In this document: piece after piece, positions 1-64,000 of the stretch
Position numbering within the stretch: the stretch's first letter is position 1
How the letters are laid out: every line of letters starts with the position of its first letter
Sequence record: MH494197.1
Reading direction: 5' to 3' (one strand)
Length of the DNA: 64,000 nucleotides
From: Escherichia phage CMSTMSU
Position numbers and translations under genes: made by a program
The notes under the pieces: generated by a model
Database searches by the model: none
What the model was told of the DNA's origin: nothing
The model's input: only the letters and a program-made list of their open reading frames with translations

Positions 1-267
1 ACTTTCAGTATCCATAACAGTGACCGAACCGCGTTTAGTACTTGCATCGTAATAAATTGTCGTGCTACCTTTTTCGTCTTCTTCATGGAACGGCCCGTTT
101 TTAAATGCTTCTGGCTGGATCTCTAAATCCTTTAAAACAATCTCGCCAGTACTTTCATTGGTCATCGCTACAGTGCACTGAATGAATTTTTCACTACTTA
201 CATCTAACGACGCATTAACAGCGAAAGAGGAAACAGATAAAGCCGTGGCGATGATTGCAATTTTCAT
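1..267 (-). CDS. secreted hypothetical protein, 3' end outside window
   Basis: Minus-strand ATG (A at 267) preceded by AAGGATAATCAA; N-terminus MKIAIIATALSVSSFAVNA resembles a cleavable signal peptide; frame open to window edge, so absent from ORF track. Confidence 0.5.
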   Translation of the reverse strand, partial: MKIAIIATALSVSSFAVNASLDVSSEKFIQCTVAMTNESTGEIVLKDLEIQPEAFKNGPFHEEDEKGSTTIYYDASTKRGSVTVMDTES

Positions 268-310
268 TTGATTATCCTTAGTTACGGGAACCGCTCTTGC
301 GATGTAAAAT

Positions 311-338
311 ATTATACAGTACTAAAAACTATTATCAA
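311..338 (-). promoter_or_regulatory. sigma70-type early promoter (read on minus strand: TTGATA-16-TATAAT)
   Basis: Member of the repeated element GATGTAAAA(C/T)ATTATAC...TTGCAAGTACTTT seen 7-8 times in 0.3-5 kb; lies just upstream of CDS 1..267. Confidence 0.5.
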
Positions 339-677
339 GTACTTTATGATTTTTATAAAACATTTCAGCAGTGATATTTTACCCGTTGGCTGTACTTTAT
401 CCAGAATTTTTGATGTCCGGCCGTCCAAATGAATATGATCCGTAAACCGTAAACCAGTAGTTACCCTCAGTGTTTACATGTACAGCATAATAGGGAACGC
501 CCGCGATTCATCACTAGTAAAGTGTGCTACCGTTCCGTTACATTCGCAGACGTTGATTTGATTTGTTCAAGCATTTTATTATTCCTTAGTTACCGTGGGA
601 ACTGCTCCTATGCAAAACATTATACGCGTTTAAAACTAATTGCAAGTATTTTAATAAAAGTATTTGAAAAATAGTTG

Positions 678-706
678 TTGACAAGTGCATCCAGTACTGG
701 CATAAT
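678..706 (+). promoter_or_regulatory. sigma70-type promoter, plus strand (TTGACA-17-CATAAT)
   Basis: Hexamers at 678-683 and 701-706 with CAGTACTG in the spacer; no ORF of 60 aa or more downstream before hairpin at 784-817. Confidence 0.45.
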
Positions 707-783
707 TACTACATCAAGACGAAACAGTCACTAACCCACCGGGTGCATAGATCCGTCTATTAAATGATTCAGTACTGAAAAGT

Positions 784-817
784 AACGGGAGTTATTATCT
801 CCCCGTTGTTATTTTGT
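784..817. terminator. hairpin terminator, probably bidirectional
   Basis: ACGGGAG-TTATTAT-CTCCCCGT stem-loop flanked by T/A runs; follows minus-strand ORF 909..1013 and a short plus-strand transcript. Confidence 0.45.
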
Positions 818-908
818 GGTATAAACAGAAGTCGCCTTTATTTGCTACGCCGCCAGTGTAACGCGAGGAATAGTCACCCGACTTCTGCTATTACCAGTGT
901 ATCATCAT

Positions 909-1013
909 TCAATTCGCGCAAACGGCTGGATCTTGTACGCCGATTTTGTCGGCATGTTCCCGCATAGATTTAACCAGTGCTTCCAGTTGGGAAAGAGTAG
1001 TGATATTAGCCAT
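909..1013 (-). CDS. small hypothetical protein (34 aa)
   Basis: Minus-strand ATG directly downstream of promoter 1063..1090; translates MANITTLSQLEALVKSMREHADKIGVQDPAVCAN; below ORF-track length cutoff. Confidence 0.3.
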   Translation of the reverse strand: MANITTLSQLEALVKSMREHADKIGVQDPAVCAN

Positions 1014-1062
1014 TGTATTTTCTCATTACCGTGGAGAACCATTTCTCCCTTTGATGTAAAAC

Positions 1063-1090
1063 ATTATACAGTACTGAAAACTAATTGCAA
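1063..1090 (-). promoter_or_regulatory. sigma70-type early promoter (minus: TTGCAA-16-TATAAT)
   Basis: Plus-strand ATTATA at 1063-1068 and TTGCAA at 1085-1090; followed on the transcript by conserved leader hairpin GGAGAA..TTCTCC. Confidence 0.55.
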
Positions 1091-1097
1091 GTACTTT

Positions 1098-1355
1098 TTA
1101 ATATTGTTTGTCGTCGTCTTCCTCGATGAATTGACCGACGAAATGATCTACTTTCGCTTTGAGGCTTTTATAATCTTCTTCTACTTCCTTTAAACGTTCC
1201 GTAGTATTCCAGTGCCTCAACATATGCGGCCTCAGCCGTTTTCTCACGCATAGCTAAATTCATTCCACGCGTTTCATCAAATAGCCAAAACCATCGGTGC
1301 ATTCACTGATAGACAATGATTTGTTTAACACATTGTACTTTATTACTTTACTCAT
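1098..1355 (-). CDS. hypothetical protein, frame breaks
   Basis: Minus-strand ATG at 1355 after promoter 1405..1432; translates MSKVIKYNVLNKSL...; continues in shifted frames to stop near 1098. Confidence 0.3.
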
Positions 1356-1404
1356 TAGATAACCTCAGTAAAGGCGGGAACTATTACCCGCCTCGATGTA
1401 AAGT

Positions 1405-1432
1405 ATTATACGCTTTTAAACTTAGTTTGCAA
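1405..1432 (-). promoter_or_regulatory. sigma70-type early promoter (minus: TTGCAA-16-TATAAT)
   Basis: Same conserved element; followed by leader hairpin GGCGGGTAATAGTTCCCGCC. Confidence 0.55.
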
Positions 1433-1443
1433 GTACTTTTAAA

Positions 1444-2034
1444 TTAATATTCGATTGATTCTACTACGCCATCAATAACATTGAATTGATACTCGTTTCA
1501 ATCAGTGCCGTAATGTTTTCCAGTAGTGAATTGATCCTCATATGCATTCTCTAAATCACGGTACAACTTGCGGGACAATTCACGAATAGTGTCAGTGAGT
1601 AGTTCCTCAAGCTCATTAACTAACGTTTTTGTTTTGCGGTTAAATCCAGTGTAAGCCGATTCAATGTACCCGCTTACAGTATTCTTGAGTAGTGGGAGTG
1701 CGAACGCTTTACACTCATCGCCAAACCATCTTCATTCAGCAAGTGACGGATTGAGCGATTAGTTAATGCTTTACCTTGCGTAAAACTTCACTGCGTCAAC
1801 GTGGTCAGTACTGATTGATGCACCGTCCCCGGGACCAAAAGCCACTGAATCGTAAATCAGCGTCATTAATGCCATATTCCGGTAGTACTGTTTCAGTATT
1901 CATTTCACTTTCAGAAAAATAATCATCGTTTAAGTTTTTTCACGTTCCCGAACCAGTTCGATAGCTGACGTTTGTTGTTCTGCGTTCAATTCAGAAAAAT
2001 CCATAACGAAAGTAGTAGTAGTGATAGTTTTCAT
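1444..2034 (-). CDS. hypothetical protein (~195 aa), several frame breaks
   Basis: Minus-strand ATG at 2034 behind GAGGG; N-terminus MKTITTTTFVMDFSELNAEQQ; open frames continue in alternating frames to about 1444. Confidence 0.3.
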
Positions 2035-2171
2035 TTTGTAACCCTCATTCAGTAGTTGATGTAAGTATTATACGCTTTAAAAACGTCAAACTATTTTATC
2101 AGGGAGTTTTGTGCCTATTCCTCGGCTACTTAACGGAAGTTACTTATTTGTTCCCCGTCCTGATGTAAAAC

Positions 2172-2199
2172 ATTATACGCCTTTAAACATAGTTTGCAA
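2172..2199 (-). promoter_or_regulatory. sigma70-type early promoter (minus: TTGCAA-16-TATAAT)
   Basis: Conserved element copy. Confidence 0.5.
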
Positions 2200-2241
2200 G
2201 TACTTTTAAAAATAGTTTTCAGTACTGAATATTAAAAAGTA

Positions 2242-2269
2242 TTGACAGCATTATCAGTACTAATATAAT
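2242..2269 (+). promoter_or_regulatory. sigma70-type promoter, plus strand (TTGACA-16-TATAAT)
   Basis: Consensus hexamers; CAGTACT in spacer; a 40-codon Cys-rich ORF (MTTANPRCNCNCN...) follows. Confidence 0.45.
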
Positions 2270-2695
2270 TCCCATGACAACAGCTAACCCACGGTGCAAT
2301 TGTAACTGTAATAAACTTTTTCTAGATACACTTCCGCACCCTATGGGCTACGGCTTATCTGCCAATGAATACATTATGCCAGTACTGACAAAATAAGTCA
2401 ATACCGGCAATTGTAAAGATTTGTAAACTGCTTATACTGCAATCGCGTCCGTGCTATAATAATAATAAGTGCTATGGTGTGACTTACCTTTTATTTCAGT
2501 ACTGAATGAATCCGAACGATTTGCATATGATGTTAATTTAAAGTACTTTGATTTGTTGATACGTTACACCACAGATCCGCGTAAGTAGTTTTATTAGTGG
2601 TAGTATCTTTACGGTTTTAACTTCAGTCATATACATATTAGTCATTTTTATTACTCCGAGTTATAGGGGAACTATTCCCGCTCTCGATGTAAAAC

Positions 2696-2723
2696 ATTAT
2701 ACGCTTTTAAACTTAGTTTGCAA
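2696..2723 (-). promoter_or_regulatory. sigma70-type early promoter (minus: TTGCAA-16-TATAAT)
   Basis: Conserved element copy; followed by leader hairpin GGGAATAGTTCCCC and a 35-codon ORF (MTNMYMTEVKTVK...). Confidence 0.55.
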
Positions 2724-2750
2724 GTACTTTTATTCAAGTACTGCAATCTT

Positions 2751-2991
2751 TTAGTACGGTACACGGTCACGCGGTTGCTTTCGGTCGAGCTTTATTTCTA
2801 CCACTCGACGCGATACACTATCAGGACTTTTCAACGCCGCTAACCAGTACTGTAATGATCTGGCTGTACTACGCTTTACAATGGCCCAACGTTTACCACG
2901 TTCCGATTGTACGCCCATATCTTTAAACGTTGCCCGTCCGGCGTGCTGCGATCCGAGCTTGTTCACGCGTCGCAAAATACTTAATATTCAT
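2751..2991 (-). CDS. hypothetical basic protein in a locally GC-richer segment
   Basis: Track ORF 2751..2975 plus upstream ATG at 2991 (MNIKYFATREQARIAARRTGN...) joined by one frame break; Arg/Lys-rich. Confidence 0.4.
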
Positions 2992-3347
2992 GTTGTTCTT
3001 ATCGTTGGTGTATGAATAAACACTATTATAAAGTACTATCATCGTGCAATAGTACTTTAAATCTATTCTATTACATTCCAACCATTGCAGCACGGATCGA
3101 TAGTGCTATATTTGAATCCGTCCGGTGTTTTTCTTGTCCAGTCTGTTCTAAAAAATAACATCATATGACGGGCCGCATCATTGCGATTAGTGCTATCGTT
3201 AATAAAGTCCCAACTGGTATAATGATTCATCGTTATTAATCCAAAGGCTTACATTCCAATGAGTTTTGTTTTTGTGACCTAAGAACATTTTGATTTAGCC
3301 ATTTTTAATCTTATATAGTGGGGAACTATTTCACCCTGATGTAAAAC

Positions 3348-3375
3348 ATTATACGCTTTTAAACTTAGTTTGCAA
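3348..3375 (-). promoter_or_regulatory. sigma70-type early promoter (minus: TTGCAA-16-TATAAT)
   Basis: Conserved element copy; followed by GGGTGAAATAGTTCCCC leader. Confidence 0.55.
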
Positions 3376-3576
3376 CTTTATTAAACTTATTTGTAATTTT
3401 GCACTGTCAGCCCATACTGTGAAACGATGCATATTATCCCATGCATCTTGTTTTAAATTTAAACTGTGCAATTCCTCAGTAGTTGCTATCCCCATTGGCT
3501 TACTACACACCGCGAAATTTTTCTCCATGTACTGATAAACCATCGTTAAATCATTTGAGATCATTACATGGATCAT
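3349..3576 (-). CDS. hypothetical protein (75 aa)
   Basis: Track ORF on the early strand; a 47-codon ORF (3599..3742) upstream may be the same gene split by a frame break. Confidence 0.35.
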   Translation of the reverse strand: MIHVMISNDLTMVYQYMEKNFAVCSKPMGIATTEELHSLNLKQDAWDNMHRFTVWADSAKLQISLIKLQTKFKSV

Positions 3577-3774
3577 TGAATCAGCTATGAAGTAGCGTAT
3601 TGTTCACGCACGGCAACGGTTCCCGATAAGCTGTAAATGTGAATTTTACAGTTTCAGCCGGAAGACCTTTCATTTCACGGAAGTTAACCGTGTTAAGCAT
3701 GATTTTATTGATTTGAGTCGCCATCGTTTTAATCTCTTAATGTAGCGGGAAGTGTTCCTGCCTCGATGTAAAAC

Positions 3775-3799
3775 ATTATACGCTTTTATCAGTATGCAA
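3775..3799 (-). promoter_or_regulatory. sigma70-type early promoter variant (13-bp spacer)
   Basis: Conserved GATGTAAAACATTATACGCTTTT element with ATGCAA in place of TTGCAA. Confidence 0.35.
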
Positions 3800-4063
3800 G
3801 TACTTTCTACAAATACTTTTAAAATAGTTTTCTCTATATAGGGAACTATTATTCAGTACTGCAACCATCCGTGGGAACTATCTTTCTATAGTAGTACTAT
3901 TATTCAGTACTGAATCAATCCACCAAATCATCCTGATACCCGTAAAACGGCCTCAGACGCATTCTAACGCATTAATACACCTAAGCTATACATTTGCACC
4001 ATTCCAATCTTGGCTGGGCCGTTTAAACGCGTTAAATTATTTTCAATTATTTTGTTTTAGCTA

Positions 4064-4090
4064 TTGACTCAGTACTAAAAAGCGTATAAT
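4064..4090 (+). promoter_or_regulatory. sigma70-type promoter, plus strand (TTGACT-15-TATAAT)
   Basis: Consensus hexamers; downstream transcript has 9-bp inverted repeat AGGGTGCGG...CCGCACCCT and no long ORF. Confidence 0.45.
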
Positions 4091-4096
4091 TACACA

Positions 4097-4270
4097 TAGA
4101 CGCGAGAAAGGAAACCAGAGGGTGCGGAATTACGCCCAAAATTCAAGATATAAAAAAAGGATACACCGCACCCTAGCAGGTTAACGCACTTTCTAGTACT
4201 GAAATATAGTAACATAGTCCGCTGATAGCAAGCAATTAAAACTTTTTCATCCGGTATTGCTTTATTTTTC
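4097..4270 (+). ncRNA. candidate small RNA
   Basis: No ORF between promoter 4064..4090 and stem AGCAAT..ATTGCT followed by TTATTTTT; contains TACGCCCAAAATTC motif. Confidence 0.2.
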
Positions 4271-4284
4271 CAGTACTGTATAAT
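4257..4284 (+). promoter_or_regulatory. promoter, plus strand (TTGCTT-16-TATAAT)
   Basis: ATTGCTTTA upstream also matches my recollection of the T4 MotA-box core; TATAAT at 4279-4284. Confidence 0.4.
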
Positions 4285-4379
4285 AGTTCCATCGTCGAGA
4301 AAGACTCAGCCCACCGTATAGTTACGCCCAAAATTCAGTACTGAAAATTTTAAAAATATCCGTCCGTGCGCGTTGTTCC

Positions 4380-4640
4380 CCCAGTTTATAAGATAATGAT
4401 TCCAGACTCCAGAACGGTTCATCCCACGCGGTAGGGGAACTATTGGAAAACAAAATAAAATTTTGATTTAGCCGTCTATACTTCCAGACGTGTAACCATC
4501 TAGCCGTTTAGCTGTCCAAACGTCAGCCATCCAGCCATCCAGAAATCTAGCCGTTTAGCCGTCCAGATGGATAGCCATTTCCAGACTTCTGAGGGCTAGA
4601 CATATCTACGTCCAAAATCCATCCGTGGTAACTACGCCCA
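4380..4640. repeat. cluster of short direct repeats (TCCAGA; TAGCCGTTTAGCYGTCCA)
   Basis: TCCAGA five times and TAGCCGTTTAGC(C/T)GTCCA twice in ~200 bp; locally GC-richer; no ORF. Confidence 0.5.
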
Positions 4641-4949
4641 AAATCCGTCAGTACTATACCATAGATCATCTTTGGAGTATTCAGTACTGCCATCAGCCCC
4701 TCACATGTTACCCTAGGAGGATGAAGATCACCGCGGTACTGAATACTGTTAGAGGGAATCCACCAGCTTGGTGGTATAATCGTTTAGATTAAAATCAGTA
4801 CTGACACCATTCTGTTAATATCAGTACTGTTATTGATTTTCATATGAGGTTCAAAAAGATGTACCCACCACAGGAGGAACTATCTTTTCTGTACTGTCTC
4901 ACAGGAGGTAGAGTAAATGAATCGTTCGCAACTCATCTCTATGTAGAAC

Positions 4950-4977
4950 ATTATACAGTACTGAATCATAATGTCAA
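4950..4977 (-). promoter_or_regulatory. sigma70-type early promoter (minus: TTGACA-16-TATAAT)
   Basis: Matches the conserved early promoter element; transcript runs leftward into the ORF-free repeat region. Confidence 0.5.
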
Positions 4978-5189
4978 TAGCTTTCTTTCATTATTCAGTA
5001 CTGATATTCTTGAGAACTACCCGACTACAAACATCATTATATCCCACAAATCATAAACGTCCCAACGTAAATTTCAACTTTCGAAGATCCAACTTTATTT
5101 CATAGGTACTCCAAAATTTTAGGATCGAGATTTAGGATGGAGTACTAACCAACTTTTGCTGAGCTCTGGATATTAAGGTGAAAGTAATA

Positions 5190-5500
5190 ATTCAGTAATT
5201 AATCATTGGTGATTACTTTTGATTACATTTGATGTAATTTGCAAAATGGAAAAGGAGCTTGAAACTAGTACGGCAGACTTCCTCTGCCTACTAGGTGCTG
5301 GTTTCATCTATCGGAGGGAAATGGATTAACCTTAGCAATACGTAACTGAATACGTTCTTGATTAAACGTGCACATTCCTGTACTCTATTACACTCTAGTA
5401 CACTCTAGTACTCAATACTGATCACTACAATGATTATAAATGATTACTTAAATGTTTATATATGATTACTTATGACTACATATGATTAGGGTTTACTGGG
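5190..5500. repeat. TGATTAC short-repeat cluster with adjacent direct repeat
   Basis: TGATTAC recurs about seven times in two sub-clusters; TACACTCTAGTAC is duplicated in tandem at 5390-5415. Confidence 0.4.
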
Positions 5501-5816
5501 AGAATCTAGTGATCGCATTTGTCCAGCTGAATTTTAACATATATAACATATGTTAAAGCCTGTCCAATGCTTCTGCGGAGCTTCTGTCTATATGTTGAAT
5601 TACTTCCTATATATAAGCATTAACATATAGTAGTACTGATTATGCTGTACATTCTCTTTAATATTATAAGGGTCTATAGCAATCTCGGTACATCTGTTAA
5701 ATGCATATCTATTAAATGCCAGTACTATTATAGATCTAATCCATGCTTGGTCAGTCGGTGGTAGTTTACTTATATAGTACTCTTTATAGTTTTTATGTTC
5801 TGCATAGTATACCTTA

Positions 5817-5996
5817 TTATTTCAAAGTACCATATAGTACTCTTAATAGGAAGTAGTACGTATTAGAGATATCATTACTAGTTAAAACAATCTTTGTACA
5901 CATATTAAATTCGTATTGAGTCATTGCTGGGATTAAATTGTTAACCCATGCTTGTTCGTTTTCTTTGAGTTTACTTATATAGAAGTCTTTATACAT
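5817..5996 (-). CDS. small-ORF array member
   Basis: Translates MYKDFYISKLKENEQAWVNNLIP...; below ORF-track cutoff; degenerate copies lie further left. Confidence 0.35.
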   Translation of the reverse strand: MYKDFYISKLKENEQAWVNNLIPAMTQYEFNMCTKIVLTSNDISNTYYFLLRVLYGTLK

Positions 5997-6228
5997 AGTA
6001 TTATCTCTATTAATATGATAGTACTAGTGTTAGTACTGAGCACAATTGTTCTTTATAGTTCTTAGGGTATATAGAATCTTTTATGCACTCATTGAAGTGC
6101 CATAGGTATAATCTTGGGTCGCATTCTTTATATATTTTACGCCATAGGTATATATCTTGGGTCGCATTCTTTATATATTTTTTACGGGGACGAATGTTAG
6201 TTTTCTTATATAGAAGTCTTTGTGTTCT

Positions 6229-6438
6229 TTATTCATATAGGAATAGTATACCTATGATGCCTGAGTACATGTTAGTACTGTTATTATTGGCGTTTGCGTT
6301 TAAAGTCATTTGAATACAATTGTTGTAGCATAATCTGCCGAAATATGTATCAGTACTTAAAGGTGCAGTAGTCCTTAGAAACATTTGTTCTGTGGGGCTG
6401 AGGTGTTTGGAGTAGAATTCTTTATGTTCATTATTCAT
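6229..6438 (-). CDS. small-ORF array member (69 aa)
   Basis: Track ORF MNNEHKEFYSKHLSPTEQMFLR...; close paralogue of 7020..7226; start overlaps upstream stop. Confidence 0.5.
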   Translation of the reverse strand: MNNEHKEFYSKHLSPTEQMFLRTTAPLSTDTYFGRLCYNNCIQMTLNANANNNSTNMYSGIIGILFLYE

Positions 6439-6634
6439 AGATATATAGGAGTGCCATTATGTTGGAGTATAGTTTATTGTTGTCATTTTCTTGCAGTGCT
6501 TGTATAGTACTACGTATACAGTTATTATAGCATATTTTTGTGAAATTATTTTGTAATTTCATTTTCATTGGTTTTGCTTTATAGAATGATTGTTTTGTGG
6601 GACTAAGATGATTTATGTAGAACTCTTTATACAT
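6431..6634 (-). CDS. small-ORF array member (67 aa)
   Basis: Track ORF MYKEFYINHLSPTKQ...; shares CYNNCIR and C-terminal hydrophobic YE motif with neighbours. Confidence 0.5.
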   Translation of the reverse strand: MYKEFYINHLSPTKQSFYKAKPMKMKLQNNFTKICYNNCIRSTIQALQENDNNKLYSNIMALLYIYE

Positions 6635-6651
6635 GTTAGTACCTTAGTGCT

Positions 6652-6837
6652 TTAGTGTCTGTATATAAGTAATAGTAAGAATACGTACTGCACCTGTTCA
6701 TCTTTAGTATTGAGTACTGTACGTATTGCGTCATTAAACAAAAATATAGTACTTGGGTCATTAGAATTTAAGGGGTTTACGGGGACGGCGTGTTTGTAGT
6801 TCCCTTTAACAAATTGTATATAGTATTCTCTATGCAT
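6652..6837 (-). CDS. small-ORF array member (61 aa)
   Basis: Track ORF MHREYYIQFVKGNYK... Confidence 0.45.
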   Translation of the reverse strand: MHREYYIQFVKGNYKHAVPVNPLNSNDPSTIFLFNDAIRTVLNTKDEQVQYVFLLLLIYRH

Positions 6838-6838
6838 A

Positions 6839-7027
6839 TCAGTACCTATATATTAGGGCGAGAATGTAGTACAGTTCATATGGAATGTAATTTGGGGTGA
6901 TAGCACACTGTGTATGGTAAATGAATTGTTGGGTATTTTTCTTATCCTTGATATCTATTGGGTTTAGTGGTATAAGCATTTGGGAGTTTAGTTCCAGATG
7001 GTTTAAGTAGAATTCTTTGTTATTCAT
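6839..7027 (-). CDS. small-ORF array member (62 aa)
   Basis: Track ORF MNNKEFYLNHLELNSQ... Confidence 0.45.
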   Translation of the reverse strand: MNNKEFYLNHLELNSQMLIPLNPIDIKDKKNTQQFIYHTQCAITPNYIPYELYYILALIYRY

Positions 7028-7226
7028 AGAAGAATATTAGTCCCATTACGCCTGAGTACTGAATATTTTTGTTATTGTTTTCTAAAGCTTCTAGAGTAAT
7101 ACGTATACAATTATTAAAGCAATCTCTGGCGTGTGGTGTATCTAAACGTAAAGGTGATACACTCCTTAGAAACATTTGTTCTGATGCACTGAGGTGTTTG
7201 GTGTAGAATTCTTTCTGTTCGTTCAT
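7020..7226 (-). CDS. small-ORF array member (68 aa)
   Basis: Track ORF MNEQKEFYTKHLSASEQMFLR...; AAGAGG 6 nt upstream of ATG; paralogue of 6229..6438. Confidence 0.55.
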   Translation of the reverse strand: MNEQKEFYTKHLSASEQMFLRSVSPLRLDTPHARDCFNNCIRITLEALENNNKNIQYSGVMGLIFFYE

Positions 7227-7236
7227 ATTGGCCTCT

Positions 7237-7425
7237 TTAGTACACGAAAGCTAGGTACAGTGTATGATACAGTACTCGATGATAGCTATCAAAATCTAGT
7301 ATACATGCTTTAGTGCACATAGTAAAGTACACTTTATCGTTTTGAGCATTGATACCGCGAGGTTTATCTAATAGATTAGTACTGAGGTACATTGGGAAAT
7401 ATTTTGTGTAGTATTCTTTATGCAT
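7237..7425 (-). CDS. small-ORF array member
   Basis: Track ORF 7237..7470 trimmed to internal Met giving family-type start MHKEYYTKYF. Confidence 0.45.
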   Translation of the reverse strand: MHKEYYTKYFPMYLSTNLLDKPRGINAQNDKVYFTMCTKACILDFDSYHRVLYHTLYLAFVY

Positions 7426-7807
7426 ATTAGTACCTGAATATAAGTAGGATAGTGTTATATAATTGGTCATAGCTACTACTATTTTCTATACTGCGTTCTA
7501 TGCAATTATTGAATCCCAGTACTGCCAAATCGTTATCCGGGGGACTTTATATCTGGCGTAGTGTTCAAATATACTGGGAGAAATTGTGTGTAGTATTCTT
7601 TGTGCATATTAGTACCTATATATTAGTAAAAGGATGTGATACAGTACTCGATTATAGTCTTCAATATATATCGAGGATTTAGTGCACTGAATGAAGTAGT
7701 CTTTTTCGTAGTTTTTTCTATACCCAATGGTTCTGTTGGTAGAAGGTGTTGGAGATACATTGGGAGTTTCTCTATGTAGTATTCTTTGTGGTTATTCATA
7801 TTATGTG

Positions 7808-7981
7808 TTATTTCGTGAAAACAAGGGTTAGTACTGCATAGTACAAGTCATACGTATCTTTAGGGTTAATAGCACCTTTAATACATTCTTTCATTACTTC
7901 ATTATAGATAATTTTAGTACTGAATGTATTGGATGTTACTATATCGGAATTAAGGTACGAGAGGTAGAATTCTTTATACAT
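7808..7981 (-). CDS. small-ORF array member
   Basis: Track ORF 7808..8044 trimmed to internal Met giving MYKEFYLSYL; longer form also possible. Confidence 0.4.
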   Translation of the reverse strand: MYKEFYLSYLNSDIVTSNTFSTKIIYNEVMKECIKGAINPKDTYDLYYAVLTLVFTK

Positions 7982-8080
7982 AGTTTGAAATATACGTAAT
8001 GAGGTGATGAAATTTCTTATCAGTACTGATAAGTTCCTGTACATGTTTTGTTAGTTTGTACGCGTTTTATAGAGTCCGGA

Positions 8081-8458
8081 TTATCGATTACAGTACTGTA
8101 CATGAATAGATCTTCTTCTGATAATTCTTTGCCGGTAATTCTTTGAGGAATTGCAGTACTGTATCAGTTTCGTTAGTACGTTGCTTTTGGAAGAAGTGCA
8201 TGTTATCGTGTATTTTTCTGAACCCATGCAGTACATATCTCCGATTTGGAATTGTGCAGTACTGATATCATGGGTGCTATTACAATTCCCGAAGAAGTAT
8301 ACATTCCCGAAAGATAGAATTATAGTGCACGGGATATTATCCATGTGTATATAGATAGATGCATTCTTTAGTGCTTTTGTGCTGGTATTAGTACTCAATA
8401 CTTTTAAATCAGTATTATAGATATTAATAAAAGCAAGAGCTATATTATTTTTCTTCAA
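8081..8458 (-). CDS. hypothetical protein inside the array (125 aa)
   Basis: Track ORF only; lacks the family motif and is low-complexity. Confidence 0.2.
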   Translation of the reverse strand: MKKNNIALAFINIYNTDLKVLSTNTSTKALKNASIYIHMDNIPCTIILSFGNVYFFGNCNSTHDISTAQFQIGDMYCMGSEKYTITCTSSKSNVLTKLIQYCNSSKNYRQRIIRRRSIHVQYCNR

Positions 8459-9207
8459 GTACGATTTGAGGTTCTTAGATACGAGAACATTTCTGGATTT
8501 TTCTTTTTATTTCGTTTCTTTAGTATATTCGGGTGATACGTATAAGATGATGTAACTGATTCTGCTTGAATACTGTTGAGGTATTTAAAGTGCTTAAGGT
8601 ATTGTTTGCTGTGTGCATTAAGTTTCATTTGGTTTCCTTTATACAGATGCGAGTGCGAGGATTTCCCTGAAGGGATTATCTTTTGTTAGTGCGTGATGAA
8701 TGCAGCTATTGAGATTAATATTTTTAGTACTGTTAGTTGCCGTTGTAGTACTTCACGAAGGTGTCGTACATGAAACGGTCTTTAATGCTTATGTGTTCTA
8801 TATAGTATTCTTGCATATTATTCCTTACATAGAGATGAGTTTCAGTACATCAATATACATATAACGTTCAGATGACTGTACACGGGTAGTGATAATCTCA
8901 ATCGATATATTTTAATTCCATGTGCAGATGATTGATGGTGCTGAATAAATGAGTTGTGCATACTTTGTTCTATGTGGTTTAGTTTATTGAAGTAGTACTC
9001 AAAAGTGTTCATGTCTACCTTAGATTGAGATTAGTTTAAGTACTTCTCTGTATGTGTACTTTTCGTTTTGTGCTTCTACTGTACATGATAGTAGGTATCG
9101 TTTTTTATCTCTTTTGTTCCCGACTGTGTAGTACCTTTGGAATTTATTATAGTTGTATCTATCTTTGTGCTGGAGTTTATAGATATAGAATTCTTGCATA
9201 GAGTACC

Positions 9208-9393
9208 TTAGATTGCTATCAGTTTCAGTACTTCAATATATGTGCGGTACTCTGCTTTAATTAAATTTGTACACACTGTAAGGGAATTTCTTTGTATAAG
9301 TTTATTGCCGCTTTTATACGCATTTCTCCACACATAGAGATGAGATCTTTCAGGCATAGATAGTTTATTTGTATAGTACTCAAATGTATTCAT
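9208..9393 (-). CDS. small-ORF array member (61 aa)
   Basis: Track ORF MNTFEYYTNKLSMPERSHL...; similar broken copy at about 8990. Confidence 0.45.
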   Translation of the reverse strand: MNTFEYYTNKLSMPERSHLYVWRNAYKSGNKLIQRNSLTVCTNLIKAEYRTYIEVLKLIAI

Positions 9394-9995
9394 ATATTAC
9401 CTCAAATAGAGATTAGTTTAAGTACTTCTCTGTATGTGTACTTTTCGTTTTGTGCATCTCTTGTGCTTGTATATAGGTATCCTCGACGATATTTGTTGCT
9501 CCCGTTCTTGTAGTTGAATTCGAACTTATTGTAGATGAATCTATCGCCGCTGTAATTTACTTAAGTACAATTCAATGCTCATAGTATTCTCTTTACATAT
9601 CAATAAGTTTCAGTACTGCTCTGTACGTGTACTTAGTTGTTAGTGCTTCTTTATAGCAATACAGAAGTAATGTTGTTTGTCTCTTATACTACCGCGTTTG
9701 TAGTACCATACATTGGAGTTGTGGGTGTACTTGTCCCTGTCGGATAGATTTTGGTAATAGTATAATATATGATTCATGGTAATGTAATTAGCCTTATTAT
9801 GTTAAAGTACTCGGTCCCCGTACACCTTGTAGAATATTATCAACTACATTTTCTTGGTGCAGGATTAATACATTCGGTGCGGTTCTTTTAAGGTTTTTAA
9901 AGTACTGTATTCTTGTTTAAGGATGAACTGTACATCTTTAGGGAGAATATCTAAGTAGTACTGGTGTATGTTCATAGTTTTCATATAGTACTCTT

Positions 9996-10181
9996 TTAGA
10001 ACTTAAAGATGAGGTTCATGATAGATAAGTACTTAGTTTCAGGAAATTGATGTTCTATTGCATAACGTGTCTCCAGTCTGAAGTCAAATTTATAAAAGGG
10101 ACTATTCATATCCATAGGTTCATTGGGAAATGAATCTCTGTATTGTTTGTGCAGCTTACTACAGTAGAATTCTTTATACAT
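9996..10181 (-). CDS. small-ORF array member (61 aa)
   Basis: Track ORF MYKEFYCSKLHKQYR... Confidence 0.45.
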   Translation of the reverse strand: MYKEFYCSKLHKQYRDSFPNEPMDMNSPFYKFDFRLETRYAIEHQFPETKYLSIMNLIFKF

Positions 10182-10182
10182 A

Positions 10183-10395
10183 TTAGTGCTCGATTAAAAG
10201 GGTTAGGATGTAATAGTATTGCATACTTTCTACCCCTTGTACAGCATTTCTTATTTTATTATTCCTGTACGAGTTCAAGAGTTTAGGACAATGTTTGAAG
10301 TTTATATAATTATTTTGTGTATACAGTAGGCTTTCTCGTAGACCTTTTGTTGGTAGTGCATCGATGTAGTACTGTTCAATGTTCATAGTGTTCAT
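10183..10395 (-). CDS. small-ORF array member, first unit (70 aa)
   Basis: Track ORF MNTMNIEQYYIDALPTKG...; abuts 9996..10181. Confidence 0.4.
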   Translation of the reverse strand: MNTMNIEQYYIDALPTKGLRESLLYTQNNYINFKHCPKLLNSYRNNKIRNAVQGVESMQYYYILTLLIEH

Positions 10396-10719
10396 AGAGC
10401 TACCAGTACTAAGATTTTTGATAATTGTTTGTTTCTATCCCGCAGATGTTGTTGTGTAAAATGCTCACTACAAGGGTATCAAGTGCATTGTTCAGCATAA
10501 GGTTACATCCAGTACTGTTATATTTTTTAGCTCAATTAGCCACGAACAATCCGCGAGAAATTTCCCGTACTCTAGTTCATTTAGCGTATTAATGTAGTAC
10601 TTAAGTGCATTTGTCATGTACAGTTCTCCTTATATTCCTTCTATAGTACATCAGTACTGAAAGGTTGTCAAGGGTTTTCTTTTTGGGGTAAATATGATAT
10701 AATGAATAAAGGAGGAAAT

Positions 10720-11866
10720 ATGTTACCTTTTGTAAGAATGGTTAAGTACGGGAATATTGCACCAGTACCGAAAAAATAAAGAAAGTTATAGCAGGATATG
10801 ATAATTTATATGTACTATATGGTGATGGTTCGCTATATGGTTGTGGAATCAATAACTATCAACAGTTAAATATTGATGGAACTGCTACACAAAATAATTG
10901 GGTACTAATTACCAATGGTGTTAGTAATGCATGGGCTGGTGGATACAATATTTTATATTTGAAAGAAGATAAATTTATAATGCACGGAACTAATGTCTCA
11001 TTAGGTTTAGGAAATACTACAATTCCATTAGGTGGAGTAGATGTAACTTCTTCATTCCCAGATATCTCTAATATTAAAATGATATCCATTGGTTTTGATT
11101 CAATGCACTATGTTAGTGCTGATGGTACAACTGTATATGGAAGAGGTATGAACACAAATGGTTCTGTTGGTTCAGGTAGTACTTACTCACAGAGTACTTT
11201 CACTTCAGTACTGAATAATGGAACTAATCAGGTTATTGATATATTTGGTAACGTTAATAATACAGTGCTTCTAACATCGAATGGTGAGCTTCGAGCATGT
11301 GGGACAAGTGCTTATGGTTCTATAGGAAATGAAACTGGTAAGTGGACATCGTTTGGTTTAAAATTATCTGGCACTAAAATAATGGGTGGTAATGGGTATA
11401 GTACGCTTGCATATACAAATTCGGGAATGTACCACTCAGGGTGGCAGTTAAATGGGGAACTAGGAAATGGTTTAGATACTAACGTACAGGTATATCCATT
11501 TCAATTTAACTCTAAAACGATAGATAGCAAGATAGATAAAATTGCCAAATCATCATCTGGGTCATATGTTAACATGTACTCAACAACAGAAGGAAAGATA
11601 TATACGACAGGTTCGTTTGGTAAAACGGGTCAACTACTGCATTGAATTTGTTCACCAATACATTAACACTTATAAATTACAATCCAGATACCGCCTCGTT
11701 GTATACGTGCACAAACTTCAGTGTTGTGTATGATGGTAATGAAACTATTGCTGTAAGTGGTAGTCCTACATATGTACCGAGGGCGTTGCCGCTAATAGAT
11801 GGACTACAATTCCATTACCCAAGTAATACTATGCCAGTACTTGATGCTGGCTTTTCTTTTGATTAA
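10720..11866 (+). CDS. leader-tagged RCC1-like repeat protein F1 (frame breaks)
   Basis: AAGGAGG then ATG; N-terminus MLPFVRMVKYGN; stop after 19 codons at an A-run (10766-10772), one extra A restores a reading colinear with paralogue 24753..25907; body = track ORFs 10959..11645 and 11642..11866. Confidence 0.7.
11833..11860 (+). terminator. intrinsic terminator between F1 and F2
   Basis: Hairpin GCCAGTA-CTTGA-TGCTGGC followed by TTTTCTTTT; same element recurs after most array genes. Confidence 0.6.
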
Positions 11867-11893
11867 ATATAGTATAATGAATAAGGAGGAATT

Positions 11894-13017
11894 ATGTTAC
11901 CTTTTGTTAGAATGTTTGATTATGGGAATATAATCGAAGTTAATAATATAAAGAAAAGTGTTGTTAGTTACACTCTTGAAATGTTTCTAATGCAAGATGG
12001 CACTGTATATGCACACGGTGAAGATTCAAACTATAATGCGGGTTTAAGTACACAGTTTGTATCGTTAGGAGCAGTTCAACAAATCACAACTGAAGTTGAT
12101 GACTTATGGTTAGGATCGTTTTCCGTTGTTATTAAAGGTGATAAAATATATGGTTCAGGTTCAACATATGCATTCACGAATTCTAATACTTTCCAACAAG
12201 GATATACTGACTGGGCTGTGTATTTCACTGGTATAGATGTTACCCAAATTAAAAAATGTTATGTGGTTATACAGCATTTATATTAATGAAAGACGGAACA
12301 CTTTATGGAAGAGGATGGAATCGAAGTGGTACATTAGGTTTAGGACATAAAAATTATGTTTCAGCGTGGACTGTACTTGACACTAATGTGGATAATATAT
12401 TTGGCGGTTACCTTGGCGATACATTGTTTAAGATTAAAAACGATGGAACTGTATATGGTTCAGGTTCAAATAACAGCTTTCAAGTTAAAGCAACATCGGG
12501 TGATGCAACCACATTTGTTCCGTTGTTTGATGATATATCTTATGATATAAAATGCAGTTTTGTTTCTGGTGTTGGTTTTGTAATGATAACATCTGATAAT
12601 AAAATATATGCAACTGGAACTACTTTTGCTGGTAGTGGTGCACATAGTAAAGTTTTTGATGTTGGTTTTACTATAGGTGATATGAGTAATATATATCATC
12701 CTGATTCGTTGGACTATTCGACTAGTGTTGTATTTTTAATTAATGCAGATACAAACAAACTAATAGCAACTGGGCATACCCATTTACGGAAGTAGTTCAA
12801 GTTCCTTCCATATTTTACAGCATTTCAAGAATTCAATTTTACATCGTTCAATTCGAATACACGATATAGTGGGTCTTTATACTGGAATACATTTTACGAA
12901 GGTAATAATGTATGGATGAATGGATATAATCCTGAAAATACGGGTGGAAAGAATTTCTCATTGTGTTCAATACCGTTAGATACTATTATTACTAAGCAAA
13001 TTGATTTACCTTTTTGA
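11894..13017 (+). CDS. leader-tagged RCC1-like repeat protein F2 (frame breaks)
   Basis: Track ORFs 11894..12286 and 12256..12795 plus tail; N-terminus MLPFVRMFDYGN; C-terminus ...TKQIDLPF matches ...FTKIDLPK of F7. Confidence 0.7.
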
Positions 13018-13087
13018 ATACTATGCCAGTACTCAAGTACTGGCTTTTATTTTATTAAATATAGTATAATGAATAAAGGAGGGAAAT

Positions 13088-14273
13088 ATGTTACCTTTTG
13101 CAAGAATGGTTAAGTACGGGAATAAACAGCCTATTCCTGAACCAGTTGAGTTCACTGATGTTTTACAGCAACATTATACTAATGCTATGTATCTACATAA
13201 GCCCACGAATACACTATACGGTTATGGTGGTAATAACTTGAGCCAATTAGGTCTAGGGAATCAATCGACAGTTTCTACTTTTACAGTACTGGCAACGCAC
13301 TGTGCAGCCTTTTGGTTAGGCGTTCATGGCTCATTGATGATTGACTTGGATAATAGAATATATTTCACAGGGAATACAGTAGCATTCCCCGATTATGGAG
13401 ATGCAACTCCAGTTAATGGTTATTTTAGAACATGGACTGATGTTACTGCCGCATTTGACAAAATAAATGTACACGCTAATTTAATCAAGAGTGTACATAT
13501 AGGTGAAAGTACTAGAATATTACTACACGATGGAAGAGTAGTTGTTTGTGGTAAAATGCAAATGCCGAATGTGGAACAGGTAACCAAAATCCCATACCAG
13601 TACTAACAGTTGTTACTGGTATGGGTGAAGTTCTCAATTGGCGTGTTCATTACAGGGTACGCACTATCTCAAAACAAATAAAGAAGCATGGTTTTGTGGT
13701 AAGGATAACTTTGGTGAAAGTGGTGCTGGGACTAGCTCATACGTTTTACTAATAAGTTAATACGATCCAACGTCGATTATATAAGTGCTACTTATGATGT
13801 TACGGTGGTTCACTGCCGGTAGGGTGTACTGGAGTGGTAGAAACAATTCTGGACAAGCTGGGAATGGTACTACTTCAACCACAAACCAATTAACTACAGT
13901 TCAGAATTCACAGGTTATAGTGAATATTAGTGATGGTTTCCTGTGTCCTAGTAATATGGGTAACTCAACAATTGGTGCACCTATGGCTCAATACCCATCA
14001 TATGTCAGAGTGCAGGCATCAATACATATGGTCAAGAAGGGACGGAAATACAACAGTAATTACTTCGTGGGGGCGTTTTCTTTAAGTGCGATACAGGGTG
14101 GATATGACAATGTTCTTATGGCATCCAAAGACTGGTCCAGAACAATAATTATAACTAAAGATTATAAATTATATGCATGTGGGGGCTTTAACGGTTCAGG
14201 TGGTAACTTACCGGATGGTACTTCCGTAATTAAAACATTAACATTAATGCCAACGCAGTTATGGCAATCATAG
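13088..14273 (+). CDS. leader-tagged RCC1-like repeat protein F3 (frame breaks)
   Basis: Track ORFs 13088..13606 and 13785..14273; N-terminus MLPFARMVKYGN; repeats of type YGxGxNxxGQLG. Confidence 0.7.
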
Positions 14274-14282
14274 GAGAAAATC

Positions 14283-15404
14283 ATGTTACCTTTTGTTAGA
14301 ATGTTTGATTATGGAAATGAAGCACCTGATCCTAGTTCGGGATTTCGAATAATAAGTACAGGAGACGCATTACTATTAATTACTAAGAGTGGTGATTTGT
14401 GGGTGCGTGGTTATAACCGTTATGGCAAGTTAGGTATAGGTAATAACACCACTACCTATGTACTTGATTGGACGAAGGTTAGAAGTGATGTAAAGTTTGC
14501 GTGTGGTAGTGGATTGGTAACAGTTATCTTTACTAAGGGTAATCGCATATTGTACTGTGGTGACAAATGGTTTGAAACGGGTGGTGTTGGTAGTGCACAG
14601 ATTTTCACATGGACAGATGTTACGCACCAATTTGGGGCAGTAGATTTGAGTACAGTAAGGGATATGAAAATGTCTTATTACACGATTGGATTATTGACTA
14701 CTAATAATCAATTATACGCTAAGGGATATGATAATAACCTATCATTTGGTGGGGTTAGTAATAAGGCGACTGCTGTGTTTATTGCGAATAATGTACAAGA
14801 GTTGTATACGAGTTTAGTTAGTACAATCTACGTTGATACAAGTGGTATATTACATCGTTGTGGCATGAGTGATAACGGTTCGTTGGGTAATAATGTTAAT
14901 TTAACTTCGTATCTAAGTTATTCACAGACTGGTATGACGATTAAGGACATTGGAATGATGACTACGAACACTGGGTTATTATATACTGATTCTAGTGCAC
15001 GCACGAGATATTTTATTGCTGGACAGAACTTGAATAAACAGATGGGTAATGCGGCGGCTGCGAGTGCCATTACGAGTACTTACACAGAGCTTTCTGGTAG
15101 TGTTGATAAGTTTTCTTCTTTATGGGCGAATGATGGGATATTGATGACATTTGCTGTGGGTAAGAACACTAATCAGTTATTTTATGCTGGGATGAATACT
15201 TTTCATGCGAGTGGTGGTGTATCTTCATATGCGGATACATATGAGTTAGTCCCGATGGTGTTTAATGACATACAGGAAGTGTTATGTGCACAGCGTTTAT
15301 CGGTGGTACATGATTCTACGAAGTGGTATTACTGTGGTGATGCTAATTCAATGTATGGTTTACCGGACGTAAGTACTTTTACTGAGTTACCGTTGCCCTT
15401 TTAA
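14283..15404 (+). CDS. leader-tagged RCC1-like repeat protein F4 (intact, 373 aa)
   Basis: Uninterrupted track ORF; N-terminus MLPFVRMFDYGN; GGAG upstream; about seven repeats of (D/N)GxhYxxGxNxxGxLG; starts 9 nt after F3 stop with no terminator. Confidence 0.85.
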   Translation: MLPFVRMFDYGNEAPDPSSGFRIISTGDALLLITKSGDLWVRGYNRYGKLGIGNNTTTYVLDWTKVRSDVKFACGSGLVTVIFTKGNRILYCGDKWFETGGVGSAQIFTWTDVTHQFGAVDLSTVRDMKMSYYTIGLLTTNNQLYAKGYDNNLSFGGVSNKATAVFIANNVQELYTSLVSTIYVDTSGILHRCGMSDNGSLGNNVNLTSYLSYSQTGMTIKDIGMMTTNTGLLYTDSSARTRYFIAGQNLNKQMGNAAAASAITSTYTELSGSVDKFSSLWANDGILMTFAVGKNTNQLFYAGMNTFHASGGVSSYADTYELVPMVFNDIQEVLCAQRLSVVHDSTKWYYCGDANSMYGLPDVSTFTELPLPF

Positions 15405-15412
15405 TAATAGGT

Positions 15413-15440
15413 CAGTACTGAAATATGTACTGGTATTTTT
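15413..15440 (+). terminator. intrinsic terminator after F4
   Basis: CAGTAC-TGAAATAT-GTACTG hairpin followed by GTATTTTT. Confidence 0.55.
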
Positions 15441-15476
15441 GTAAATACTATATAATTTAATTACGGAGATTTTATT

Positions 15477-16653
15477 ATGTTACCTTTTGTTAGAATGTTT
15501 GATTATGGGAACGTCGTTGAGCGACCTGTGGGTACACGTTATACCTGTAGTGACTATAGTGCGACTTATAGTTTAATAAAGGATGGTGTGTTATATGTAT
15601 CTGGGATGAATAACTATTATCAGTTAGGTAATAACACTAACGTAACACGTTACAACGAGTGGTTAAAAGTTCCAGAGACTGATAGTGTTAAGTTTTGTAG
15701 TACTGGTTATAGTCAGACAATGTATATTACTAACAATGGGAGGATAATGATAGCTGGTGAAGATCCTACTTCCAGTGCGACGGCGGTAAGTGTTAAGGTA
15801 TGGACTGATATAACTTCTAGATTTAGTGCAGTTGATACAAAGAAGATTGTTTATATTTCAATAGAACGCTTTGGTGTAATGATGATCATGCAAGATGGTT
15901 CAGTATGGGCGTGTGGAGTTGATAATACTGGTTGGAGTGGGCAGGAAGTAAAACTGTTGGTTTCTTTACTTTCAGACAAATATACACCGGAAGTGCAGGA
16001 AGTGCAGTTGCTGGTACTGCTGGTACTGGTACTGCGAGAATTCTGTTAGCTAATGGAACAATCTTGTCCGCTGGTACTAATACATATCATCAATGTAATG
16101 CTAGTACTGATCCGGCTGTTCTAACATTCACTGAATCATTCCACGGGTTGATCCTTCATTGATATATCAAATCAAGATGTGTAATAACAACTGTATTATA
16201 TTTTGAGTGATAAGAGATATTACGGTACTGGCTGGGAAGTTTTGGTGCATTGGGTGATGGTGATATTACGGGTTCGAATAATAAATTCTATGCAGGTACA
16301 TTGTCAGTTGCTCCTAAAACATGCGTGCTTATATGTCGTATCTATGTAGTTCTTCTGGGGATTCTAGTATGTACATAGGCGATGATAATTTCATATACAC
16401 CTGCGGTTATCGTGGGAGGAACTTAATAAATGCCACTACAGATATTGGTACGTTCACGAAATGCATTCAAAGTGCACAAGGATACAAGAATGGACTTATA
16501 TATAGTGGGAATTATTGTGCTGTAGTTTTTGATCCAGATTTGGGTTCAGGAATGTCATATGCGGTTTCATCACCAAAATTGAATGCACCAGCACCACAGG
16601 CGAGTGTTCCAACATTGGGTATGAGTTCGTTACAAGCTATTATTTTACCATAA
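15477..16653 (+). CDS. leader-tagged RCC1-like repeat protein F5 (frame breaks)
   Basis: Track ORFs 15477..16049, 15932..16162, 16321..16653; N-terminus MLPFVRMFDYGN; variant promoter TATATAAT and GGAG. Confidence 0.65.
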
Positions 16654-16736
16654 CATTATACCAGTACTGAAATATGTGCTGGTATTTTTTTAAATACATT
16701 ATAATTATTATATGGAGATTTTAGTTATGTTACCTT

Positions 16737-17851
16737 TTGTAAGAATGTTTGATTATGGGAATACAGTGGCTGCTCCCACTGGTATAAAGGATTTCAAGCA
16801 AATGGAAGCCACTGTATGGCACTAACATATAGTGGTGAGATGTGGGCTTATGGTACAAGTACAAGTGGATCAATGGGAACCGGATTCACGGTGGGTGCTG
16901 CTGATAAGGGTTGGTACAAGTCTAACATTAGTAATGTTAAATCATTCAGTTCTAATATGCAGACTAGCACAGTGGCTTTGACAAATGATGATAGAGTGCT
17001 AGTTTGTGGCTCAACTAGATTTGACAAATTCAGTACTCCAGATATTGCATCATCTAACCTTGATTGGTTGGATGTTACTGATCATATTCCACAGGAAGTT
17101 ATTGATGCTGGGATGAAGCAAGTTATTAACCACGTATATTATGTTGCCATTTTACTGAAAACAATCTATTATATAGTGTGGCATTATCTTTGGGTAATAC
17201 TAGTACTATAATAGATAGAACATGGAGAAGAAATACATTTGGTGATATACAAGTTGAACGTGTTGTTTCGTTGACACAAACCCCAAGTGGTCCTTTGTGT
17301 ATAGTTCAAGATGCAGACGGATACCAGTATGGTATTGGATATAATGGTAATAAGATTATTGATAATACTTCCACTAATTCATATTCTGTATATACCAAAA
17401 TGGGTACACTTCCTTACAATGAATTTGCCATATCGAATAGCGGGAAATTCAGTTCAGCGGTATTATCAGATGGGAGAAGTGTTTATAGTGGTACATTTCC
17501 AAAGTCATTCAATAATAGTTTTGGTTCATTTTGAAAGTTGGTGCGGTATCAGATACTGTGTTTGGTTTAGATGCAAAAATATGCGTGGTCAATATGGTCA
17601 AAATCAATTACCAATTGCGTCGGCTGATAACAATGCAAGTAATGGCGTTGTGAACCTTCGTAATGTTCCAGCGGGAACACAAACGAAAGACATTCGATTT
17701 ATATGCGGAAATGATGTAAAGAACGTTTATATCATATACACAAATGAAGACGGCATTAGCTCATTTTATGGATTGGGACCAAACTTTGATCAAAATTCCT
17801 CAACATATGCACAATTCGTCAAAGTGGATTTGCGGGGCATTATCAAATTAA
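16737..17851 (+). CDS. leader-tagged RCC1-like repeat protein F6 (frame breaks, 3' end approximate)
   Basis: ATG at 16737 after terminator 16661..16690; N-terminus MLPFVRMFDYGN then early stop; body = track ORFs 16816..17211, 17178..17534 and 5' part of 17311..18324. Confidence 0.6.
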
Positions 17852-17861
17852 GGAGAGAAAT

Positions 17862-18960
17862 ATGTTACCTTTTGTTAGATTGTTTGATTATGGGAATATC
17901 ACACGGTCCTAAAAATATAATTAAAGTTGGTGCTTCTACACAGGGTCAATTCTTATTGACAGATTCACATGATTTATATTACATAGGTAGAAATCAAGGT
18001 GGTGAATCTGGAAATGGAAATACCAACACAGTATCCTCATGGATATTAGTAAGTACAGATGTTTCTAATTTTTTCGTGGGTGATCGTACACTTGTTATTA
18101 TTAAAAATGATAATACGATATGGTCATCAGGTCAAACGTACTGGTTCACATCTTCCACAACTACTTCTTACAGTACTGTATTAGTTGATAGAACCAGTTG
18201 GTTTACCAATGCCATACCAGTAAGTGAAATTGCTGATATAGTATGTTCGTATGGTTTAATATTTGTACTTAGCACTAGTTCAGTACTCTATGGTGCAGGG
18301 CTAATGGATATCGTGGTGCTTTAGGTATTGGTTCATCATCAATTTACACATTAACTCAATGTGCTACTAATGTGCGTAAAGTAATGACGAATGCAAATGA
18401 CAGTATGTATATTACATTAGATAATAAGTTATATAGTTCTGGGTGGAATGACCGTGGATTACATGGCACAGGAACAGAACACAAGTTAACATTTGGGGAC
18501 TGCGTAGTTCTGGTGTAATAGATGCAGCTATTGGTGGACATACACTCAATTACTATAATGGTACATCATATTTCACATGTGGTACAACTCCAAACTTTCT
18601 TAGTTCAGATTCAACTACATTCAAAGCAGTTCCTGTAAGTACTTTACCTAATAATTCACCTTTGTTTATGACAAATTCAGAGGCAACAAGCACGGCTACG
18701 CAAATTATATTAACTAGTGCATATCAGAAAGGTATTGGAAACCGTGGTTTGGGATTAAACAATTCTCAAACGGTGCTATCTATAGTGCTGCTAATTTACA
18801 ATTACCTGTAGAAGTTAGTGAGATTAGTGATGTTGCTTTTAGTGACGGATTAACATCATTATTAACCAAAGACGGAATGTATATAGTACTGGATCGTATT
18901 ACGCCATTCCGTGCAAGTGCAGATGTTGCAGTCTTTACTAAAATTGATTTACCAAAATAA
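17862..18960 (+). CDS. leader-tagged RCC1-like repeat protein F7 (frame breaks)
   Basis: AGGAGAGAAAT then ATG; N-terminus MLPFVRLFDYGN then stop; body = 3' part of track ORF 17311..18324 plus downstream frames ending ...FTKIDLPK. Confidence 0.6.
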
Positions 18961-18966
18961 CATAAT

Positions 18967-18993
18967 GCCAGTACTTGATACTGGCTTTTCTTT
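18967..18993 (+). terminator. intrinsic terminator after F7
   Basis: GCCAGTA-CTTGA-TACTGGC hairpin plus TTTTCTTTGG. Confidence 0.6.
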
Positions 18994-19000
18994 GGTTAAA

Positions 19001-19023
19001 TATAGTATAATGAATAAAGGAGG
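19001..19023 (+). promoter_or_regulatory. conserved array promoter/RBS module (-10 TATAAT at 19006-19011, AAGGAGG at 19017-19023)
   Basis: Block TTAAATATAGTATAATGAATAAAGGAGG nearly identical upstream of 12 of the 17 array genes; no convincing -35 hexamer. Confidence 0.5.
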
Positions 19024-19028
19024 GAATT

Positions 19029-20198
19029 ATGTTACCTTTTGCAAGAATGGTTAAGTACGGGAATATTGCACCTGTTCGCCCTGAAATAAAGAAATTGGAT
19101 GGTAGTCAATTACATGTCGGATTACTATATAGTACTGGTAATATGTATATGCGTGGTTCTGGTTCGAACTACAAGTTAGGTACAGGTGATGCTAGTGATG
19201 TATTAGATGGTTGGGTACATGTACCCTATGAAGTTGATGATTTTTGGGCGTGTGTGTCCGGTACATTAATAAAGACTAAAGACAATAAGTTATATTGTGC
19301 AGGACTATACATGGGTGGATATTTTGGTGCTAGTGGTTCATATGTTAACTGGACTGAAGTAACTTCATTATTTGTGGGTATTAACGTCTCACAAATAAAG
19401 AATATAGAATTTACATCAGCGAGTACTTCCGGTAGTACACTAATATTGATGTTAGATGGTAGTTTATATGGGTTCGGTATGAACAGTAGGTCGGAGTTAG
19501 GTGTTAATAACAAAGTCGTATCTCCTATTCTTATAGATACTGGGGTAAGTTCAATAGGAGCACATAAATTAGGTGGTTCATCGTTCCATTATATAAAAGA
19601 CGGTAAGTACTACAGATGTGGGACCGCGATTGGTAGTAATATAGGAAGTTCTTCTTTAACTACATTTACTGAATTGAGTATTGCTGATAATGTTATATCT
19701 ATGCAAATATTATTTGACAACGTACAGTTATTATGTTTTGGTAGTACTGGATATAGTATCTATATGGCTGGTTCTAATGATTATGGTGGAAGAGGTGTTG
19801 GTGGTAGTACTGTTTACACTACATTCAGGAAAATAGATCTTACTGGATTTGGTGTTGTTCCCAGTGAAATACTATTTGAAAATGCAGGGAATGGTTATGT
19901 TAATATATCAACTGATAGTACTGGCATATATACATGTGGTGGTGGTGCTGGTGTTAATGGTTTAGGTAGACCGAGTAATGTTATATCAAGTTCACAGTTG
20001 GGTTTGATTGAGTTCAGTACAGGATTATACCCAGCAAATATAAGTCGTGTATTTTCACAGAGTTCATCTTCTGTTATATATTGTATAGTTAATAATGAAT
20101 TGTACTGGGCTGGGAGTAATTCATATTTTACTGATCAAACTACAAATACTGGTACACAATTTTCATTTATTAAGATGAAGGATATGCCTTCTGCTTAG
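19029..20198 (+). CDS. leader-tagged RCC1-like repeat protein F8 (intact, 389 aa)
   Basis: Uninterrupted track ORF; N-terminus MLPFARMVKYGN; Gly/Ser/Thr/Asn-rich repeats. Confidence 0.85.
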   Translation: MLPFARMVKYGNIAPVRPEIKKLDGSQLHVGLLYSTGNMYMRGSGSNYKLGTGDASDVLDGWVHVPYEVDDFWACVSGTLIKTKDNKLYCAGLYMGGYFGASGSYVNWTEVTSLFVGINVSQIKNIEFTSASTSGSTLILMLDGSLYGFGMNSRSELGVNNKVVSPILIDTGVSSIGAHKLGGSSFHYIKDGKYYRCGTAIGSNIGSSSLTTFTELSIADNVISMQILFDNVQLLCFGSTGYSIYMAGSNDYGGRGVGGSTVYTTFRKIDLTGFGVVPSEILFENAGNGYVNISTDSTGIYTCGGGAGVNGLGRPSNVISSSQLGLIEFSTGLYPANISRVFSQSSSSVIYCIVNNELYWAGSNSYFTDQTTNTGTQFSFIKMKDMPSA

Positions 20199-20205
20199 AT
20201 TTTAT

Positions 20206-20235
20206 GCCAGTACTCTGTACTGGCATTTCTTTATT
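20206..20235 (+). terminator. intrinsic terminator after F8
   Basis: GCCAGTAC-TCT-GTACTGGC hairpin plus ATTTCTTTATT. Confidence 0.6.
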
Positions 20236-20265
20236 AAATATAGTATAATGAATAAAGGAGGAAAT

Positions 20266-21470
20266 ATGTTACCTTTTGTAAGAATGTTTGATTATGGGAA
20301 TGAAGCACCTGTGCCAGTTGGTATAAAGATGGTAAAAGTTTTACAGAATAATGTGTTTATTTTATTAGAAGACGGAAGATTATATGGCAGAGGGCATAAT
20401 TTTTACTATCAATTAGGTACTGGTAGTAGTTCTCCTACTATAGTTGAAGAGTGGGTTTTATGTTTAACTGATGTAAAGGAATTTTGGACTACTGGTGATA
20501 CACAAGGAATATTAGTACGTAAAAATGATGGCACATGGTGGAGTACTGGTACTCAAATCTATCGTGGTGTTAATACTACTTATCGTGTATGGACAGAAAT
20601 ACTTGGTATTTTTAATGATGTGAATGACACATATAGTAAAATAGTTATAGGAAGCGGCGTTACATTATTATTAACAATAGATAATAAATTATATAAGATG
20701 GGTGACAATAACAACGGTGAAGTTTTACTGGGGCTGTTGGTCAAAGAGTATCAGTACTGACATTGACACCAGAAGTTAATGTTAAAGATATTGGTGTAAC
20801 CGCGAATAATGCTTCATTTGTATTATACAATGATGGAACATTAAAGTACAGTGGGAATAAATCTAGTATTGGTTCGACTGGTACGACTAGTACAACTCCC
20901 ACATTGACTACTGTTACTACTGGAGTATTACAGATAAATTCGGAAAATGCATATAGTGCTAATTACGTATTAAAGAGTGATGGGCTATATGTATTCGGTT
21001 CACAAATAGATGGACAGTTGGGTGATGGCACTGATGGCACTATTAACAGTCTTAGAACAATCACAAAGATACCAGCTTCTAGTATTCCTAGTACTGCTAT
21101 TGATTACATAGGTGGTTCTAATTTTGAAGCACACGTTAGAGCAGGTGGTATATGGTATTTCGCTGGGCGTGGAAACGCTTCTGGAGATGGAATAACGAAC
21201 TCTAATGTTATTAAAACATGGCGTGCATGTACTAATATAACTGAACCAGTTCCATATGATAAAATGACACATGGTTATATGATAACATTCATGTTAAAAA
21301 CGGTGAATTATATGGTTCAGGGAATGGTGGTAGAACTGCTGGTATGGGTACAATTCCGTATGAAGAAGAAAATGCCGGAAATACAGGATTATTTAAAAAA
21401 TAGTTACACCGAGTTAAAATTAAAAGCCAGTACTCTGTACTGGCATTTCTTTGTATTAAATATAGTATAA
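20266..21470 (+). CDS. leader-tagged RCC1-like repeat protein F9 (frame break)
   Basis: Track ORF 20248..20760 trimmed to MLPFVRMFDYGN Met, plus track ORF 20763..21470. Confidence 0.65.
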
Positions 21471-21488
21471 TGAATAAAGGAGGGAATT

Positions 21489-22595
21489 ATGTTACCTTTT
21501 GCAAGAATGGTTAAGTACGGGAATATTGCACCAGTTCCGGTAGTTCCTACAATAAAAGATTTTAAGATTGGATTTTCACATGAAGTGTTATTGGACAGTG
21601 CAGGTGATGTATGGGGTATTGGATACAATACAGATGGGCAGTTGGCTTTTTGGATGCAAACACCAATTCATTAGGTGCGTGGTCTAAGATATATACTGAT
21701 GTTCGATTAATTGGAGTTACTGCTAGATATACAGTGGTAGTTACTAATAATAATAGAATACTATACGCAGGAAATAACTTAATTTCTAGTACTACCACTC
21801 TTGGGTGGACCGATATAACTACCAGTATGGGTCCGGTTGCGGTGGATAGCATCGATGCATTATATTGTACAGAGGGTATGATGCATATTAAAACTTCAGA
21901 TGGTTCTTTATATGCATATGGTCGTAACATGAACGCAAACAGTGGTGTTACTGGTGGTGTTATTAGTGTTGCAACTAAGGTTAATTTGCCTTCTGCTGTA
22001 AATGACATGCGATATACGTTTAGTTATGGTTCAGTACTATGTAGATTGGATACGACTTCTATATACGCATGGGGACGAAACATAAATGGTGAATTAGGTC
22101 AGGGTAATGCAACAGCCATTGTTACTCCAAAACTATTGTCTGGTTCTTCTATTGCAATGGGTACTTCGTATAATGCTACTGCAATTGTTTCTGGTTCTGC
22201 ATTGTTGCTTACATGTGGTGGACAAAACAGTGGGCAGTTAGGTAATGGTATTACAACTGATGGTAATGTATACACCTTTGGTGTCAGGACATACCAGCGA
22301 TCTTAATACAATAAGAAGTCCAGTGGATTGCAGTACAACGTACACCTCTGCATTTATGAGTCCAGATGGTATATATTACACTGGTGCTAACCGAAGTATG
22401 TTTGGTGGTATTAGTGGTGGTGCTACCGTTGGAATATATACTAAATGTAGTGATTTACCAATAACATATTCTAATATAATTCAGTGGAGTAGTGGTACTA
22501 TTGGTGGTGCTATATGTAGTAGTACAGAGTTATACCAATGTGGTATAGGTAGATACATTGCTGGTGATGGTGCGAGCACAACCGTATGGATTTAG
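21489..22595 (+). CDS. leader-tagged RCC1-like repeat protein F10 (frame breaks)
   Basis: Track ORFs 21489..21674, 21611..22306, 22245..22595; N-terminus MLPFARMVKYGN; break near a T-run. Confidence 0.65.
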
Positions 22596-22695
22596 GAAGA
22601 CACCATTACCTTGGGATACTTATTGACATTACGCCAGTACTTGATACTGGCTTTTCTTTTGATTAAATATAGTATAATGAATAAAGGAGGGAATT

Positions 22696-23884
22696 ATGTT
22701 ACCTTTTGTTAGAATGTTTGATTATGGGAATATCACACCTGAACCTCTTCAAATTAAGAAAATAATACCAACTGATACTGAGGTTGTTGTACTTTATACC
22801 GACGGTCAACTATACGCACGAGGCAGTAATAGTTATGGGAAGTTTGGTAGAGGAAATAATAATGCAGTAAGGTCGTGGACATTAATTAGAGAAAATGTCA
22901 AAGATTGCTGGATGACACAAGGAACTTTGTTAGTTCAAGATAAGGACTTAAATTATTTTTATTGTGGATATGGTAGTCATATTGGTTTAGAAACTAGTAC
23001 TACATCATTTTTAAGTTATAACCAATATATTGAAAATTTGTACACACAAAGTTCAGGTACTTCAATTAAACAGATGTATGCAGGTACTACTTGGTTTACT
23101 TTCTTAATGGATAATAATACAATATGGAGTACTGGTTGGAGTGGGGCTAGACAATTCGCTGATGGTACTGGTAGTACTCAACAAATAACAGATGGATCAT
23201 TTGTAAAAGCTGTCACGCCTAATGTTGATATTGCACGAATACAGTCAACAAATAGCTGTGTAATGTTTTATGATACACAAAATAATTTATATATTGGTGG
23301 TAGTACATCAGGTATAAGTACTACTGATACATGGACTCCATACAATCAATATACTTTATATCAGCCAAGTACAACATATACAAAAACATTACAATATGTT
23401 GTATGTACAATTGGTGCAGTCAGTGCTTTAGTGGAGAATCCAAGTACAGGAGCACGTCAGTTCCTAGTGGGTGGGAACGCCAATAATGGGGCATGGGGTA
23501 ATAACACTACGTCTAGTACAGCACGAGCAGTATTAGGAAATAATAGTACAACCTTACCACCGTACTTTGTATTCAATTCATACTGGATACCCAGCACAAT
23601 CTAGTATACTAGTTACGAGTTCTGGTGTATATGCAACAGGTTTAAATGCGAGTAGTTATGCTGGTTCATTGGGTGTTGGTTCTAATGTTACCATTGGTAA
23701 ATTTACTGCATGTCCATTGCCGTCAGAAATAACATATTCTATGTATGATAAAATAAAAATATATCGAGGGTCGTTACGTACTTTCCTAACTGCTGATATG
23801 AAAAATATATATTCAACCGGAACTTATGATGATGGTGGTCCTAGTACAAATAGATATGTACTGGATACACCTAGACAATTGTAA
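22696..23884 (+). CDS. leader-tagged RCC1-like repeat protein F11 (frame break)
   Basis: Track ORFs 22696..23604 and 23567..23884; N-terminus MLPFVRMFDYGN. Confidence 0.7.
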
Positions 23885-23948
23885 AAAAGCCAGTATCAAG
23901 TACTGGCTTTTCTTTGTTAAATATAGTATAATGAATAAAGGAGGAATT

Positions 23949-24683
23949 ATGTTACCTTTTGCTAGAATGGTTAAGTACGGGAATAAAATTGAATATAAGC
24001 CACATGGTGAACAATTAATCACGACAATAGGAACAACACAATTTACAGTTCCTGCTGGCGTTACCGAAATATCAGTATGTGTTATTTCGCCGGTGGTCAA
24101 CGTGGTGCTGGCGGCGGCTTATCGTGGCGTAATAATATTCCGGTTTCTGGTGGTGAGTACTTAAGTGTTTCTCTTACATCCCAACACTACTACAGCAGTT
24201 GAAAACGGTTTATATCGTGGAACTGAAAAACTATGTGTTAGCTTCACTGGTGCATATACGGTTGGTGGACTAGGTGGAAAAGCTGCTAACGCTATTAATG
24301 ATGGTGGTGGTAATGGTGGCAACACTGGTTTAAGTGGTGGTGCAGTCATTGGTGGTGGTGCTGGTGGCTACACTGGTAAAGGTGGTAACGGAAATGCAAT
24401 CACTGGTGAAAATGGTGCTGGGGGCGGCGGTGGTGGTGGTGCATTCTATAATACCTCGTTCATTGGTACGGGTGGTGGTACTGGTATCATTGTTCAAGGT
24501 GCTAATGGTATTGGTGGTAGCTACGATGGTTCATATAATGGTGGTGCTGGTAGTGGTGGTGCTGGTAATAGGTATGGTGGTGGTGGTAGTATATGGGATA
24601 ATTCTTCTTATACGGCGGCTGGTGGTGGTGCTGTGCGAATAATATGGGGACGTGGGAGATATTATCCTAATAATTCAGTCTAA
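23949..24683 (+). CDS. leader-tagged glycine-rich domain protein F12 (frame break)
   Basis: Track ORF 23826..24164 trimmed to MLPFARMVKYGN Met, plus track ORF 24165..24683 (GGGNGGNTGLSGG..., GAGGGGGGGAF); alternative frame across the break gives FAGGQRGAGGGLSWRN. Confidence 0.65.
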
Positions 24684-24752
24684 AATATAGGCCAGTACTT
24701 GATACTGGCTTTTCTTTGAATTAAATATAGTATAATGAATAAAGGAGGAAAT

Positions 24753-25907
24753 ATGTTACCTTTTGTTAGAATGTTTGATTACGGGAATATTGCACCTGAA
24801 GCTCCAAAGATAAAGAAAGTACTGTGCGGTCTTGATAATTTGTACGTCCTCTATGACGATGGCTCACTTTATGGTTGTGGGGTTAATTCGTATTTTCAGT
24901 TAAACGTTACAAATACAGCAACAAGAAATACTTGGATATTAATTTCAGAAGGTGTTACTGATGCATGGGCTGGGGCGTACAATATTCTTTATATCAAGGG
25001 TGAAGAATTCATAATGCATGGAGTTACCACACAATTAGGCACAGGAAATACTATGATTCCGTTGGGTGGTTTGAATGTTACTTCTTCATTTCCACATATA
25101 TCTAATATTAAAATGATATCAATCGGTGCAGATACAATGCACTACGTTGATGCTAGTGGTTCGATTGTTTATGGTAGAGGCATGAATGGTAACTATTCAC
25201 TCGGTGGTGGGTATTCCACGGCTCAGAGTACTTTTGTTTCAGTTATTAATACCGGAGCTAATACAGTCCTTGATATATTGGGTACACAGAATAACACATT
25301 AATATTAACATCAAATGGTGAACTTCTCGGTTGTGGGAGTAGTGAGTATGGCTCACTTGGCGTAAGTCAAGGACAGTATACTACACTAGTAAGCAGGTTA
25401 ACCAGTGTTAAACTGTTTGGTGGTAACAGTACTGGTACTCTTGCTTATTCAGCCAGCAATATATACAACGCAGGTTGGCAGTATGTTGGTCAACTTGGTA
25501 ACGGTATTACAACGAACACACTAGTATATCCATTTGCATTTAACTCCACTACTATTGATAGTAACATACATAAAATATCAAAATCAAGTACATCTTCACG
25601 TGTTAATATGTACGCAACAACCGAAGGAAAGATATATAGTACTGGTGAATTTGGTAGAAATGGTTCTGGTGGTAGTTTGAGTAGATTCACCAATACACTA
25701 ACTTTAGATAATTACAACCCAGAAAAATCAGCATTATACACATGTGCACATTTTAGTATAGTATTTGATGGTAATAATCAAATTTATGCTTGTGGTTCTT
25801 TTTGTATGTGCGTTCTATTACCACGAACTCATGGTCTGCAATTACAATGCCGAAATGATACTATAAAACTATGCCAGTACTTGATGCTGGCATTTCTTTT
25901 GTATTAA
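24753..25907 (+). CDS. leader-tagged RCC1-like repeat protein F13 (intact, ~384 aa)
   Basis: Track ORF 24735..25907 trimmed to MLPFVRMFDYGN Met; colinear paralogue of F1. Confidence 0.8.
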   Translation: MLPFVRMFDYGNIAPEAPKIKKVLCGLDNLYVLYDDGSLYGCGVNSYFQLNVTNTATRNTWILISEGVTDAWAGAYNILYIKGEEFIMHGVTTQLGTGNTMIPLGGLNVTSSFPHISNIKMISIGADTMHYVDASGSIVYGRGMNGNYSLGGGYSTAQSTFVSVINTGANTVLDILGTQNNTLILTSNGELLGCGSSEYGSLGVSQGQYTTLVSRLTSVKLFGGNSTGTLAYSASNIYNAGWQYVGQLGNGITTNTLVYPFAFNSTTIDSNIHKISKSSTSSRVNMYATTEGKIYSTGEFGRNGSGGSLSRFTNTLTLDNYNPEKSALYTCAHFSIVFDGNNQIYACGSFCMCVLLPRTHGLQLQCRNDTIKLCQYLMLAFLLY

Positions 25908-25936
25908 ATATAGTATAATGAATAAAGGAGGAAAAT

Positions 25937-27070
25937 ATGTTACCTTTTGCAAGAATGGTTAAGTACGGAAATAAAAGACCATCTAATAATATCAAAAGAT
26001 TTCATGTACAACCAATAACAGTGTTTTGGTGCTCACCGAAAGTGGAGATTTGTATGGTTTTGGATTCAATTCAGGTGGTGAACTTGGCACTGGTGCAAAA
26101 CTAGTGTTACTTCAGTTATTCAAATTGACACTGGAGTTGATGATGTATGGGGTGGTAGTCTATGTGCAATGTACAGAAAAGGCGATGAATTCTTTGGCAG
26201 CGGGACGGTTCTTATTATGGTTCAAGTGCTGTTAACTCAACCACATTTGTAAATGTAACACACATATTCCAAGATATAGATATTCTTAATATTAAGAAAA
26301 TTAAAATGACAACAGGTTTGTTTATATTAATGCAAAACGGCAACTTATATGGATGTGGGGTAAACACCAATTGTCAATTTGGTACTGGTGAGGCAGTGAA
26401 TTTTCGTTATCCTATAGCTACATTAACACAAACGGATGTTGTTGATTTTGATATTTTAGGAAACTCTAGTATAATATTAAAGACCGATGGGTACATGTAC
26501 AGTGCGGGTGATAATGGTCGTGGACAACTTGGTAGTTCTACTGCAACCACACTTCTGGTATATACACAAATTAGTAAATTTCCAAACGTAACCAATTTGG
26601 ATCTGTTCGGACACTCACAAGTTACTTCATTATTCAAAGATAGTGATGGTAAAACGTGGTTGAGTGGTAATAGTTATGGTATTGATTACCCAGTAGTAGC
26701 TACAACATTATTCAGTAAAGAAGCACCAGTACCTGAAGGTACATTTCGTTTTATCAACACAAGGGCAGGGTCAAATACACCAATAATATGTACACCCACT
26801 GGGTATTATGTTGCTGGTACTAACCCTTATGGTGCATATGGTATAGGTACGAATGTAACTCTGACAACATTCACAAGAATGGATTCTATGGATAGATACA
26901 TATCTGATTATAATAATGTTCCTGTTTTCGATGGATGTTTCTATGGGACATATTTTGCAGTTGGGGAACGTCTGTTTGGTGCAGGTAATGGTAATACTGG
27001 TAATGTTCCGGATATACTGGATCACAGCGTAACTATGTGGAAATTAATTATAAAAATAATTAAACCTTAA
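25937..27070 (+). CDS. leader-tagged RCC1-like repeat protein F14 (frame breaks)
   Basis: ATG at 25937 behind AAGGAGG; N-terminus MLPFARMVKYGN; body = track ORFs 26026..26235 and 26306..27070. Confidence 0.65.
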
Positions 27071-27138
27071 TACTATGCCAGTACTTGATACTGGCTTTTC
27101 TTTGGTTAAATATAGTATAAAGAATAAAGGAGGGAATT

Positions 27139-28308
27139 ATGTTACCTTTTGCTAGAATGGTTAAGTACGGGAATACTATACCCAAACCCGCTGGTGTGAA
27201 GAAAATTAGTACTTCCATTAATCACGTTGGGATGTTATTCGATAATGGAAATTTATATCTACGTGGGGTGGTGGTGAGTATAAGTTAGGAAATGACAGTA
27301 CTGGATTCGTACAGAATGGTTGGGTTAAGTGTCCATATAGCGTTGCTGATGTTTGGTGCTTCACTTACGCGACAATTATACTTACTACAAGTGGTGAATT
27401 ATACTTAGCTGGACAATTGGGTTATGTTGGTGTAGTTGCAGCGAGCGTACGGATGGACTAATATTACATCTAATTTATCCTCAATACCTGCACTTAGTAC
27501 TATACAAAACATAGCTTATACTGAGACTACAATTTACAATGGTGCTATATTAATTTTGTTAAGCAACGGGGACTTATATGGTATAGGTCGTAATGGTGGT
27601 GGTGTATTAGGCGTTTCTGGAATCCAATCAACTGCACTTAAGATTGACACAGGTGTTACTTTAATTGCTGGCACAGACCGTTCAGCGGCGTTACATTATG
27701 TGAAAAATGGTCAATACTACAGATGTGGGAATAATTCTCGCTACAACCTAGGAACAAGCTCTTCTGTTTTATCTACATTTACGGTAAGTACAGATATCAC
27801 AGGAACCGTACTGGGATTGCATGTACTACAAATGCGACTTCAGTACTGACATCATATAATGGTACTATTAGAGTGTATAGTGCTGGGACGAATACCGATT
27901 ATACGTTAGGTATTGGTTATGGAGATACCAGTATAATAATGAGTCCATTTAGTGCTACACCTCCAATTTATGGTATTGTACCAGATGCGGCATCACTGAA
28001 TAATTCTTGTATTAATTCTAATATGATTGCGATGACACAGGGTGGTAAATTGTATACATGTGGTAATGGTGTTGCTCTTGGTAGAGAAATCACTGCATCG
28101 ACACCTAGAACGGCGTACTATCCAGTACTATTTGAGGATTCAAATACTGCACTTGATGTTAATGCTTTTGCAGTGCAGGGGGTTCCGGTGTGTTATACGC
28201 ATTAGTGGGGGCAAATGAGGTTTACTGGTGTGGTAGTGGTTCTATGTTCCGGAACAGAGTGCAGGTACACAACAAGTTAAAATGAAGAAAATGATTTTAC
28301 CAGAATAG
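27139..28308 (+). CDS. leader-tagged RCC1-like repeat protein F15 (frame breaks)
   Basis: ATG at 27139; N-terminus MLPFARMVKYGN; body = track ORFs 27436..27849 and 27873..28205; upstream -10 is TATAAA. Confidence 0.6.
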
Positions 28309-28317
28309 GAGGAAAAT

Positions 28318-29449
28318 ATGTTACCTTTTGCAAGAATGGTTAAGTACGGGAATATAAAAGTAAAGAGTACTATCCAAAAAGTTATCCTTGGTGGTGGTGG
28401 TCAATGTGTGGTAACATTACTCAGTGATGGTAGAGTGTATGGACGTGGATACAATACAACATATGGGTTGGGTACTGGTACAACAACATTCGTAAGTGAT
28501 TGGGTATTAATGGGCGATAATATTGTTGATATCCATTCAAATGGTGTTACTGGCACATTCCTTATTACCAAAGAAAATAGAATTTTGTATTCTGGTTTTG
28601 CGACACCAATCAATGGCACAACATCACATTATACACGTTTCACTGATTTAACATCAACTGTATTTGCTGCGGTGGATGTTAGTAATATTAAAACAATTAC
28701 GGGAAATGGTAATGTTACAATGGTTCTTTTGAATGATGGTTCACTTTATGGGAGTGCAAATACAGGGTTATAGGTAATGGTAGTAACGTTGCATTATCAA
28801 CACAAACATATGTGACTAATGATGTGCGTGATGTGAAAACATATCCATCAATGAACACTATAACAAAAATAATAATCAAATATTGGCTAGTGGTATTTTA
28901 TACCAAGGCGTGAACGGTACAAATTCATCAATAAACACGTCTTCATATACATTACTGTACACATTACCGAGTTCTGATTGTTTTCAATTTGCATTTGATA
29001 CATATACATTTGGATATGTTGACCCTAGTACTAACACTTCTTATATAAGAGGTATACCAATAAATGGTTCATTAGGTAATGGCGTTACTAATAATACAGC
29101 AGTTACAACATGGGTTACTAAAGTTTGGAATACACCAATTGATAGTTCTATACCTAATAAATCATATACAACTAACCATGTCTCCTTGTTCAATGATGGA
29201 AACTTATGGACAACTGGTGCATCTAGTGTCGGCTATTCCAATGGTACAAATAGCACAACAGCTAATACATGGACCAGTTCATCTAATTTACCATTCAACA
29301 CTAATAACATAACAGACTATGCTTTTGGTGGTAGTATTACTGTGGTGGTAATCGACTATAGGACTATGTACATACTAGCTAACAACGCCATTGCTGGTAC
29401 TGCTACGACAACTTATAAATTTGAGCCATATAATTCTCCACCAGTTTAA
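28318..29449 (+). CDS. leader-tagged RCC1-like repeat protein F16 (frame break)
   Basis: Track ORFs 28318..28773 and 28883..29449; N-terminus MLPFARMVKYGN; starts 10 nt after F15 stop behind GGAGG. Confidence 0.65.
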
Positions 29450-29479
29450 TATAATGCCAGTACTATGTACTGGCTTTCT

Positions 29480-30128
29480 TTACATATTATATAATGTGAA
29501 TGCTGTCACTTTACCAGTTGTTGTTAGTTCATTATAAAGATACTCCAATATTCTCGCACACTCTAAGTATATCTCGATATCATCATGAATAAGTGAGTAC
29601 TGAAATAGCTGTTCTTCAGATAATTTGTATTGACTTCCTTTTAATGAATTGAGAATATCTTTCACATCATCAAGTACTGGGTAAAGTACGAAATCTTCAT
29701 CATATTTTGAAGCAATAAATTCAAATCCACCACCATCAGTACTAGATATACCAATCAGTACTTTATCAACCAAGTTAATGTTTATATAACGGTTGTGATT
29801 TGGGTGAATTGAAATCTCAAACATACGAGTACTGTTACAATCAACATCAATATACAAATATACATCGTTGAATTTATAAGTTAAGCAACCGTACTCAAGA
29901 AAATCAGAGCAAATAATTGATGAGTTTTTCTCGTCTCTGCGTAATGCATCTTGATATTCTTTTCACGCATAAGTAATTCGAACTTTGCACTAAACTTGCC
30001 ACCAGTAAGATAATTAGTATTAGGACGTTTGTAACTTGCAACTGGTCGGTGGGATGATGTAAAGTATTTTTTGTGAATCGTTTCTGTTTAGTGAAATATT
30101 CTTGATAGAACTTACTTCTTTTATTCAT
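29480..30128 (-). CDS. hypothetical protein encoded antisense within the array (frame break)
   Basis: Track ORFs 29904..30128 and 29480..29857 joined by a shifted frame (GGKFSAKFELLMREKNIKMHY...); sits between F16 and F17. Confidence 0.4.
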
Positions 30129-30205
30129 GAGTACCTCAATTAAATCGCTGTAAAATTGTACATTATAAAATGATTAAATAAAGTATAACACAAGGAGATT
30201 TTATC

Positions 30206-31324
30206 ATGTTACCTTTCGTATTGTTATTTGATTATGGGAACGAAAAACAAGAAAGTTCTTATGATGTTAGTGTATATGGAAACAATAACTACATTTTAAA
30301 TAAACAAACTGGAAACCTTTTTGCATCCGGTGCTGCGCATTCATGGGTGATAACACAGTTAAGTATTATATTACCCAAATAGAATCAAATGTTCATAGCT
30401 GTGAGATAGGTTTCCTATCATCATGGATAATTAAGAAGGACAAAACTGTTTTCATTTTAGGAAACAAAAGCAGTATTGGATTAACTGATTCGACAACATC
30501 ATGGTTCGAAATTACAAACTTATTTTCTGCTGTTCCTGAAATATGGGACAACCTATTTGAATGTAAAGTTCAATTGGGATATAACTGCATACGTGTTATG
30601 ACACCACTAGGATCAATATATGCGATTGGTACAAACACTTATGGTGCATTGGGTACTGGTACTACATCCTCATCCACTTCGTTCGTTAAAAGTGGTGCTG
30701 TGGATGCTGTACGCATGGAATCAACAGAACGTTCAGTGTTCTATCAAAACAGTTCTGGACAATGGTTTGGATGTGGTGATAACACATATGGTATACTAGG
30801 TCTAGGAACTACCGCTAGTCGTGTAAACTCATACACCGCACCAGTATGGACTAATGCAGAAGCTGTTAGCTTCTCTAACCGTGGATCATATACAGCCTCA
30901 ATGGTACTCTATACTCATGTGGTGACAAAGTTAATGGTCAGCTAGGGATGGATATACACAAAGCATAGACGCTGCCGAGCACACCATACACCATAGGAAC
31001 CGCATTCCAAATTGGTAAGGCAATAACATCAGCTACACAAGCATCAGCCAACGTATTCATTGGTAAAGATAATAAGTTCTATGGTACTGGTAGTATTGCT
31101 GCTGGTATAAATGGTAGTACTAGTGCTGCATTAAGTAAAGTTACTGCGTTATCAGCATCACTACCACCTGACATTACATACAATGATATTATATCATTTA
31201 ATACAGGGACCGTAACTTTTATTCAAGCAAAGGACAACTATATTATGTTGGTAGAAGAACTTACATAGATAATAGTTCAGACGTTACCACACAGTTCAGT
31301 GTAATTGGTGGATTAGATAATTAA
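30206..31324 (+). CDS. leader-tagged RCC1-like repeat protein F17, divergent leader (frame breaks)
   Basis: ATG behind AAGGAG; N-terminus MLPFVLLFDYGN; body = track ORF 30343..30945 plus downstream frames ending ...VIGGLDN. Confidence 0.55.
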
Positions 31325-31729
31325 AATTAATCCAGTACTATTATAGTACTGGATTTTTATTATAACATACGTTTTTACGAATAGTATTGTGGATATTTTT
31401 AAGTAGTTCACACCTTTACACAACCCATAAAATACACCAGCACATACACCAAATGCAGGTATCATACATGCAAACATCGTTATCAATTCCCACATCTCCA
31501 TACCATCTTGATTCGGTCCAAGGTCAAAGATAACAACCAAAACCAAACCTGTGATACTTAGCATATAATATGCCATGAAGATAATAAAAGAAACAATACC
31601 AACATCAGAGCGAACTGAATTTAGCATATTATATACTGGGGTTACACAGAAGTAATACAATAACCAAATCAAAGAACCTAAACTAAACACAATAATAGTA
31701 ATGATTGAAAATATTTCACGATAACTCAT
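31313..31729 (-). CDS. small membrane protein (WYFK-motif family)
   Basis: Track ORF with predicted TM helices; start of minus-strand block. Confidence 0.5.
   Translation of the reverse strand: MSYREIFSIITIIVFSLGSLIWLLYYFCVTPVYNMLNSVRSDVGIVSFIIFMAYYMLSITGLVLVVIFDLGPNQDGMEMWELITMFACMIPAFGVCAGVFYGLCKGVNYLKISTILFVKTYVIIKIQYYNSTGLILII
31322..31360. terminator. bidirectional terminator closing the array
   Basis: Perfect 13-bp inverted repeat AATCCAGTACTAT-TA-TAGTACTGGATT flanked by A/T runs. Confidence 0.6.
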
Positions 31730-31730
31730 T

Positions 31731-32093
31731 TTAGTCCCTCGTACCTAAACGATCATGGATTTCGGAAATCTTATGATACAACCACGCCATCAACTCAACT
31801 GATGCACAGAGAATAACCACACACAGTGTTAGTGAACATATCATAATACCAAATGTTATAAAATTCAAACTCGATGTTAATAATGCAACCAGCATTAGAA
31901 TAAAACCAAAATTGAATGCTATACTCAACACAGTATATGCTGGACTATATCTCCTTTGTATTACATCATATATATTTGATAATGGTCGCTTATGGAAGTA
32001 CTTCCCAATGCACACGAATGCATTCAGTGAGAAGATAAATGTATACGCCATTACCATTAATTGACCAATAAAAGATAATTCAATATTATTCAT
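31731..32093 (-). CDS. small membrane protein (WYFK-motif family)
   Basis: Track ORF; hydrophobic; KYFHKRPLSNIY resembles WYFKRQFYKR in 33139..33453. Confidence 0.5.
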   Translation of the reverse strand: MNNIELSFIGQLMVMAYTFIFSLNAFVCIGKYFHKRPLSNIYDVIQRRYSPAYTVLSIAFNFGFILMLVALLTSSLNFITFGIMICSLTLCVVILCASVELMAWLYHKISEIHDRLGTRD

Positions 32094-32249
32094 GTTATCC
32101 TCGTTTGCGGTATTTGATGCTTTGGTGCATTCTCTGAAAATGTGGAACTAATACATATTGTACGGTTTGCCAAATTACCATCAGATTATGGACAGCACCA
32201 CCGAGTAGACCAAACACTACACAGATAATTGCCAGTACTGGATCACCAT

Positions 32250-32465
32250 CTACCATACCCCATTTGAATATATGTAAAATCCATACAGTGATAAGTAGTA
32301 ATAAACTAATCCAATACGTAGTAAAAATCCTGCATGTAATTCATAGTCATCAGCAATTTCATCGTATACGGTTTCCAAGAAGGATACACAGAAGAACTTG
32401 CCAATAATAACAATTGTACTAATAAACAACATAGCAGTTAATATAATAAGTGCAATTTCCATCAC
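32250..32465 (-). CDS. small membrane protein
   Basis: Track ORF; hydrophobic N-terminus then KFFCVSFLETVY. Confidence 0.4.
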   Translation of the reverse strand: MMEIALIILTAMLFISTIVIIGKFFCVSFLETVYDEIADDYELHAGFLLRIGLVYYYLSLYGFYIYSNGVW

Positions 32466-32526
32466 ATCCCTCGTTTACGCTTTTGATTGCGTCTAAATTC
32501 GGTTAGCCCACGACTAATCGGTGGCA

Positions 32527-32775
32527 TCAGACTACATAAAAAATAACAGTTGTTGGCAATAACATGAAATCAATCATAGCTGTATCATCAGGTGGATCAC
32601 ATACCAAATAATACAAACAAGTAATACTAATAATGGTTGACCCAATAAAAGGAATACAAAATTCTTTTATCTGTTTTTCAACATAATCAAACATCTTCAG
32701 TACAAATAAAAATCCAACCCAACACATAATAAAATAGAATGAATACAACGTGTAAATCAATGTTAAGATATCCAT
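32527..32775 (-). CDS. small membrane protein
   Basis: Track ORF; hydrophobic. Confidence 0.4.
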   Translation of the reverse strand: MDILTLIYTLYSFYFIMCWVGFLFVLKMFDYVEKQIKEFCIPFIGSTIISITCLYYLVCDPPDDTAMIDFMLLPTTVIFYVV

Positions 32776-32907
32776 TAGTACCTCGCATCAGGAACTTTAG
32801 CACGTAATTTATGAACGACTGGGAACAACAACAAACTTACATATGCAATAGTTGAACCCCAATAGAATACTAATATAATTGGTTCACCATTGGAACGGAA
32901 CCCTCTA

Positions 32908-33138
32908 CTAATCATTGAGTAGTGAATAATAGGCATAAACATCGCCATAAAACCATGCGTGTAATTTTAATTGCAGCATGTTATCAGAGATGAATACTGA
33001 AATTGGTCGTTTGAAGAACCACATCAGAAAGTAGAATCCAGCACTAAGAATATAGTACATAGTACTAACTTTCATATACCACGGCAGTAAGTGTAAAAAT
33101 ATTCCATCATTCCTCCGGTATCTTGTTTCGAAGTTCAA
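32908..33138 (-). CDS. small membrane protein
   Basis: Track ORF; WFFKRPISVF motif. Confidence 0.4.
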   Translation of the reverse strand: MNFETRYRRNDGIFLHLLPWYMKVSTMYYILSAGFYFLMWFFKRPISVFISDNMLQLKLHAWFYGDVYAYYSLLND

Positions 33139-33453
33139 TCATAACACAACAAAGTTTAATGGCCAAGTAAAAACTACACATATCATACCCAATGTACCGT
33201 AAACTGCGGAGAATGCTGGCAGTACCTTTCCTGTGAGTGTTGCTACAATACATGCTATCAATGTTGATGCAAACAACGATTGATTAATGAAAGAATTCAT
33301 AAAATCTTCACCATTACGCTTATAGAATTGTCGTTTAAAATACCATCCTAGAAACATAACTACCCAAAATGTTACATAACCTGTTAGAATAATCCCTGCA
33401 ATTGAATGTGCAACAGAACTACTCTTTAAAAACTCAAGATAAGCTTCAATCAT
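33139..33453 (-). CDS. small membrane protein
   Basis: Track ORF; several hydrophobic segments; WYFKRQFYKR motif. Confidence 0.5.
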   Translation of the reverse strand: MIEAYLEFLKSSSVAHSIAGIILTGYVTFWVVMFLGWYFKRQFYKRNGEDFMNSFINQSLFASTLIACIVATLTGKVLPAFSAVYGTLGMICVVFTWPLNFVVL

Positions 33454-33856
33454 TAGAAATCTCCACGAATTTTTGCTCTACCATTAATGATGAGATTAAA
33501 CAAGTATATCAGCACCCAAATTAGTAATCCAAGGAATACAATATATTGTGATATTGAGTTCAAGTGAGGATTAGCACAATAAATTAAGTGTGCGATAAGA
33601 CCAACAATTGCAAACATACCTTGGATAATAGTGAAAAGAAGTAGTGAAATGTTTCCATCAGGATACAGTTTGAAAACGATTTTCTTTTTAAAATACCATA
33701 GTACTACAACTAGTGCATGATAAAAGAAAAACCAAACAGATAAATCAAAGTAATACTAAGCATTGTATCTGAATTAAAAACTCAAGCATATCGTATCTCC
33801 GGTGGTGAATATTAAGTTATAGTACTACACTATGGTAGTACTGTCAATACATGTAA

Positions 33857-34626
33857 TTAAATTTTCTCAAGGAACATGTTTTCTGCCATTGACTCCCAAT
33901 CATATGGAAATTTATTATACAGACCAGCGATCAGTACTGGCATACGCAGAGAAGGTGAACGCAGCTTTTCTTCGTTGTTCAGCATCCAGTTTAAGATAGC
34001 TTTACAACCATTTTTATTAACCCCATTGTTCTCAAGAATATTAGTCTTGTTCATGATGTTCTCAATGTGAATCATAACTTCTTCGTTAGTGAACAGTTGA
34101 AGATCAACAAAGATACTACGAGTAATCAGTGCATCAATGTGTGGTGCTAAACTGCTTTTACCTTTAGCAATCTGTGACAGGTTTTGTTCGTCAGGAAGAT
34201 TACCTTCCCACGGAATTCAAACTGCTTAGGAATACCCTGCTGTTCCGTACTTCCCAGAAGTTGCATAAGATACAACCCGCTTCTCTGACGTGTCCAACAC
34301 GGCTTTAAGTAAATCAATATTGGTTTCATCACTGAAGATATCAACGTCATCAAGTAACAGTACTGATGCGGCATGACGTGAACGATACAGTGCTTCGTAC
34401 AGACCCATAGTGGTTACTTTACCGCTGATCTTTTGTAGTCGATTTCAAAGTTATCATCAGCTTTCTGCAAACGCTGGTCAACGTTGTAAGTTTTTCCAAC
34501 ACCACCTTTACCAGATACAATCAGGGAATTGATTGAATTAGCTTGGGTATCAAGTAAACATTCCAAAGCTGCCATCATGCTGTTGAAGTTCTTTTCGATT
34601 TGGATTGCTTTCTCTGTACGGGTCAT
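33857..34626 (-). CDS. P-loop NTPase (frame breaks)
   Basis: ATG at 34626 behind AGAGGA; Walker A SGKGGVGKT, Walker B-like VLLLDDVD, IFLTN; assembled from track ORFs 34414..34773, 34226..34408, 34147..34374, 33857..34075. Confidence 0.55.
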
Positions 34627-34654
34627 GTCTTTATCCTCTTGAGTTGATGAAATG

Positions 34655-34686
34655 ATTATAGCAAAAGGGCTGACTAGTGTCAACCC
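34655..34686 (-). promoter_or_regulatory. composite hairpin terminator with embedded promoter (TTGACA-17-TATAAT)
   Basis: Minus-strand GGGTTGACACTAGTCAGCCC hairpin then TTTTGCTATAAT; -35 lies in the stem. Confidence 0.55.
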
Positions 34687-34813
34687 TTTTGTTTTAGATA
34701 ATTTGTACTTCATCATAGATCTTGCACGATTTGCTTTCCGGGTTATTTGTAAATTTATACCTAGTGGAATCAAGAATTATTTTAAATCTTCTTTCACATA
34801 GTACTCATATAAT

Positions 34814-35011
34814 TTAATTACTTTTGTATATTGAATCACATTGTCTACGCAATAGTTTATAGTATGCTTTACCACGAGGAAATAGTTTACGTGTATGTTC
34901 TCCTTTTCCCCACGGTCCTAAATATGTTTTACGCGTGTCGTGATTATTAAAGTTATTTGATACAGTTGATTTTGTACCAATCGGATCTTCCTTACTAAAA
35001 TAGATAGACAT
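34814..35011 (-). CDS. hypothetical protein (65 aa)
   Basis: Track ORF on early strand. Confidence 0.3.
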   Translation of the reverse strand: MSIYFSKEDPIGTKSTVSNNFNNHDTRKTYLGPWGKGEHTRKLFPRGKAYYKLLRRQCDSIYKSN

Positions 35012-35332
35012 TATAAAGTTCTCTCTTCACTAAGTTTTTGTATTAAACTATTTCGGTAGCTCCATACTTAAAGTAAATTTCCTTAATCATTTCAAGATTA
35101 TGGATGCTTGTAGTTTCAGACCAACCATCCTCCATCAATTCACGTTCAATAATACCTTTCGTATTATGGATTTTAATATTTTCAGTTTGAAACAGTTTCT
35201 TACATTCAGTTTCGGCAGCAATACAATCAACTGGATTTTCAAATTTAAAAGAGCTAATACGTTTTATATCATAATAACATTTTAAGTTTTGTTCATATTC
35301 ACGACGACCGAGGATTGTTTCAATTCCATATT

Positions 35333-36611
35333 TTAGCCCAATATATTCACCTGCATTACATATACCACTAATATATGCAATTTTTGATTGCGATGTGCCT
35401 TACGAGGATTGCCACATCCACGCAAATGTATAGATGGTGTTTGCCAGAATTCATCACCACTTTCTGGATCAATAATACACACATTAGTACGGGCATCAAT
35501 ATACTCTACTTTACTGTAATCATATTGTTCATCGTGAATTTCGTTAGCCCTGTTGATAAATTCATCAATTGACATTTTATTTTTCAGGCCAGTTGATATA
35601 TTAGCACGATCATTATTACCACATCCCATCAAATGTGATGATGGTGTTTGCCAGAATTCACCATATACTGGATCTATAATACATACCTTAGTACTGTTGT
35701 TTACGTATACGACCTTACTATAATCATACAGATTATCATGCACCAAATTGGCCTTCTCGATAAATTCATCAAGTGTTAAGCGTTTACTCTGTGCCGTTTT
35801 TCAAAACCACGGATTGGGTTTCCATGACCTTTCCAATGGTAGATTGGTTCTTGCCAGAATTCACCATATACTGGATCTACAATACATACCTTAGTCCATG
35901 CACCAGTATACTCCACTTTACTGTAGTCATATAAATGACCATGTACTGCACGAGAACGTTCAATAAAACTTCGTTGGTGAATGTTTTATTTACTGAAGTT
36001 CCTATACGCCCACGTTCCATGTTACCATGCTTGGATTTTAAATGGTCATATGGCGTTTGCCAGAATTCACCATACACTGGATCAATAATGCATACTGGAG
36101 TTTTACTATTAACATATTCTACGTTTGAATAATCGAACGTATTTCCAAAACGTTCGATAGCTTCAGCTATAAATGTTTCAGTTGTTTTTGATTTAAGTTT
36201 TTACCATTTTCAATGGCACGTTGTGGGCTACCTGCACCTTTTAAATGGGAGCTGGGTTCTTGCCAGAATTCACCATACACTGGATCAATAATACATACCT
36301 TAGTGCTATTATTTTTATAAACAACTTTACTATAATCATAGAGGTTGTTATGAACTTTTTCTGCTCGTTCTATAAACGTTTGGGTGGTTAATTTGCCAAC
36401 ACCTGAACGATATGGATTCCTGACCGCGAATGTGATGTGACGGAGTTTGCCAGAATTCACCATACACCGGATCAATAATGCATACTGGTTCTTTAGCTTT
36501 TACATACACTGCTTTTTCGTAATTATAGAGATCACCATGTACATTTCGTGCAGCAATTAAAAAGTTTCTTGGTCGGTAACACGCATTTTCTTTATCCCTA
36601 GTACGTTTCAT
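35333..36611 (-). CDS. tandem-repeat protein(s), ~45-aa module repeated at least six times (frame breaks)
   Basis: Track ORFs 35333..35746, 35877..36077, 36167..36475, 36348..36611 and shifted frames repeat the module (F)IxRAxxVHxNLYDYSKVxYxxxxTKVCIIDPVYGEFWQTPxxHLxGxG. Confidence 0.5.
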
Positions 36612-36875
36612 TTCGATAGAGCTATAATAGCAAAGGGCTGACCGAAGTCAACTCTTTGATATGATAATATAATCATTCCATAAATTATATATATTGTTTT
36701 CAACACAATCATCATCGCTTAATTCTATAATTGACGAGATAAGTTCTGATAAGGTTTGTGTGTTCAAAACCGTATCACGATGTCTCAACCACCATTTCAT
36801 GGTGAGTGTTCGGATTTTGTACGGATTGTTTGAAAACTTGTATCTAGAAGTGTCAAGTATCATTTTAATCTCTAT

Positions 36876-37310
36876 TTACTTAATCATCTCGGTATAGTAC
36901 TCAGGTAACTCAACATCAGTAAATTTATACCACTTAGGCTTCATTTGGAGCTTCTCAATCAAGCGTTCACGAGACATTTTAATCTCTGAATCAGATGGTA
37001 CATAGTCCGCAAAACTCCGCAGGAAGCCGCTAATGTCGTTTAATTCAATGTTTTGAATCTTCATACCACGACGCAAACATTCGTTAACAATTTCAATATG
37101 ACGCTTCTGTAAGTACAATAACTTGTTGTAGAAGAATGTTACATGACCTGAACCTAACAGGTAAGTACTGTTAATTTTGAAATCACGTACACGCTTACGT
37201 GCTTGAACATGTTTTTGTACAGCACCAAATACACGTGGAAGTTCACGATATTCAGCCATCAGATGTTGGTCAGCAAGTTCTTTAACGTGTACTAAGTTAA
37301 TGCGGGTCAT
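36876..37310 (-). CDS. denV: pyrimidine dimer DNA glycosylase (T4 endonuclease V-like)
   Basis: Track ORF 36876..37367 trimmed to Met behind GAGAGGA; [35 protein letters not shown]...VRDFKI...GHVTFFY closely parallels T4 DenV as recalled from memory. Confidence 0.85.
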
Positions 37311-37314
37311 GTAT

Positions 37315-37533
37315 TCATCCTCTCGTCTTGATGAAATAATTATAGCAAAAGGGCTGACCGAAGTCAACCCGTTTTGAAAGGATTTTTAATGGTTTTCGTA
37401 CTGTATGTATTTTGCTTTGTAGTTCTTCTTCCCACAAAACATTTATATTATAAACTAAATCATTGTAGTCACTGTTCACAAAGATAAAATCATACTTCTC
37501 ATTAAAAGTATGAGAAATCAATTTCATTTTCAT
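37315..37533 (-). CDS. hypothetical protein (72 aa)
   Basis: Track ORF; 3' codons overlap the hairpin element, true stop uncertain. Confidence 0.3.
37339..37370 (-). promoter_or_regulatory. composite hairpin terminator with embedded promoter (TTGACT-17-TATAAT), promoter of denV
   Basis: Minus-strand GGGTTGACTTCGGTCAGCCCTTTTGCTATAAT. Confidence 0.65.
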
Positions 37534-37720
37534 AAGTATTATTGAACTTTTAAATTTATATGTTTCTTTTTCTTCTCCAGTTTTTGAACTTTGTATATTT
37601 TTATAAATTCCATGAATTCATCATTGGTCATTGTTTCAGCATCCAACAATACCCAACTTCACAATCTCATACCCGTCCAGATATCCGTAGGAACACTCAG
37701 GTGTTTCATAAGATGAACCA

Positions 37721-37907
37721 TCATAGATGCCCGCATTGGCTTTTGGAATTCTCAAGCAATCGTTGCAGTACTGATACGTCATCAAGAACGTAATACAAGT
37801 TAGCATATAAATCCGTTACAATACAGTACTCCAACATGTCAAATGTATCAATCGAAATTTCAACCTTAGCAAATCGTTTCTTTTCTTTATTATACAATGC
37901 GTACATA
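37721..37907 (-). CDS. hypothetical protein (62 aa)
   Basis: Track ORF 37721..37972 trimmed to internal ATG (MYALYNKEKKRFAKVE...). Confidence 0.3.
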
Positions 37908-37908
37908 T

Positions 37909-38278
37909 TAATCTCCATAATCAAGTTTAACCAACTTACCACACAGATACCCAAAGTTTTCTGGCTTCGCATCTGAATAGAAGAAGTCAGTACTCAACTC
38001 TGAATCCAATGCTAAAGCACACAACTCCACCCAAAATAAACCCTATGTTGTACTGGCTTACAACGTTTCTGTACAGTTACTAGTCCAGTACATGATGACC
38101 ACAACGTAGGGCAGATACCACTATCACTACGCTTGGAGTACTGCATCCAAGAACGTTCATTGAGGTTAGCTATCATCCCTGTTAAGAATAGCTTCCAACT
38201 TTTAAAGGTTGGAATCTTGATAGCATATTCCCCAATGAGTATGACAGTTCGTGTTGCACCTTTCAAATCTATATTCAT
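37909..38278 (-). CDS. small protein-kinase-like protein (frame break)
   Basis: Track ORF 38012..38323 gives Gly-loop/Lys region (NIDLKGATRTVILIGEYAIKIP); shifted frame gives catalytic-loop-like DAKPENFG and DFG-like KLDYGD. Confidence 0.4.
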
Positions 38279-38286
38279 ATTTTTAA

Positions 38287-38538
38287 TTAGAAGAACACAA
38301 ACCAAGTCCAGAATAAATTCCACACTACAAATAAAGACATAGTGGTTTTATGTACAATATCAGCAGTACTGGTCCATCCTCCACCGTGTCCTATTCCATT
38401 TATGAATAGAACTAAGAACAAGATACCATTTACTACAATAGTACATAGTAAGTACACAAACACATTCCATGCAAGTTCAGGAGATACTAACGTAAATGGT
38501 AAAACAATTAGTAGTATTAGAACTAATAAAATTTTCAT
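38287..38538 (-). CDS. small membrane protein (83 aa)
   Basis: Track ORF; strongly hydrophobic. Confidence 0.45.
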   Translation of the reverse strand: MKILLVLILLIVLPFTLVSPELAWNVFVYLLCTIVVNGILFLVLFINGIGHGGGWTSTADIVHKTTMSLFVVWNLFWTWFVFF

Positions 38539-38571
38539 TTATCGCCTCACTTAATTAACGTGACAATTAGT

Positions 38572-38751
38572 ACGAATCAGATTCCCAGTACTCGATTGCT
38601 TCTTTCAGCAATTCTTTAGCACGTTGTTTTGCAATGCGAGCGGGTAACAGATATGTGTACATTAACTGACGCTTCACTTCATTCAGTGAAAGCTGTTCAT
38701 GGTACAGTGCATCCATCAGTCGATTACGAGTACGTAGTTTCATATAAGTTA
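38572..38751 (-). CDS. hypothetical protein (59 aa)
   Basis: Minus-strand ATG to TAA, below track cutoff; translates MKLRTRNRLMDALYHEQLSLNEVKRQLMYTYLL... Confidence 0.4.
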
Positions 38752-38754
38752 TCC

Positions 38755-39309
38755 TTATTTCAAAGAATCATAGTAAGCAGTGTCAAAGATTGGAGTCATA
38801 ATAACATAGTCAATACGGTCAATGTAAGTTGAACTCCACATTTCTGGTTTGTCATAAAATTGACGCTCGCGTTCATTCATACGAGTCAGTACTTCTTCCA
38901 ATTTACTACGTGAAGCCATCAATGTATTACGCGATCCATAAGTGAAGTACTCAGTCCATTGATATTCATATTCAGTACTGATAGATTGAATAGTACCATC
39001 TTTGAAATGAGCTAAGGCATATCCTTTCTCTACAAAGTTATCAGGTGGAAGAACACCATCTGGATTAGTTTTCAATGCTTTGGTTAACTTTTCTTTAATT
39101 TCAGTTAACGTGCATACTGAACGAATGTTCTTCAGGTTTGATACTTGAAAATCACTGTACTTTCCAAAGAAAAATACACGCCAATCTTTAGGTTCATTAT
39201 CAGATACGGTAATATTCGGATGATGGGCGAGTAAACGAAGAAGGCCAGCTTTGTGACCGTTAATGTAGATCTCATGGATGTGGTTAGCAGTTTTCTTAAA
39301 AGTAATCAT
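38755..39309 (-). CDS. hypothetical protein (184 aa)
   Basis: Uninterrupted track ORF; no motif recognised. Confidence 0.6.
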   Translation of the reverse strand: MITFKKTANHIHEIYINGHKAGLLRLLAHHPNITVSDNEPKDWRVFFFGKYSDFQVSNLKNIRSVCTLTEIKEKLTKALKTNPDGVLPPDNFVEKGYALAHFKDGTIQSISTEYEYQWTEYFTYGSRNTLMASRSKLEEVLTRMNERERQFYDKPEMWSSTYIDRIDYVIMTPIFDTAYYDSLK

Positions 39310-39384
39310 GACAATTCCTCGATTGTGGGGATGAGAAGTTCATCCCTTGATAAACATTATACAGTACTGAATGAGTTTGTCAAC

Positions 39385-39762
39385 TCAAAATAAATTCATT
39401 TCATGTGCGTATTGTGGTTCAAGATGCGATAAGTTTTTGAAGCTTTCTTTCAACTCAGCATCATCTACATACACCGTGCGTACATTCCCCATAGTGAAAC
39501 CTACCCACACAGTCATGTCACCAGTCCCTAAGCGTGGCATTGATAGCGAACCATCAGGTGAAACATCAAACGCTACACTGAAGTCATCAGTAACAACGTC
39601 TGAACCATTTTCGAGAATAATACATCCACTATCTTTAAGCTTCTGAATGTGGATAGCAGCCTCTACAGCACGTTTGAAGTTATAGTAAGACTCTTTATCC
39701 TCAAACATTGATTGTTTAATCAGACGCTTGTTTAGCTCGGTTACTTTGTGCATTTGACGCAT
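39385..39762 (-). CDS. hypothetical protein (125 aa)
   Basis: Uninterrupted track ORF. Confidence 0.55.
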   Translation of the reverse strand: MRQMHKVTELNKRLIKQSMFEDKESYYNFKRAVEAAIHIQKLKDSGCIILENGSDVVTDDFSVAFDVSPDGSLSMPRLGTGDMTVWVGFTMGNVRTVYVDDAELKESFKNLSHLEPQYAHEMNLF

Positions 39763-39792
39763 TACTTATCCATCTCCCACAGTTGTAGAATT

Positions 39793-40017
39793 TCATAAGA
39801 GCCGGTGGTGCTGGATTCCTGATCTCAGGAATTGAGTACTTTTAGGATTACCACCAGCATTAAATTCGTCAAGTAATGATTCCAGTTCGCGACGATCCTG
39901 AACAACATAAACACAATCACCTGAACCTTCTTCGAGAATCATTTCACTTCCTGCACAATCCCATACTGTTGAGATACATAGAATCTCTTTTGTATTTTTA
40001 TTACGCAATGCAAACAT
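39793..40017 (-). CDS. hypothetical protein (74 aa)
   Basis: Track ORF. Confidence 0.4.
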   Translation of the reverse strand: MFALRNKNTKEILCISTVWDCAGSEMILEEGSGDCVYVVQDRRELESLLDEFNAGGNPKSTQFLRSGIQHHRLL

Positions 40018-40025
40018 AGTAATCC

Positions 40026-40229
40026 CTATCGATTTGGCATTTTATCTCGTAATTTCACAAGATAATCAATCACGGTACATCCTGAAATAAAGGTAATATA
40101 AGTACTGAAAAATCCTACCAGAATAAAGGCAACAAGCGTACTCCCATTTGGTTCTTCAGCTTTAATACCAATGATACCATCAGATGCAGTGAAAAATGTA
40201 GACATAAACGTTAGACAGATGTACATCAC
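40026..40229 (-). CDS. small membrane protein with basic C-terminal tail
   Basis: Track ORF; ends ...LVKLRDKMPNR. Confidence 0.5.
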   Translation of the reverse strand: MMYICLTFMSTFFTASDGIIGIKAEEPNGSTLVAFILVGFFSTYITFISGCTVIDYLVKLRDKMPNR

Positions 40230-40369
40230 TAATAAGAATTCATGTTCTAATGACGGATAAAACGGTCAAAAGTTTATAAAATTTAAAGTACAGTAGGAGT
40301 ATACCAACAAAGGCATAGAAAGTAAACAGTGTTGTTATGATATATGATATTAAATTTAAATTATACATC

Positions 40370-40660
40370 TCAACGCTCCGGTAGATTATCACGTAATGTT
40401 TTGATTCGATTATACAATTTCATTGCTACATTCCCAAATAAACCAGAACCCATTACTAAAATGTATGCGATGATCATAGTAATAATTACAATAGTACCTA
40501 GACTGTAATGTACTGCACTGATACCCATTATTGTTTCTACAATGATGTGAGCAACAGAAATCACCAAAAGTACTACTACAATTGGATGATTTGGATACAT
40601 TCGGTTAAACAATGTTTTGTACTTAAAGAAGTACAGTACTCCACCAAATAAGAAGTACAC
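40370..40660 (-). CDS. small membrane protein with basic C-terminal tail
   Basis: Track ORF; ends ...YNRIKTLRDNLPER. Confidence 0.5.
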   Translation of the reverse strand: MYFLFGGVLYFFKYKTLFNRMYPNHPIVVVLLVISVAHIIVETIMGISAVHYSLGTIVIITMIIAYILVMGSGLFGNVAMKLYNRIKTLRDNLPER

Positions 40661-40719
40661 AATGTAGATTGATGCAACGGCATAAGCAAACGCATTAGTG
40701 TAAAAATCATTATCAATCC

Positions 40720-40983
40720 TTACTTTTCAGGGATTTTATTACGCCACTCATCGATGCGATGAAGCAGTTTAAAGAGCAAAAATATTGGAACTGTAGCTAT
40801 CATAGTAGCAATTGTTAGTAATGTCAACACCGATACGAGATTTAATTCGTCCGTACTATATCCACATACCAGTGCTTCAATTATCCCCACGTACATGCAC
40901 AGAACATCAAAATGAAATTGGTGCATCGTAGTATATGCGTTGATACAAGGTCGTGTATCGGAAGAATGCAATAATGTAACCAA
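40720..40983 (-). CDS. small membrane protein with basic C-terminal tail
   Basis: Track ORF; ends ...LLHRIDEWRNKIPEK. Confidence 0.5.
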   Translation of the reverse strand: MVTLLHSSDTRPCINAYTTMHQFHFDVLCMYVGIIEALVCGYSTDELNLVSVLTLLTIATMIATVPIFLLFKLLHRIDEWRNKIPEK

Positions 40984-41063
40984 ACATGTAATACACCCAA
41001 ACTAACGATACTATATAAAATGATACCTTATTAATTAATTCAAAATGATGTTCCATTTTACCC

Positions 41064-41366
41064 CTACATATATTCTAAGAATAATGTATTAGCTTCGTCT
41101 ATGTTCTTAAGATAATACATGTAATACAGATTTGGTTGTCCGTCTTTTGAACTCAAATCAAAGTACTTTAAACTATGCACCTTCATGACAAAAACAAATA
41201 ATGACTTAAAACCAATCTCACCGTACTTAATAAACAGTTCATCTAAATGAATGTAACTCTTAGTTTCAGATAATTCCTTCACATCAGCTTCAATTTCTTG
41301 TAAGCGAAGTTTACCGATTAAGTTTTCAAATGAACGCATGATCTTGTTCCTTATGCTGGTACACAA
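41064..41366 (-). CDS. hypothetical protein (100 aa)
   Basis: Track ORF. Confidence 0.45.
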   Translation of the reverse strand: MCTSIRNKIMRSFENLIGKLRLQEIEADVKELSETKSYIHLDELFIKYGEIGFKSLFVFVMKVHSLKYFDLSSKDGQPNLYYMYYLKNIDEANTLFLEYM

Positions 41367-41520
41367 TTTTTTATAATGAATACACGTTTCATGAATGAAC
41401 TTTCATATACGTACTTCAGTTTACCATTTTCACGCATACGATGAAACACATCTTTACCGCTAGTACTCCATGTTGAACCAGTCTCTGCATCAACATTGTT
41501 CATTACACCAGATGTTACGT

Positions 41521-41763
41521 TTACCCGTACTTGAAGCTAAAGGTACTACCTTCTTCTACCAGAGGGATTGGTGTACTACGTTCATGTTCCAGTACAAGTT
41601 TACTGCCGATGATGTTGTACGAAGTTATCTTGCATTTTAAAACACCCATCTCTTGTGCAGTTGGGTAATTCTTCTCAAACAAATCAGATACTTCATTTGC
41701 ATAACAAACTGAACTAATCATAAGAAGTAATGAACTGATAGAACGGAAAATAACTTTTAACAT
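41521..41763 (-). CDS. secreted hypothetical protein (80 aa)
   Basis: Track ORF; signal-peptide-like MLKVIFRSISSLLLMISSVCYA; GGAGG upstream. Confidence 0.55.
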   Translation of the reverse strand: MLKVIFRSISSLLLMISSVCYANEVSDLFEKNYPTAQEMGVLKCKITSYNIIGSKLVLEHERSTPIPLVEEGSTFSFKYG

Positions 41764-41789
41764 GTTTGCCTCCAGTAGTTGATGAAATG

Positions 41790-41821
41790 ATTATAGCAAA
41801 AGGGCCGACCGAAGTCAACCC
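41790..41821 (-). promoter_or_regulatory. composite hairpin terminator with embedded promoter (TTGACT-17-TATAAT)
   Basis: Minus-strand GGGTTGACTTCGGTCGGCCCTTTTGCTATAAT upstream of 41521..41763. Confidence 0.6.
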
Positions 41822-41842
41822 TTTTCTTTTATATTTTACATG

Positions 41843-42440
41843 TCATGTCTGGTTTTGGCTTTTCATTCTTTGGCTTTTCAAATGGATTTGGCTTAGGGAC
41901 TTTTTATCTTTGTCATCTTTAGCTTTCTTTTTGTTTTCTTTTTTATCCGATTTGTCAGCTTTGTCTTTCTTATCTTTTGAATCTTTGTCAGCTTTAGATT
42001 GTGGTTCCTCACATACAGCAGCTTTTGGCTCCGGCATATCACATGAGTTATCCACAGGTTTAATGAACTCTTTACAGTTGTAGAAGTATAAACTTTCATT
42101 GGTAGTAAGATTGTGGAATCTAAAGGTATTTTCACCATTAGTATATACTTTCTTAGTACTCTCAATATCATTACACATTGCAACCGTGTCACCGGAATTC
42201 ACGCTCGATACCTATTACATCCGACTTACGTTCAGATAGTATTCCAGACGTATATCGATCTTTGTTATCAAATGCATTGAACCCTATAGTTTTATTATTG
42301 TCATGTACCAATCCTCTAGTGTAAGACTTCGTATAGAACTCACCGTTTCTAAACTCCTGTCTAGCAATGGAGCACTGGTATTCAGTACTATAAACTATAT
42401 CAGTAAACAATACAAGTGAAAATAAAACATATTTAAACAT
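41843..42440 (-). CDS. secreted protein with Lys/Asp-rich tail (frame break)
   Basis: Track ORF 42189..42440 (signal-peptide-like MFKYVLFSLVLFTDIVYS) continues by one frame break into 41843..42202 (..KDSKDKKDKADKSDKKENKKKAKDDKDKK). Confidence 0.4.
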
Positions 42441-42480
42441 TGCATTACCTCTTATAAAACCCTCAACAATATTTACAAAA

Positions 42481-42498
42481 GGTTGACCGAAGTCAACC
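42481..42498 (-). terminator. hairpin terminator (GGTTGAC-CGAA-GTCAACC)
   Basis: Palindromic copy of the recurring hairpin flanked by A/T runs. Confidence 0.5.
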
Positions 42499-42849
42499 TT
42501 TTAAATGTTTATTTTTATCTTTTCCAACACCACGGTCGTACTCTTTGAATGAGTTATCAAGTGTAGTTAGTGCATACTCATATGCTTCTGGTGATTCAAT
42601 GTCAACATCATCTGCACCATTTACTAAATCAGCCCACGCCTTTTGAAGTTTACGAGCATTGTTACCAACATTATCTTTAATCCAACTAATGTTTTGTTGA
42701 TACTTTTACTATCAGCACCTGCTTTTTACCAATCTCGGATATCCACATCATTAGCTTTTGAAGTTCATGAATTGATTTATCGGTCATTTCAAGATGTTCT
42801 TCTTCCATACCTTCGGAATCAGATGAACTAACGTCAATTCCATGTTTAG

Positions 42850-44014
42850 CTAATAGTTTACCAAGTTCAAAGAATGCAGCTTCAGCAGGAAGTCATAACC
42901 TTTCTCTTTGTAGTTATTCCATGCACTATCAAACTCGTCAACAAAACGGTTAGCATAATCTGGATTTTTAACTAATGCTTTATATACTGCCATTGCATGT
43001 TCAAAACCTTCTTTATCTGACCCAAACTCTTCCATCTCAGGACGATGAATGTATCCATCCATATCAACGGTATCAGGTAGATCTTCTTGCTCAGGCTCAA
43101 CATCTTTCTGTTCAACTGCACCTTCTTCATCTGCACGCTTTAGATAACCATCTGGTGTTACCTTCTCACCATGTTCGGCTTCATACTTTTTCATAGTGTT
43201 GAATGCAGCATCCATAGCTGTTACGAAGCGACTTTTCTCACCTTGTACATAAGATTTAAGTGCACTGTTAACTGCATCTGATACGAGCTTAACCTTATCG
43301 TCTTTACCTTCTAAACGGTTTTCAAGTTTAGCCAGTACATTCTTGACTTGCTGGGCATTAGCACGGTCTGCTTTACCAATACTATCAAAAGTTTTAAGAA
43401 TACCATCAAGACTTGCTTCACCCTGTTCAGGTTCTTTGGAATCTTCTTTGTGTGTACCTTCAAGTGCACGCATGATAGTACTGAATACTTCAGTAGGTTC
43501 AGTGCTCTTATTACCTTTCATTGCATCAAGTACAGCTTGTGCTTTACCTTTGAGTTCTTCTTTAGGAACTGCCTGTAGTGCTTTGACAATACCCTGAATC
43601 AACTGTGGTTTGTTAGCAAAGATCTTACCTAAGTTATCAGATAACTCTTTAACAGGGTTAGCTGCTTTAGGAGCTTCTGGTTTTGGTTCTTCTTTAGGAA
43701 CTGCTTGTTCTTTCTCAGCACGTTCCATATCAGCAAGGCGTTGTTTCTGTGTTGCGTTAAGAAGACCTAATGAGTTAACATAACGTAGCTTTTCTAGCTC
43801 AGTCATGTTCTCAGTACTCTTAACTTCACCTGCTTCTGCGTTTGCCTTACCAGCTAAACCTGTCCCTTGATTACGTGAACCACGTGACCCTGTCCTGCTT
43901 GGTAGCTATTTTGACGACGATTGCGTTCACTCCATTTATCAGAGTGACCTGCCATGTTCCCGCCATTTTTATCAGTAAATTGACGGCATTTGATTTCTCT
44001 CCATAGATTTCATA
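42850..44014 (-). CDS. highly charged Lys/Glu-rich protein (frame breaks at 5' end)
   Basis: Track ORF 42850..43806 extended upstream through shifted frames to ATG near 44014; contains LRYVNSLGLL. Confidence 0.45.
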
Positions 44015-44041
44015 TTGTTTATTCTCTATGACTATATTTAT

Positions 44042-44073
44042 AGTATAAAGAAAAGGTTGACCGAAGTCAACCC
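44042..44073 (-). promoter_or_regulatory. composite hairpin terminator with embedded promoter (TTGACT-17-TATACT)
   Basis: Minus-strand GGGTTGACTTCGGTCAACC hairpin then TTTTCTTTATACT. Confidence 0.5.
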
Positions 44074-44094
44074 TATTTTCACTGTACTATACCA

Positions 44095-44391
44095 TTAGTA
44101 GTTACAGTCAGCTTTCGCTGTGAATGTTTTACTTTCTCCGCGTTGTGTGGTGATTCGTCCGAGTAAAGTAGTTTTGTCAATAGTCATTGTAGTTAGTACT
44201 GGAACATTACCTTCAAAGTCAATAGCTTTGAAATTGTAGGTGGTTTCATTCTCCACTACACTTGGACCAAAGAGTTCATATGTGTTGATTTCAAGTGTGT
44301 CACCATCCGAACGCATCAGTGTACAGTCCAGATTAGGAGTAGCCAGTACAGGGAAAGCCAAACACATCATCATTGCAATAATTAATTTCAT
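44095..44391 (-). CDS. secreted hypothetical protein
   Basis: Track ORF 44095..44421 trimmed to MKLIIAMMMCLAFPVLA signal-peptide-like start. Confidence 0.5.
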   Translation of the reverse strand: MKLIIAMMMCLAFPVLATPNLDCTLMRSDGDTLEINTYELFGPSVVENETTYNFKAIDFEGNVPVLTTMTIDKTTLLGRITTQRGESKTFTAKADCNY

Positions 44392-44810
44392 TTCACTTCT
44401 CCTGTTTTTTCTTAGGATCAACCAATGACCAAATGAAGAATCCGAGAATTACAAGTACCCACAGAATCATGATAAAGAAAGCAAACAGTACAATAGTATT
44501 TGTCAAAAGAAATACAATAGAATGTTCGACCCAATACTACATACAATCAATGCAGCTTCATGTTTAACAACACGAATGGCTGTAATGAGTGCGGGAAGAA
44601 ATCCGACAAATAACAGTACTAACGCATATAGTGATAATGTTTCAGCCATGATATCCCTTATTTGGTTTGTTCAGCACTAGGTGTATTGATATAGGTGTCA
44701 ATTGAATAACATACTGTACCCACTACAACAGCAGCGATTAGGGCAGCGATGATGAATTTAGTACCTTGCATAATTTAATACCTCACGTTGTTTGTATTTT
44801 GTATCACTTG

Positions 44811-44843
44811 ATGAAAATATTATACGACAAAGGGCTGACCAAA
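44811..44843 (-). promoter_or_regulatory. composite hairpin terminator with embedded promoter (TTGACT-18-TATAAT)
   Basis: Minus-strand GGGTTGACTTTGGTCAGCCCTTTGTCGTATAAT; small membrane ORFs follow. Confidence 0.55.
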
Positions 44844-44936
44844 GTCAACCCTTTTAATTATTTTTAAACTTATGTTTTTCGCCTTCAATAGAGTTCACGA
44901 TGTCATCATGAATCTTGCGAAGGTTATGAGTTTTCT

Positions 44937-45239
44937 TTAGTGCTTCATGTAGTGCACGGAATGCTGCGTGTACTGTTGCCTTGAAGTGCTCTTTAGAGTC
45001 ACTTTAAGTTTCTCAATGATATCACGTACATAAATTGGATGTTCTTCAAATACACGATTCAATTCATGGCCTAGTGATTCTAAACTGAAAGCTTTTTCGC
45101 GTGAAGGACGATCATGTGCAAGACTTTGGTCAGGCTTTAGTAGACCTAGTGAATCAAGATACTTATGCTTATGTGCATTATCAATTCCAGAAATATCCAC
45201 ATCATGCGATGGATCTTTCTTATTCCATTTATCAACCAT
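44937..45239 (-). CDS. hypothetical charged protein (100 aa)
   Basis: Track ORF; contains YLDSLGLL, as in 42850..44014. Confidence 0.5.
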   Translation of the reverse strand: MVDKWNKKDPSHDVDISGIDNAHKHKYLDSLGLLKPDQSLAHDRPSREKAFSLESLGHELNRVFEEHPIYVRDIIEKLKVTLKSTSRQQYTQHSVHYMKH

Positions 45240-45354
45240 TTCATACTCCTTAAAGAGATAAATTACTTTAATATTTATACTTCATGTGCTGTTTATTTCT
45301 ACAGACACTTAAGATTATATCACGTAAGAAATGGTTGTCCCAAAGTCAAATCAG

Positions 45355-45790
45355 TACTGTTTAAGTTCTGAACTGAAGATAAAGGAATCCATATCTTCTA
45401 GTGTTAACTTCAAGTCCGGTGTGTACTTTAATATCACACATTCAGGTTTCTTAATGGCAGCTTGATAGGCAGCAATTGCCAACTGTTGAAGCTGCTCTGG
45501 CGTGTAGTTCATGCGTTCTGCATTGAATACGATGTTCTTAATATCACCACCGGCAGCTTCTCGAACTCACGCATAACAGCAGCCATCACATCATCAGATG
45601 TATTCTTATAAGCCCAATGAGGTAGTTGCATAACGTCATAAATCTCGCCATTGTCGTTCATAAGAGAGATCCATTTTTACCGTCCGATGAACTAAACAGA
45701 CGACCTTTAATAGCAATGTTCTCTACCAAATTAACAAAGGCAAATATGTCTTGCTCATTTAGCTCAATGCTATTAACGTTAATCCAACCC
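45355..45790 (-). CDS. hypothetical protein (frame breaks)
   Basis: Minus-strand ATG at 45790 (MGWINVNSIELNEQDIF...) continuing through two shifted frames to ...SSELKQY. Confidence 0.3.
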
Positions 45791-46375
45791 ATACTACATC
45801 TCCAGTTATAAATCACGAACGACATTCATTAAACACAATTTGGGCTTTATCGCATTCAAAACCCATATGCATTCTTTGTAAGTTGCTATTATAGCATCTA
45901 AATGCTCAGTTACAATGCTTTCTTGAAAATATTCTTCTTCATTGAGCTTTGCTAAATTAGTCACATCACATGTAGGTACTATAGTTCTGGATTGTACACC
46001 CATTCCATTATTGATATTGGTAAAATGTAAAATTTGTACTTCACCACACCGTTATCTACACTTATGATACATGTCAAATGTTCCAACTCAGTTAGTTCGG
46101 TATTACAAGTGACATGGATGAATCCAGCATTATAGGCTCTATAATCATCTACTAATATCTCAAAATCATTACGTTCAAATATAAGTGAAATGAGTTTGTC
46201 TTGTGGTTTAACCTTCTGAAATTTTAACGAATTTACGTATGATACTTTAATCTTAGATGAAATTATCTTTTACTAAGTGCAGTTAATTCTTCTTTAGCCT
46301 TAAAAGTTAAAGTTATAGGTCTAAATCTAGAACTTTTGTTCTTCTTTGATACTTTGAACTTACCTTTTCTATTCA

Positions 46376-46666
46376 TTAATTAAACCCCACATAAAGTAAA
46401 AGGGATGGCATATTACCAACCCTATATCTTTTATTTTTAATAGATTCATAAAGCAGAAACAACCAAATAAACATTGATGAACAAACTACTACTGGGATTA
46501 ATGTAAATTCAGTAAAGAATAAAAGTATTCCATAAGTTAGTATGCAACATAAGTTTACGTACATAATTGCTTCTGCATTTTTATTTTTCATTTTATATGC
46601 AATGAATGTTGGTGACCACATTACCAAAAATGCAAACAACGCACATATGATGATTATAGTTTCCAT
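46376..46666 (-). CDS. small membrane protein
   Basis: Track ORF; hydrophobic. Confidence 0.45.
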   Translation of the reverse strand: METIIIICALFAFLVMWSPTFIAYKMKNKNAEAIMYVNLCCILTYGILLFFTEFTLIPVVVCSSMFIWLFLLYESIKNKRYRVGNMPSLLLYVGFN

Positions 46667-46746
46667 ATTACACCTCCGTAAAATAATGTTCTGTACTGCT
46701 ATTATTTACAGAGAATATCTGAAAAATTGATCTGATCAATTTTTAG

Positions 46747-46959
46747 TCACTTTACAATTTGAATCTTTTTGTACTGAACAATCACATTGTTCTTAAGGAA
46801 GATGATGGTCCCATAGGAACCTTGGGCTGCAACTTCAACAATATGGTTCTTATATGTTTCAGTATATCCTTCCATCTCGTTGATACACACTACATGATAC
46901 TTTGGTTTAGCACATACAACAGTACTCAAGAATAGCAGTACTAGTACTAGATATTTCAT
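46747..46959 (-). CDS. secreted hypothetical protein (70 aa)
   Basis: Track ORF; signal-peptide-like MKYLVLVLLFLSTVVCA. Confidence 0.5.
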   Translation of the reverse strand: MKYLVLVLLFLSTVVCAKPKYHVVCINEMEGYTETYKNHIVEVAAQGSYGTIIFLKNNVIVQYKKIQIVK

Positions 46960-47009
46960 TTTATTACCTTATAAACAAGAACAGGAATCCTTTTACGGAT
47001 TCCTATAAT

Positions 47010-47303
47010 TTAGTCCTTTAATGTACCATTGTGTAAACGATTATACACATCATTGCGACGCAACTCAACAATATCTTCAGCGTACTTCATTGTAAACGCC
47101 CATGCTTTTGGATGCACATTAAGCTTCATACGAATGCGATTCTTCATCAATTCACCGCTTAGGCGAACAAACTCATGAACACCACGACTTCCGTACTCTG
47201 AAATCAAATCATTGATGTACATGTTGCGAAGGGTTTCGTCTGTACATTCTTTAACCATTTCTACGTCTGCCACGATGCTTGCATTTACTGAAGTACTGAT
47301 CAT
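47010..47303 (-). CDS. hypothetical protein (97 aa)
   Basis: Track ORF; AAGGT upstream of ATG. Confidence 0.5.
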   Translation of the reverse strand: MISTSVNASIVADVEMVKECTDETLRNMYINDLISEYGSRGVHEFVRLSGELMKNRIRMKLNVHPKAWAFTMKYAEDIVELRRNDVYNRLHNGTLKD

Positions 47304-47349
47304 TTTAAGTTACCTTATTTGAATTGGACTGTAATTTTATCACCTTCAA

Positions 47350-47577
47350 CTACGAACTTACAGTCGTAGCGACGGCCATATCCATGTACATATGCTCAGA
47401 ATACCACGGAACATCAATCTCAGGATGCTCTGCGTATTGTAGCACTTCACGGTCACCAACAGTAGTGATGACAAAGGAATGTTCATCTCTCGCAAAACAA
47501 CTCAGCACCGGTGAACGATTGACAAACTCAGTGTCGTTACGCAAAGTAAAACCATTGTATTGTAATTTAAGCTTCAT
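47350..47577 (-). CDS. hypothetical protein (75 aa)
   Basis: Track ORF; AGAGGA upstream of ATG. Confidence 0.45.
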   Translation of the reverse strand: MKLKLQYNGFTLRNDTEFVNRSPVLSCFARDEHSFVITTVGDREVLQYAEHPEIDVPWYSEHMYMDMAVATTVSS

Positions 47578-47591
47578 GATTATCCTCTAAG

Positions 47592-47825
47592 TTAATACCA
47601 TTCTTTTAAACCATCAAGTTCGGCTATGTGAGTAATTATAACACAGATAACACTCAGGTCAAGCATTATTTGCTCATAATTTAATTTTATTCTATCATCA
47701 TTGTATGCTCGAAAAACAACATCAAAGTCAAAGTAGTTATCGTTTTCATCATTCATTGGAATGATTCTATATCTACGTCTACCATCATCATTGAATACAG
47801 TCAAACACTGTTTGAATTTCTTCAT
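47592..47825 (-). CDS. hypothetical protein
   Basis: Track ORF 47592..47840 begins at a TTG; trimmed to first ATG (MKKFKQCLTVF...). Confidence 0.35.
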   Translation of the reverse strand: MKKFKQCLTVFNDDGRRRYRIIPMNDENDNYFDFDVVFRAYNDDRIKLNYEQIMLDLSVICVIITHIAELDGLKEWY

Positions 47826-47927
47826 TAACTGTGTAGTCAATGCATTGTAATATGCAACATCATATTGTGTACAACGTGGGTCATTGGGTAGATAAAACGA
47901 TACAAATTTTTTAATTCTATTTGAGTC

Positions 47928-48368
47928 TTATCCATATACAGCCTCATGTATTACTCTTTTACTTTGGCGGTACTCATCCTTTGCTTCTTTCACTGACATG
48001 ATACGAACCAGTTTAGCACTACCACAATAGTACTGAACCTGACTACGACCAATGTCAACATGACTATCAGGAACTTCATATACTGATACAGCAAACCCTG
48101 CACGATGTAATTTACCCAAGTCCATAGTAAAGAACTTAAACAAATCATTCAAACTCTGACAGCCAAATGCCCAGCCACGTTTGATTGAATAGATTCCATC
48201 TTCAGTTGGTTCTGGTTGGAATTGCGAAGGCGTGGTCATGCACAAACGGTCAAATCCATTTTTAGTACTGTATCGTGAAGAGTACCGTGCGAACGGACCT
48301 ACTGTTTTGCTGGATCTAAGTTAGGTTCAATATAACTGAATTTAAGTTCAAAACGATATACGTACATA
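47928..48368 (-). CDS. hypothetical protein (frame break)
   Basis: Track ORF 47928..48245 plus upstream ATG at 48368 (MYVYRFELKF...) in a shifted frame. Confidence 0.35.
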
Positions 48369-48395
48369 ATTAAAATCCCAGTATTTGATGAAATA

Positions 48396-48427
48396 ATTAT
48401 AACAAAAAGGCTGACCGAAGTCAACCT
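48396..48427 (-). promoter_or_regulatory. composite hairpin terminator with embedded promoter (TTGACT-17-TATAAT)
   Basis: Minus-strand AGGTTGACTTCGGTCAGCCTTTTTGTTATAAT. Confidence 0.55.
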
Positions 48428-48928
48428 TTATTTTGAAGTTCTTGAACTAATTGTCGTACTTCTTTGATGTTACGACACTGCTTTACAGTGAAGTAATCAT
48501 ACTTACGACCATAGGTTCTTGGATCATCACCTTCCATATACTGCTGCACATCAAAGATTTGTAAGTAGGGATGCTGCATAACACGAATGTTACCACATTG
48601 ATAAATCAACATATGTTTAGTCCTCATATTTACACAAGCCACCGAATGTTGCCTGTTTTGCTGCCTTACGCATCATCACAAGTTTAACATACTGTTCGCC
48701 ATTACTATCTTCATATACATCAACTTGAAGAAATGCAAGCATATTGGGATCAGTATCGTTCGAGTACTGCGTAAAACTAATGTCACCTACGGTATGTTCT
48801 TTAACAAAATTATACACTTCACCGTCGATATAAACGATAGTATGGTCATCGCTATCACCTTGGTAAATGTGTTTAATATCACCTTCAGTACAGACTAGTC
48901 CGTAATGGTTCTGCATAAGACATACCAC
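48421..48928 (-). CDS. hypothetical protein (frame break)
   Basis: Track ORFs 48617..48928 (starts at GTG) and 48421..48642 overlap in different frames and probably form one gene. Confidence 0.35.
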
Positions 48929-49018
48929 ATATAATCATACAAACAAAAACAAAATTACTTTCATGATTTGTTTCCTTTGGATAAAATGGATTTCTTCACT
49001 TTGTACTGCTTGTAGTTA

Positions 49019-49342
49019 TTATACCAAACATCGGTTACATAAATCAAGTACCAAAGTGATGGATATAATGATAGACCAATAAAACTGAAAAATACTTGTA
49101 TTAATAAAACCAATACAGTGCAGTGTAAATGCAACGATTAGAATACCAATCGTAATCATACTAGCTGAATATGGTACACTATCAGATGCGAACCATGAAT
49201 CAACCTTACTAATTAAAGTATACTTTCCAGTACTGACAGCATAAACAATTGCTGCTATACCAAATAATGCCATTGAAATAGTTATTACTGAGTTAATAAG
49301 AATCGGAGTAATTAATACATAAAGCATTACATCGTTTATCAT
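49019..49342 (-). CDS. small membrane protein (107 aa)
   Basis: Track ORF; multiple hydrophobic segments. Confidence 0.5.
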   Translation of the reverse strand: MINDVMLYVLITPILINSVITISMALFGIAAIVYAVSTGKYTLISKVDSWFASDSVPYSASMITIGILIVAFTLHCIGFINTSIFQFYWSIIISITLVLDLCNRCLV

Positions 49343-49525
49343 TTGTTATACCTTACAGTTCACAATGAATATTCAATTTATCAATGTCCTGATCGCGTTT
49401 ATTCGACGAATCTTGATAAATGACTATGTAAATATCCCCATCCTTTGTCTTGGGGTCCACTATCAATATTACATTTGCTATTATACCAGCATCTGATTTA
49501 TATGTCGATACCTTTTTATTCCCAA

Positions 49526-49747
49526 TCAAACTCTCGGCCTGAAACGGTAAACCTCATCATCTACGACAATATTGTTTCCATTTTGTGGGTCATTAGAAAG
49601 TACATGCCATGTTCCATCGTTTCCCATACAATCAAGGTAAGCAGGTACGGCTGTACTGAACCTTGAATAAAGCATGAATACTACAAACACCATTATCATT
49701 CTTATATATTTTTTCATTATAACCTCTAACGAGCAATACTTCTGCAC
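49526..49747 (-). CDS. secreted or membrane-anchored hypothetical protein (73 aa)
   Basis: Track ORF; hydrophobic N-terminus MKKYIRMIMVFVVFMLYS. Confidence 0.45.
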   Translation of the reverse strand: MQKYCSLEVIMKKYIRMIMVFVVFMLYSRFSTAVPAYLDCMGNDGTWHVLSNDPQNGNNIVVDDEVYRFRPRV

Positions 49748-49794
49748 ATATTATTTGTACAGAAGTATTTAATACTATTAGAGACTTTTGAACG

Positions 49795-50121
49795 TTACTT
49801 CTTACTAGTTAGTTTATCTTTCAAGATATCAACCCAAATGGAAACTTTACCAGCAAACAATGCATTAGTAAACCATACAATACCAACAATGTTCTCAACT
49901 AAATTCATAATTGAAACAAATGGTCCAATTGGTAATACAAAACTTACTAACCATGACAGTACTGAAATAAGTACTACAACGAAGAAGATTCGTGCAATGG
50001 GTGAGTCTAACATAAACAACTCACGAAACTCATCACGCTCGGTTTCGTCTTTAATGAAGAATTCGAAAACCATAACCCATAACAGAATTAGAGCAGGAAT
50101 TGAAATTAGAACTGATAACAT
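49795..50121 (-). CDS. small membrane protein (108 aa)
   Basis: Track ORF; hydrophobic. Confidence 0.5.
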   Translation of the reverse strand: MLSVLISIPALILLWVMVFEFFIKDETERDEFRELFMLDSPIARIFFVVVLISVLSWLVSFVLPIGPFVSIMNLVENIVGIVWFTNALFAGKVSIWVDILKDKLTSKK

Positions 50122-50179
50122 GTTTTATATCCTCAAGTTTAAGTGTTAAGTTTCAGACTACAAGAACCATTATACAGTA

Positions 50180-50422
50180 CTACAAACGTTTGTCAACAGG
50201 TTTTTCTTCAATAAGCATAAGATAACTGAAGACGAATAGTAATACAGATGCCATGTCAATAACCGTAAAGTTCACGGGAATGATAATAGACACTAGAACG
50301 AGTGCCACGTTTAGCAAGAATACCGTAGTGATATCCACCAGCTTTCGTTTAGTGGCTACTGCTACTAGTGTAGGGTAGAACATAAACAATAATGCGACTA
50401 CAAAACTCAATACTAGATACAT
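50180..50422 (-). CDS. small membrane protein (80 aa)
   Basis: Track ORF; ends ...LIEEKPVDKRL. Confidence 0.45.
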   Translation of the reverse strand: MYLVLSFVVALLFMFYPTLVAVATKRKLVDITTVFLLNVALVLVSIIIPVNFTVIDMASVLLFVFSYLMLIEEKPVDKRL

Positions 50423-50429
50423 TTCTTTT

Positions 50430-51072
50430 CACCTTAAGAAAATTATAACATAAAACAACCTCAACATCTGGCTCATCATACAAGTACTCAAAGCGTTCTT
50501 TACTACGCTTAGTACCGATGTACTCACCATTCTTATGCCAACGCCACCCACCACTCTCTGGTTGGTCAGACTTCAGTACTGGATGATAGCACAAGACAAT
50601 TTCTTCTGGACCTTCAATAAGGTTCTTGTACTTCGTCAAAATCTGTTCAAGCGTATCTGCTACACCATAAGATGGGTGCATAAGATAAGACTCAGGGCGT
50701 GCACGACCACTTGGTAGAATGTCATCAGTACTATTAAAGATAGCACGGAAGTCTTCTGACGTGTATAAACTTCCATCTTCATGGATCATGGGATACTCAT
50801 CCACTACATCATAATCAGTGAAGTGTTCAATCGCATGTCCGGTCTGTAACCTGCGAGGATACCTGTATGTTTCGTCTGTACAATAGTCATAACAGATGTA
50901 CTATTGTTTACATTAGGATCATGAATTTCAGCCCAAAAGGATGATGAGGATCAAATGTAGCATTAACTAAAGTACAATCACCAATGTAGTCGAAATTAGT
51001 TTCTTTAAAGTTTAAAGAAACACCACGCAATGCCCAATCAGGAGAAGTGATGAAATTAAGATTAACTAACAT
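50430..51072 (-). CDS. hypothetical protein (frame break, 3' end approximate)
   Basis: ATG at 51072 behind GAGGA (MLVNLNFITSPDWALRGVSL...) continues by frame break into track ORF 50349..50804. Confidence 0.4.
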
Positions 51073-51310
51073 AGTATCCTCAGTTGCGGTTGTTTTGATA
51101 CAGTTATTATATCAAAGACGTGTCAATTTGTACAACATTTATTGTAACTATTTCGTACATAAAATCAATTGCATTGAACTCTGCATACCACTCTACAATC
51201 TCACAAGCAGCATCAACTTGGTTTTCGCATTAACACGTCTGGCATAGGTGCTGCTCATTTTGAATCTACCATATTCATAGACATTGTAGACACCATGACA
51301 CCACCACATT

Positions 51311-51529
51311 TTAGTCATTAATGCTAGGCCATACAGTGAATTGTAAGTTCTGGTATTCGAATTTACCAATATCATTCTTCTTACGGAATGATTCTTCAAC
51401 CTGAATTTCTGCGTCGTACTGACCATCGGCCTTTACTACGTACTTAAAATTTTCTACATGTGAAAAACGATACCCGTCTCCGTCTTGCTTGGATACTTGA
51501 ACTGACCCTTCAACTAGATATAAATTCAT
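51311..51529 (-). CDS. hypothetical protein (72 aa)
   Basis: Track ORF; overlapping track ORF 51193..51426 may be its continuation. Confidence 0.4.
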   Translation of the reverse strand: MNLYLVEGSVQVSKQDGDGYRFSHVENFKYVVKADGQYDAEIQVEESFRKKNDIGKFEYQNLQFTVWPSIND

Positions 51530-51558
51530 TTGTCATTCTCCATCATATTCAGTGAGTA

Positions 51559-51753
51559 TTACACTATGTACTGTTTCAACATAGCGTTGTGTTTTGGTGT
51601 GTTGTACTTAGTTACTTCATCAAACAATTTAAATAGTGCATGTGTTGGACTTAATGCACGAACAAACACATCAATCTTCTGTACTTCTTTCTTATAGCCA
51701 CGTACATTATTAAACTCAGACACATGCTCATAAACAATGTAGTAACGATTCAT
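51559..51753 (-). CDS. hypothetical protein (64 aa)
   Basis: Track ORF. Confidence 0.4.
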   Translation of the reverse strand: MNRYYIVYEHVSEFNNVRGYKKEVQKIDVFVRALSPTHALFKLFDEVTKYNTPKHNAMLKQYIV

Positions 51754-52007
51754 ATATTAAGTAGTTCCATAAATTCATCGATCAAGGAAGTTCTAATGCA
51801 CATAACAAATTCAAAATCAACATCGATAGTATCGAGTAGTTTGAACAACTTTGGTACATTTGGGTCATTCAACTGGAAGTTATGAATCAAGCTCTGTTGA
51901 AACACACTTTCTTCAGTACTGTAATCAATAACAAAATATTCAGCTACACGGTGGTGAATAAACATCATATAATATCTGACGTTTATTGTGTGTTTCTGAA
52001 CCGACAA
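51750..52007 (-). CDS. hypothetical protein (85 aa)
   Basis: Track ORF; start overlaps upstream stop. Confidence 0.4.
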   Translation of the reverse strand: MSVQKHTINVRYYMMFIHHRVAEYFVIDYSTEESVFQQSLIHNFQLNDPNVPKLFKLLDTIDVDFEFVMCIRTSLIDEFMELLNI

Positions 52008-52261
52008 TATATAAGTTCTATTTCATACGAACCTGCCGAGGATCTATCATAAAACACAATTTCAGTACTGATTATTTCACTACCATCACTTCGTTCATGA
52101 AAACATACATCGGCATATCGTTTACCATTGGGCTTCAAAATCTCATGAGTTGTTTTACCATAACATTTATCAGTTTCAATGTGAATTTTGTCTTGATATT
52201 CAGAACGTCTTACATCATTTCCACGATTAAACAATAAGATCAACAACTCATTAATATCCAT
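51983..52261 (-). CDS. hypothetical protein (92 aa)
   Basis: Track ORF. Confidence 0.4.
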   Translation of the reverse strand: MDINELLILLFNRGNDVRRSEYQDKIHIETDKCYGKTTHEILKPNGKRYADVCFHERSDGSEIISTEIVFYDRSSAGSYEIELIYCRFRNTQ

Positions 52262-52515
52262 TATTTCGCCTCGATAACCTTAAGGTTAACAAAATCACCT
52301 TTTACTTTCATGCATTTGAATTCAGTGCGAGTTTCATCCCCACTATCGCGAGGCCAATGAGTAGCAGAGTAGCACTGGTCAGGCGTTTTATATACACCTT
52401 CACCAATAGTACGAGTGATCTCACCATTGGTGAGAACTACTGCGAGATATAAAGTAAGCATGGGAATTCCTATAAAATTTATTAATAATAATAGCACCCA
52501 AACCAAGTACTGCAA
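52261..52515 (-). CDS. membrane-anchored hypothetical protein (84 aa)
   Basis: Track ORF; hydrophobic N-terminus. Confidence 0.45.
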   Translation of the reverse strand: MQYLVWVLLLLINFIGIPMLTLYLAVVLTNGEITRTIGEGVYKTPDQCYSATHWPRDSGDETRTEFKCMKVKGDFVNLKVIEAK

Positions 52516-52610
52516 TAATTGAAGATACCCACATTACCGCATTCACTGCACCAGTAAGTTCTTTATCAAACTCCTGCACTTCTTGCGGTAATCTTCCCAC
52601 TCTTTGTTAT

Positions 52611-52826
52611 TCACACTGCCACTCCTAATAGGTCGGTAGCTTTCTTCAGTACTACGTCAATTGTTTCCAGTACTGCACCTTTGTGTTCAATTGATACAAT
52701 ATTATTATAAGTATCAAGGTCCAAGTACTCCATGTATTCAGTTTTGAATACACGAACATCAGTACTAGTGATTTTAATATCACAACCTTTATCCCAAATA
52801 ACCTGCATCATTTCATTGGTAGTCAT
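52611..52826 (-). CDS. hypothetical protein (71 aa)
   Basis: Track ORF. Confidence 0.4.
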   Translation of the reverse strand: MTTNEMMQVIWDKGCDIKITSTDVRVFKTEYMEYLDLDTYNNIVSIEHKGAVLETIDVVLKKATDLLGVAV

Positions 52827-53083
52827 TATTCAACCTTATCATAAACAAGTTTGTGTGTGCTTAGTACTTTGTTGAGATGTCGGGCATTCATATACATACA
52901 ATCGCTCTGACGTTTTTCCCAACCACCACAGATACGACCTGATTGTGTACATATTTCATACTCGTTAATAAAAGACTTACCTGTGAATGTACAATCCTGA
53001 CGAACTAAGTCTTTTGCACTAAACCTGCCGTCATCATTACATGCTGTAAGAAACATTGTACAGAATACAAAGACCACAGTCAA
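52826..53083 (-). CDS. putative lipoprotein (85 aa)
   Basis: Track ORF; N-terminus MTVVFVFCTMFLTAC has a lipobox-like LTAC. Confidence 0.45.
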   Translation of the reverse strand: MTVVFVFCTMFLTACNDDGRFSAKDLVRQDCTFTGKSFINEYEICTQSGRICGGWEKRQSDCMYMNARHLNKVLSTHKLVYDKVE

Positions 53084-53460
53084 TAGTTTTTAATCATTGA
53101 ACATCACCCCAACGGAAGCCCTTCATATAATTCAAATTCACCTCAACTAGTTCATGTGTTTTGTACACCAAATTGAGAGAGTTTTTGTAACATCACCGGT
53201 TCAGATTCATAATTCACACAATACCCTTCGATTCGGAGAACATTGTTAGTCCATGACTCCACTCAATCCAAATTTCATTTGGATAATAAACCATATCTTC
53301 GTTGAACGTATGGAATTGGTCCATTGGTAAGTGACCTTCAACTTCAATTACTTCAGCACTTCGTGCCAGTTTTCAAGCTTGTACTTTATTTCAGCAAGAA
53401 ATTCTTCATTATTCAGACGAGTTAAATCACCTGCTACACGTGTTGTATCAAGGCTCATTG

Positions 53461-53706
53461 TTATTCTCCATGAATTACGGAAGTGTTGATTCGTGTTTTA
53501 CCGCTAGTGTATCCAGTACTTGTATTTGCATTAGGACAATAAACTGTATACAAGGTTACGTCAGCACCGTCCTTTTGCATACGATAAATCTTACATCCGG
53601 CTTCTTTTAATTCAGTCGGGAGAATAAAATCACTTGTGCGTTCTTTGGTTGAAGCATCACATGCAGTGAGTAAAAATGCGACGAGTACTGCTACGATATA
53701 TTTCAT
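53461..53706 (-). CDS. putative lipoprotein (81 aa)
   Basis: Track ORF; N-terminus MKYIVAVLVAFLLTAC has a lipobox-like LTAC. Confidence 0.5.
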   Translation of the reverse strand: MKYIVAVLVAFLLTACDASTKERTSDFILPTELKEAGCKIYRMQKDGADVTLYTVYCPNANTSTGYTSGKTRINTSVIHGE

Positions 53707-54014
53707 TAACGAACCTCCACTTCTTGAGAAAGAGCATGAGTCAGTGCATTTGAATTCGAACCATTCATTTCACGCTGACATACAAACATAATGGCATCTT
53801 GTACTGAACCTGCGATTTCATACTCACGACCTTCTGGATCAGTTACCAGATGTTCAACGATACAACCACCTCTCAGTACAGAAGCACCAGTACTTACACT
53901 AATTCTGTAACCTAAGAAATCAAACTGCATACATGCGTCAGTAGGTTTCATCCAATAACCGCTGTTTTGATTCAAATCGATGATTACAAAACCTTGAGTG
54001 TTAGTTTGAAACAT
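53706..54014 (-). CDS. hypothetical protein (102 aa)
   Basis: Track ORF. Confidence 0.45.
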   Translation of the reverse strand: MFQTNTQGFVIIDLNQNSGYWMKPTDACMQFDFLGYRISVSTGASVLRGGCIVEHLVTDPEGREYEIAGSVQDAIMFVCQREMNGSNSNALTHALSQEVEVR

Positions 54015-54230
54015 AGTTAATTCCTCATTTAATTTAAAGGGCGGGAACGCAGTGACGAGTACGATTATGCTGTCTTTCCTTTCACTGCATTCCCTTTGAT
54101 ATAAACATTATACAGTACTGATATCTTATGTCAAGTATTAATCACCAAAAATCATCAGATACCCAAACCAACCCACACAGATGACTAAGCTAACAATACC
54201 AAAGATAATCTCTAAAGTCATGTTACATCC

Positions 54231-54431
54231 TTAATCAATGATTTTATATTCACGATGACCATAGAATCCAGCCTCAAGGATGCGATTACCGTCAGCATCT
54301 TCTAAATCCCACCCACGGGATGTTTCGGCAATAATAGTCATGATGTGACCTCTTGGGAAAATTCCACTCAAGGTGGATACATCCTCAAGTAATTGAACCT
54401 TCTTACCAACATTCGAATTTGATTTAAACAT
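54231..54431 (-). CDS. hypothetical protein (66 aa)
   Basis: Track ORF. Confidence 0.4.
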   Translation of the reverse strand: MFKSNSNVGKKVQLLEDVSTLSGIFPRGHIMTIIAETSRGWDLEDADGNRILEAGFYGHREYKIID

Positions 54432-54635
54432 ACTTTACCCTTATTCGTTGATTACGTCAAGTACTTTGTCCAGTTTCTTACCAATACTATCCTTTGGTTT
54501 ATCACTATTCTGGAATACATTAGTACTGCAATACTCAGGACGGGTATTAGGAAACTTCTCGTTCATCCGAGTGACCATATACACCAAGAATGATACCTAC
54601 GATAAGAATGATGATTTGCATGATATATCCTCTAA

Positions 54636-55428
54636 TTAAATTACATACGGTTTATAGTAATGAATCTCGTTTGCGATTGCAGTGAAAACTTTATTATTAA
54701 ATCTTTCACCATAATCACGAAGTGATTCACCTTCTTCGCTTTCAATGAAGTAATTATATACTGGTAGACGTGCGGTGTCAACACCTATAAATGATTTCAT
54801 GTAAATTTGTACTAAACGATTCATTCCTTCATTTAAGCATTGCACCTCAAAGTGCTTGATACCTTTGTCTAAGTGTTTGAATGCATTCATGATACCACGT
54901 TTAAAATCACGCTGCATAGTACTGAATAGATTCTCAGGAACACTGTAATAGGTGACATTGATTTAAGAATGTATGTATCTTTAGCATTCTTAATATACTC
55001 AATAAAGCAGTAGTTAACGTCAGGCTCGATAGAACGATCAGCGTTATGATACCAGTGTTTAAACTCACTGTACTCAGCGAACTTATGCTGGCGTAATGCG
55101 TTACAATCTTCACACAGTGCAGTCATGTTCTCTTTATCATTACCGCCCTGAAGACAGTCCAGTACATTATGGTCTAACGTCATGCGTACAAGGCGTTTCC
55201 TTTAAGTACATAAGGTCTGAATTTATAACGGTCTTTAGTACTGTGTTTATGTAAAGTGAATACCACATTGGATTCACCACAACAATCACATTTAAAGCCA
55301 TCACGTGACATTACATGAATGAGTTTTCGAGTATTTGGGCCGAACTCAGATTTAGTAATGTTGCCAACAATTTCTGATGGGTCGTAGTATTTTGAATTCC
55401 GGCGAATCAATTCATCTATAGTGCTCAT
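54636..55428 (-). CDS. HNH endonuclease (frame breaks)
   Basis: Track ORFs 55180..55428, 54887..55183, 54636..54917 are consecutive; contain KCDCCGES...HKH and DHNVLDCLQGGNDKENMTALCEDCN. Confidence 0.55.
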
Positions 55429-55964
55429 TTTATATTATTCCTTCTATGTTACAACCTATAATTATTTTTGTAACTTCGATAACTCTTACCAAATGGTATC
55501 CGTGAAAAAGTTAAAACCATACATTTGTGCTAATGCATCGGCTTCAGATTTTGCACGGATACATGATAGATATAGTTCTCGTATATCGTCATCCAACGAT
55601 GCTTGTTTCTCGTCATTGATAACAATAGAACGAATCTCAAAACGAACACCATAACTCATTTAGTTTGTCCAACAATTAGTTTCTCTCTAGTATTACTATT
55701 GTAACACCACATTAATTCTTCACCAACTGTTCTAAGTGAAACGCTGTTTACTTGTTCATAAGTACTGTCACGTACTGCAATGCATTGATTCATTGAATTC
55801 ATTGGGGTGATTTGTACACCAGATTGTGGTGAAAGAGCAATAATTAAAAGATTACTGAATTCATTAGATATTCCTTAGTGGTTAATCATCCATCTCTTCG
55901 AGATGTCTGTTCGCTTCTAATACTACGTATTCTACGCGAATGAATCATAACTGTCAAGGACTTT

Positions 55965-56490
55965 TAATATTGACGGGATTTGAGGAAGGATTTTTCTTCC
56001 CCACATGGAGGGAATTTGACGCTGATGGTATCAGAGCTATTGCATTGAAGATTACTCATAATGAGTGCGAAAGCGGGTCATCCTGTTTCTCTCTACTTCA
56101 GTTTCATATGACGGTCTACACTTTTAAACATAGTGTATCTTCATTAAGTATCTATGCAATCAAATACTTAATGTGAGTACTCAAATTTTGGACGCAACTT
56201 TCCTGTACAAAATTCGATAACTCTCCTTAGATAATTCGTAAGGTGTTATCCTTATATGTCTATCGAGGAACCATCAGCTATCCTAACGTGGTTCTTTATA
56301 CAGCCGCATTGCCGTGAGGGGTTCAAACTATGCCCACATCTAACGGGTTTCTTTTGCTGTTCGCTACAATGAAAAGCTCATCTATCCTTTACATTTTCAA
56401 GTGAAGTAGGGGAAGATTGTCAGTACCAGTACTGTCATTGTGATTGTACATAGATCATTGTATCACCATTAATAAATTTGTCCCATAAAA
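55965..56490 (-). ncRNA. candidate structured non-coding region
   Basis: ~500 bp with no minus-strand ORF over 30 codons between terminator 56488..56515 and a TTGACA-17-TAGAAT promoter at about 55935-55963; locally GC-richer; 9-bp stem CATTAAGTA..TACTTAATG. Confidence 0.25.
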
Positions 56491-56515
56491 AGGCTGACCG
56501 AAGTCAACCCTTTAA
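56488..56515 (-). terminator. hairpin terminator after the sigma factor gene
   Basis: Copy of the recurring GGGTTGAC-TTCG-GTCAGCC hairpin with T-run; no TATAAT here. Confidence 0.5.
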
Positions 56516-56517
56516 TC

Positions 56518-57480
56518 TTAAAAATCTTCGAACTCGTAACCTTGCATCTTCACCATCTTACGCAGTCGTTCCATTGCTTCAGAGTACTTACGGTGCAATG
56601 AAGAACGAGCAGTCATGACCTTACCCTTCTCATCTTCAAAACCACTCTCAATGATTTCTCGTAGCGTTTCTGGTTCAGAATAAGAACCAATACCATGTAC
56701 ACGTTCAATCAATTCACGGTCTTTGGCAGATAGGTTACTCATCATTTCTGCAATACTTTGTACCAGTGGGTACTGACAGTTTCTACGCCTAAGTTGTAAT
56801 CAGGTTCAACTGAAGTAACAATGTCAGATAATGTACTTTCTGAATCATTACTCATTTTCATATTCAATGCTACATAAGTGTTATTGTAAGTTAGACAATT
56901 CTTAACGTGTTGAATCTCAATACCAGTCTCTTTTGACACCATCTCAGGAGTTGGGTATTTACCATGTTTCCTTTGATACTCTTCTACACAACGTTTCACA
57001 TAAATGTTATTAACACTCATATAACGTGGGAAATGCACTAGATAATTAGCATCTGCACTTTCGTTATAGATTGTCATGTACACAGTTGTTGTTGCATATG
57101 TAATGAACTTAACATTTTGGTAGTGTCGAACGTATGAATTGCTCGCATTAAACCTTCAACACCATAAGAAATCTTATCTTCAAATGGGATGAAACATGTA
57201 CACTTACGTGCAACACTTACTACCATTGGATAGTTGTAGCGAACCAAAAGGTCAATATTCTTTTCAACGTCAATACCATCACGCACTGCTTGGATGAGCA
57301 TTTCATTCGTTATCCCTTTAGGGCGAGTTAAGCTGATACCTGTTTTGGTTTCTCAAACTTGTGACCGTCATGTTCTTCTTCTTCGACGGAATCAAGAGCC
57401 TCTAATACGTTGACTTCTTCACTAGCAAAACACTCATCCAGTACTTCTTCAGAAATTGCATTTAAATCAAGCTTTTTCAC
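56518..57480 (-). CDS. sigma-70 family sigma factor (frame breaks)
   Basis: Track ORFs 57074..57301, 56742..57083, 56518..56745 plus a GTG-initiated N-terminal piece behind GGAGAAG; region-2-like YGVEGLMRAIHTFD, region-4-like LSAKDRELIERVHGIG...TLREI...ARSSLHRKYSEAMERLRK. Confidence 0.6.
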
Positions 57481-57602
57481 TTACTTCTCCTAATGAATGA
57501 AATCAAAAACGGTATACATTAATATTATCATCGGTATAGATATCATGGTTATGAACATCCATGAAGGTATCAAATACCTTATCAAGAAGAGTATTATACT
57601 CT

Positions 57603-57860
57603 TCATGTACTGCTATCAAGCATGTATTCACCACCACTACCCATAAAGAATGTATAATCATTATGGAGATAATCAATCTTCTTGGTAAACTTACCCTTAT
57701 TAACGATTAAGTGAATGATGTAATCTTTTGACACAAGAACACAGTGACAACTCGCCTTGCGGTCTGGTATCACAGTCTCTTGTGAAATCAAGTATCTCAG
57801 TACTTTGTTAATTTCACTAACCTCACCGCAAGCACTAAACAGTCGGTCGTGTACATACAA
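57603..57860 (-). CDS. hypothetical protein (85 aa)
   Basis: Track ORF. Confidence 0.35.
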   Translation of the reverse strand: MYVHDRLFSACGEVSEINKVLRYLISQETVIPDRKASCHCVLVSKDYIIHLIVNKGKFTKKIDYLHNDYTFFMGSGGEYMLDSST

Positions 57861-58416
57861 TGTTTTTGTGAAACTACACCATAACTAAGTTTTGGTTTCA
57901 ACGGGAATAGGTTCAAAATGAACGTTGCTCAGTTGATGTCACTTTTGAATCAGTAAGTAATACTCCCAAGCGTTTATCAATATAAACAGTCGTCATATTA
58001 AACCTTATCTAAAATTTATCATAGATATAATATTCTTTATCGTTGAATACATTAATTCCGGATCGAAGCGTTGAAGTGTATTCATGTATAATGAACTTTT
58101 AAATAAAAATACAATGCAACAAATTCAGATATATGCATATTCTTTTTATTATTACATAAATTCTTTAGCATTTTAATGCTATCAAAATCATCTTTATCAT
58201 ATCTGTACTGGTAAAATTATATCTATTGAACTGACACTCATAGATACGAAGTGCCATTATGTCAATACATGCTTTAGATTTACAGTACTTATTCAATACG
58301 TCATAATCACCCACACATAATGCTACAAAGATTTTATGCAAGCGTAGCTTTACCTTCAATAGTATAATAACCAAAGAACTTACTGATTAAGTAATGTATA
58401 AATCTAAGCATTGGAT

Positions 58417-58674
58417 TTAGAATTTCTCCGAAATTACCAGTGTATCATCATAGTCATCAGCAACCGTATTCAGTACTTCCAAATTACTTTCACCAGAAAT
58501 ACTTTGTACTTCGTTCAAAAGATAGTTTAGATCAACTTTAGTTACTTTTTCTGAATCAAACACACAGAAAGTCAATTCAGCGTTTGGACAGATCTTCTTC
58601 AGATTATCAGCAACAACTTGTTTGAAGTTAAAAGATGGGAAGCAACGGTTAACTGCAACGAGAATAGATTTCAT
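58417..58674 (-). CDS. hypothetical protein (85 aa)
   Basis: Track ORF. Confidence 0.45.
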   Translation of the reverse strand: MKSILVAVNRCFPSFNFKQVVADNLKKICPNAELTFCVFDSEKVTKVDLNYLLNEVQSISGESNLEVLNTVADDYDDTLVISEKF

Positions 58675-58748
58675 AATGTTTTCCTTTTTAGCTGATAATT
58701 AAATTAGGAGCACATTGTACTCCATGTTATTGGTTAAGTCAAATACTT

Positions 58749-59000
58749 TTAGATACCGAGTGCCGAATTTAATTCTTTACGCTTATTGTATGAATCAGAT
58801 TCAATCTTACTTTTCTTGTTGAAAAGGGATTCGATATCCTTATAGATTGCTTCGATAGATTTAGTTACTACCCATTCGGATTCCTGAAGCATAGCTTGAA
58901 GACGTGCGTACTCAACTTTGATAGTACTGCGAAGTTCTTCACAAGCTTCTTCGTTCTTAATTAGTGCTTCACTAAGTTCTTTGACCTTATCGATGTTCAT
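58749..59000 (-). CDS. hypothetical protein (83 aa)
   Basis: Track ORF; charged, helical-looking (MNIDKVKELSEALIKNEEACEELR...). Confidence 0.45.
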   Translation of the reverse strand: MNIDKVKELSEALIKNEEACEELRSTIKVEYARLQAMLQESEWVVTKSIEAIYKDIESLFNKKSKIESDSYNKRKELNSALGI

Positions 59001-59054
59001 AAGTTCCTTACCATTTCCCAGTTTTGATGTAATAATTATATATCTCTCAATAAC

Positions 59055-59378
59055 TCACGTCAACTGTTTTCCGTACCTTTCTCTGCCATTTTTGTGATGT
59101 GCCATTTGAGTACTGATTTGTGTACCATAAAAATGTGAATGCAAAGACTGTAATGGCTGCTGAAGTAACACTATTAGATAAAGACCAAGTTGGATGTTAG
59201 TACCTAAAATAACAATAAATGGATATAACACAATCAATCTACTGTAAGGTTCGTCTCCAGTATCACGGATAAATCCAAGCCTTTCATGATCAGTATCCAT
59301 AGTGACAATTGGACAGAACATAAGTGCAGACATAACAGCAATACCAATTTGTGCTACATTGGCAATTGTAAACCACAA
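59055..59378 (-). CDS. small membrane protein (107 aa)
   Basis: Track ORF; hydrophobic. Confidence 0.4.
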   Translation of the reverse strand: MWFTIANVAQIGIAVMSALMFCPIVTMDTDHERLGFIRDTGDEPYSRLIVLYPFIVILGTNIQLGLYLIVLLQQPLQSLHSHFYGTQISTQMAHHKNGRERYGKQLT

Positions 59379-59478
59379 AGGATTTAAACCATATGAAATG
59401 TTGTTTTCAGTACAGTAATACCCAAATGTATTGATTGCACAAACTAAAAATACAAAAATACAAATCTTATTGTATCCC

Positions 59479-59754
59479 TCATTTGTTTAGCTCCGTTAAT
59501 TTTCGTTTAACTTCAAGATCATAATACTCATCAGCATATGAGTTTTGAACAGTTCTTGTATATTCCAACATAACAAACATAGAACCACACACCCACAGAT
59601 AAGTATAGTAATCAAATACAAAAGCATAGATAATACATGGTATTAAAATAAATGTAAACACAAAACTATATCTCTTAGTACCGAATACTTTAACAAAAAG
59701 CAGACGGCGGCAATCACGTGCAAATGTATGAATACATATAGAAAATATAATCAA
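59479..59754 (-). CDS. small membrane protein (91 aa)
   Basis: Track ORF; hydrophobic core. Confidence 0.4.
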   Translation of the reverse strand: MIIFSICIHTFARDCRRLLFVKVFGTKRYSFVFTFILIPCIIYAFVFDYYTYLWVCGSMFVMLEYTRTVQNSYADEYYDLEVKRKLTELNK

Positions 59755-59899
59755 TGAATACCATGAAATGCCCGGATTACACCTGAAACATTTACAAGTT
59801 TATGTCCGTCTGAAACCCCAGTGCATTAAGCACTGGAGCCATAACCCAATAATAGCAATAAGAAATAGATACTTTGCATTGCTAAGTGTGAACATTATT

Positions 59900-60351
59900 T
59901 CAGTCCCCATGCCTTTTAATAGCATCCACTGCGTTCTGGTCTACGACTTCCTGTTTAGTAGCACTGGTTTGTAGTTTATCAATTACATAGTTCTTAGCAT
60001 CTTTTTCAATCATAAACTTACCATCAACTAAACACCCAAATACTTTAGAGTTACGTGCTGGATATGTCCCGATTTCATCAAGAGTACGAACTTTCTTATC
60101 AACTACAATTGCTTTGATGTAACCAGTTTCCAGTACTGTAGTAATGACAGTCATTTCGATTGCAATTGGTGACTCTTCCCAGAATGCAATCCACTTGGTG
60201 AAGCTGCGATCCGGTGAATCTTTGTTGGCTTCAGTTTAATTGCACTGTTGAAAATGTACTGCTTGAATCCATCTTCAACCACTTCACTGATACTTAGGTA
60301 TCCTTCACGTTCTTCTGCGTTGCGTTTGAATTGAGTAGCTAATACGTCCAT
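59900..60351 (-). CDS. hypothetical protein (frame break)
   Basis: Track ORFs 60151..60351 and 59900..60154 abut in different frames. Confidence 0.4.
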
Positions 60352-60404
60352 CGTTAAATCCTCTTGTCAGTTATTGCGGTACGAAGCTATTATACTGCCA
60401 TTTA

Positions 60405-60716
60405 CTATTTGGAGTCAACACATTTCAACAAGTATTTTTCTATGTATCTTATATGTGATGGTGGTAACAGTAAGTTTTCGTATCTAACCCTGTACACACT
60501 ACAATCGCCTAGATGAAAGTGACTGGTAGGATACAAGTCAGTTCTAATACTAACACGTTTACGATTATCAGTAAAGTTAATTAATGATTTTGGATTGTTA
60601 TTAGCATGAGTTCTTACAAAGTATTCAATTTCATTGAGTGCTTTTTCGTCGTATACATACTTGTCAAACACACCTAGTGTAAAGTACCTTGGATGGTACA
60701 TATATGAGAATAACAA
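60405..60716 (-). CDS. hypothetical protein (103 aa)
   Basis: Track ORF. Confidence 0.45.
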   Translation of the reverse strand: MLFSYMYHPRYFTLGVFDKYVYDEKALNEIEYFVRTHANNNPKSLINFTDNRKRVSIRTDLYPTSHFHLGDCSVYRVRYENLLLPPSHIRYIEKYLLKCVDSK

Positions 60717-60843
60717 TGCAGGAATATACTTCTTTATCCTTCGTGTTTTGCAATAGCTGACGCATATGCAAAATGTGATGCATCAGAGAAGATGTTAAGA
60801 AAAATGAAATATGACACTAATAAACCTAGAATCAGCAAAAGTG

Positions 60844-61301
60844 TCATTCAAAACCTCTGTATTTTTCATATACTTCAACACATTCCATGATCTTGTCATC
60901 ATCGGTCATGTCATAACCCTGAAGAAATTCTTCTTTATCAACCTTAGCAGCCATCATGTCACCATCCGAGATCCTCGAATCATAGAATGTGTACATATCT
61001 TTATAGTACTGCTTGTTGTGCTGTTCATCCTTAACCTTAGCATACCCAGCACAAAACGATGGCGATTTGACTACATTCCATTTATGCTTTTTGATAGGCT
61101 TATCATTAGCATGTTTTTCACGGTATTGCTGGCGGTAACGTTCACGCATCTCAGGCATGTATTCTTCAGCAGTACGTTTTGGTTGGGCTTTCCTGTTCCA
61201 ATCGTCTTGATTGTTTGACGCTGGTCTTCCGCATGTGCTGGTGCAACAAAGCAGGAAGTACTGAATACAACAGCAGTGATTACTAGAAAGTGTTTAAACA
61301 T
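60844..61301 (-). CDS. secreted hypothetical protein (frame break)
   Basis: Track ORF 61071..61307 gives signal-peptide-like MFKHFLVITAVVFSTSCFVAPAHA, continuing by frame break into 60844..61158. Confidence 0.45.
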
Positions 61302-61893
61302 AATCAAACCTCTTTTACAATAATGTCGATTTGCACAGGAATAGCAATCTCACTGTTGCATGAATAAACATCTGCACAGTACTCAATATCTAGTACTTCA
61401 TAGTATTTTTCAAAGCCACAGATTGTAAGATTCAACGTAGCACCAATAGCTGGCAATACGGGAAAGGATAAAATGCAATTTTAGAATTAAATTCTTCATT
61501 AATATCTTGATATACAGTTGCTTGAATCATAATGGTAACTCCTGAAGTGGTTTAATAATACTCAGTACTGGGTGATTTTCAATCATTGGTCGCCCGTACA
61601 CCTGTTAGCACAACTGGAATCGAACTAATGTCTTTTACATAGTTGAATCCCTCAAATGTGAATTCTTGCTTTTTCTCATTATACAATACCCACAGAATAA
61701 CGTCAGCTTTTTTCTGTATATTTTTAACTGTCGAGTACTAACACATGGTCCAAAGTCGGTCCACGATTTGTACTTGATACCTTTCACTTCAATTCTTAAG
61801 TTGTTTACTTTGATATCACATTCCCCATCACGTCCATCACTTTGGAACGCTGGATCGATGTTAAGTGCAATACCTGAATAGTTTTCAATTTCA

Positions 61894-62103
61894 TTAAAAG
61901 TACAAATGACGCATGTTCACATACCATACCAACAAAATGACTGTGAGCGTGATTAAACCCATACGGCGATTTGCAGGTGCAAGAATTTTATATCGTTCGG
62001 ATTTCTCAATTGCTTTAGCCATAAAAGAATCAGCTTCATCTTTGTATAGCTTAACAGTCATTTTACCATTTTTCAGTACTAAACGTTTTTCTACAACACT
62101 CAT
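61894..62103 (-). CDS. small tail-anchored membrane protein
   Basis: Track ORF 61894..62157 trimmed to Met after AAGGGA (MSVVEKRLVLKNGK...); C-terminal hydrophobic helix; TTGACT-16-TATACT upstream. Confidence 0.45.
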   Translation of the reverse strand: MSVVEKRLVLKNGKMTVKLYKDEADSFMAKAIEKSERYKILAPANRRMGLITLTVILLVWYVNMRHLYF

Positions 62104-62216
62104 AAAATCCCTTATTGATATTCCATTTAAGTATACGTCAAAACACAACTCAGTCAAGGTGCTTTTTACCTATCTAGAATAAATACGTTATAATAATTAT
62201 ACCAATGGAGGGATGA

Positions 62217-62489
62217 ATGTCAAGATCGATTGCTGCTGCTGGACGATATAAGTTCGGTGAATGTGGTTATATAGTCGATGGTGCAATTCTCAACGATGGG
62301 ACTAAACTCAAAAATGTTCGAATCTATCGTCAGAGAAGCCATAGATTATATGATTTACTTGATCCTGTAAGTAATGTAATTTATCGTAAAGTACAAATTA
62401 CAACAAAGGATATACAAGGATATCAATTAAACTACAACAAAACTAATGACCAAATCCTAAGTGAAATAAGAAAGAACTCTTTTTCGTAA
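62217..62489 (+). CDS. hypothetical protein (90 aa), plus strand
   Basis: Track ORF; GGAGGG upstream of ATG; AATAAATA and TATAAT-like boxes just upstream. Confidence 0.5.
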   Translation: MSRSIAAAGRYKFGECGYIVDGAILNDGTKLKNVRIYRQRSHRLYDLLDPVSNVIYRKVQITTKDIQGYQLNYNKTNDQILSEIRKNSFS

Positions 62490-62548
62490 GAGGATACTCA
62501 GATGCTAAACTTGAATCAGATCCTACTGGGTTTGTTTATAAGTTTCTT

Positions 62549-63373
62549 TTGCACAAAACAATTCTAGGTAGTTCACAAACACTATATAATATGTACACCC
62601 CTGAATGCGGGATTATAGATAGAGATATAGACAACATCCTTATGTTCCCAACGTTCGTAGGTGATGATTTGGTAGGTGGTCGCCTATTCAACGCAGGTTC
62701 AGCCATTGATACAACTGGAATGCGTATTACCGTTATACTTCCTGACGGAACCGAGTACTTCACAACTGAAATAATTGATGATGTTTTTAGTATTCCAGTT
62801 GATCCAATTACTCAATCCGGTAAAGGAACCATCATACTCACTTCTGACATATATAATACCAAAACTATTGAATTTGATATACTAGAAAGCGGCGAAGATA
62901 TTGACTTCGTTACTTCAGTACTTCTATCTCAGTTTGAGTACACGTCTGATGGTATGTACATGGCAACTGTACCAGCTACTGTGCATGAACGTGGTGAGTA
63001 TCTTGCTCTACAAGCATACAGTGGTGATTTATTCCAAATTGGAGTAGACCTCATTGTAGATCCTAGCGGTAATATTACTGTGTACCAAACTGATGATGCT
63101 CCAATCTCATTGAGTATTATTGGTAAAACCTTACACACCACTCCATATCACAACACGTATACTGATAGTGATTGGGTAGATGATGGTGATTCTATGTACA
63201 CACTGTCCATTCCTGCCAGTGAACATGGTAAAATCCTCCCACAAGTTCAAGTCTATGCTGAAGACAATCACGTTGTACTAAGTGAAGTTGAACTAGATGC
63301 CGATGATAATGTTGTATTAAAAGTTGTTGAACCATTTGGCTGTACTGTAGTCATTGTTGGTTATAACGCATAA
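62549..63373 (+). CDS. hypothetical protein (274 aa), plus strand, possibly structural
   Basis: Uninterrupted track ORF, acidic and Thr/Val/Asp-rich; followed by terminator 63379..63408. Confidence 0.6.
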   Translation: MHKTILGSSQTLYNMYTPECGIIDRDIDNILMFPTFVGDDLVGGRLFNAGSAIDTTGMRITVILPDGTEYFTTEIIDDVFSIPVDPITQSGKGTIILTSDIYNTKTIEFDILESGEDIDFVTSVLLSQFEYTSDGMYMATVPATVHERGEYLALQAYSGDLFQIGVDLIVDPSGNITVYQTDDAPISLSIIGKTLHTTPYHNTYTDSDWVDDGDSMYTLSIPASEHGKILPQVQVYAEDNHVVLSEVELDADDNVVLKVVEPFGCTVVIVGYNA

Positions 63374-63378
63374 CAAAA

Positions 63379-63408
63379 AGCCACTACATTGTAGTGGCTT
63401 TTCTTTAT
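63379..63408. terminator. bidirectional hairpin terminator
   Basis: AGCCACTAC-ATT-GTAGTGGCT then TTTCTTTAT; lies between converging plus and minus genes. Confidence 0.55.
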
Positions 63409-63419
63409 CTATATCTTAT

Positions 63420-64000
63420 TTGAAGTTTTACGTAGAACTTCTTCCAGTGTTTGTTCTGGATTAGCAATTGCAACAGTGTAAATCAAATCTTTGAATGCCT
63501 GTACTGCTTGCTCAGTTGCTTCTTTACCGAAGTTAGCTGAAATACTGCTAAACATATTTTCAGCACGTTCAGAACTAATTAGTTCATTAACAAAGGTATC
63601 AATCTCTTTTTGAGTTGACCAGTGGTCATGTCACCAATTAGCATTTCATCAACTTCTGGCTTTTCATCAGTACTAACACGTACATTTGTAAAACCAAATA
63701 CATCATCCAGTGAACCAAAACTATGTTTAACTTTAGTAACAATAGATGGCTTAGTGCGTTCTACTGGTTCTTCTTGTTTCTCTTCAGAATCAGTACTTGA
63801 TTCGTATGGCTTGTGAACATATGAGTGAGAACGTCATCAATGTTTTTAATCATACCTTCAACACGTTCTTCAGTTTTCTTAGTAACTTCTTTGAATGCTT
63901 GCTCAAGTAGACGATCTTGAACTGTAGTACGTACATCACCAACAACACCACGTAATTTTTCATTACACTGGTCTAGAATTGATAATAGTTCACCACTTTT
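63420..64000 (-). CDS. hypothetical protein, 5' end outside window (frame breaks)
   Basis: Minus-strand frame ends ...AIANPEQTLEEVLRKTSNK with stop at 63420; open frames continue to window edge. Confidence 0.4.

What the first reader, a model, noticed from the sequence alone, without database searches (positions are those of the whole stretch)
5600..10400. Tandem array of about two dozen small paralogous genes (M-x-KEFY family)
Roughly 200-bp units repeat head-to-tail on the minus strand. Each is a 57-77 codon ORF starting M(x)1-5(E/Q)(F/Y)Y..(H/K)L, often with an internal CxNNCI motif and a hydrophobic C-terminus ending in YE or RY. Stop and start codons frequently overlap, implying translational coupling. 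Unit-to-unit divergence is large, so this is an old, maintained family; open frames this long are unexpected by chance in AT-rich DNA. Most units lack a Shine-Dalgarno site, which is a caveat.
Basis: partly seen in the sequence, partly recalled or inferred. Interest (0 to 1): 0.75.

Follow-up and report, generated by a model that had tools for sequence, protein, structure and literature searches.

The report
Early operon of small paralog genes
A giant E. coli phage carries about 22 diverged copies of one tiny gene in a row. They appear to be read as a single early message, are found only in this phage group, and probably help take over or disarm the host, though nobody has tested this.

Summary
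The window comes from an Asteriusvirus jumbo coliphage (121Q/PBECO4 group; 97.8% identical to phage WPEC5). On the minus strand, 5600-10617 holds 22 head-to-tail members of one small-protein family (57-75 aa). One unrelated 219-aa gene sits in the middle.

Only 12 of the 22 units are intact in this window. Nine are broken by 1-2 nt deletions in homopolymers or at CCWGG sites, which look like sequencing errors. One is broken by a 43-bp duplication. All are intact in nine relatives.

These are coding genes. The window has 16 ORFs of at least 55 aa against about 1 expected by chance. Ortholog dN/dS is 0.2-0.5 (p = 1e-9 against neutrality).

Copy number ranges from 15 to 23 among relatives, with 57 types at 70% identity. 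Median paralog identity is 26%. Junctions are at most 11 nt or overlap. One conserved sigma-70-type promoter with a strong SD precedes unit 1. The array ends about 0.3 kb from the 20.7-kb terminal repeat.

AlphaFold gives a confident four-helix model (pLDDT 90). It has no match in Pfam, PDB or viral structure libraries. In 1.84 billion representative proteins, only 36 clusters match.

Best reading: an early, translationally coupled operon of lineage-specific host-takeover or anti-defence binder proteins. The function is inferred, not shown.

The parts
10643..10671 (-). Sigma-70-type promoter TTGACA-17 nt-TACTAT, with the palindrome CAGTACTG in the spacer. It is followed by the SD TAAGGAG 8 nt before the ATG of unit 1.
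   Evidence: The -35, -10 and SD are invariant in 10 phage genomes and in 2 divergent metagenomic contigs whose spacer or first gene differs.
10392..10617 (-). U1, 75-aa family member (type 01). Broken in the window by two 1-nt deletions.
   Evidence: Intact in WPEC5 (L001 10374-10601).
10183..10395 (-). U2, 70 aa, intact. Its ATGA start overlaps the stop of U1.
9996..10181 (-). U3, 61 aa, intact.
9774..9984 (-). U4, 70-aa type. Broken by two 1-nt deletions, one at a CCTGG site.
9593..9777 (-). U5, 61-aa type. Broken by a 1-nt homopolymer deletion.
9402..9582 (-). U6, 60-aa type. Broken by a 2-nt deletion at a CCAGG site.
9208..9393 (-). U7, 61 aa, intact.
9020..9199 (-). U8, 59 aa, intact.
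8825..9012 (-). U9, 62-aa type. Broken by a 1-nt homopolymer deletion.
8639..8816 (-). U10, 59-aa type. Broken by a 2-nt deletion at a CCAGG site.
7974..8628 (-). 219-aa gene inside the array (PHROG 29152, function unknown). It is not a family member. It carries 5 deletions in the window and is present in the middle of the array in every relative.
   Evidence: hhalign against the family gives probability 0.2%. The AlphaFold model is poor, pLDDT 57.
7808..7981 (-). U11, 57 aa, intact. Its start overlaps the stop of the 219-aa gene by 8 nt.
7609..7799 (-). U12, 63-aa type. Broken by a 1-nt homopolymer deletion.
7427..7607 (-). U13, 60-aa type. Broken by two 1-nt deletions. This type is 93-100% identical in protein across 32 Asteriusvirus records.
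7237..7425 (-). U14, 62 aa, intact.
7020..7226 (-). U15, 68 aa, intact. This is the sequence modelled: four helices, pLDDT 90.
6839..7027 (-). U16, 62 aa, intact, with an 8-nt overlap.
6652..6837 (-). U17, 61 aa, intact.
6431..6634 (-). U18, 67 aa, intact. It has no DNA match in the nine relatives compared, and the exact protein is absent from a 15-billion-protein collection.
6229..6438 (-). U19, 69 aa, intact, with an 8-nt overlap.
6010..6236 (-). U20, the 60-aa type of 121Q gp264. It is disrupted by a 43-bp tandem duplication (6099-6181) that six relatives lack.
5817..5996 (-). U21, 59 aa, intact.
5600..5805 (-). U22, 68-aa type and last unit. A 1-nt deletion in an A-run just after the ATG breaks it.

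Best explanation
This is a single early operon of an Asteriusvirus jumbo phage. It encodes a lineage-restricted multigene family of about 7-kDa cytoplasmic four-helix proteins: 22 copies here and 15-23 in relatives. A conserved, unrelated 219-aa protein is encoded in the middle.

Proposed mechanism:
1. Host RNA polymerase with sigma-70 starts at the conserved TTGACA-17-TACTAT promoter soon after DNA entry.
2. One mRNA of about 5 kb is made, because the junctions leave no room for internal promoters or terminators.
3. Ribosomes load at the strong SD of unit 1 and re-initiate from gene to gene, through weak SDs that include the previous stop codon or through overlapping stop and start codons.
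4. Each product folds on the same hydrophobic core, while nearly all other positions differ between paralogs. Each paralog therefore presents a different surface and most likely binds a different host target, as a host-takeover or anti-defence factor.
5. The array gains, loses and swaps whole units by recombination between the conserved unit ends.

Shown here: the family, its coding nature, the operon anatomy, promoter conservation, copy-number turnover and the confident model. Inferred: early timing and translational coupling. Speculative: the host-directed binder function. Approximate confidence by part is at least 0.95 for a real gene family, about 0.7 for an early operon, and about 0.4 for binder function.
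For: Identity of the phage: the region is 97.8% identical to phage WPEC5, and 33 Asteriusvirus records match.

Family and coding:
- HMM hits are confined to 5603-10629.
- ORF counts are about 16-fold above shuffles.
- ORFs are intact in nine genomes.
- dN/dS is 0.2-0.5, with chi-square p = 1e-9.

Operon anatomy:
- Junctions are 11 nt or less, or overlap by 4 or 8 nt.
- Promoter-like sites inside the region are not enriched: 25 found against 35.6 in shuffles.
- One promoter plus SD is invariant in 12 loci, including divergent ones.

Early class:
- The same TTGACA...CAGTACTG...TATAAT promoter design recurs before other small minus-strand genes in the window.
- The array ends about 0.3 kb from the boundary of the 20,668-bp terminal repeat.
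- In the relative PA5oct, genes in the terminal repeat are early and the phage relies on host RNA polymerase (PMC7318152).
- In the relative CBB, RpoD-like promoters mark short early genes, while late promoters are ATAAATA (PMC5259590).

Scaffold and surfaces:
- The AlphaFold model has pLDDT 90 and four helices.
- The positions conserved among paralogs are Y7, L11, P24, F37, C40, I41, I45, Y54, L58, L60, I61 and Y64. Within the helices they are spaced 3-4 residues apart. All other columns differ in 82-96% of paralog pairs.
- pI ranges from 4.4 to 9.6, and no 19-residue segment is hydrophobic enough to span a membrane: maximum Kyte-Doolittle 1.14, below the usual cut-off of about 1.6.

Turnover: 15-23 copies per phage and 57 types at 70% identity. 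The end units and a core are conserved, with variable cassettes between them.

Faster protein evolution than neighbours: dN/dS is 0.41-0.47, against 0-0.2 for adjacent terminal-repeat genes and 0.13 for the neighbouring RCC1-like gene.

Not virion proteins: gp540c-548c are absent from the phAPEC6 virion table, although a 4.7-kDa protein was detected there.
Against: There is no expression, interaction or phenotype data for any member. I found no transcriptome for this genus.

dN/dS stays below 1, so diversifying selection is not shown, and relaxed constraint would give the same value. Some members are almost invariant across 30 genomes. That suits a fixed housekeeping role as well as it suits an arms race.

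The fold matches nothing, so structure gives no functional lead. PADLOC gives only chance-level hits.

Early timing rests on promoter resemblance and on analogy with relatives in other genera. Half of the phAPEC6 units were never annotated, so their absence from the virion proteome is weak evidence.
Confidence: 0.5

Rival explanations
1. The paralogs are subunits of one hetero-oligomeric intracellular assembly. In this reading, translational coupling sets equal stoichiometry, the conserved N- and C-terminal helices form a common packing interface, and the products act on the phage's own replication or assembly rather than on host targets.
For: Tight coupling and a single promoter predict near-equimolar synthesis. 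The conserved residues concentrate in the first and last helices. A core set of types, and their order, is conserved across phages. The family is unusually rich in tyrosine, at 10.5%.
Against: Copy number and type content differ between phages that are otherwise about 90-98% identical across this region (15 to 23 units), which is hard to square with a defined complex. The spacing of the conserved residues looks like a buried monomer core. The products were not detected in virions. No multimer prediction could be run.
Confidence: 0.12
2. The family consists of small regulators of the phage's own programme, for example factors that bind DNA or RNA polymerase and tune the many early promoters. 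This would resemble the role proposed for the roughly 35-copy zinc-ribbon expansion of phage G.
For: Lineage-specific expansions of small putative transcription factors are described in jumbo phages (PMC7824862). The genome is loaded with a palindrome, CAGTACTG (52 copies against about 1 expected), which sits inside early promoters including this one and needs a reader protein. A subfamily (U5-U8) is basic, with pI 9.4-9.6.
Confidence: 0.12
3. The units are largely dispensable duplicates. In this reading, tandem duplication filled spare headful capacity and the copies now drift under weak constraint with no specific function.
For: Hua et al. proposed tandem duplication as a route to genome expansion in jumbo phages and noted a large array in 121Q (PMC5646251). 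dN/dS here is about 3 times that of neighbouring genes. Units are gained and lost freely.
Against: All 106 ORFs in the first six genomes surveyed are intact, and none of the nine relatives shows a frameshifted or truncated unit. dN/dS is significantly below 1. The paralogs are old (26% identity), yet each type is well conserved among orthologs, with 0-17% differences per column. One type is 93-100% identical across 32 records. The architecture persists in divergent metagenomic relatives.
Confidence: 0.1
4. The region is not a set of genes. It would be a non-coding tandem DNA or RNA repeat whose open frames are incidental.
For: Tandem Repeats Finder reports no array with the ~190-bp unit period. 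Rfam and tRNA scans are empty. About half the units lack a clear SD.
Against: ORF counts are about 16-fold above chance on one strand only. Synonymous change is about 2.3 times nonsynonymous change per site. Similarity between units is detectable at the protein level but not the DNA level. A confident protein fold is predicted from the family alignment.
Confidence: 0.01

Closest known systems
PHROG 11711 (function unknown) and the 'hypothetical protein' genes 121Q gp249-265, PBECO4, phAPEC6 gp540c-548c and WPEC5 CDS0073-0093
   Same: These are the same genes. Four of the six small members tested match phrog_11711 at E = 5e-7 to 2e-24. Orthologs are annotated in GenBank records.
   Different: PHROG 11711 covers only the KEFY...LIYRY subfamily. 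The VLKLISI, MNIEQYY and 75-aa subfamilies have no PHROG hit, although one HMM unites them all. Many records leave half the units unannotated. No paper found describes the family.
Host-takeover or pre-early modules of large virulent phages: SPO1 gp37-60 in its terminal redundancy, T5 pre-early genes, T4 early small ORFs (from my own knowledge); and the early regions of the Rak2-like relatives PA5oct and CBB (PMC7318152, PMC5259590)
   Same: Both consist of clusters of very small genes of unknown function at or next to the long terminal repeat. Both are driven by host-type sigma-70 promoters, are not virion components, and are presumed to act on the host early.
   Different: The known modules are collections of unrelated genes, most with their own promoter and terminator. 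This region is one promoter followed by about 20 paralogs of a single fold. Early timing here is inferred, not measured.
[quoted passage not shown]
   Same: All are tandem paralog arrays produced by duplication in a giant phage genome.
   Different: This is a different protein family. The array at the other flank of the terminal repeat in G17 (LGTNYQE family, at least 22 copies) is not hit by this family's HMM. That second array is probably the one Hua et al. meant, because the KEFY array has only 16 quite dissimilar copies in 121Q. The KEFY family has no zinc-binding motif.
Terminal multigene families of large eukaryotic DNA viruses, such as ASFV MGF110/360 and poxvirus 'genomic accordions' (from my own knowledge)
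   Same: The resemblance is in how the system behaves: paralog arrays near genome termini, variable copy number between close isolates, and links to host range and immune evasion.
   Different: There is no homology. The viruses and hosts are unrelated, the proteins are much larger, and the genes are expressed individually. This is an analogy only.
Anti-CRISPR and anti-defence gene clusters
   Same: Both are small, fold-orphan, fast-turning-over phage proteins encoded back-to-back in one early operon.
   Different: Acr loci combine unrelated proteins and usually include an HTH regulator (Aca). No HTH was found here, and no PADLOC-related hit. No inhibition of any defence system has been tested.

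Membership tests
PHROG 11711 (phage protein family, unknown function) | Significant full-length match to the family HMM | tested here: met
   Four of the six small members tested match at E = 4.8e-7 to 2.2e-24 over the full 62-position profile. The other two or three subfamilies do not match, so membership holds for only part of the array.
Tandem paralog (multigene) family produced by duplication | All units are homologous to one another | tested here: met
   One HMM built from 36 members recovers every unit in the window and nothing else in 64 kb. A profile search of 1.84 billion proteins returns only 57-69-aa proteins of this kind.
Tandem paralog (multigene) family produced by duplication | Units are protein-coding and under purifying selection | tested here: met
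   dN/dS is 0.2-0.5, with p = 1e-9. ORFs are intact in nine genomes. ORF excess over shuffles is shown.
Tandem paralog (multigene) family produced by duplication | Copy number and content vary between related genomes | tested here: met
   15, 16, 17, 17, 18, 20, 20, 21 and 21 units in nine phages, 15 and 23 in two metagenomic contigs, and 22 in the window.
Early / host-takeover gene module of a virulent phage | Host sigma-70-type promoter upstream | tested here: met
   TTGACA-17-TACTAT at 10671-10643, conserved in 12 loci. This is a consensus match plus conservation; activity was not measured.
Early / host-takeover gene module of a virulent phage | Transcribed in the first minutes of infection | not testable with these tools
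   No transcriptome for Asteriusvirus was found. The only support is analogy with PA5oct and CBB.
Early / host-takeover gene module of a virulent phage | Products act on host proteins or defences | not testable with these tools
   No homology or fold match to any characterised protein.
Translationally coupled operon | Stop and start codons overlap or lie within a few nucleotides, with no internal promoters or terminators | tested here: met
   There are 20 junctions in WPEC5: 5 overlaps (4 or 8 nt), 4 gaps of 1 nt, and 11 gaps of 5-11 nt. No excess of promoter or terminator motifs. Coupling itself was not measured.
Virion structural protein | Detected in purified particles | tested here: not met
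   The phAPEC6 virion table lists gp549 and gp551 (RCC1-like) but none of gp540c-548c. Caveat: only 9 of its 18 units were annotated.
Membrane protein (holin or superinfection-exclusion type) | At least one hydrophobic segment long enough to span a membrane | tested here: not met
   The maximum 19-residue Kyte-Doolittle mean is 1.14 and the median is 0.51 across 30 members, below the usual cut-off of about 1.6.
Is the 219-aa central gene a member of the small family? | Profile-profile similarity | tested here: not met
   hhalign gives probability 0.2% and E = 0.29. The HMM gives E = 0.6. Its C-terminal 70 residues are predicted as four helices of similar lengths, but that is only a resemblance.

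The most novel reading that the evidence does not exclude
The array may be a phage-encoded repertoire built on a previously unseen four-helix scaffold of about 60 residues. Some 20 co-expressed paralogs would each have a different surface, each neutralising a different host defence or host factor. Cassette gain and loss between phages (57 types seen so far) would help set which E. coli and Salmonella strains each phage can infect. That would make it a bacterial-virus counterpart of the terminal multigene families of ASFV and poxviruses.
Probability: 0.25. Interest if true: 0.75.

Novelty: new member of a known kind. Interest (0 to 1): 0.45.

Why it matters
Jumbo phages are being developed for therapy, and about 80% of their genes have no known function. 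This block takes up about 5 kb in every Asteriusvirus genome and is among the more variable parts between close isolates.

If the products are host-directed inhibitors, they are a ready-made set of some 57 small, confidently modelled proteins to screen against E. coli defence systems and essential machinery. Their presence or absence could help explain host-range differences between therapeutic candidates.

The family also gives a clean natural example of long-term maintenance and turnover of a tandem multigene family in a bacterial virus.

There is a practical point as well. Many GenBank records annotate only a third to a half of these genes. The window itself shows how uncorrected long-read errors can make a real gene array look ragged.

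Tried and rejected
- Alternative genetic code as the reason for the window's short ORFs. Reassigning TGA or TAG does not restore long ORFs. The cause is indel errors.
- tRNA, tmRNA or Rfam RNA array. None found.
- DNA-level tandem repeat. TRF finds nothing at the ~190-bp unit period, only a local 43-bp duplication.
- Pfam. Only chance-level hits.
- PADLOC defence models. Chance-level hits in single members.
- PDB by sequence profile. Nothing.
- The 219-aa gene as a family member with an inserted domain. Rejected by hhalign. Its AlphaFold model was too poor (pLDDT 57) to justify a fold search.
- The search for related loci with the family alignment. It failed because no 7-10 column stretch is conserved enough.
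- Whether the second tandem family at the other flank of the terminal repeat is the same family or occurs in the window. It is neither.
- Neighbour-similarity gradient as a sign of recent local duplication. Only weak: 0.28-0.31 for adjacent units against about 0.25 for distant ones.
- Literature searches for a description of this family, for Asteriusvirus transcriptomics, or for the CAGTACTG motif in phage. Nothing relevant.

Full report
WHAT THE WINDOW IS. Region 5600-10400 is 97.8% identical over 91% of its length to Escherichia phage WPEC5. It matches 33 phage records in all, every one an Escherichia or Salmonella jumbo phage of 310-384 kb in the 121Q/PBECO4 group, genus Asteriusvirus.

The window has strikingly few long ORFs. 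Reassigning stop codons does not fix this. Alignment to WPEC5 explains it. In the 4.1-kb alignment covering most of the array, all 18 gaps are 1-2 nt deletions in the window. They lie in homopolymers or at CCAGG/CCTGG sites. The neighbouring region has 84 gap openings in 2.6 kb. From my own knowledge, homopolymer shortening and errors at Dcm-methylated CCWGG are typical of uncorrected nanopore consensus. I therefore treat these frameshifts as assembly errors. In nine independently sequenced relatives the corresponding ORFs are intact.

THE OBSERVATION. The minus strand carries a run of ORFs starting M-x-KEFY. An HMM built from 36 intact homologues in WPEC5 and 121Q hits 5603-10629 on the minus strand and nothing else in the 64 kb. 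I mapped WPEC5 gene coordinates through the alignment and read the remaining units directly. This gives 22 small units (57-75 codons) plus one 219-codon gene at 7974-8628.

- Twelve units are intact as given.
- Nine carry the small deletions described above.
- One (U20) carries a 43-bp tandem duplication at 6099-6181 that six relatives lack.

The window's minus strand has 16 ORFs of at least 55 aa, against a mean of 0.95 and a maximum of 5 in 1000 shuffles. WPEC5 has 22 against 0.99, and the opposite strand has 2.

ARE THEY GENES? Yes.

- Every unit is open in each of the nine relatives (15-21 units each).
- Pooled Nei-Gojobori dN/dS between ortholog sets is 0.20-0.52.
- For WPEC5 versus 121Q, 78 of 455 synonymous sites changed against 143 of 1870 nonsynonymous sites (chi-square p = 1e-9).
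- Similarity between units is visible only at the protein level. Tandem Repeats Finder sees no array at the ~190-bp unit period.
- No tRNA or Rfam family is present.

THE FAMILY. Median paralog identity is 26%, with a range of 13-72%. Clustering at 70% identity gives 57 types across nine phages and two metagenomic contigs.

Among paralogs only about a dozen columns are conserved: Y7 (invariant), L11, P24, F37, C40, I41, I45, Y54, L58, L60, I61 and Y64. Within the helices they are spaced 3-4 residues apart, as in buried helix faces. Every other column differs in 82-96% of paralog pairs. Within an ortholog group, each column differs in only 0-17% of pairs.

AlphaFold2 on the 30-sequence family alignment gives a confident model with pLDDT 90 and pTM 0.74. 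It has four helices at residues 2-9, 14-22, 31-49 and 53-65. The proteins have no segment hydrophobic enough to span a membrane. Their pI ranges from 4.4 to 9.6, and they contain 10.5% tyrosine.

Searches for relatives found nothing outside the family:
- Part of the family is PHROG 11711, function unknown.
- Pfam has nothing.
- A PDB sequence-profile search finds nothing.
- Foldseek against PDB has no hit below E = 5.
- The viral structure library returns only the family itself.
- A profile search of 1.84 billion representative proteins finds 36 clusters, all 57-69 aa and all of this kind.
- tblastn against 50,697 phage records finds only Asteriusvirus.
- Every source calls them hypothetical.

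The family is therefore lineage-restricted and has no detectable fold relatives.

ANATOMY OF THE LOCUS. In WPEC5 the 20 junctions comprise 5 overlaps (ATGA or ATGAATAA), 4 gaps of 1 nt and 11 gaps of 5-11 nt. In the longer gaps the stop codon is often part of a weak SD, for example TAAGGT. There is no room for internal promoters or terminators, and consensus scans find no excess of them.

Upstream of unit 1 lies TTGACA-17 nt-TACTAT, followed by TAAGGAG and the ATG. The -35, -10 and SD are invariant in ten phages and in two divergent metagenomic contigs. In one of those contigs the first gene is a different family member, and in the other the spacer has diverged.

The spacer contains the palindrome CAGTACTG. 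The same TTGACA...CAGTACTG-TATAAT design precedes other small minus-strand genes in the window.

The 219-aa gene (PHROG 29152) is present mid-array in every relative, including the metagenomic ones. It is not a detectable family member: hhalign gives probability 0.2%. Its model is poor, with pLDDT 57.

On the other side of the promoter, an array of RCC1-like genes runs on the plus strand.

In G17 the direct terminal repeat is 1-20,668, and the last array gene ends at 20,934. fEgEco12 gives the same picture, with a 20,993-bp repeat (PMC13070987). In the window the repeat boundary maps to about 5297, which is 0.3 kb beyond the last stop codon.

EVOLUTION. Copy number is 15 (SD-15_S21), 16 (121Q), 17 (PBECO4, G17), 18 (phAPEC6), 20 (WPEC5, fEgEco12), 21 (EC.P1, SHEFM2K) and 22 (this window). 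The two metagenomic contigs carry 15 and 23.

The first two units, the last unit and a core (types 05, 10, 12, 13, 14, 16, 17) are shared by all nine phages; the two metagenomic contigs carry mostly different types. The cassettes between them differ, and one type occupies different positions in the two clades. Window unit U18 has no counterpart in the nine genomes or in a 15-billion-protein collection.

Array genes evolve faster in protein than their neighbours. For the WPEC5-121Q pair, dN/dS is 0.41 for the array and 0.45 for the 219-aa gene, against 0-0.2 for four adjacent terminal-repeat genes and 0.13 for the first RCC1-like gene. Adjacent units are only marginally more alike than distant ones, so most duplications are old.

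HOW IT MOST LIKELY WORKS. Shown: one conserved host-type promoter, one strong SD, about 5 kb of gene-to-gene packed small ORFs under purifying selection, a conserved core with free surfaces, and rapid cassette turnover.

Inferred: early transcription by host RNA polymerase. This rests on three things:
- the promoter type;
- the position beside a terminal repeat full of similarly driven small genes;
- relatives in other genera. PA5oct depends on host RNA polymerase and its terminal-repeat genes are early (PMC7318152). In CBB, RpoD-like promoters mark short early host-takeover genes, while late promoters are ATAAATA (PMC5259590).

Also inferred: translational coupling.

Speculative: each paralog binds a different host target. 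The products are unlikely to be virion parts. The phAPEC6 particle proteome lists the neighbouring RCC1-like gp549 and gp551 but none of gp540c-548c (PMC7247149).

I put about 0.95 on a real coding multigene family, about 0.7 on an early coupled operon, and about 0.4 on host-directed binders. The rivals I could not exclude are a hetero-oligomeric assembly, phage-directed regulators, and weakly constrained filler duplicates. The non-coding rival is excluded for practical purposes.

COMPARISON WITH WHAT IS KNOWN. The genes themselves are deposited as hypothetical proteins. I found no paper that describes the family.

[quoted passage not shown] That is probably a different family (LGTNYQE motif, at least 22 copies in the stretch examined) at the other flank of the terminal repeat. 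The KEFY HMM does not hit it, and it is absent from the window.

In function, the closest analogues are the host-takeover modules of SPO1, T5 and T4. In evolutionary behaviour, the closest are the terminal multigene families of ASFV and poxviruses (my own knowledge). Both are analogies, not family membership.

VERDICT. This is a real, well-delimited and partly mis-assembled array. It is a new, uncharacterised member of a familiar kind: lineage-specific tandem expansions of small early phage genes. It has a confidently predicted fold with no detectable relatives and no known function. Interest is moderate (0.45). It is a good experimental target but not a conceptual surprise.

Noticed in passing
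whole window; densest at 692-5003; inside the array at 7517, 8021, 8091, 8154, 8257, 9611, 10510, 10652: The 8-bp palindrome CAGTACTG occurs 52 times against about 1 expected (maximum 5 in shuffles) and is the commonest 8-mer in the window. It is equally dense (1.3-2.7 per kb) in the terminal-repeat and array regions of relatives. Some copies sit between the -35 and -10 of TTGACA/TATAAT promoters, and many lie inside genes. Four lie within 240 bp of the 219-aa gene. It could be a binding site for an unknown factor. No phage literature mentions it.
   Followed up: partly
minus strand, promoter starts at 34683, 36651, 37367, 41818, 44848, 48424: A near-identical cassette, AAAAGGG-TTGACTTCGGTCAGCCCTTTTGCTATAAT, is repeated before small minus-strand genes. 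The -35 hexamer lies inside a GC-rich hairpin followed by a T-run. This looks like a combined terminator and promoter unit, and it forms a second promoter class distinct from the CAGTACTG class.
   Followed up: partly
window ~4300-5600: An ORF-poor gap of about 1.3 kb separates the array from the terminal-repeat genes. By alignment to G17, the right boundary of the roughly 20.7-kb direct terminal repeat maps to about 5297, next to the hairpin GGCAGACTTCCTCTGCC. Clusters of short repeats flank it (GTAATCA-like repeats and AGTGTACTAGAG x3 at 5200-5490), along with about nine CAGTACTG copies. A perfect TTGACA-16-TATAAT promoter at 4977-4950 has no obvious gene after it. The region could hold a packaging or end-formation site, or a small RNA.
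   Followed up: partly
whole window, e.g. 1376-3861 and 6652-10755: The assembly has systematic 1-5 nt deletions relative to close relatives, in homopolymers and at CCWGG (Dcm) sites. This breaks most genes in the window, including the RCC1-like genes at 10.7-13.6 kb. Any ORF-based reading of this window needs a polished reference.
   Followed up: yes
plus strand, about 10720-28700: At least ten diverged RCC1-like (beta-propeller) paralogs lie in tandem. They are transcribed away from the small-gene array, starting from the same ~100-bp intergenic region. Two orthologues (gp549, gp551) are virion proteins in phAPEC6.
   Followed up: partly
6099-6181: A 43-bp tandem duplication (2 copies, 97% identical) lies inside unit U20 and shifts its frame. 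Six relatives that carry this unit lack it. It is either a genuine recent pseudogenisation or an assembly artefact.
   Followed up: partly
6431-6634: Unit U18 is an intact family member with no DNA match in nine related genomes. Its exact protein is absent from a 15-billion-sequence collection. It is a new allele or type of the family.
   Followed up: yes
locus L007 (G17 345,000-350,052), not in the window: A second, unrelated tandem family of 52-87-aa proteins (conserved LGTNYQE motif, at least 22 copies, tightly overlapping) lies just outside the other copy of the terminal repeat. Small-paralog arrays therefore bracket the repeat on both sides in the concatemer map.
   Followed up: partly
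7974-8628 (219-aa gene): The C-terminal ~70 residues of this conserved mid-array protein are predicted as four helices, with lengths similar to the small family (12/7/19/11 against 8/9/19/13 residues). Profile comparison shows no homology. It could be a very old fusion or a coincidence.
   Followed up: partly

What the first reader, a model, noticed from the sequence alone, without database searches (positions are those of the whole stretch)
10720..31360. Seventeen-gene cassette array of leader-tagged RCC1-like propeller proteins
About 20 kb holds 17 same-strand paralogues of ~370-390 aa. Nearly all begin with the same dodecapeptide, and most sit behind the same hairpin terminator, TATAAT box and AAGGAGG site. 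Bodies are highly diverged but built from repeats of type (D/N)GxhYxxGxNxxGxLG, about seven per protein, which is the signature I associate with RCC1-like seven-bladed beta-propellers. I do not recognise this arrangement from well-studied phages. Such a block is a candidate host-range, host-interaction or anti-defence repertoire.
Basis: partly seen in the sequence, partly recalled or inferred. Interest (0 to 1): 0.9.

Follow-up and report, generated by a model that had tools for sequence, protein, structure and literature searches.

The report
Tagged virion-protein cassette array, jumbo coliphage
This is the known multi-copy "RCC1-like" gene array of PBECO4/121Q-type giant E. coli phages, whose products are found in virions. 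The interesting part is a shared 12-residue N-terminal tag that stays on the mature proteins and also sits on unrelated protein folds, which suggests a common docking handle for interchangeable binding modules.

Summary
Seventeen same-strand units (10720-31325) all start with MLPF(V/A)RM(FD/VK)YGN. Twelve sit behind a hairpin terminator, a promoter-like box and AAGGAGG.

Corrections:
- The broken ORFs are sequencing artefacts. The window has no CCWGG site in 64 kb and compressed homopolymers. Relatives carry intact genes.
- The window is an Asteriusvirus (PBECO4/121Q/phAPEC6-like). The array is annotated in dozens of genomes and was noted in 2017 and 2020 papers. Members were detected in virions by mass spectrometry.

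Apparently undescribed:
- The tag is conserved at protein level across three genera, on RCC1, Kelch, LamG and Gly-rich bodies.
- It is predicted to be disordered.
- Residues 7-12 are present in peptides from mature CBB virions, so it is not a cleaved T4-type targeting propeptide.
- Mosaic breakpoints between related phages fall exactly in the cassette plus leader, as with T4 PeSL elements.

Best reading: late-expressed, interchangeable virion-displayed binding modules docked through a common tag. This is inferred, confidence about 0.5.

The parts
10720..11825 (+). Unit 1: leader MLPFVRMVKYGN + RCC1-like body. Frameshifted in the window; end approximate.
   Evidence: The body is 100% identical to EC.P1 and 95% to Turkey3, where the genes are intact.
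11894..13010 (+). Unit 2: leader MLPFVRMFDYGN + RCC1-like body. Frameshifted; end approximate. No close orthologue in Turkey3, EC.P1 or phAPEC6.
13088..14273 (+). Unit 3: leader MLPFARMVKYGN + RCC1-like body. Frameshifted.
   Evidence: 99% identical to the intact 397-aa Turkey3 gene.
14283..15404 (+). Unit 4 (F4): intact 373-aa RCC1-like protein. Close-coupled to unit 3, with no hairpin or box.
   Evidence: PF25390, E 1.5e-15
15477..16653 (+). Unit 5: RCC1-like body, frameshifted. Variant cassette (TAAATACTATATAAT...GGAG).
16727..17852 (+). Unit 6: RCC1-like body, frameshifted. Variant cassette.
17862..18958 (+). Unit 7: leader MLPFVRLFDYGN, RCC1-like body, frameshifted. Close-coupled to unit 6; end approximate.
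19029..20198 (+). Unit 8 (F8): intact 389-aa RCC1-like seven-bladed propeller. Orthologue of phAPEC6 gp010, which was detected in virions.
20266..21415 (+). Unit 9: RCC1-like body, frameshifted; end approximate.
21489..22595 (+). Unit 10: RCC1-like body, frameshifted. 84% orthologue of phAPEC6 gp005, which was detected in virions.
22696..23884 (+). Unit 11: RCC1-like body, frameshifted.
23949..24683 (+). Unit 12: the same leader (MLPFARMVKYGN) on a non-RCC1 body. The body is a glycine-rich domain (Gly_rich_2 / phrog_4474) and is frameshifted in the window.
24753..25858 (+). Unit 13 (F13): RCC1-like body. The 3' end is frameshifted, so the 24735..25907 ORF has a false C-terminus and a false MNKGGN start. 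97% orthologue of phAPEC6 gp009, which was detected in virions.
25937..27070 (+). Unit 14: RCC1-like body, frameshifted.
27139..28306 (+). Unit 15: RCC1-like body, frameshifted. Its stop overlaps the SD of unit 16.
28318..29449 (+). Unit 16: RCC1-like body, frameshifted. Close-coupled to unit 15.
29456..29474 (.). Bidirectional hairpin terminator between unit 16 and the convergent minus-strand gene.
   Evidence: scored on both strands
29480..30128 (-). Minus-strand gene embedded in the array (216 aa in Turkey3). No family match. Conserved at this position in relatives.
30206..31325 (+). Unit 17: degenerate leader MLPFVLLFDYGN, RCC1-like body, frameshifted. Has its own divergent TAAATA box.
   Evidence: (Turkey3 orthologue: PF00415 50 bits)
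18967..19028 (+). Representative regulatory cassette: hairpin GCCAGTACTTGATACTGGC, T-run, TAAATA, TATAAT, AAAGGAGG, then 5-6 nt to the ATG. Near-identical copies lie upstream of units 2, 3 and 8-15. A variant form lies upstream of units 5 and 6.

Best explanation
The block is the hyperplastic accessory-virion-protein locus of an Asteriusvirus (PBECO4/121Q/phAPEC6-type jumbo coliphage).

- **What each cassette encodes.** A roughly 40-kDa ligand-binding module: 16 RCC1-like seven-bladed propellers and one glycine-rich fibre-type domain. Each module is preceded by a flexible 12-residue tag, MLPFxRMxxYGN, and a short Pro-rich linker.
- **Expression (inferred).** The genes are transcribed late from a T4-late-like TAAATA element.
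- **Virion association.** The proteins are incorporated at low copy into virions. This was shown by MS for orthologues and paralogues.
- **Role of the tag (inferred).** The tag stays on the mature protein, and I infer that it is the common handle docking every module to one virion site. The particle would then display a mixed repertoire of binding domains for host-surface or environmental ligands.
- **How the repertoire is reshuffled.** Homologous recombination in the roughly 100-bp repeat (terminator, promoter, SD, leader) that bounds every cassette exchanges units between phages, much as PeSL elements do in T4-type phages.
- **The broken ORFs.** These are Nanopore-type basecalling errors, not biology.
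For: **Identity of the locus**
- The window is 95-98% identical to Asteriusvirus genomes in which all units are intact genes of 370-450 aa.

**Folds**
- Pfam RCC1/RCC1_2/RLD hits.
- AF2 pTM 0.85 with about 28 strands.
- Foldseek to UVR8, HERC2, RPGR and RCC1 at E 1e-21 to 1e-14, TM about 0.75.

**Virion association**
- phAPEC6 MS detected gp003, 005, 006, 007, 009, 010, 549 and 551, that is 8 of 11 annotated members (hypergeometric p about 2e-6). These include orthologues of units 8, 10 and 13.
- CBB MS detected 7 of 9 tag-bearing proteins (p about 2e-6).
- GAP32_001 was also identified by MS.

**Tag under protein-level constraint**
- Across 73 distinct leader DNAs from Asteriusvirus, Mimasvirus, Eneladusvirus and two uncultivated genomes, M1 and P3 are invariant and L2 and F4 nearly so (72 and 71 of 73).
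- Where residues P3, Y10 and G11 are conserved, their codons still vary synonymously (CCT 41 / CCA 29; TAC 39 / TAT 20; GGG 32 / GGA 23).

**Tag independent of fold**
- The same tag sits on RCC1, Kelch, LamG/ConA-like and Gly-rich bodies.
- It is predicted as low-confidence coil in both AF2 models.

**Tag retained in the mature protein**
- The CBB virion peptide report contains LFEYANVIIPPNYK, YANVIVEYATK and LLQYGNK, which cover tag residues 7-12 of three proteins.

**A second lineage shows the same logic**
- rV5-like phages and PCH45 carry a different tag (MxEMLLxG) on the same LamG and Gly-rich bodies. One of these, GAP31_108, is annotated as a virion structural protein.

**Late promoter**
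- TAAATA is kept in all cassette variants at -25 to -27.
- (T)ATAAATA lies upstream of the phAPEC6 MCP, scaffold, protease and baseplate genes.

**Shuffling**
- Unit-by-unit presence and absence, and unit order, differ among phages with 97% identical backbones.
- High-identity blocks start at the hairpin or just upstream of a leader and end about 36 nt into the next leader.

**Genes are functional**
- dN/dS between orthologues is 0.06-0.7, with a median of about 0.2.

**Sequencing artefact**
- About 95% of indels against two relatives are deletions in the window, in homopolymers or at CCWGG, and they occur in the flanks as well.
- The window has 0 CCWGG in 64 kb against 0.6-1.2 per kb in relatives.
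Against: - No experiment or structure shows what the tag binds, or whether the proteins are outside or inside the particle.
- The MS evidence rests on few peptides (1-5 per protein in phAPEC6). Those preparations also contained obvious non-structural proteins (SSB, RecA-like, topoisomerase), so co-purification is possible.
- Residues 1-6 of the tag were never observed as a peptide.
- The external-display argument rests on the Gly-rich and LamG bodies. Nothing here shows that RCC1-type bodies bind host surfaces.
- The late-promoter assignment is by motif resemblance only.
- Retention of the tag was shown in CBB, not in an Asteriusvirus.
Confidence: 0.5

Rival explanations
1. Internal cargo. The tag is an uncleaved capsid-targeting signal, functionally like the T4 internal-protein CTS. 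It would load the propellers into the prohead or inner body, and they would be ejected with the DNA to act on host defence or physiology.
For: - A conserved short N-terminal leader on divergent bodies in a hyperplastic locus is the T4 IP pattern (own knowledge).
- These phages have T4-like head morphogenesis genes, including a gp21-like prohead core scaffold/protease.
- phAPEC6 has an inner body of unknown composition.
- Low-copy virion detection fits this reading.
Against: - Tag residues 7-12 are present in mature CBB virion proteins.
- No conserved (L/I)xE site follows the tag. Position 9 is K, D, N, Q or E.
- The Gly-rich body matches external tail-fibre and tail-tip proteins. LamG bodies match the C-terminal ends of very long virion proteins.
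- Non-phage RCC1 relatives carry signal peptides or surface-protein domains.
Confidence: 0.2
2. DNA-condensation or inner-body proteins. This is the reading behind the 'DNA condensation protein' annotation and the suggestion in the phAPEC6 paper.
For: - Name-based analogy to eukaryotic RCC1 binding chromatin.
- phAPEC6 has an inner body whose proteins are unidentified.
Against: - The RCC1 fold is a generic propeller, and the best structural matches include UVR8, HERC2 and RPGR.
- The same tag sits on lectin-like and fibre-type bodies.
- Rapid cassette turnover between 97%-identical phages is not expected of a core packaging component.
- GAP32 has only one RCC1 copy, and the CBB paper found no homologue of it in the CBB genome.
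Confidence: 0.05
3. Abundant late non-structural proteins that merely co-purify with virions. The tag would serve another purpose, such as recognition by a chaperone, protease or adaptor, or control of localisation or turnover.
For: - Low peptide counts.
- Other non-structural proteins were present in the same MS lists.
- CBB encodes ClpP and ClpS-like proteins that read N-termini.
Against: - The same class was detected independently in three phages from different laboratories, with strong enrichment.
- CBB peptide coverage reached 25-50% for several members.
Confidence: 0.12
4. The 'leader' is only a DNA-level by-product. It would be the 3' end of a recombination or translation-initiation cassette, homogenised by gene conversion, with no role as a peptide.
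For: - Within the window, the leader and 5' UTR are nearly identical at DNA level while the bodies are saturated.
- Recombination breakpoints include the leader.
Against: - Across genera the amino acids are kept while codons vary.
- In CBB most tagged genes lack the upstream cassette yet keep the tag.
- A different tag with the same logic exists in rV5-like phages.
Confidence: 0.05

Closest known systems
Multi-copy RCC1-like ('regulator of chromosome condensation' / 'DNA condensation protein') genes of Rak2-like jumbo phages: phAPEC6 gp549-gp010, 121Q_234-248, PBECO4, GAP32_001
   Same: This is the orthologous locus with the same synteny, the same leader and the same cassettes. Individual units are 84-100% identical at nucleotide level. 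Members were detected in virions by MS.
   Different: The window carries its own combination and order of cassettes. Unit 2 has no close orthologue in the three relatives compared. None of the papers I read (the CBB, phAPEC6, fEgEco12, Sharanji and Erwinia Eneladusvirus papers) describes the N-terminal tag, the cassette structure or the non-RCC1 members.
PeSL (promoter-early stem-loop) mobile regulatory cassettes of T4-type phages (Arbiol 2010, PMC2839356; Comeau 2014, PMC4122927)
   Same: Both are composite stem-loop terminator + promoter + SD repeats flanking variable genes in a hyperplastic region. In both, mosaic junctions between close relatives fall inside the repeat.
   Different: There is no sigma-70 -35/-10 pair. 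The conserved element looks like a late-type TAAATA. The repeat extends 36 nt into the coding region. The cargo is one functional class of virion proteins rather than unrelated ORFans. Mini-circles were not tested.
T4 internal proteins (IPI/II/III) with the capsid-targeting sequence
   Same: A short conserved N-terminal leader on divergent bodies, encoded in a variable locus of a phage with T4-like head assembly.
   Different: The T4 CTS is removed by the gp21 protease at (L/I)xE. Here tag residues 7-12 persist in virion proteins, and no conserved cleavage motif follows the tag. The bodies are 25-45 kDa binding folds rather than small basic proteins.
Modular receptor-binding proteins and adhesins with a lineage-specific N-terminal anchor and exchangeable distal domain (for example T-even gp38 adhesins, PMC3157838; branched tailspikes of CBA120/G7C-type phages, from own knowledge)
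   Same: The N-terminus is conserved within a lineage and C-terminal binding domains are swapped horizontally. A glycine-rich body is related to tail-fibre proteins. The same bodies carry another tag in another lineage.
   Different: The anchor here is only about 12 residues of predicted disordered peptide, not a folded domain. Up to 17 paralogues share it. The docking site is unknown and no host-binding data exist.
Eukaryotic RCC1 / UVR8 / HERC RLD propellers
   Same: Seven-bladed RCC1-type fold and repeat signature.
   Different: About 15% identity. There is no evidence for Ran-GEF or chromatin functions. The 'chromosome condensation' label on the phage genes is an annotation carry-over.

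Membership tests
RCC1-like repeat beta-propeller (Pfam PF00415 / PF13540 / PF25390) | RCC1 repeat profile matches | tested here: met
   PF00415 scores 35-50 bits against a cut-off of 21.7, and PF13540 29-36 bits against 22, for several members. F8 is marginal on the repeats (21.3 against 21.7). PF25390 gives E 1e-12 to 1e-23 for most members scanned (1.6e-7 for one) but stays below its 150-bit cut-off. phrog_4219 gives E 4e-63.
RCC1-like repeat beta-propeller (Pfam PF00415 / PF13540 / PF25390) | Seven-bladed propeller fold | tested here: met
   AF2 pTM 0.85 with about 28 strands. Foldseek to UVR8, HERC2, RPGR and RCC1 at E down to 2e-21, TM about 0.75.
RCC1-like repeat beta-propeller (Pfam PF00415 / PF13540 / PF25390) | All 17 units belong | tested here: not met
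   Sixteen units match the family profile across frames. Unit 12 matches only the Gly-rich profile.
Asteriusvirus RCC1-like virion-protein array | Orthology and synteny with the array in deposited Asteriusvirus genomes | tested here: met
Asteriusvirus RCC1-like virion-protein array | Products present in purified virions | not testable with these tools
   This rests on the literature only. phAPEC6 MS detected 8 members, including orthologues of units 8, 10 and 13. GAP32_001 and 7 of 9 CBB tag-bearing proteins were also detected.
PeSL regulatory cassettes (T4-type phages) | Stem-loop terminator adjacent to promoter and SD, repeated in a hyperplastic region | tested here: met
PeSL regulatory cassettes (T4-type phages) | Strong sigma-70-type early promoter (-35 and -10) | tested here: not met
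   The consensus scan calls a sigma-70-type -35/-10 pair at only one cassette (upstream of unit 9, weak -35 CTGGCA), and sites overall are not enriched (79 against 101.7 expected). The conserved TAAATA resembles late promoters.
PeSL regulatory cassettes (T4-type phages) | Recombination between cassettes produces indels and replacements between close relatives | tested here: met
   Homology blocks begin at the hairpin or just upstream of a leader and end about 36 nt into the next leader. Presence/absence is mosaic and order is changed. The mechanism itself (mini-circles) was not tested.
T4-type capsid-targeting-sequence internal proteins | Short conserved N-terminal leader on divergent bodies | tested here: met
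T4-type capsid-targeting-sequence internal proteins | Leader removed by the prohead protease at (L/I)xE | tested here: not met
   Peptides covering tag residues 7-12 are present in mature CBB virions. No conserved Glu follows the tag. Cleavage after residue 6 or earlier cannot be excluded.
T4-type capsid-targeting-sequence internal proteins | Located inside the capsid and ejected | not testable with these tools
   -
Modular virion adhesins with a conserved N-terminal anchor | Anchor conserved within a lineage, distal domains exchanged between lineages | tested here: met
   The MLPF tag is restricted to Rak2-like genomes. The same LamG and Gly-rich bodies carry MxEMLLxG in rV5-like phages and PCH45.
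Modular virion adhesins with a conserved N-terminal anchor | Distal domains related to known fibre or tail-tip proteins | tested here: inconclusive
Modular virion adhesins with a conserved N-terminal anchor | Physical attachment through the anchor, and host binding | not testable with these tools
   -

The most novel reading that the evidence does not exclude
A 12-residue disordered N-terminal peptide (MLPFxRMxxYGN) is a universal plug. Through it, Rak2-like jumbo phages would load any of a shuffled library of binding modules (RCC1 and Kelch propellers, ConA-like lectins, glycine-rich fibre heads; 17 in this genome) onto one acceptor site on the particle. That site could be the unexplained 'hairy' capsid and tail appendages of phAPEC6 and CBB. 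An analogous but different plug (MxEMLLxG) would serve rV5-like phages and PCH45. This would be a natural, peptide-tag-based virion display system.
Probability: 0.35. Interest if true: 0.75.

Novelty: new member of a known kind. Interest (0 to 1): 0.5.

Why it matters
The array is the largest paralogue family in these 350-kb phages and varies between near-identical isolates. That makes it a prime candidate for differences in host range or environmental adhesion among therapeutic Asteriusvirus candidates.

If the tag is a docking handle, three things follow:
- It gives a direct route to identify what builds the unexplained whiskers and capsid fibres.
- It offers a minimal peptide for displaying foreign domains on a jumbo-phage virion.
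- It corrects a widely propagated and probably wrong annotation ('DNA/chromosome condensation protein').

The artefact diagnosis also matters in practice. Any gene call on this assembly is unreliable until it is polished.

Tried and rejected
- **PDB sequence searches.** Searches with F8, the Gly-rich protein, its profile and a LamG homologue found nothing.
- **Literature search for the tag.** A search for 'MLPF' with 'phage' returned only unrelated papers. None of the papers I read (the CBB, phAPEC6, fEgEco12, Sharanji and Erwinia Eneladusvirus papers) mentions an N-terminal motif.
- **Sigma-70 promoter reading.** Rejected. A -35/-10 pair was called at only one cassette and sites are not enriched.
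- **T4-type cleaved CTS.** Rejected on the CBB peptide evidence and the lack of a conserved Glu.
- **Pseudogene or phase-variation reading of the broken ORFs.** Rejected. Deletions are equally frequent in the flanks, sit in homopolymers and at Dcm sites, and the window has no CCWGG at all. Orthologues are under purifying selection.
- **Velcro-strand reading of the tag.** The idea was that the tag is a structural part of the propeller. Rejected, because it is low-confidence coil in both models and is present on non-propeller folds.
- **Minus-strand gene inside the array.** No family match.
- **IMG/VR scan for the leader DNA pattern.** Found only the known isolates plus two uncultivated genomes of 355 kb and 371 kb.
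- **phAPEC6 supplements.** Not held, so no peptide-level data for an Asteriusvirus.

Full report
**1. What the window is.**
Megablast places the array and its flanks in Asteriusvirus genomes, the PBECO4/121Q/phAPEC6-type E. coli jumbo phages of 348-384 kb. Identity is 95-98% and no record is identical. In the closest relatives the same locus holds 14-17 intact genes of roughly 300-450 aa (Turkey3, EC.P1). They are annotated 'regulator of chromosome condensation', 'HERC1' or 'DNA condensation protein'.

**2. Checking the observation.**
- A fuzzy DNA search finds 17 leader copies, all on the + strand and all inside 10720-30241. None occurs elsewhere in the window.
- Two leader alleles dominate, MLPFVRMFDYGN and MLPFARMVKYGN. 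Units 7 and 17 are slightly degenerate.
- Twelve units are preceded by a GCCAGTACT-loop-AGTACTGGC hairpin plus a T-run. The terminator scan found 21 sites against 7.9 +/- 2.8 in shuffles.
- The 27-mer TAAATATAGTATAATGAATAAAGGAGG occurs 10 times against 0 expected, only in the array.
- Units 4, 7 and 16 are close-coupled to the preceding gene.
- In a 28-sequence alignment of RCC1-type members, the bodies are 18-37% identical while L2, P3, F4, R6, Y10, G11 and N12 are at least 90% conserved.

The described pattern is real and far beyond chance.

**3. The broken ORFs are an artefact.**
- Only two units (F4, F8) are intact in the window.
- Against two independent relatives, about 95% of indels are deletions in the window. 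Most are 1 bp in homopolymers of at least 4, or 1-3 bp at CCAGG/CCTGG. They are just as frequent in the flanking non-array genes.
- The window has no CCWGG site in 64 kb, whereas relatives have 0.6-1.2 per kb. Runs of at least 6 are four-fold depleted.
- This is the signature of an unpolished Nanopore consensus of Dcm-methylated DNA.
- Profile searches on three-frame translations show that every unit still covers essentially the full family profile once frames are joined.
The MNKGGN extension on some ORF calls is an in-frame ATG inside the SD cassette.

**4. What the proteins are.**
- Pfam gives RCC1, RCC1_2 and RCC1-like-domain matches.
- AF2 on F8 with the family alignment gives pTM 0.85 and about 28 strands. 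Residues 1-19 are coil, and residues 1-10 have pLDDT about 50.
- Foldseek against the PDB returns UVR8, HERC2 RLD, RPGR RLD and RCC1 at E 2e-21 to 1e-14, TM about 0.75.
- Sixteen units are of this type.
- Unit 12 carries the same leader on a different body, a glycine-rich domain (weak Pfam Gly_rich_2; phrog_4474, E 7e-66).
- AF2 models the unit-12 body at pLDDT 92 with a disordered leader.
- Turkey3 additionally has two leader-tagged Kelch propellers.

**5. The leader is a protein-level tag that goes beyond this array.**
- tblastn with the leader finds 443 places in 56 phage records. All but one are jumbo genomes of 310-384 kb, from Escherichia, Salmonella, Klebsiella, Cronobacter, Erwinia, Serratia, Pectobacterium and Xanthomonas phages. 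RaK2 and K64-1 were not among them at this sensitivity.
- A degenerate DNA scan of IMG/VR finds only 121Q, BF, GAP32, CBB and two uncultivated genomes of 355 kb and 371 kb.
- In CBB, nine genes in and next to the syntenic locus begin MLPFx(R/I)hxxY(G/A)N. Their bodies are Kelch, Laminin_G_3/ConA-like or unassigned.
- In Serratia phage BF, RCC1 and Gly-rich bodies carry the variant MLPFPIISNT.
- Across 73 distinct leader DNAs, M1 and P3 are invariant and L2 and F4 nearly so (72 and 71 of 73). Where P3, Y10 and G11 are conserved, their codons still vary synonymously. The constraint is therefore on the peptide.

**6. Virion association comes from the literature.**
- phAPEC6 virion MS detected gp003, 005, 006, 007, 009, 010, 549 and 551 (PMC7247149). 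All are array members.
- Detected members include orthologues of window units 8, 10 and 13, and a 74%-identical relative of unit 15.
- Eight of 11 annotated members among 62 detected proteins out of 551 gives p about 2e-6.
- CBB MS detected 55 proteins, including 7 of the 9 tagged ones (CBB_536, 537, 548, 549, 551, 552, 553; PMC5259590; p about 2e-6).
- The same paper notes that GAP32_001 was MS-identified and that homologues are multi-copy in 121Q and PBECO4. The array as such is therefore already described.
- The phAPEC6 authors speculated about a role in the inner body or DNA condensation, based on the RCC1 name.

**7. The tag is retained.**
- The CBB peptide report (supplement 6) lists three relevant peptides:
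  - LFEYANVIIPPNYK (CBB_537, residues 7-20)
  - YANVIVEYATK (CBB_548, residues 10-20)
  - LLQYGNK (CBB_553, residues 7-13)
- At least residues 7-12 of the tag are thus present in mature virion proteins.
- No conserved Glu or cleavage motif follows the tag.
- Together these argue against a T4-CTS-type cleaved propeptide.
- The MLPFxR hexapeptide itself was not reported, so the state of residues 1-6 is unknown.

**8. A second lineage with the same logic.**
- Homologues of the Gly-rich body outside Rak2-like phages begin M(L/I/F)E(L/M)(L/M). Examples are PVP-SE1 gp19 and contigs of about 150 kb.
- In a CR3-like contig, the Gly-rich protein starts MLEMLTVG. A LamG protein with the same 'LDIDF..IGST' body motif as the Rak2-like phrog_6011 proteins starts MNEMLMLG.
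- GAP31 has MEEMLLTGG (GAP31_108, annotated virion structural protein), MQEMLLGGL and MFEAMLTAGK. PCH45 has MLESMLAGK.
- Lineage-specific tags on horizontally shared bodies are what one expects of docking handles matched to a lineage-specific acceptor. This step is inference.

**9. Regulation.**
- The consensus scan calls a sigma-70 -35/-10 pair at only one cassette (upstream of unit 9, weak -35 CTGGCA), and sites overall are not enriched.
- TATAAT ends 17-19 nt before the ATG. That would put the transcription start on top of the SD.
- Every cassette variant keeps TAAATA 25-27 nt upstream of the ATG.
- In phAPEC6, the MCP, scaffold, protease, gp228/229/231/232/238/242, baseplate wedge and gp245 genes all have (T)ATAAATA upstream. 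A gp55-like late sigma factor is encoded nearby.
- The CBB authors found the same T4-late-like motif before structural genes.
- I therefore read the cassette as terminator + late promoter + SD. This is by resemblance only.

**10. Evolution of the array.**
- Unit by unit, each window cassette is 95-100% identical to a gene in some relatives and absent from others. Order also differs: unit 12 sits after its Turkey3 neighbours, units 13-14.
- High-identity blocks against Turkey3 and EC.P1 start at the hairpin or just upstream of a leader and end about 36 nt into the next leader. The repeat made of cassette plus leader is thus the crossover zone.
- This works like the PeSL elements of T4-type phages (PMC2839356, PMC4122927). 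It fails the PeSL definition on the early sigma-70 promoter.
- Orthologue pairs have dN/dS 0.06-0.7, median about 0.2. Cassettes are maintained by purifying selection, and diversity comes from old divergence plus shuffling.

**11. Verdict.**
- **Shown:** the array, the tag, the propeller fold, the odd Gly-rich member, the sequencing artefact and the recombination boundaries.
- **From the literature:** virion association, and tag retention in CBB.
- **Inferred:** the tag is a docking handle, the modules are displayed externally and bind ligands, and expression is late.
- **External versus internal.** External display is favoured over internal cargo by the fibre and tail-tip relatives of the Gly-rich body, the LamG matches to C-termini of very long virion proteins, the surface-protein contexts of non-phage RCC1 relatives and the uncleaved tag. 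It is not proven.
- **Novelty.** The locus is a new member of a known and already annotated kind. The tag system looks undescribed and is readily testable.

Noticed in passing
window 1-64000: The whole window lacks CCWGG (0 sites against an expected 40-70) and has four-fold fewer homopolymers of at least 6 than relatives. Nearly all indels against relatives are deletions in the window. This looks like an unpolished Nanopore-type assembly of Dcm-methylated DNA, so gene calls anywhere in the window are unreliable.
   Followed up: yes
window ~8645-10617, minus strand (Turkey3 L001 1718-3706): A second tandem paralogue array sits immediately upstream. It has ten proteins of about 60-75 aa, 15-55% identical, many ending in a Y(T/R)EVLKLI(S/A)(I/M) motif. 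No family match.
   Followed up: partly
window ~31360-33790, minus strand (Turkey3 L001 24148-26587): A third tandem array sits immediately downstream. It has seven multi-pass membrane proteins of about 104-123 aa, 14-24% identical. Their CBB counterparts are annotated as membrane proteins.
   Followed up: partly
window 29456-30128: A single minus-strand gene (216 aa in relatives, no family match) is embedded between units 16 and 17. It is separated from unit 16 by a hairpin that scores as a terminator on both strands.
   Followed up: partly
L019 459-1109 and 8001-8693; L020 9001, 10207, 14936; L021 5998: rV5-like phages (CR3-like, GAP31, PVP-SE1) and the 213-kb Serratia phage PCH45 carry a different short N-terminal motif, M-x-E-(M/A/S)-(M/L)-L-x-G. 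It sits on LamG-like, Gly-rich and other small proteins, at least one of which is annotated as a virion structural protein.
   Followed up: partly
L003 (phAPEC6 MK817115) 2434-3543, 6063-7253, 7325-8059: Three full-length leader-tagged ORFs in the deposited phAPEC6 record are unannotated or represented only by a fragment (gp004). The published count of 'eleven RCC1-like proteins' and the MS search database were probably incomplete.
   Followed up: partly
window 20248, 24735 (and other cassettes): The cassette ...TATAATGAATAAAGGAGGAAAT ATG contains an in-frame ATG. ORF callers therefore add a spurious MNKGGN extension in front of the real start.
   Followed up: yes
window ~33860-34620 (Turkey3 L001 26655-27401, minus strand): The gene annotated 'transcriptional regulator FleQ' downstream of the membrane array gives only weak AAA/STAND-type NTPase matches.
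   Followed up: no
L005 (CBB NC_041878) 17177-22905: In CBB the tagged-gene block lies directly at the inner boundary of the 22-kb terminal repeat. In GAP32 and BF it lies at a record end. The locus may sit next to the physical genome terminus.
   Followed up: no

What the first reader, a model, noticed from the sequence alone, without database searches (positions are those of the whole stretch)
10760..10780. Pervasive single-base frame breaks, several at homopolymer runs
F1 is stopped after 19 codons at an A-run; one extra A restores a frame colinear with intact F13. Similar breaks at A, T or G runs split many array genes and also the sigma factor, P-loop NTPase, HNH endonuclease and kinase-like genes. 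Hitting conserved genes this widely favours indel sequencing error over biology; slippage at runs is a minor alternative.
Basis: inference. Interest (0 to 1): 0.5.

Follow-up and report, generated by a model that had tools for sequence, protein, structure and literature searches.

The report
Nanopore-type deletion errors, not biology
The many broken genes in this jumbo E. coli phage sequence come from missing bases of the kind left by uncorrected Oxford Nanopore assemblies (shortened single-base runs and damaged CCWGG methylation sites), so the breaks are a sequencing artefact and the genes are intact.

Summary
F1 starts at ATG 10720, runs 19 codons and stops at TAA 10777-10779, just after an A6 run (10771-10776). 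Three close relatives have A7 there in an otherwise identical gene.

The window is an Asteriusvirus-like (121Q/PBECO4 group) E. coli jumbo phage, about 98% identical to eight independent genomes.

- In a 5-way alignment of 26.4 kb the window has 113 private deletions and 0 private insertions. Each relative has 0-3 private indels.
- Across the 54 kb that aligns to a relative there are 282 deletions and 16 insertions, spread evenly.
- Shortening rises with run length: 35% of 5-mers, 70% of 6-mers, both 7-mers.
- All 16 CCWGG (Dcm) sites in the relatives' consensus carry a deletion in the window; 0 of 11 GGWCC do. The whole window has no CCWGG at all.
- 43 of 62 genes examined are frameshifted, including virion proteins and the sigma factor.
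- The window's private substitutions are 61% synonymous, as in relatives, so the genes are under purifying selection.

This matches the published error profile of Nanopore consensus sequences from native Enterobacteriaceae DNA. The finding itself is of low interest.

In passing I found a multi-copy, roughly 600-nt structured RNA family that is not in Rfam.

The parts
10720..10779 (+). Truncated F1 reading frame: ATG, 19 codons, TAA
   Evidence: Sequence read directly. tblastn with WPEC5 RCC1-like proteins places the gene start at 10720.
10771..10776 (+). A6 run. The true sequence is inferred to be A7, so one A was lost.
   Evidence: The alignment with WPEC5, WPEC3 and fEgEco12 orthologues shows A7 in all three. 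The flanks are 100% identical.
10720..11826 (+). Full F1 gene, an RCC1-like beta-propeller paralogue and the orthologue of WPEC5 CDS0095 (369 aa). It is broken by three deletions at ~10770, ~11621 (A5->A4) and ~11778 (CCAGG).
   Evidence: Pfam RCC1_2 and RCC1-like domain hits on the intact fEgEco12 orthologue.
10720..31330 (+). Tandem array of 17 RCC1-like gene units. Among the 15 units that align closely to a relative, only unit 4 (14283-15404) and unit 8 (19029-20198) have a coding sequence free of detected deletions. Units 2 and 15 have no close relative to compare against but are also interrupted early.
   Evidence: Unit starts from tblastn. Per-unit list of deletions. In WPEC5, fEgEco12, BF17 and Turkey3 the array genes are annotated as intact CDS of about 370-390 aa, apart from one conserved ~245-aa member and, in Turkey3, two shorter and one longer CDS.
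24735..25907 (+). Its last ~25 codons are out of frame because of a T6->T5 deletion and a 3-nt deletion at CCAGG.
   Evidence: Alignment of the 3' end with Turkey3, BF17 and fEgEco12.
56518..57480 (-). RNA polymerase sigma factor gene with 4 private deletions, 3 of them frameshifting
   Evidence: Pfam Sigma70_r2 and r3 on the intact fEgEco12 orthologue.
54636..55428 (-). Gene annotated as HNH endonuclease, with 2 frameshifting deletions
   Evidence: The name comes from the relatives' annotation. Pfam gave no hit.
42509..43989 (-). Virion structural protein gene (495 aa in relatives) with 6 frameshifting deletions
   Evidence: Annotation.
33860..34626 (-). P-loop (AAA-like) NTPase gene split between two reading frames
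   Evidence: tblastn of the fEgEco12 g572 protein gives HSPs in frames -1 and -2. Weak AAA-family Pfam hits, of which only PF00004 (AAA) clears its cut-off.
37644..64000 (.). Region of the strict 5-way comparison: 113 private deletions, 0 private insertions. All 16 CCWGG sites of the relatives' consensus carry a deletion in the window.

Best explanation
The frame breaks are base-calling and consensus errors in an unpolished, or insufficiently polished, Oxford Nanopore assembly of native phage DNA. They are not features of the phage genome.

Shown here: bases are missing from the window at two kinds of site. One is homopolymer runs, with a probability that rises steeply with run length. The other is the Dcm methylation motif CC(A/T)GG, where the 5-methylcytosine signal is miscalled by models not trained on it. 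The true genome almost certainly has A7 at 10771-10776 and intact genes throughout, as in its 98%-identical relatives.

Inferred: the platform (Nanopore), and that the DNA came from a dcm+ E. coli host.
For: 1. Identity. The window is an Asteriusvirus-like jumbo phage, 98% identical to Turkey3, WPEC3, WPEC5, fEgEco12, BF17, vB_Ec-M-J, EC.P1 and Ecwhy_1.

2. Private and one-directional. There are 113 private deletions and 0 private insertions in 26.4 kb, against 0-3 private indels in each relative. Gap openings are 116-118 for window versus relative and 5-9 for relative versus relative. Window-wide the count is 282 deletions to 16 insertions, at 24-47 deletions per 8-kb bin.

3. Run-length dependence. 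The fraction of runs shortened is 0.2% for 1-mers, 1.6% for 3-mers, 6% for 4-mers, 35% for 5-mers, 70% for 6-mers and 2 of 2 for 7-mers. G/C runs fail earlier: 10% of 3-mers and 41% of 4-mers. The window has 6 runs of exactly six bases and none longer in that region, against 28-32 six-base runs and 4-7 longer ones in each relative.

4. Dcm motif. 16 of 16 CCWGG sites are deleted, against 0 of 11 GGWCC, 0 of 44 GATC and 0 of 29 CWCGG. The whole window has 0 CCWGG (shuffle expectation ~47) but 25 GGWCC. Relatives have 14-17 CCWGG in the same 26 kb.

5. No selection on the deletions. 43 of 62 CDS are frameshifted, including virion proteins. Coding A/T runs of 5 or more are shortened at 41%, against 69% for intergenic ones. 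For G/C runs of 3 or more the figures are 15% and 19%.

6. Selection on the substitutions. The window's private substitutions are 61% synonymous and 66% at codon position 3, like relatives at 57-73% synonymous.

7. Published profile. Wick et al. 2019 (PMC6591954) report that Nanopore consensus errors on native Enterobacteriaceae DNA are dominated by Dcm-motif errors and then by homopolymer-length errors, at about Q22 for basecallers of that period. The rate here is about 0.5%.
Against: - I could not see reads, quality values or sequencing metadata. The source record was not found in IMG/VR, JGI metagenomes or the gene-position index. The platform is therefore inferred from the error signature alone.
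- About 28% of deletions (80 of 282) lie neither in a run of 3 or more nor at CCWGG. Many of these sit next to runs or in diverged intergenic DNA, where some are probably real differences or alignment shifts.
- The window has somewhat more private substitutions than any relative (174 against 45-129). Some of these may also be errors, and a few real indels may be hidden among the artefacts.
Confidence: 0.95

Rival explanations
1. The breaks are a sequencing artefact from another indel-prone platform (454, Ion Torrent flow chemistry, or PacBio CLR) rather than Nanopore.
For: Flow-based platforms also miscount homopolymers, and the length dependence seen would fit them.
Against: Flow chemistries sequence amplified, unmethylated DNA and have no reason to fail at CCWGG. 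Here 16 of 16 CCWGG sites are hit and 0 of 11 GGWCC. From general knowledge, flow platforms give both over- and under-calls and PacBio CLR errors are mostly insertions; here the split is 113 deletions to 0 insertions.
Confidence: 0.03
2. The breaks reflect genuine large-scale pseudogenisation: the sequence comes from a decaying or defective phage genome whose genes really are broken.
For: Frameshifts are found in most genes.
Against: - The genome stays 98% identical and colinear with viable isolates.
- Substitutions show normal purifying selection, and only 3 of 158 private coding substitutions are nonsense.
- No insertions accompany the 113 deletions.
- A decay process would not remove exactly the central bases of every CCWGG site.
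- Virion structural genes with up to 6 frameshifts are incompatible with the propagating phage particle one would have to have sequenced.
Confidence: 0.01
3. The breaks come from biological slippage at runs. This could be programmed ribosomal frameshifting, transcriptional slippage, or phase-variable homopolymer tracts controlling the RCC1-like paralogue array.
For: The F1 break sits in an A-run near the 5' end of a gene that belongs to a large paralogue family. That is the sort of place where contingency loci occur.
Against: - Relatives encode F1 in a single frame with A7, so no recoding is needed.
- The same deletions occur at the same rate in all gene classes and in intergenic DNA.
- The direction is always minus.
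- Many breaks are at CCWGG, which is not a slippery sequence.
Confidence: 0.01

Closest known systems
Oxford Nanopore (R9-era) consensus error profile on native Enterobacteriaceae DNA (Wick, Judd & Holt 2019, Genome Biol 20:129; PMC6591954)
   Same: Errors concentrate at the Dcm motif CCAGG/CCTGG and at homopolymers of 3 or more bases. The residual consensus error is about 0.5% (roughly Q22-23). The result is frameshifted genes throughout an otherwise correct assembly.
   Different: In that benchmark Dcm sites made up about 70% of the errors of then-current basecallers. Here homopolymer deletions dominate (about 57%) and CCWGG accounts for about 14%. This probably reflects the AT-rich, run-rich, CCWGG-poor phage genome and an unknown basecaller version.
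Homopolymer miscalls of flow-based sequencing (454, Ion Torrent)
   Same: Single-base length errors whose frequency rises with run length.
   Different: Those platforms have no dependence on a methylation motif and give both insertions and deletions. Here all CCWGG sites are hit and all errors are deletions.
Programmed frameshifting and transcriptional slippage in phage genes (for example the tail assembly chaperone G/GT)
   Same: A reading frame that changes at a short run of identical bases.
   Different: Those sites are conserved among relatives, are specific to one gene, and require the shift to make the product. Here relatives are in frame and the breaks occur everywhere.
Phase-variable contingency loci with homopolymer tracts
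   Same: Length change of a run near the 5' end of a gene in a paralogue family.
   Different: Contingency tracts are long, restricted to a few genes and vary in both directions. Here 41% of all coding A/T runs of 5 or more bases are shortened and none is lengthened.

Membership tests
Nanopore consensus-error artefact | The indels are private to the one assembly, while independent assemblies of close relatives agree with one another | tested here: met
   113 private indels in the window against 0-3 in each of four relatives. Relative-versus-relative gap openings are 5-9.
Nanopore consensus-error artefact | Strong bias towards deletions | tested here: met
   113 deletions to 0 insertions in the strict private set. 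282 to 16 window-wide.
Nanopore consensus-error artefact | Error probability rises with homopolymer length | tested here: met
   0.2% for 1-mers, 6% for 4-mers, 35% for 5-mers, 70% for 6-mers, 2 of 2 for 7-mers. The run-length distribution is truncated.
Nanopore consensus-error artefact | Systematic errors at the Dcm motif CCWGG on native DNA | tested here: met
   16 of 16 CCWGG sites deleted against 0 of 11 GGWCC. There are 0 CCWGG in 64 kb.
Nanopore consensus-error artefact | Raw reads or metadata show Nanopore data, and the deletions disappear on accurate resequencing | not testable with these tools
   The source record was not found and there is no read access.
Pseudogenisation | Relaxed selection on substitutions (synonymous and non-synonymous changes near neutral expectation; nonsense changes common) | tested here: not met
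   The window's private substitutions are 61% synonymous and 66% at codon position 3, as in relatives. Only 3 of 158 are nonsense.
Programmed frameshift / transcriptional slippage | The out-of-frame arrangement and slippery site are conserved in relatives | tested here: not met
   The WPEC5, WPEC3 and fEgEco12 orthologues are single in-frame ORFs with A7.
Phase-variable contingency locus | Tract-length variation restricted to particular genes and occurring in both directions | tested here: not met
   The deletion rate is uniform across the window and across 43 of 62 genes of all classes. There are no private insertions.

The most novel reading that the evidence does not exclude
A small minority of the breaks could be genuine. 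For example, real length variation in the A-run at the 5' end of F1, or in other RCC1-like array genes, could give this phage phase-variable expression of a 17-member beta-propeller paralogue family, hidden beneath a blanket of sequencing errors. My data cannot tell one real deletion from about 280 artefactual ones of the same kind.
Probability: 0.03. Interest if true: 0.4.

Novelty: not a real feature. Interest (0 to 1): 0.08.

Why it matters
The main value is as a data-quality warning. Roughly 70% of the genes in this sequence are falsely fragmented. Any ORF-based annotation, pseudogene call, protein-family search or motif count on it will mislead unless the sequence is polished or frameshift-corrected first. 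One example is the apparent total avoidance of CCWGG, which could be misread as restriction avoidance.

The CCWGG signature also gives a small biological hint. The phage DNA appears to have been essentially fully Dcm-methylated when it was sequenced.

The side observation of a multi-copy, covariation-supported, roughly 600-nt RNA family in Rak2-like jumbo phages is potentially more interesting than the finding itself.

Tried and rejected
- **Source record.** I searched for an exact 42-mer spanning the F1 A6 allele in IMG/VR and in JGI metagenome contigs. I also looked up the two clean array proteins exactly. Nothing was found, so the platform could not be read from metadata.
- **The record at >=99% identity reported.** A wider search found no record at >=99%. 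It was probably a short local piece.
- **Tandem Repeats Finder on the array.** It gave no rows because the units are too long and too diverged. I defined the units by tblastn instead.
- **tRNA and Rfam scans.** Scans of the window and of relatives found nothing.
- **PA5oct RNA-seq ncRNAs.** I compared ncRNA001 and ncRNA002 (PMC7318152) with the new RNA family by motif search. There was no clear match, only a weak resemblance in ncRNA001, and I left it unresolved.
- **Rejected readings.** Pseudogenisation, programmed frameshifting and phase variation were rejected for the reasons given under the rival explanations.

Full report
**What the window is.** Megablast against the phage collection shows that the window belongs to the 121Q/PBECO4 group of E. 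coli jumbo phages (Asteriusvirus). It is about 98% identical and colinear over tens of kilobases with Turkey3, WPEC3, WPEC5, fEgEco12, BF17, vB_Ec-M-J, EC.P1 and Ecwhy_1. Those relatives were isolated in different countries. Their annotations show uninterrupted genes across this region. The tandem array of RCC1-like genes is annotated mostly as CDS of about 370-390 aa, with one conserved shorter member and a few shorter CDS in Turkey3.

**The observation.** The F1 gene starts at ATG 10720. After 19 codons it meets TAA at 10777-10779, immediately after an A6 run at 10771-10776. I aligned F1 with its orthologues in WPEC5, WPEC3 and fEgEco12. Across the coding sequence the window is identical to them except at three places:
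- A7 has become A6 at the reported site.
- A5 has become A4 at about 11621.
- GTACCAGGGGG has become GTACC-GAGGG at about 11778, which is a CCAGG site.

One added A restores the frame, although only as far as the next missing base.

**How widespread the breaks are, and whether they exceed normal variation.** I built a five-way MAFFT alignment of window 37644-64000 with four relatives.
- Relatives differ from one another by 286-427 substitutions but only 5-9 gap openings. The window differs from each relative by about 400 substitutions and 116-118 gap openings.
- Counting only events unique to one sequence, the window has 113 private deletions and no private insertion. The relatives have 0-3 private indels each.
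- I tiled the whole window with its best-matching relative (54.1 kb alignable at >=93%). This gave 282 deletions against 16 insertions, with 24-47 deletions in every 8-kb bin.
- In the RCC1-like array (17 units, 10720-31330), among the 15 units that align closely to a relative only units 4 and 8 have coding sequences free of deletions. Units 2 and 15 have no close relative to compare against but are also interrupted early.
- Of 62 annotated genes between 37.9 and 63.4 kb, 43 carry at least one frameshifting deletion. These include the sigma factor (3), the HNH endonuclease (2), an HslV-like protein (3) and two virion structural proteins (6 and 1).
- The P-loop NTPase at 33860-34626 and a DUF4379-like repeat protein at 35058-36563 are also split between frames.

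**The sequence context of the deletions.** The chance that a run is shortened rises steeply with its length: 0.2% of single bases, 1.6% of 3-mers, 6% of 4-mers, 35% of 5-mers, 70% of 6-mers and both 7-mers. G/C runs fail earlier than A/T runs. As a result the window's run-length distribution is truncated. In that 26-kb region it has six runs of exactly six bases and none longer, where each relative has 28-32 six-base runs and 4-7 longer ones.

The deletions that are not in runs turned out to sit at CC(A/T)GG.
- All 16 CCWGG sites in the relatives' consensus carry a deletion in the window.
- None of 11 GGWCC, 44 GATC or 29 CWCGG/CCGWG sites does.
- The whole 64-kb window contains no CCWGG at all (shuffles expect about 47) but has 25 GGWCC.
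- Window-wide, 107 deletions are in runs of 5 or more, 55 in runs of 3-4, 40 at CCWGG and 80 elsewhere. Many of the 80 lie next to runs or in diverged intergenic DNA.

**Selection tests.** Real frameshifts in an evolving phage lineage would be purged from genes. Instead:
- 41% of all coding A/T runs of 5 or more are shortened (69% of intergenic ones).
- 15% of coding G/C runs of 3 or more are shortened (19% of intergenic ones).
- 88 of the 113 events fall in the 87% of columns that are coding.
- The window's private substitutions in the same genes are 61% synonymous and 66% at codon position 3. This is indistinguishable from the relatives (57-73% synonymous), and only 3 of 158 are nonsense changes.

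The genes have been evolving under purifying selection, and the deletions were never exposed to it.

**Interpretation.** The signature has three parts: deletions only, run-length dependence, and complete failure at the Dcm motif. This is the published signature of Oxford Nanopore consensus sequences from native Enterobacteriaceae DNA. Wick, Judd and Holt (PMC6591954, read) classify consensus errors into Dcm-motif, homopolymer and other errors. They report that default models perform poorly at CCAGG/CCTGG and that homopolymer-length errors come next. Consensus quality in their benchmark was around Q22, which is comparable to the roughly 0.5% found here.

Flow-chemistry platforms would explain the runs but not the methylation motif or the one-sidedness. 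Pseudogenisation, programmed frameshifting and phase variation each fail a defining test (see the membership table). The platform attribution remains an inference, because I could not find the source record or its reads.

I put the artefact explanation as a whole at about 0.98, and Nanopore specifically at about 0.95. The feature is not real, and the finding has low scientific interest beyond the warning it gives about any annotation of this sequence.

**Seen in passing.** The 650-bp gene-free gap between the sigma-factor gene and the next gene downstream (window 55865-56517) is better conserved than its flanking genes: 95% identity to PBECO4, against about 85%. It also has homologues in Mimasvirus, Eneladusvirus and Munch-like jumbo phages. 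There are two to five matching places per genome (four in nearly all Asteriusvirus records). All eight copies whose surroundings I examined lie in gaps of about 600-700 bp without substantial genes and, in all but one case, are co-oriented with both flanking genes.

I aligned 14 copies and predicted a structure of 68 pairs in 14 helices.
- 97.9% of cells are paired, against 36-48% when partners are slid by 1-3 columns.
- 33 pairs show compensatory changes, against 5-9 in the slid controls.
- No shuffle out of 500 reached the observed covariation score.
- Frequent G-U pairs indicate transcription from the window's minus strand.
- No Rfam 15 family matches any of the nine copies scanned, and no tRNA was found.

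This looks like an undescribed, multi-copy, roughly 600-nt structured RNA of Rak2-like jumbo phages. I did not establish its ends, its expression or its function. Four of the window's deletions fall inside its copy, including a run of 7-9 C in relatives cut to C4.

Noticed in passing
window 55935-56449 (minus strand), within the gene-free gap 55865-56517: This is one copy of a conserved, multi-copy, roughly 600-nt structured RNA candidate. BLAST finds two to five matching places per genome (four in nearly all Asteriusvirus records). It also occurs in Mimasvirus (CBB, GAP32, XbC2), Eneladusvirus (Serratia BF, Yersinia fHe-Yen9-04) and Salmonella phage Munch. All eight copies examined lie in gaps of ~600-700 bp without substantial genes. 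On a 14-sequence alignment (A4), 68 predicted pairs are 97.9% paired, and 33 have compensatory changes against 5-9 in the slid controls. There is no Rfam 15 match and no tRNA. Ends, expression and function are unknown.
   Followed up: partly
whole window; e.g. 11778, 13803, 17904, 25811, 30976: Every CCWGG site was miscalled. This implies that the phage DNA was essentially fully Dcm-methylated when sequenced, so it was grown on a dcm+ host and was accessible to the host methylase. The apparent total absence of CCWGG must not be read as restriction-site avoidance, because relatives have 14-17 sites per 26 kb.
   Followed up: partly
window 10720-31330 (+ strand): This is a tandem array of 17 RCC1-like beta-propeller paralogues. 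Each has its own upstream TATAAT-type box and Shine-Dalgarno sequence (TATAATGAATAAAGGAGGAAATATG, 4 near-exact copies). Those examined also have a GCCAGTACT...CTGGC hairpin after the stop codon. Units 2 (11894-13087) and 15 (27139-28317) have no match at >=93% in the six relatives' loci fetched, so array content varies between isolates.
   Followed up: partly
window 36636, 37352, 41803, 42481, 44055, 44833, 48409, 56492 (minus strand): There are eight near-identical copies of an 18-nt hairpin with a UUCG-type loop, GGTTGAC-TTCG-GTCAGCC (one copy has TTTG). At the sites read it is followed by a T-run. The hairpins lie between or at the ends of minus-strand genes and look like a stereotyped intrinsic terminator. 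Shuffles expect 0 copies.
   Followed up: partly
window 6229-10395 (minus strand): This is a run of many small ORFs of about 60-78 aa in head-to-tail order. It matches a block of about 21 annotated 57-75-aa hypothetical genes in WPEC5 and WPEC3, interrupted there by one 219-aa gene. It is probably another paralogue array.
   Followed up: no
window 34076-36909 and 1100-5450: These stretches have no match at >=93% in the close relatives fetched. The first holds a diverged AAA-like NTPase and a DUF4379-like protein with internal repeats, only about 40-55% identical in amino acids to the Turkey3 and fEgEco12 versions. These are variable regions of the genome.
   Followed up: partly

Follow-up and report, generated by a model that had tools for sequence, protein, structure and literature searches.

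A shared 12-residue N-terminus in a jumbo coliphage gene array: a probable virion-incorporation tag whose DNA may also be homogenised by recombination

Why should 17 genes in one array share a 12-residue N-terminus when their bodies are otherwise unrelated? The question is raised by a locus at 10.7-31.3 kb of the window, as we call the whole stretch of 64,000 nucleotides analysed here from Escherichia phage CMSTMSU (MH494197.1), an Asteriusvirus-type jumbo coliphage near fEgEco12, WPEC3 and 121Q/phAPEC6. The genes, which we number F1 to F17, lie on the plus strand about 1.2 kb apart, and the first-pass annotation offered two alternatives for their common leader, either a signal or docking peptide under selection or gene conversion between the copies. 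Our evidence supports the two in combination, not as rivals, and we put at roughly 0.7 the probability that the leader is a virion-incorporation tag whose DNA has in addition undergone recombinational homogenisation. The 12 residues would act as a short linear docking motif that brings variable, late-expressed, lectin-like proteins into the virions of Rak2-like jumbo phages, probably by binding one common virion partner, and the near-identity of the leader DNA would represent a second layer, separate from selection on the peptide.

A degenerate 36-nt pattern, allowing up to three mismatches, found 16 copies of the leader in the window, where 100 shuffles predict 0, and a 17th copy, MLPFVLLFDYGN, lies at 30206. 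From F1 to F16 the leaders are spaced by 804-1253 nt, and the interval between F16 and F17 is 1888 nt, with a minus-strand gene between them. The counts given earlier for the leader forms are exact, with MLPFVRMFDYGN in nine genes (seven plus the L-variants of F7, VRLFD, and F17, VLLFD), MLPFARMVKYGN in seven and MLPFVRMVKYGN in one (F1). The array and its leaders are located as follows.

10689..31322, plus strand: whole 17-cassette array, its 3' end approximate and taken from the 374-aa orthologue fEgEco12 g580
10720..10755, plus strand: F1 leader, MLPFVRMVKYGN
11894..11929, plus strand: F2 leader, MLPFVRMFDYGN; body without counterpart in phAPEC6, fEgEco12 and WPEC3
13088..13123, plus strand: F3 leader, MLPFARMVKYGN
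14283..14318, plus strand: F4 leader, MLPFVRMFDYGN; no upstream promoter block; cassette junction relative to fEgEco12
15477..15512, plus strand: F5 leader, MLPFVRMFDYGN; variant promoter block
16727..16762, plus strand: F6 leader, MLPFVRMFDYGN; variant promoter block; cassette junction relative to fEgEco12 g591
17862..17897, plus strand: F7 leader, MLPFVRLFDYGN; no promoter block
19029..19064, plus strand: F8 leader, MLPFARMVKYGN; the copy named in the first-pass annotation
20266..20301, plus strand: F9 leader, MLPFVRMFDYGN
21489..21524, plus strand: F10 leader, MLPFARMVKYGN
22696..22731, plus strand: F11 leader, MLPFVRMFDYGN
23949..24683, plus strand: F12 gene, with leader MLPFARMVKYGN at 23949-23984 and a glycine-rich, non-propeller body
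24753..24788, plus strand: F13 leader, MLPFVRMFDYGN; the phAPEC6 gp009 orthologue carries a VKY leader
25937..25972, plus strand: F14 leader, MLPFARMVKYGN
27139..27174, plus strand: F15 leader, MLPFARMVKYGN
28318..28353, plus strand: F16 leader, MLPFARMVKYGN; no promoter block
30206..30241, plus strand: F17 leader, MLPFVLLFDYGN; variant promoter block

Only F4, F8 and F13 appear full-length in the window. The truncation of the other array genes is an artefact of sequencing error, and a pseudogenised array can be rejected: 58 of 59 indels relative to orthologues are deletions in the window, mostly in homopolymers or at CCWGG sites, and the genes are intact in relatives. F12, for example, is split in the window by such deletions and has intact orthologues of 244-245 aa in fEgEco12 (g586), 121Q and phAPEC6.

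The leader has the form M-[LI]-P-F-x-[RI]-[IM]-x-x-Y-G-N, and we found this motif again in Mimasvirus, Eneladusvirus, Munch-like and uncultivated jumbo phages; it is kept in at least five jumbo-phage lineages. Tagged genes are present in phAPEC6, GAP32, Munch (14 copies), fHe-Yen9-04, XaC1, BF, CBB (10) and two uncultivated phages; a scan of IMG/VR with the degenerate pattern returned only nine contigs, eight of 348-378 kb and one of 109 kb. In a comparison of 92 leaders taken from 11 genomes, every copy has M1 and P3, F4 is kept in 89, Y10 in 85, G11 in 82 and N12 in 84, and positions 5, 8 and 9 are free. The variants that had been described as two allelic forms lie at exactly these three unconstrained positions, where relatives have further variants (G5, T5, MMN, LK), and do not represent two functional classes. 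Nor is the leader of F1 in need of a hybrid origin, since it differs by one base (GCA to GTA) from the VKY form and is inherited, the same form being found in fEgEco12 g594 and WPEC3; a recombinant need not be invoked where a single-base difference and inheritance suffice. In Munch the leader codons vary (CCA/CCG/CCT, AGG/AGA, ATA/ATT/ATC, TAT/TAC and all four Gly codons) and the tagged genes are often translationally coupled without a repeated intergenic block, yet the peptide is still kept. Retained in at least five lineages despite free synonymous change, and on at least four unrelated body types, the motif is by these comparisons under peptide-level selection across genera. A conserved neighbour gene that could encode the docking partner was not found across genera; the minus-strand gene beside or inside the array differs between them, its product being a DUF1190 lipoprotein in both CBB and Yen9-04 but AAA-like in XaC1 and of unknown type in Asteriusvirus. 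The orthologue table leaves out BF17 and the full 121Q array locus. Literature searches on the motif, on RCC1 with jumbo phages and on Asteriusvirus, incomplete in coverage, found no description of the shared N-terminus.

The bodies that carry the tag comprise RCC1 propellers, Kelch propellers, ConA/LamG sandwiches (Laminin_G_3) and a Gly-rich protein, spanning PHROGs 4219, 4474, 6011, 3545 and 12615, and the tag is the only feature common to them. The earlier observation that F12 joins the same leader to a different domain is borne out by its glycine-rich, non-propeller body (phrog_4474). The tagged bodies are 220-400 aa long and near-neutral (median pI 6.7, net charge -9 to +7), and in Pfam and PHROG they match lectins, tail proteins and structural proteins; the array bodies match PF25390 and RCC1 repeats, most copies scoring under the curated Pfam cut-off. 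F8 illustrates the arrangement.

19029..20198, plus strand: F8 gene, intact, 389 aa, in which about 7 linker residues join the 12-aa tag to a 7-bladed RCC1-like beta-propeller

In the AlphaFold2 model of F8 (pLDDT 81, pTM 0.85) residues 1-19 are coil, with a pLDDT of about 50 for residues 1-10, and the propeller begins at residue 20. Its profile matches are phrog_4219 and PF25390, and its best Foldseek matches are the RCC1-like domains of UVR8, RPGR and HERC (E ~1e-21). Residues 1-19 of CBB_536 are likewise modelled outside the beta-sandwich (pLDDT ~50). As modelled, the tag is a low-confidence N-terminal segment outside the fold. In other phages, as judged from PHROG profile positions, LamG, RCC1 and Gly-rich domains form the C-terminal end of proteins that are much longer; a LamG-type homologue in Cronobacter phage PBES02 has no tag, and the alignments of RCC1-like matches from Clostridioides, Bacillus and Brevibacillus phages start only at query residue 16-32. 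Sequence searches against solved structures gave nothing at E <= 0.01 for F8 and a best E of 0.38 for an orthologue of the Gly-rich F12, and the suspected likeness of F12 to T-even gp38 adhesins found no sequence support.

The first-pass annotation had considered a virion tag, and the proteomes of relatives support it. Virions of phAPEC6 contain eight of the 11 tagged proteins (gp003, 005, 006, 007, 009, 010, 549 and 551; PMC7247149 Table 1), whose leaders we confirmed in sequence (hypergeometric P for enrichment ~2e-6), and virions of CBB contain eight of the ten (CBB_247, 536, 537, 548, 549, 551, 552 and 553; PMC5259590 Table 4; P ~2e-7), the link being a correlation drawn from two published proteomes of relatives and not of the window phage. 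GAP32 gp001 is likewise a virion protein by mass spectrometry (PMC5259590). Tagged proteins undetected in virions are CBB 550 and 554 and phAPEC6 gp001, gp002 and gp550 (as annotated), and those detected in phAPEC6 have low coverage, with 1-5 peptides each. In some tagless phages, members of the LamG-type body family are annotated as 'virion structural protein', so these bodies might also reach virions by other means. The suggestion that the leader is a processing site fails in CBB, the only phage with such data, because tryptic virion peptides span leader residues 7-20 and 10-20. The peptides, R.LFEYANVIIPPNYK.V from CBB_536 and K.YANVIVEYATK.F from CBB_548, contain tag residues and show that residues 7-12 are retained; residues 1-6 were never seen by mass spectrometry, and partial N-terminal trimming may occur within them.

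One of the closest known systems is the T-even capsid-targeting sequence (CTS) of IPI, IPII, IPIII and Alt, a tag of ~10-12 residues at the extreme N-terminus that is the sole common feature of diverse, fast-evolving virion proteins (PMC3012670). Our system resembles it in that the 92 leaders of 11 genomes sit on at least four folds and tagged proteins occur in the virions of relatives. If the leader worked as a T4-type capsid-targeting sequence, the tag would direct the proteins to the prohead scaffolding core and they would end inside the head, where they could make up the inner body of 121Q/phAPEC6. They would then leave the head along with the DNA, possibly as anti-defence proteins of a diversifying set like the internal proteins of T-even phages. 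Consistent with such targeting, the tag sits at the extreme N-terminus, the repertoire differs strongly among close relatives, and 121Q has T4 gp20-, gp21-, gp22- and gp23-like head genes, with a prohead core like that of T4 (gp21 protease and gp22 scaffold; 121Q_601 and 121Q_602 as annotated, a module outside the window). Both 121Q and phAPEC6 contain an inner body, for which the phAPEC6 authors proposed RCC1-like proteins (PMC7247149, PMC5646251). We nevertheless consider packaging inside the head unlikely, although it is the alternative that survives best. The CTS of T4, MKTYQEFIAE, to which the leader shows no similarity on inspection, is removed by the prohead protease, whereas tag residues 7-12 are kept in mature CBB virions. 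Unlike the (L/I)xE cleavage of the T4 CTS, LFEYANVIIPPNYK spans an LxE that is uncut, the CBB tags with LxE (RLFEYAN, RLVEYAN) were found uncut, and Asteriusvirus leaders contain no E; a head protease specific for LxE in these phages is weakly suggested by the sequence VMLTE/SATSG at residue 43 of the 121Q capsid protein, which would also fit its reported change from 42 to 37 kDa. T4 internal proteins are small and basic, in contrast to the larger lectin-like, near-neutral folds of the array, whose matches point to lectin, tail and structural proteins and whose domains are C-terminal in longer proteins elsewhere. We found no described counterpart to a tag that is this short, shared across genera and retained in the mature protein.

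We lean, tentatively and at less than even odds, towards an external location of the tagged proteins on the virion over packaging inside the head. An exposed site might be provided by the fibres on the capsid hexamers and tail rings of 121Q/phAPEC6/CBB, and fibres without an assigned protein are seen on capsid and tail of phAPEC6, 121Q and CBB (PMC5259590, PMC5646251). The tagged proteins would be concrete candidates for the capsid and tail 'hairs' of these phages or, alternatively, for their inner body. Tailspikes, fibres and tip adhesins (P22-like tailspikes, T7 gp17, T2/S16 gp38) carry a conserved N-terminal anchor and a variable receptor-binding C-terminus, and the array resembles them in its constant N-terminus, exchangeable distal domains and recombination at the boundary. 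Known tail anchors are folded domains of ~50-150 residues, usually trimeric, in contrast to the array element, which has 12 residues and is predicted to be coil or low-confidence helix outside the fold; and unlike tail fibres, the tagged proteins are compact globular domains.

An improbable alternative is that the tag serves outside the virion as a chaperone, degradation or release signal of soluble late proteins and that detection in virions is incidental, through lectin stickiness. Late proteins of lectin type could be carried through purification with virions or membrane debris, few of their peptides are seen in the virion proteomes, and a patch of host membrane stays on phAPEC6 baseplates in preparations. 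Against it stands the enrichment in two independent phages and preparations (P ~1e-6 to 1e-7), and by inspection the leader is unlike a Sec, Tat or lipoprotein signal, having 12 residues, no hydrophobic core and no cysteine.

At the nucleotide level the leader stands out sharply from its surroundings. Mean pairwise identity is 0.877 over the 36-nt leader but drops to 0.36 over the 36 nt that follow and to 0.29-0.31 beyond them; over the 30 nt upstream it is 0.50. The full-length proteins are 19-24% identical, so the divergence directly after the leader reported on first reading is confirmed. The accompanying claim of almost no synonymous variation holds in that codon-level comparison finds little, but it is not nil (GTT/GTA, GCA/GCT, TAT/TAC, GGG/GGA, AAT/AAC and one TTC). 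TTA, CCT and AGA are the codons for L2, P3 and R6 wherever these residues occur, and GGG is used in 15 of 17, compared with shares among the codons for the same amino acid of 48%, 33%, 37% and 12%, respectively, in the gene bodies. Homogenisation alone is not a full explanation for TTA, CCT and AGA, which both Asteriusvirus lineages have fixed, and there may be some constraint at the nucleotide level. Upstream of F8 the leader is preceded by three elements.

18967..18985, plus strand: terminator-like hairpin GCCAGTACTTGATACTGGC with a T run, closing the upstream unit
18997..19011, plus strand: promoter-like motif TAAATATAGTATAAT, with a perfect TATAAT behind a TAAATA core
19019-19023, plus strand: Shine-Dalgarno sequence GGAGG

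The hairpin is repeated between most array units. The promoter motif occurs before 14 array genes and, within the window, only once outside the array, at 62180 ahead of a virion structural gene; its TAAATA core resembles the late-gene upstream motif ATAAATA, which precedes the 121Q head and tail genes. Because TATAAT lies only 17 nt from the ATG, the 5' UTR would be ~10-20 nt long, and the first codons might be thought to tune ribosome loading on so short a leader mRNA. In line with such an element at the 5' end, the start region of three leaders is less structured than shuffled sequences (z-scores +0.4 to +1.5), and the rare codon GGG is fixed in most copies. This explanation is nonetheless very improbable, since F4, F7 and F16, which belong to polycistronic units and have other sequence upstream, use the same codons, other genera change the codons and retain the peptide, folding of three leaders gave no stable RNA structure, and the sharing of the peptide by unrelated families would be left unexplained.

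How, then, did the leader DNA become so uniform? In our preferred reading, a virion tag with recombinational homogenisation, the leader, usually together with the terminator-promoter block, would be the only homology between cassettes, would be overwritten repeatedly by short-tract recombination or gene conversion, and would serve as the junction for cassette gain, loss and reordering. In related genomes the leader variant changes from lineage to lineage on orthologous bodies, and array junctions lie at the leader. Six bodies are 85-97% identical between the window and phAPEC6, and all six carry different leaders; F13 and phAPEC6 gp009, for instance, are 97% identical in body and 100% in the first 60 nt past the leader and have five differences in the 36 nt of the leader itself. 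The variants are also shared among paralogues, G5 being present in six of phAPEC6 and in none of the window, fEgEco12 or WPEC3, and FDY-type variants in 8-9 of the window, fEgEco12 and WPEC3 and in none of phAPEC6. In one uncultivated genome RCC1 and LamG bodies alike start with MIPFARISKYGN. Comparison of F4 with fEgEco12 g590 and of F6 with g591 shows sequences alike upstream and complete divergence past the leader. The proposal of a promoter-leader block as recombination box stands insofar as junctions fall at the leader; the leader is separable from the block, being without it in F4, F7 and F16 and behind a different block in F5, F6 and F17, and so is not simply part of a promoter-leader unit. 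That the 36 nt are purely a homology patch for shuffling, encoding a functionless peptide, is hardly credible and largely refuted. Nucleotide homogeneity beyond the peptide constraint in Asteriusvirus, the replacement of leaders between orthologues and the junctions at the leader would all suit it, but the peptide is conserved across genera with free codons (Munch, CBB), Munch keeps it without the repeated intergenic block, and nothing would require a pure DNA patch to keep both the reading frame and the extreme N-terminal position in five protein families. The least likely reading, that the leader is a structural part of the propeller, constrained more than the remaining sequence because it is an N-terminal strand closing the last blade as the 'velcro' that closes the ring in many beta-propellers, is ruled out by the AlphaFold models, in which the F8 propeller starts only after a low-confidence coil and the tag of CBB_536 lies outside the fold, and by the presence of the tag on LamG sandwiches, Kelch propellers and the Gly-rich protein.

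If the tag brings these proteins into virions, the largest family of paralogous virion proteins in the 121Q/PBECO4/GAP32/CBB group would have a function, and five seemingly unrelated PHROG families would be linked by a single targeting rule. We speculate, again short of an even chance, that Rak2-like jumbo phages have a natural self-diversifying display system with the leader DNA as the crossover site for cassettes. One tag would plug dozens of interchangeable, unrelated binding modules, among them RCC1 and Kelch propellers, LamG lectin folds and Gly-rich proteins resembling adhesins, non-covalently onto one capsid or tail-fibre site, and such interchangeability at one site would give each virion a mixed repertoire. 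A prediction is that foreign proteins could be loaded or displayed on particles of jumbo phages by means of the 12-residue peptide. The same 36 nt would also offer a natural example of peptide-level selection combined with concerted evolution that is, in addition, the recombination junction of a hypervariable array. Related arrangements are known, as the T-even internal-protein locus was reportedly found by Repoila et al. in 1994 to be shuffled via conserved flanking cassettes, and in arrays of polymorphic toxins and contact-dependent inhibition a delivery part conserved at the N-terminus is joined to variable C-termini, with recombination at a short conserved junction. The phage array is like the latter in that a short conserved junction would be delivery tag and swap homology at once in a tandem array. 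It differs in having no toxin domains and no immunity genes, and its cassettes are all complete genes, most of which have a promoter-like motif and a terminator-like hairpin of their own.

The names 'regulator of chromosome condensation' and 'DNA condensation protein' given to such proteins in databases derive from the eukaryotic RCC1 fold. The array propellers share with eukaryotic RCC1 the seven-bladed architecture (Foldseek matches to UVR8, RPGR, HERC and RCC1 at E 1e-22 to 1e-14, TM ~0.7); they differ in having only 13-20% identity to it, and the array proteins are near-neutral, with no support for chromatin binding or DNA condensation. The RCC1-type name describes a fold, not a function.

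The DNA belongs to a jumbo coliphage of the 121Q/PBECO4/phAPEC6 group. When 18000-22000 was searched by megablast, all matches were to jumbo phages of Escherichia and Salmonella (347-384 kb), the best at 94-96% identity with query coverage of just 33-60%. From 10.7 to 31.3 kb the plus strand carries 17 cassettes (F1-F17), each opened by a leader of the same 36 nt encoding twelve residues, M-[LI]-P-F-x-[RI]-[IM]-x-x-Y-G-N. We consider that this peptide, the tag, is probably (about 0.7) a retained virion-incorporation peptide, by which the array proteins would dock onto the virion. A degenerate search of the window found 16 leader copies against 0 expected by chance, and the counts in the first-pass annotation are exact: nine FDY-type leaders (including VRLFD in F7 and VLLFD in F17), seven VKY-type, and F1, which has V5 on a VKY background. 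Its statement that divergence begins right after the leader also holds, as mean pairwise identity falls from 0.877 in the leader to 0.36 in the following 36 nt (0.50 in the 30 nt upstream). The array bodies are RCC1-like beta-propellers (PF25390 plus RCC1 repeats, phrog_4219) sharing only 19-24% protein identity. Start-to-start spacing is 804-1253 nt from F1 to F16 and 1888 nt from F16 to F17, where a minus-strand gene intervenes:

29480-29857, minus strand, gene inside the array between F16 and F17, corresponding to fEgEco12 g581 (L008 21312-21962)

This gene, of phrog_34359 (function unknown), is kept in fEgEco12, WPEC3, BF17, 121Q and phAPEC6, and no counterpart was found beside the arrays of other genera.

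In the window only F4, F8 and F13 have an unbroken reading frame and 13 of the 17 genes look truncated, while in the closest relatives the orthologous genes are intact, at 369-397 aa. When 15 window units (10720-31322) were aligned to orthologues of 91-99% identity, 58 of the 59 indels were deletions in the window, 1-3 nt in size; 25 fall in homopolymers of at least 4 bases and about ten at CCWGG, the Dcm motif (for example, an A7 run at about 10770, and CCAGG contexts). The truncations are thus an artefact of long-read basecalling errors at homopolymers and Dcm-methylated sites, and gene decay is rejected on this pattern together with the intact orthologues. The errors also hint at cytosine methylation of the phage DNA at CCWGG.

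What links the tag to virions is the published proteomics of related phages, not of this one. In phAPEC6 virions, ESI-MS/MS detected gp003, 005, 006, 007, 009, 010, 549 and 551 (PMC7247149 Table 1), all eight of which carry the leader, so that 8 of 11 annotated tagged proteins are found in virions against 62 of 551 overall (P about 2e-6). The 55 virion proteins of Pectobacterium phage CBB include tagged proteins 247, 536, 537, 548, 549, 551, 552 and 553 (PMC5259590 Table 4), that is, 8 of 10 (P about 2e-7); five of the six CBB virion proteins noted by the authors as absent from GAP32 are tagged, and GAP32 gp001 was likewise detected in virions. In phAPEC6, three tagged genes (L001 2434-3540, 6063-7250 and 7325-8056) are unannotated or called in the wrong frame (gp004), and were therefore undetectable in the published search; gp002 has a false start upstream. 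The CBB peptide table lists R.LFEYANVIIPPNYK.V, residues 7-20 of CBB_536, and K.YANVIVEYATK.F, residues 10-20 of CBB_548. Since these peptides span tag residues, at least residues 7-12 stay on the mature protein, which argues against T4-type removal and against the earlier suggestion of a processing site.

The tag heads unrelated kinds of body, including RCC1 propellers, Kelch propellers (CBB_550, 552 and 554, and a 305-aa protein at locus L024), Laminin_G_3/ConA-like sandwiches of several subfamilies, and the glycine-rich protein that is F12 of the window, as expected from the first-pass remark that F12 joins the leader to a different domain. Their PHROGs are 4219, 12615, 6011, 3545 and 4474. 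Where databases use the names "regulator of chromosome condensation" or "DNA condensation protein", these refer to nothing more than the fold. RCC1-like matches in Clostridioides, Bacillus and Brevibacillus phages begin to align only at query residue 16-32, and in Cronobacter phage PBES02 (150 kb) a LamG-type homologue lacks the tag and begins MNEMLMLGQAKAKAGLDIDF:

L033 (Cronobacter phage PBES02) 2995-3645, untagged LamG-type body of family phrog_6011

Untagged phrog_6011 bodies also occur in Vequintavirinae of 145-150 kb, in PhiEaH1 and in PCH45, so the tag is specific to Rak2-like jumbo phages, where it was attached to domains that already existed. An AlphaFold2 model of F8 is a seven-bladed propeller (pLDDT 81, pTM 0.85), nearest among solved folds to the RCC1-like domains of UVR8, RPGR and HERC, in which residues 1-19 are coil with pLDDT of about 50 over the first ten; in the model of the LamG-type CBB_536, residues 1-19 likewise lie outside the sandwich (pLDDT about 50). 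The leader is therefore not the closing strand of the propeller.

As to where the tag docks, we tentatively favour an external site. The families matched by the bodies are of lectin, tail and structural-protein type, such domains sit C-terminally in much longer proteins of other phages according to PHROG profiles, the tagged proteins are near-neutral (median pI 6.7), and unassigned fibres, which in CBB end in small globules, are present on the capsid hexamers and tail rings of 121Q, phAPEC6 and CBB. Furthermore, CBB tags that contain LxE are uncut, and the 121Q capsid protein is apparently LxE-processed:

L012 (121Q) 17646-18821, major capsid protein, with N-terminus ...HRKVMLTE/SATSGATT at residue 43

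This sequence would fit a T4-type LxE maturation cut, and the cut matches the reported shift from 42.2 to 37 kDa. The main rival, that tagged proteins are targeted into the head as in T4, draws on the gp20-23-like module of 121Q, an unassigned inner body, and the precedent of diverse internal proteins with only a capsid targeting sequence in common (PMC3012670); we regard it as rather unlikely, given the retention of tag residues 7-12 in CBB virions. By function, the T-even capsid targeting sequence is the closest known system, from which the tag differs in having another sequence, being retained and carrying another kind of cargo. Tail fibres and tailspikes resemble the tagged proteins in combining a conserved anchor with a variable tip, but the tag is ten times shorter and not a folded domain.

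The leader also heads array genes in phAPEC6 (MLPF[AG]RM[VILM][KN]YGN), GAP32 (gp001 MLPFSRIIQYGN; gp002 MLPFARIFRYGD), Salmonella phage Munch (14 copies of MIPFxRIxxYGN), Yersinia phage fHe-Yen9-04, Xanthomonas phage XaC1, Serratia phage BF, CBB (ten tagged genes) and two uncultivated jumbo phages of about 360 kb each. A scan of IMG/VR with a degenerate DNA pattern matched only nine contigs: 121Q, BF, GAP32, CBB, four uncultivated (355-371 kb) and one 109-kb fragment. We found no description of this N-terminus in the literature searched, of which coverage was incomplete. Across 92 leaders, taken from 11 genomes, M1 and P3 never vary, and F4 is present in 89/92, Y10 in 85/92, G11 in 82/92 and N12 in 84/92; L, I or F occupies position 2 and I or M position 7, R (or I) predominates at position 6, and positions 5, 8 and 9 are free. 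The "two allelic forms" described earlier are consequently variants at unconstrained positions and not two functional classes. Munch and CBB use a range of synonymous codons for the conserved residues (CCA/CCG/CCT, AGG/AGA, ATA/ATT/ATC, TAT/TAC and the four Gly codons), so that selection there acts on the peptide. Neither a box acting only as DNA nor an element of translation initiation accounts for this cross-genus peptide conservation, and both are weak explanations; a structured RNA is not supported, three leaders folding no better than shuffled sequences.

Within the window, the leader is uniform in its DNA as well. Every copy that encodes L2, P3 or R6 does so with TTA, CCT or AGA, respectively, and 15 of 17 have GGG, against 48%, 33%, 37% and 12% of the respective amino acids in the bodies. 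Six window bodies are 85-97% nucleotide-identical to phAPEC6 orthologues, and the leader peptide differs in all six; F13 and gp009 are 97% identical in the body and 100% in the first 60 nt past the leader, with 5 differences in the 36 nt of the leader. The G5 variant heads six phAPEC6 paralogues and none in the window, fEgEco12 or WPEC3, while FDY-type variants head eight or nine paralogues in these three and none in phAPEC6. One uncultivated genome carries MIPFARISKYGN on both RCC1 and LamG bodies, whose orthologues in a related genome carry other variants. Compared with relatives, the leaders thus show concerted evolution. The arrays are also mosaics: no counterpart of F2 exists in any of the three relatives that were compared, fEgEco12 lacks F8, and F3 differs in position between the window and fEgEco12. 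The pattern expected of leader-bounded swaps was found at two junctions (F4 against fEgEco12 g590 and F6 against g591), where the upstream sequence is shared and all beyond the leader is unrelated. From leader replacement and mosaicism we infer that the leader, usually with hairpin and promoter block, is probably the homology patch at which cassettes are exchanged and leaders overwritten by one another. The promoter-leader block had been suggested as the recombination box; the leader does usually lie with that block, but F4, F7 and F16 keep the same leader codons without any promoter block, so the leader alone suffices as homologous segment.

Three further features lie in the window:

18967-18985, 20204-20226 and equivalent inter-cassette positions, terminator hairpins
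62180 (feature 62180-63373), plus strand, sole occurrence of the array promoter motif TAAATACGTTATAAT beyond the array
about 8455-10617, running on leftwards, minus strand, tandem small paralogous ORFs of ~40-70 aa

The promoter-like motif, TAAATAnnnTATAAT, precedes 14 array genes, and has a TAAATA core similar to ATAAATA, which lies upstream of head and tail genes in 121Q and is a proposed late promoter in CBB. The gene following the motif at 62180 matches phrog_10468, "virion structural protein", and is broken by a frameshift into 62217-62489 and 62549-63373. The hairpins are conserved at the DNA level (GCCAGTACT-loop-AGTACTGGC), with the 3' arm (CTGGCA/CTGGCT) about 18 nt before TATAAT; at F9 a sigma-70 scan scored this arm as a weak -35. 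The small ORFs begin MNTFEYYFNKL..., MNTFEYYTNKL..., MNTMNIEQYYIDALP... and MKTMNIHQYYLDILP....
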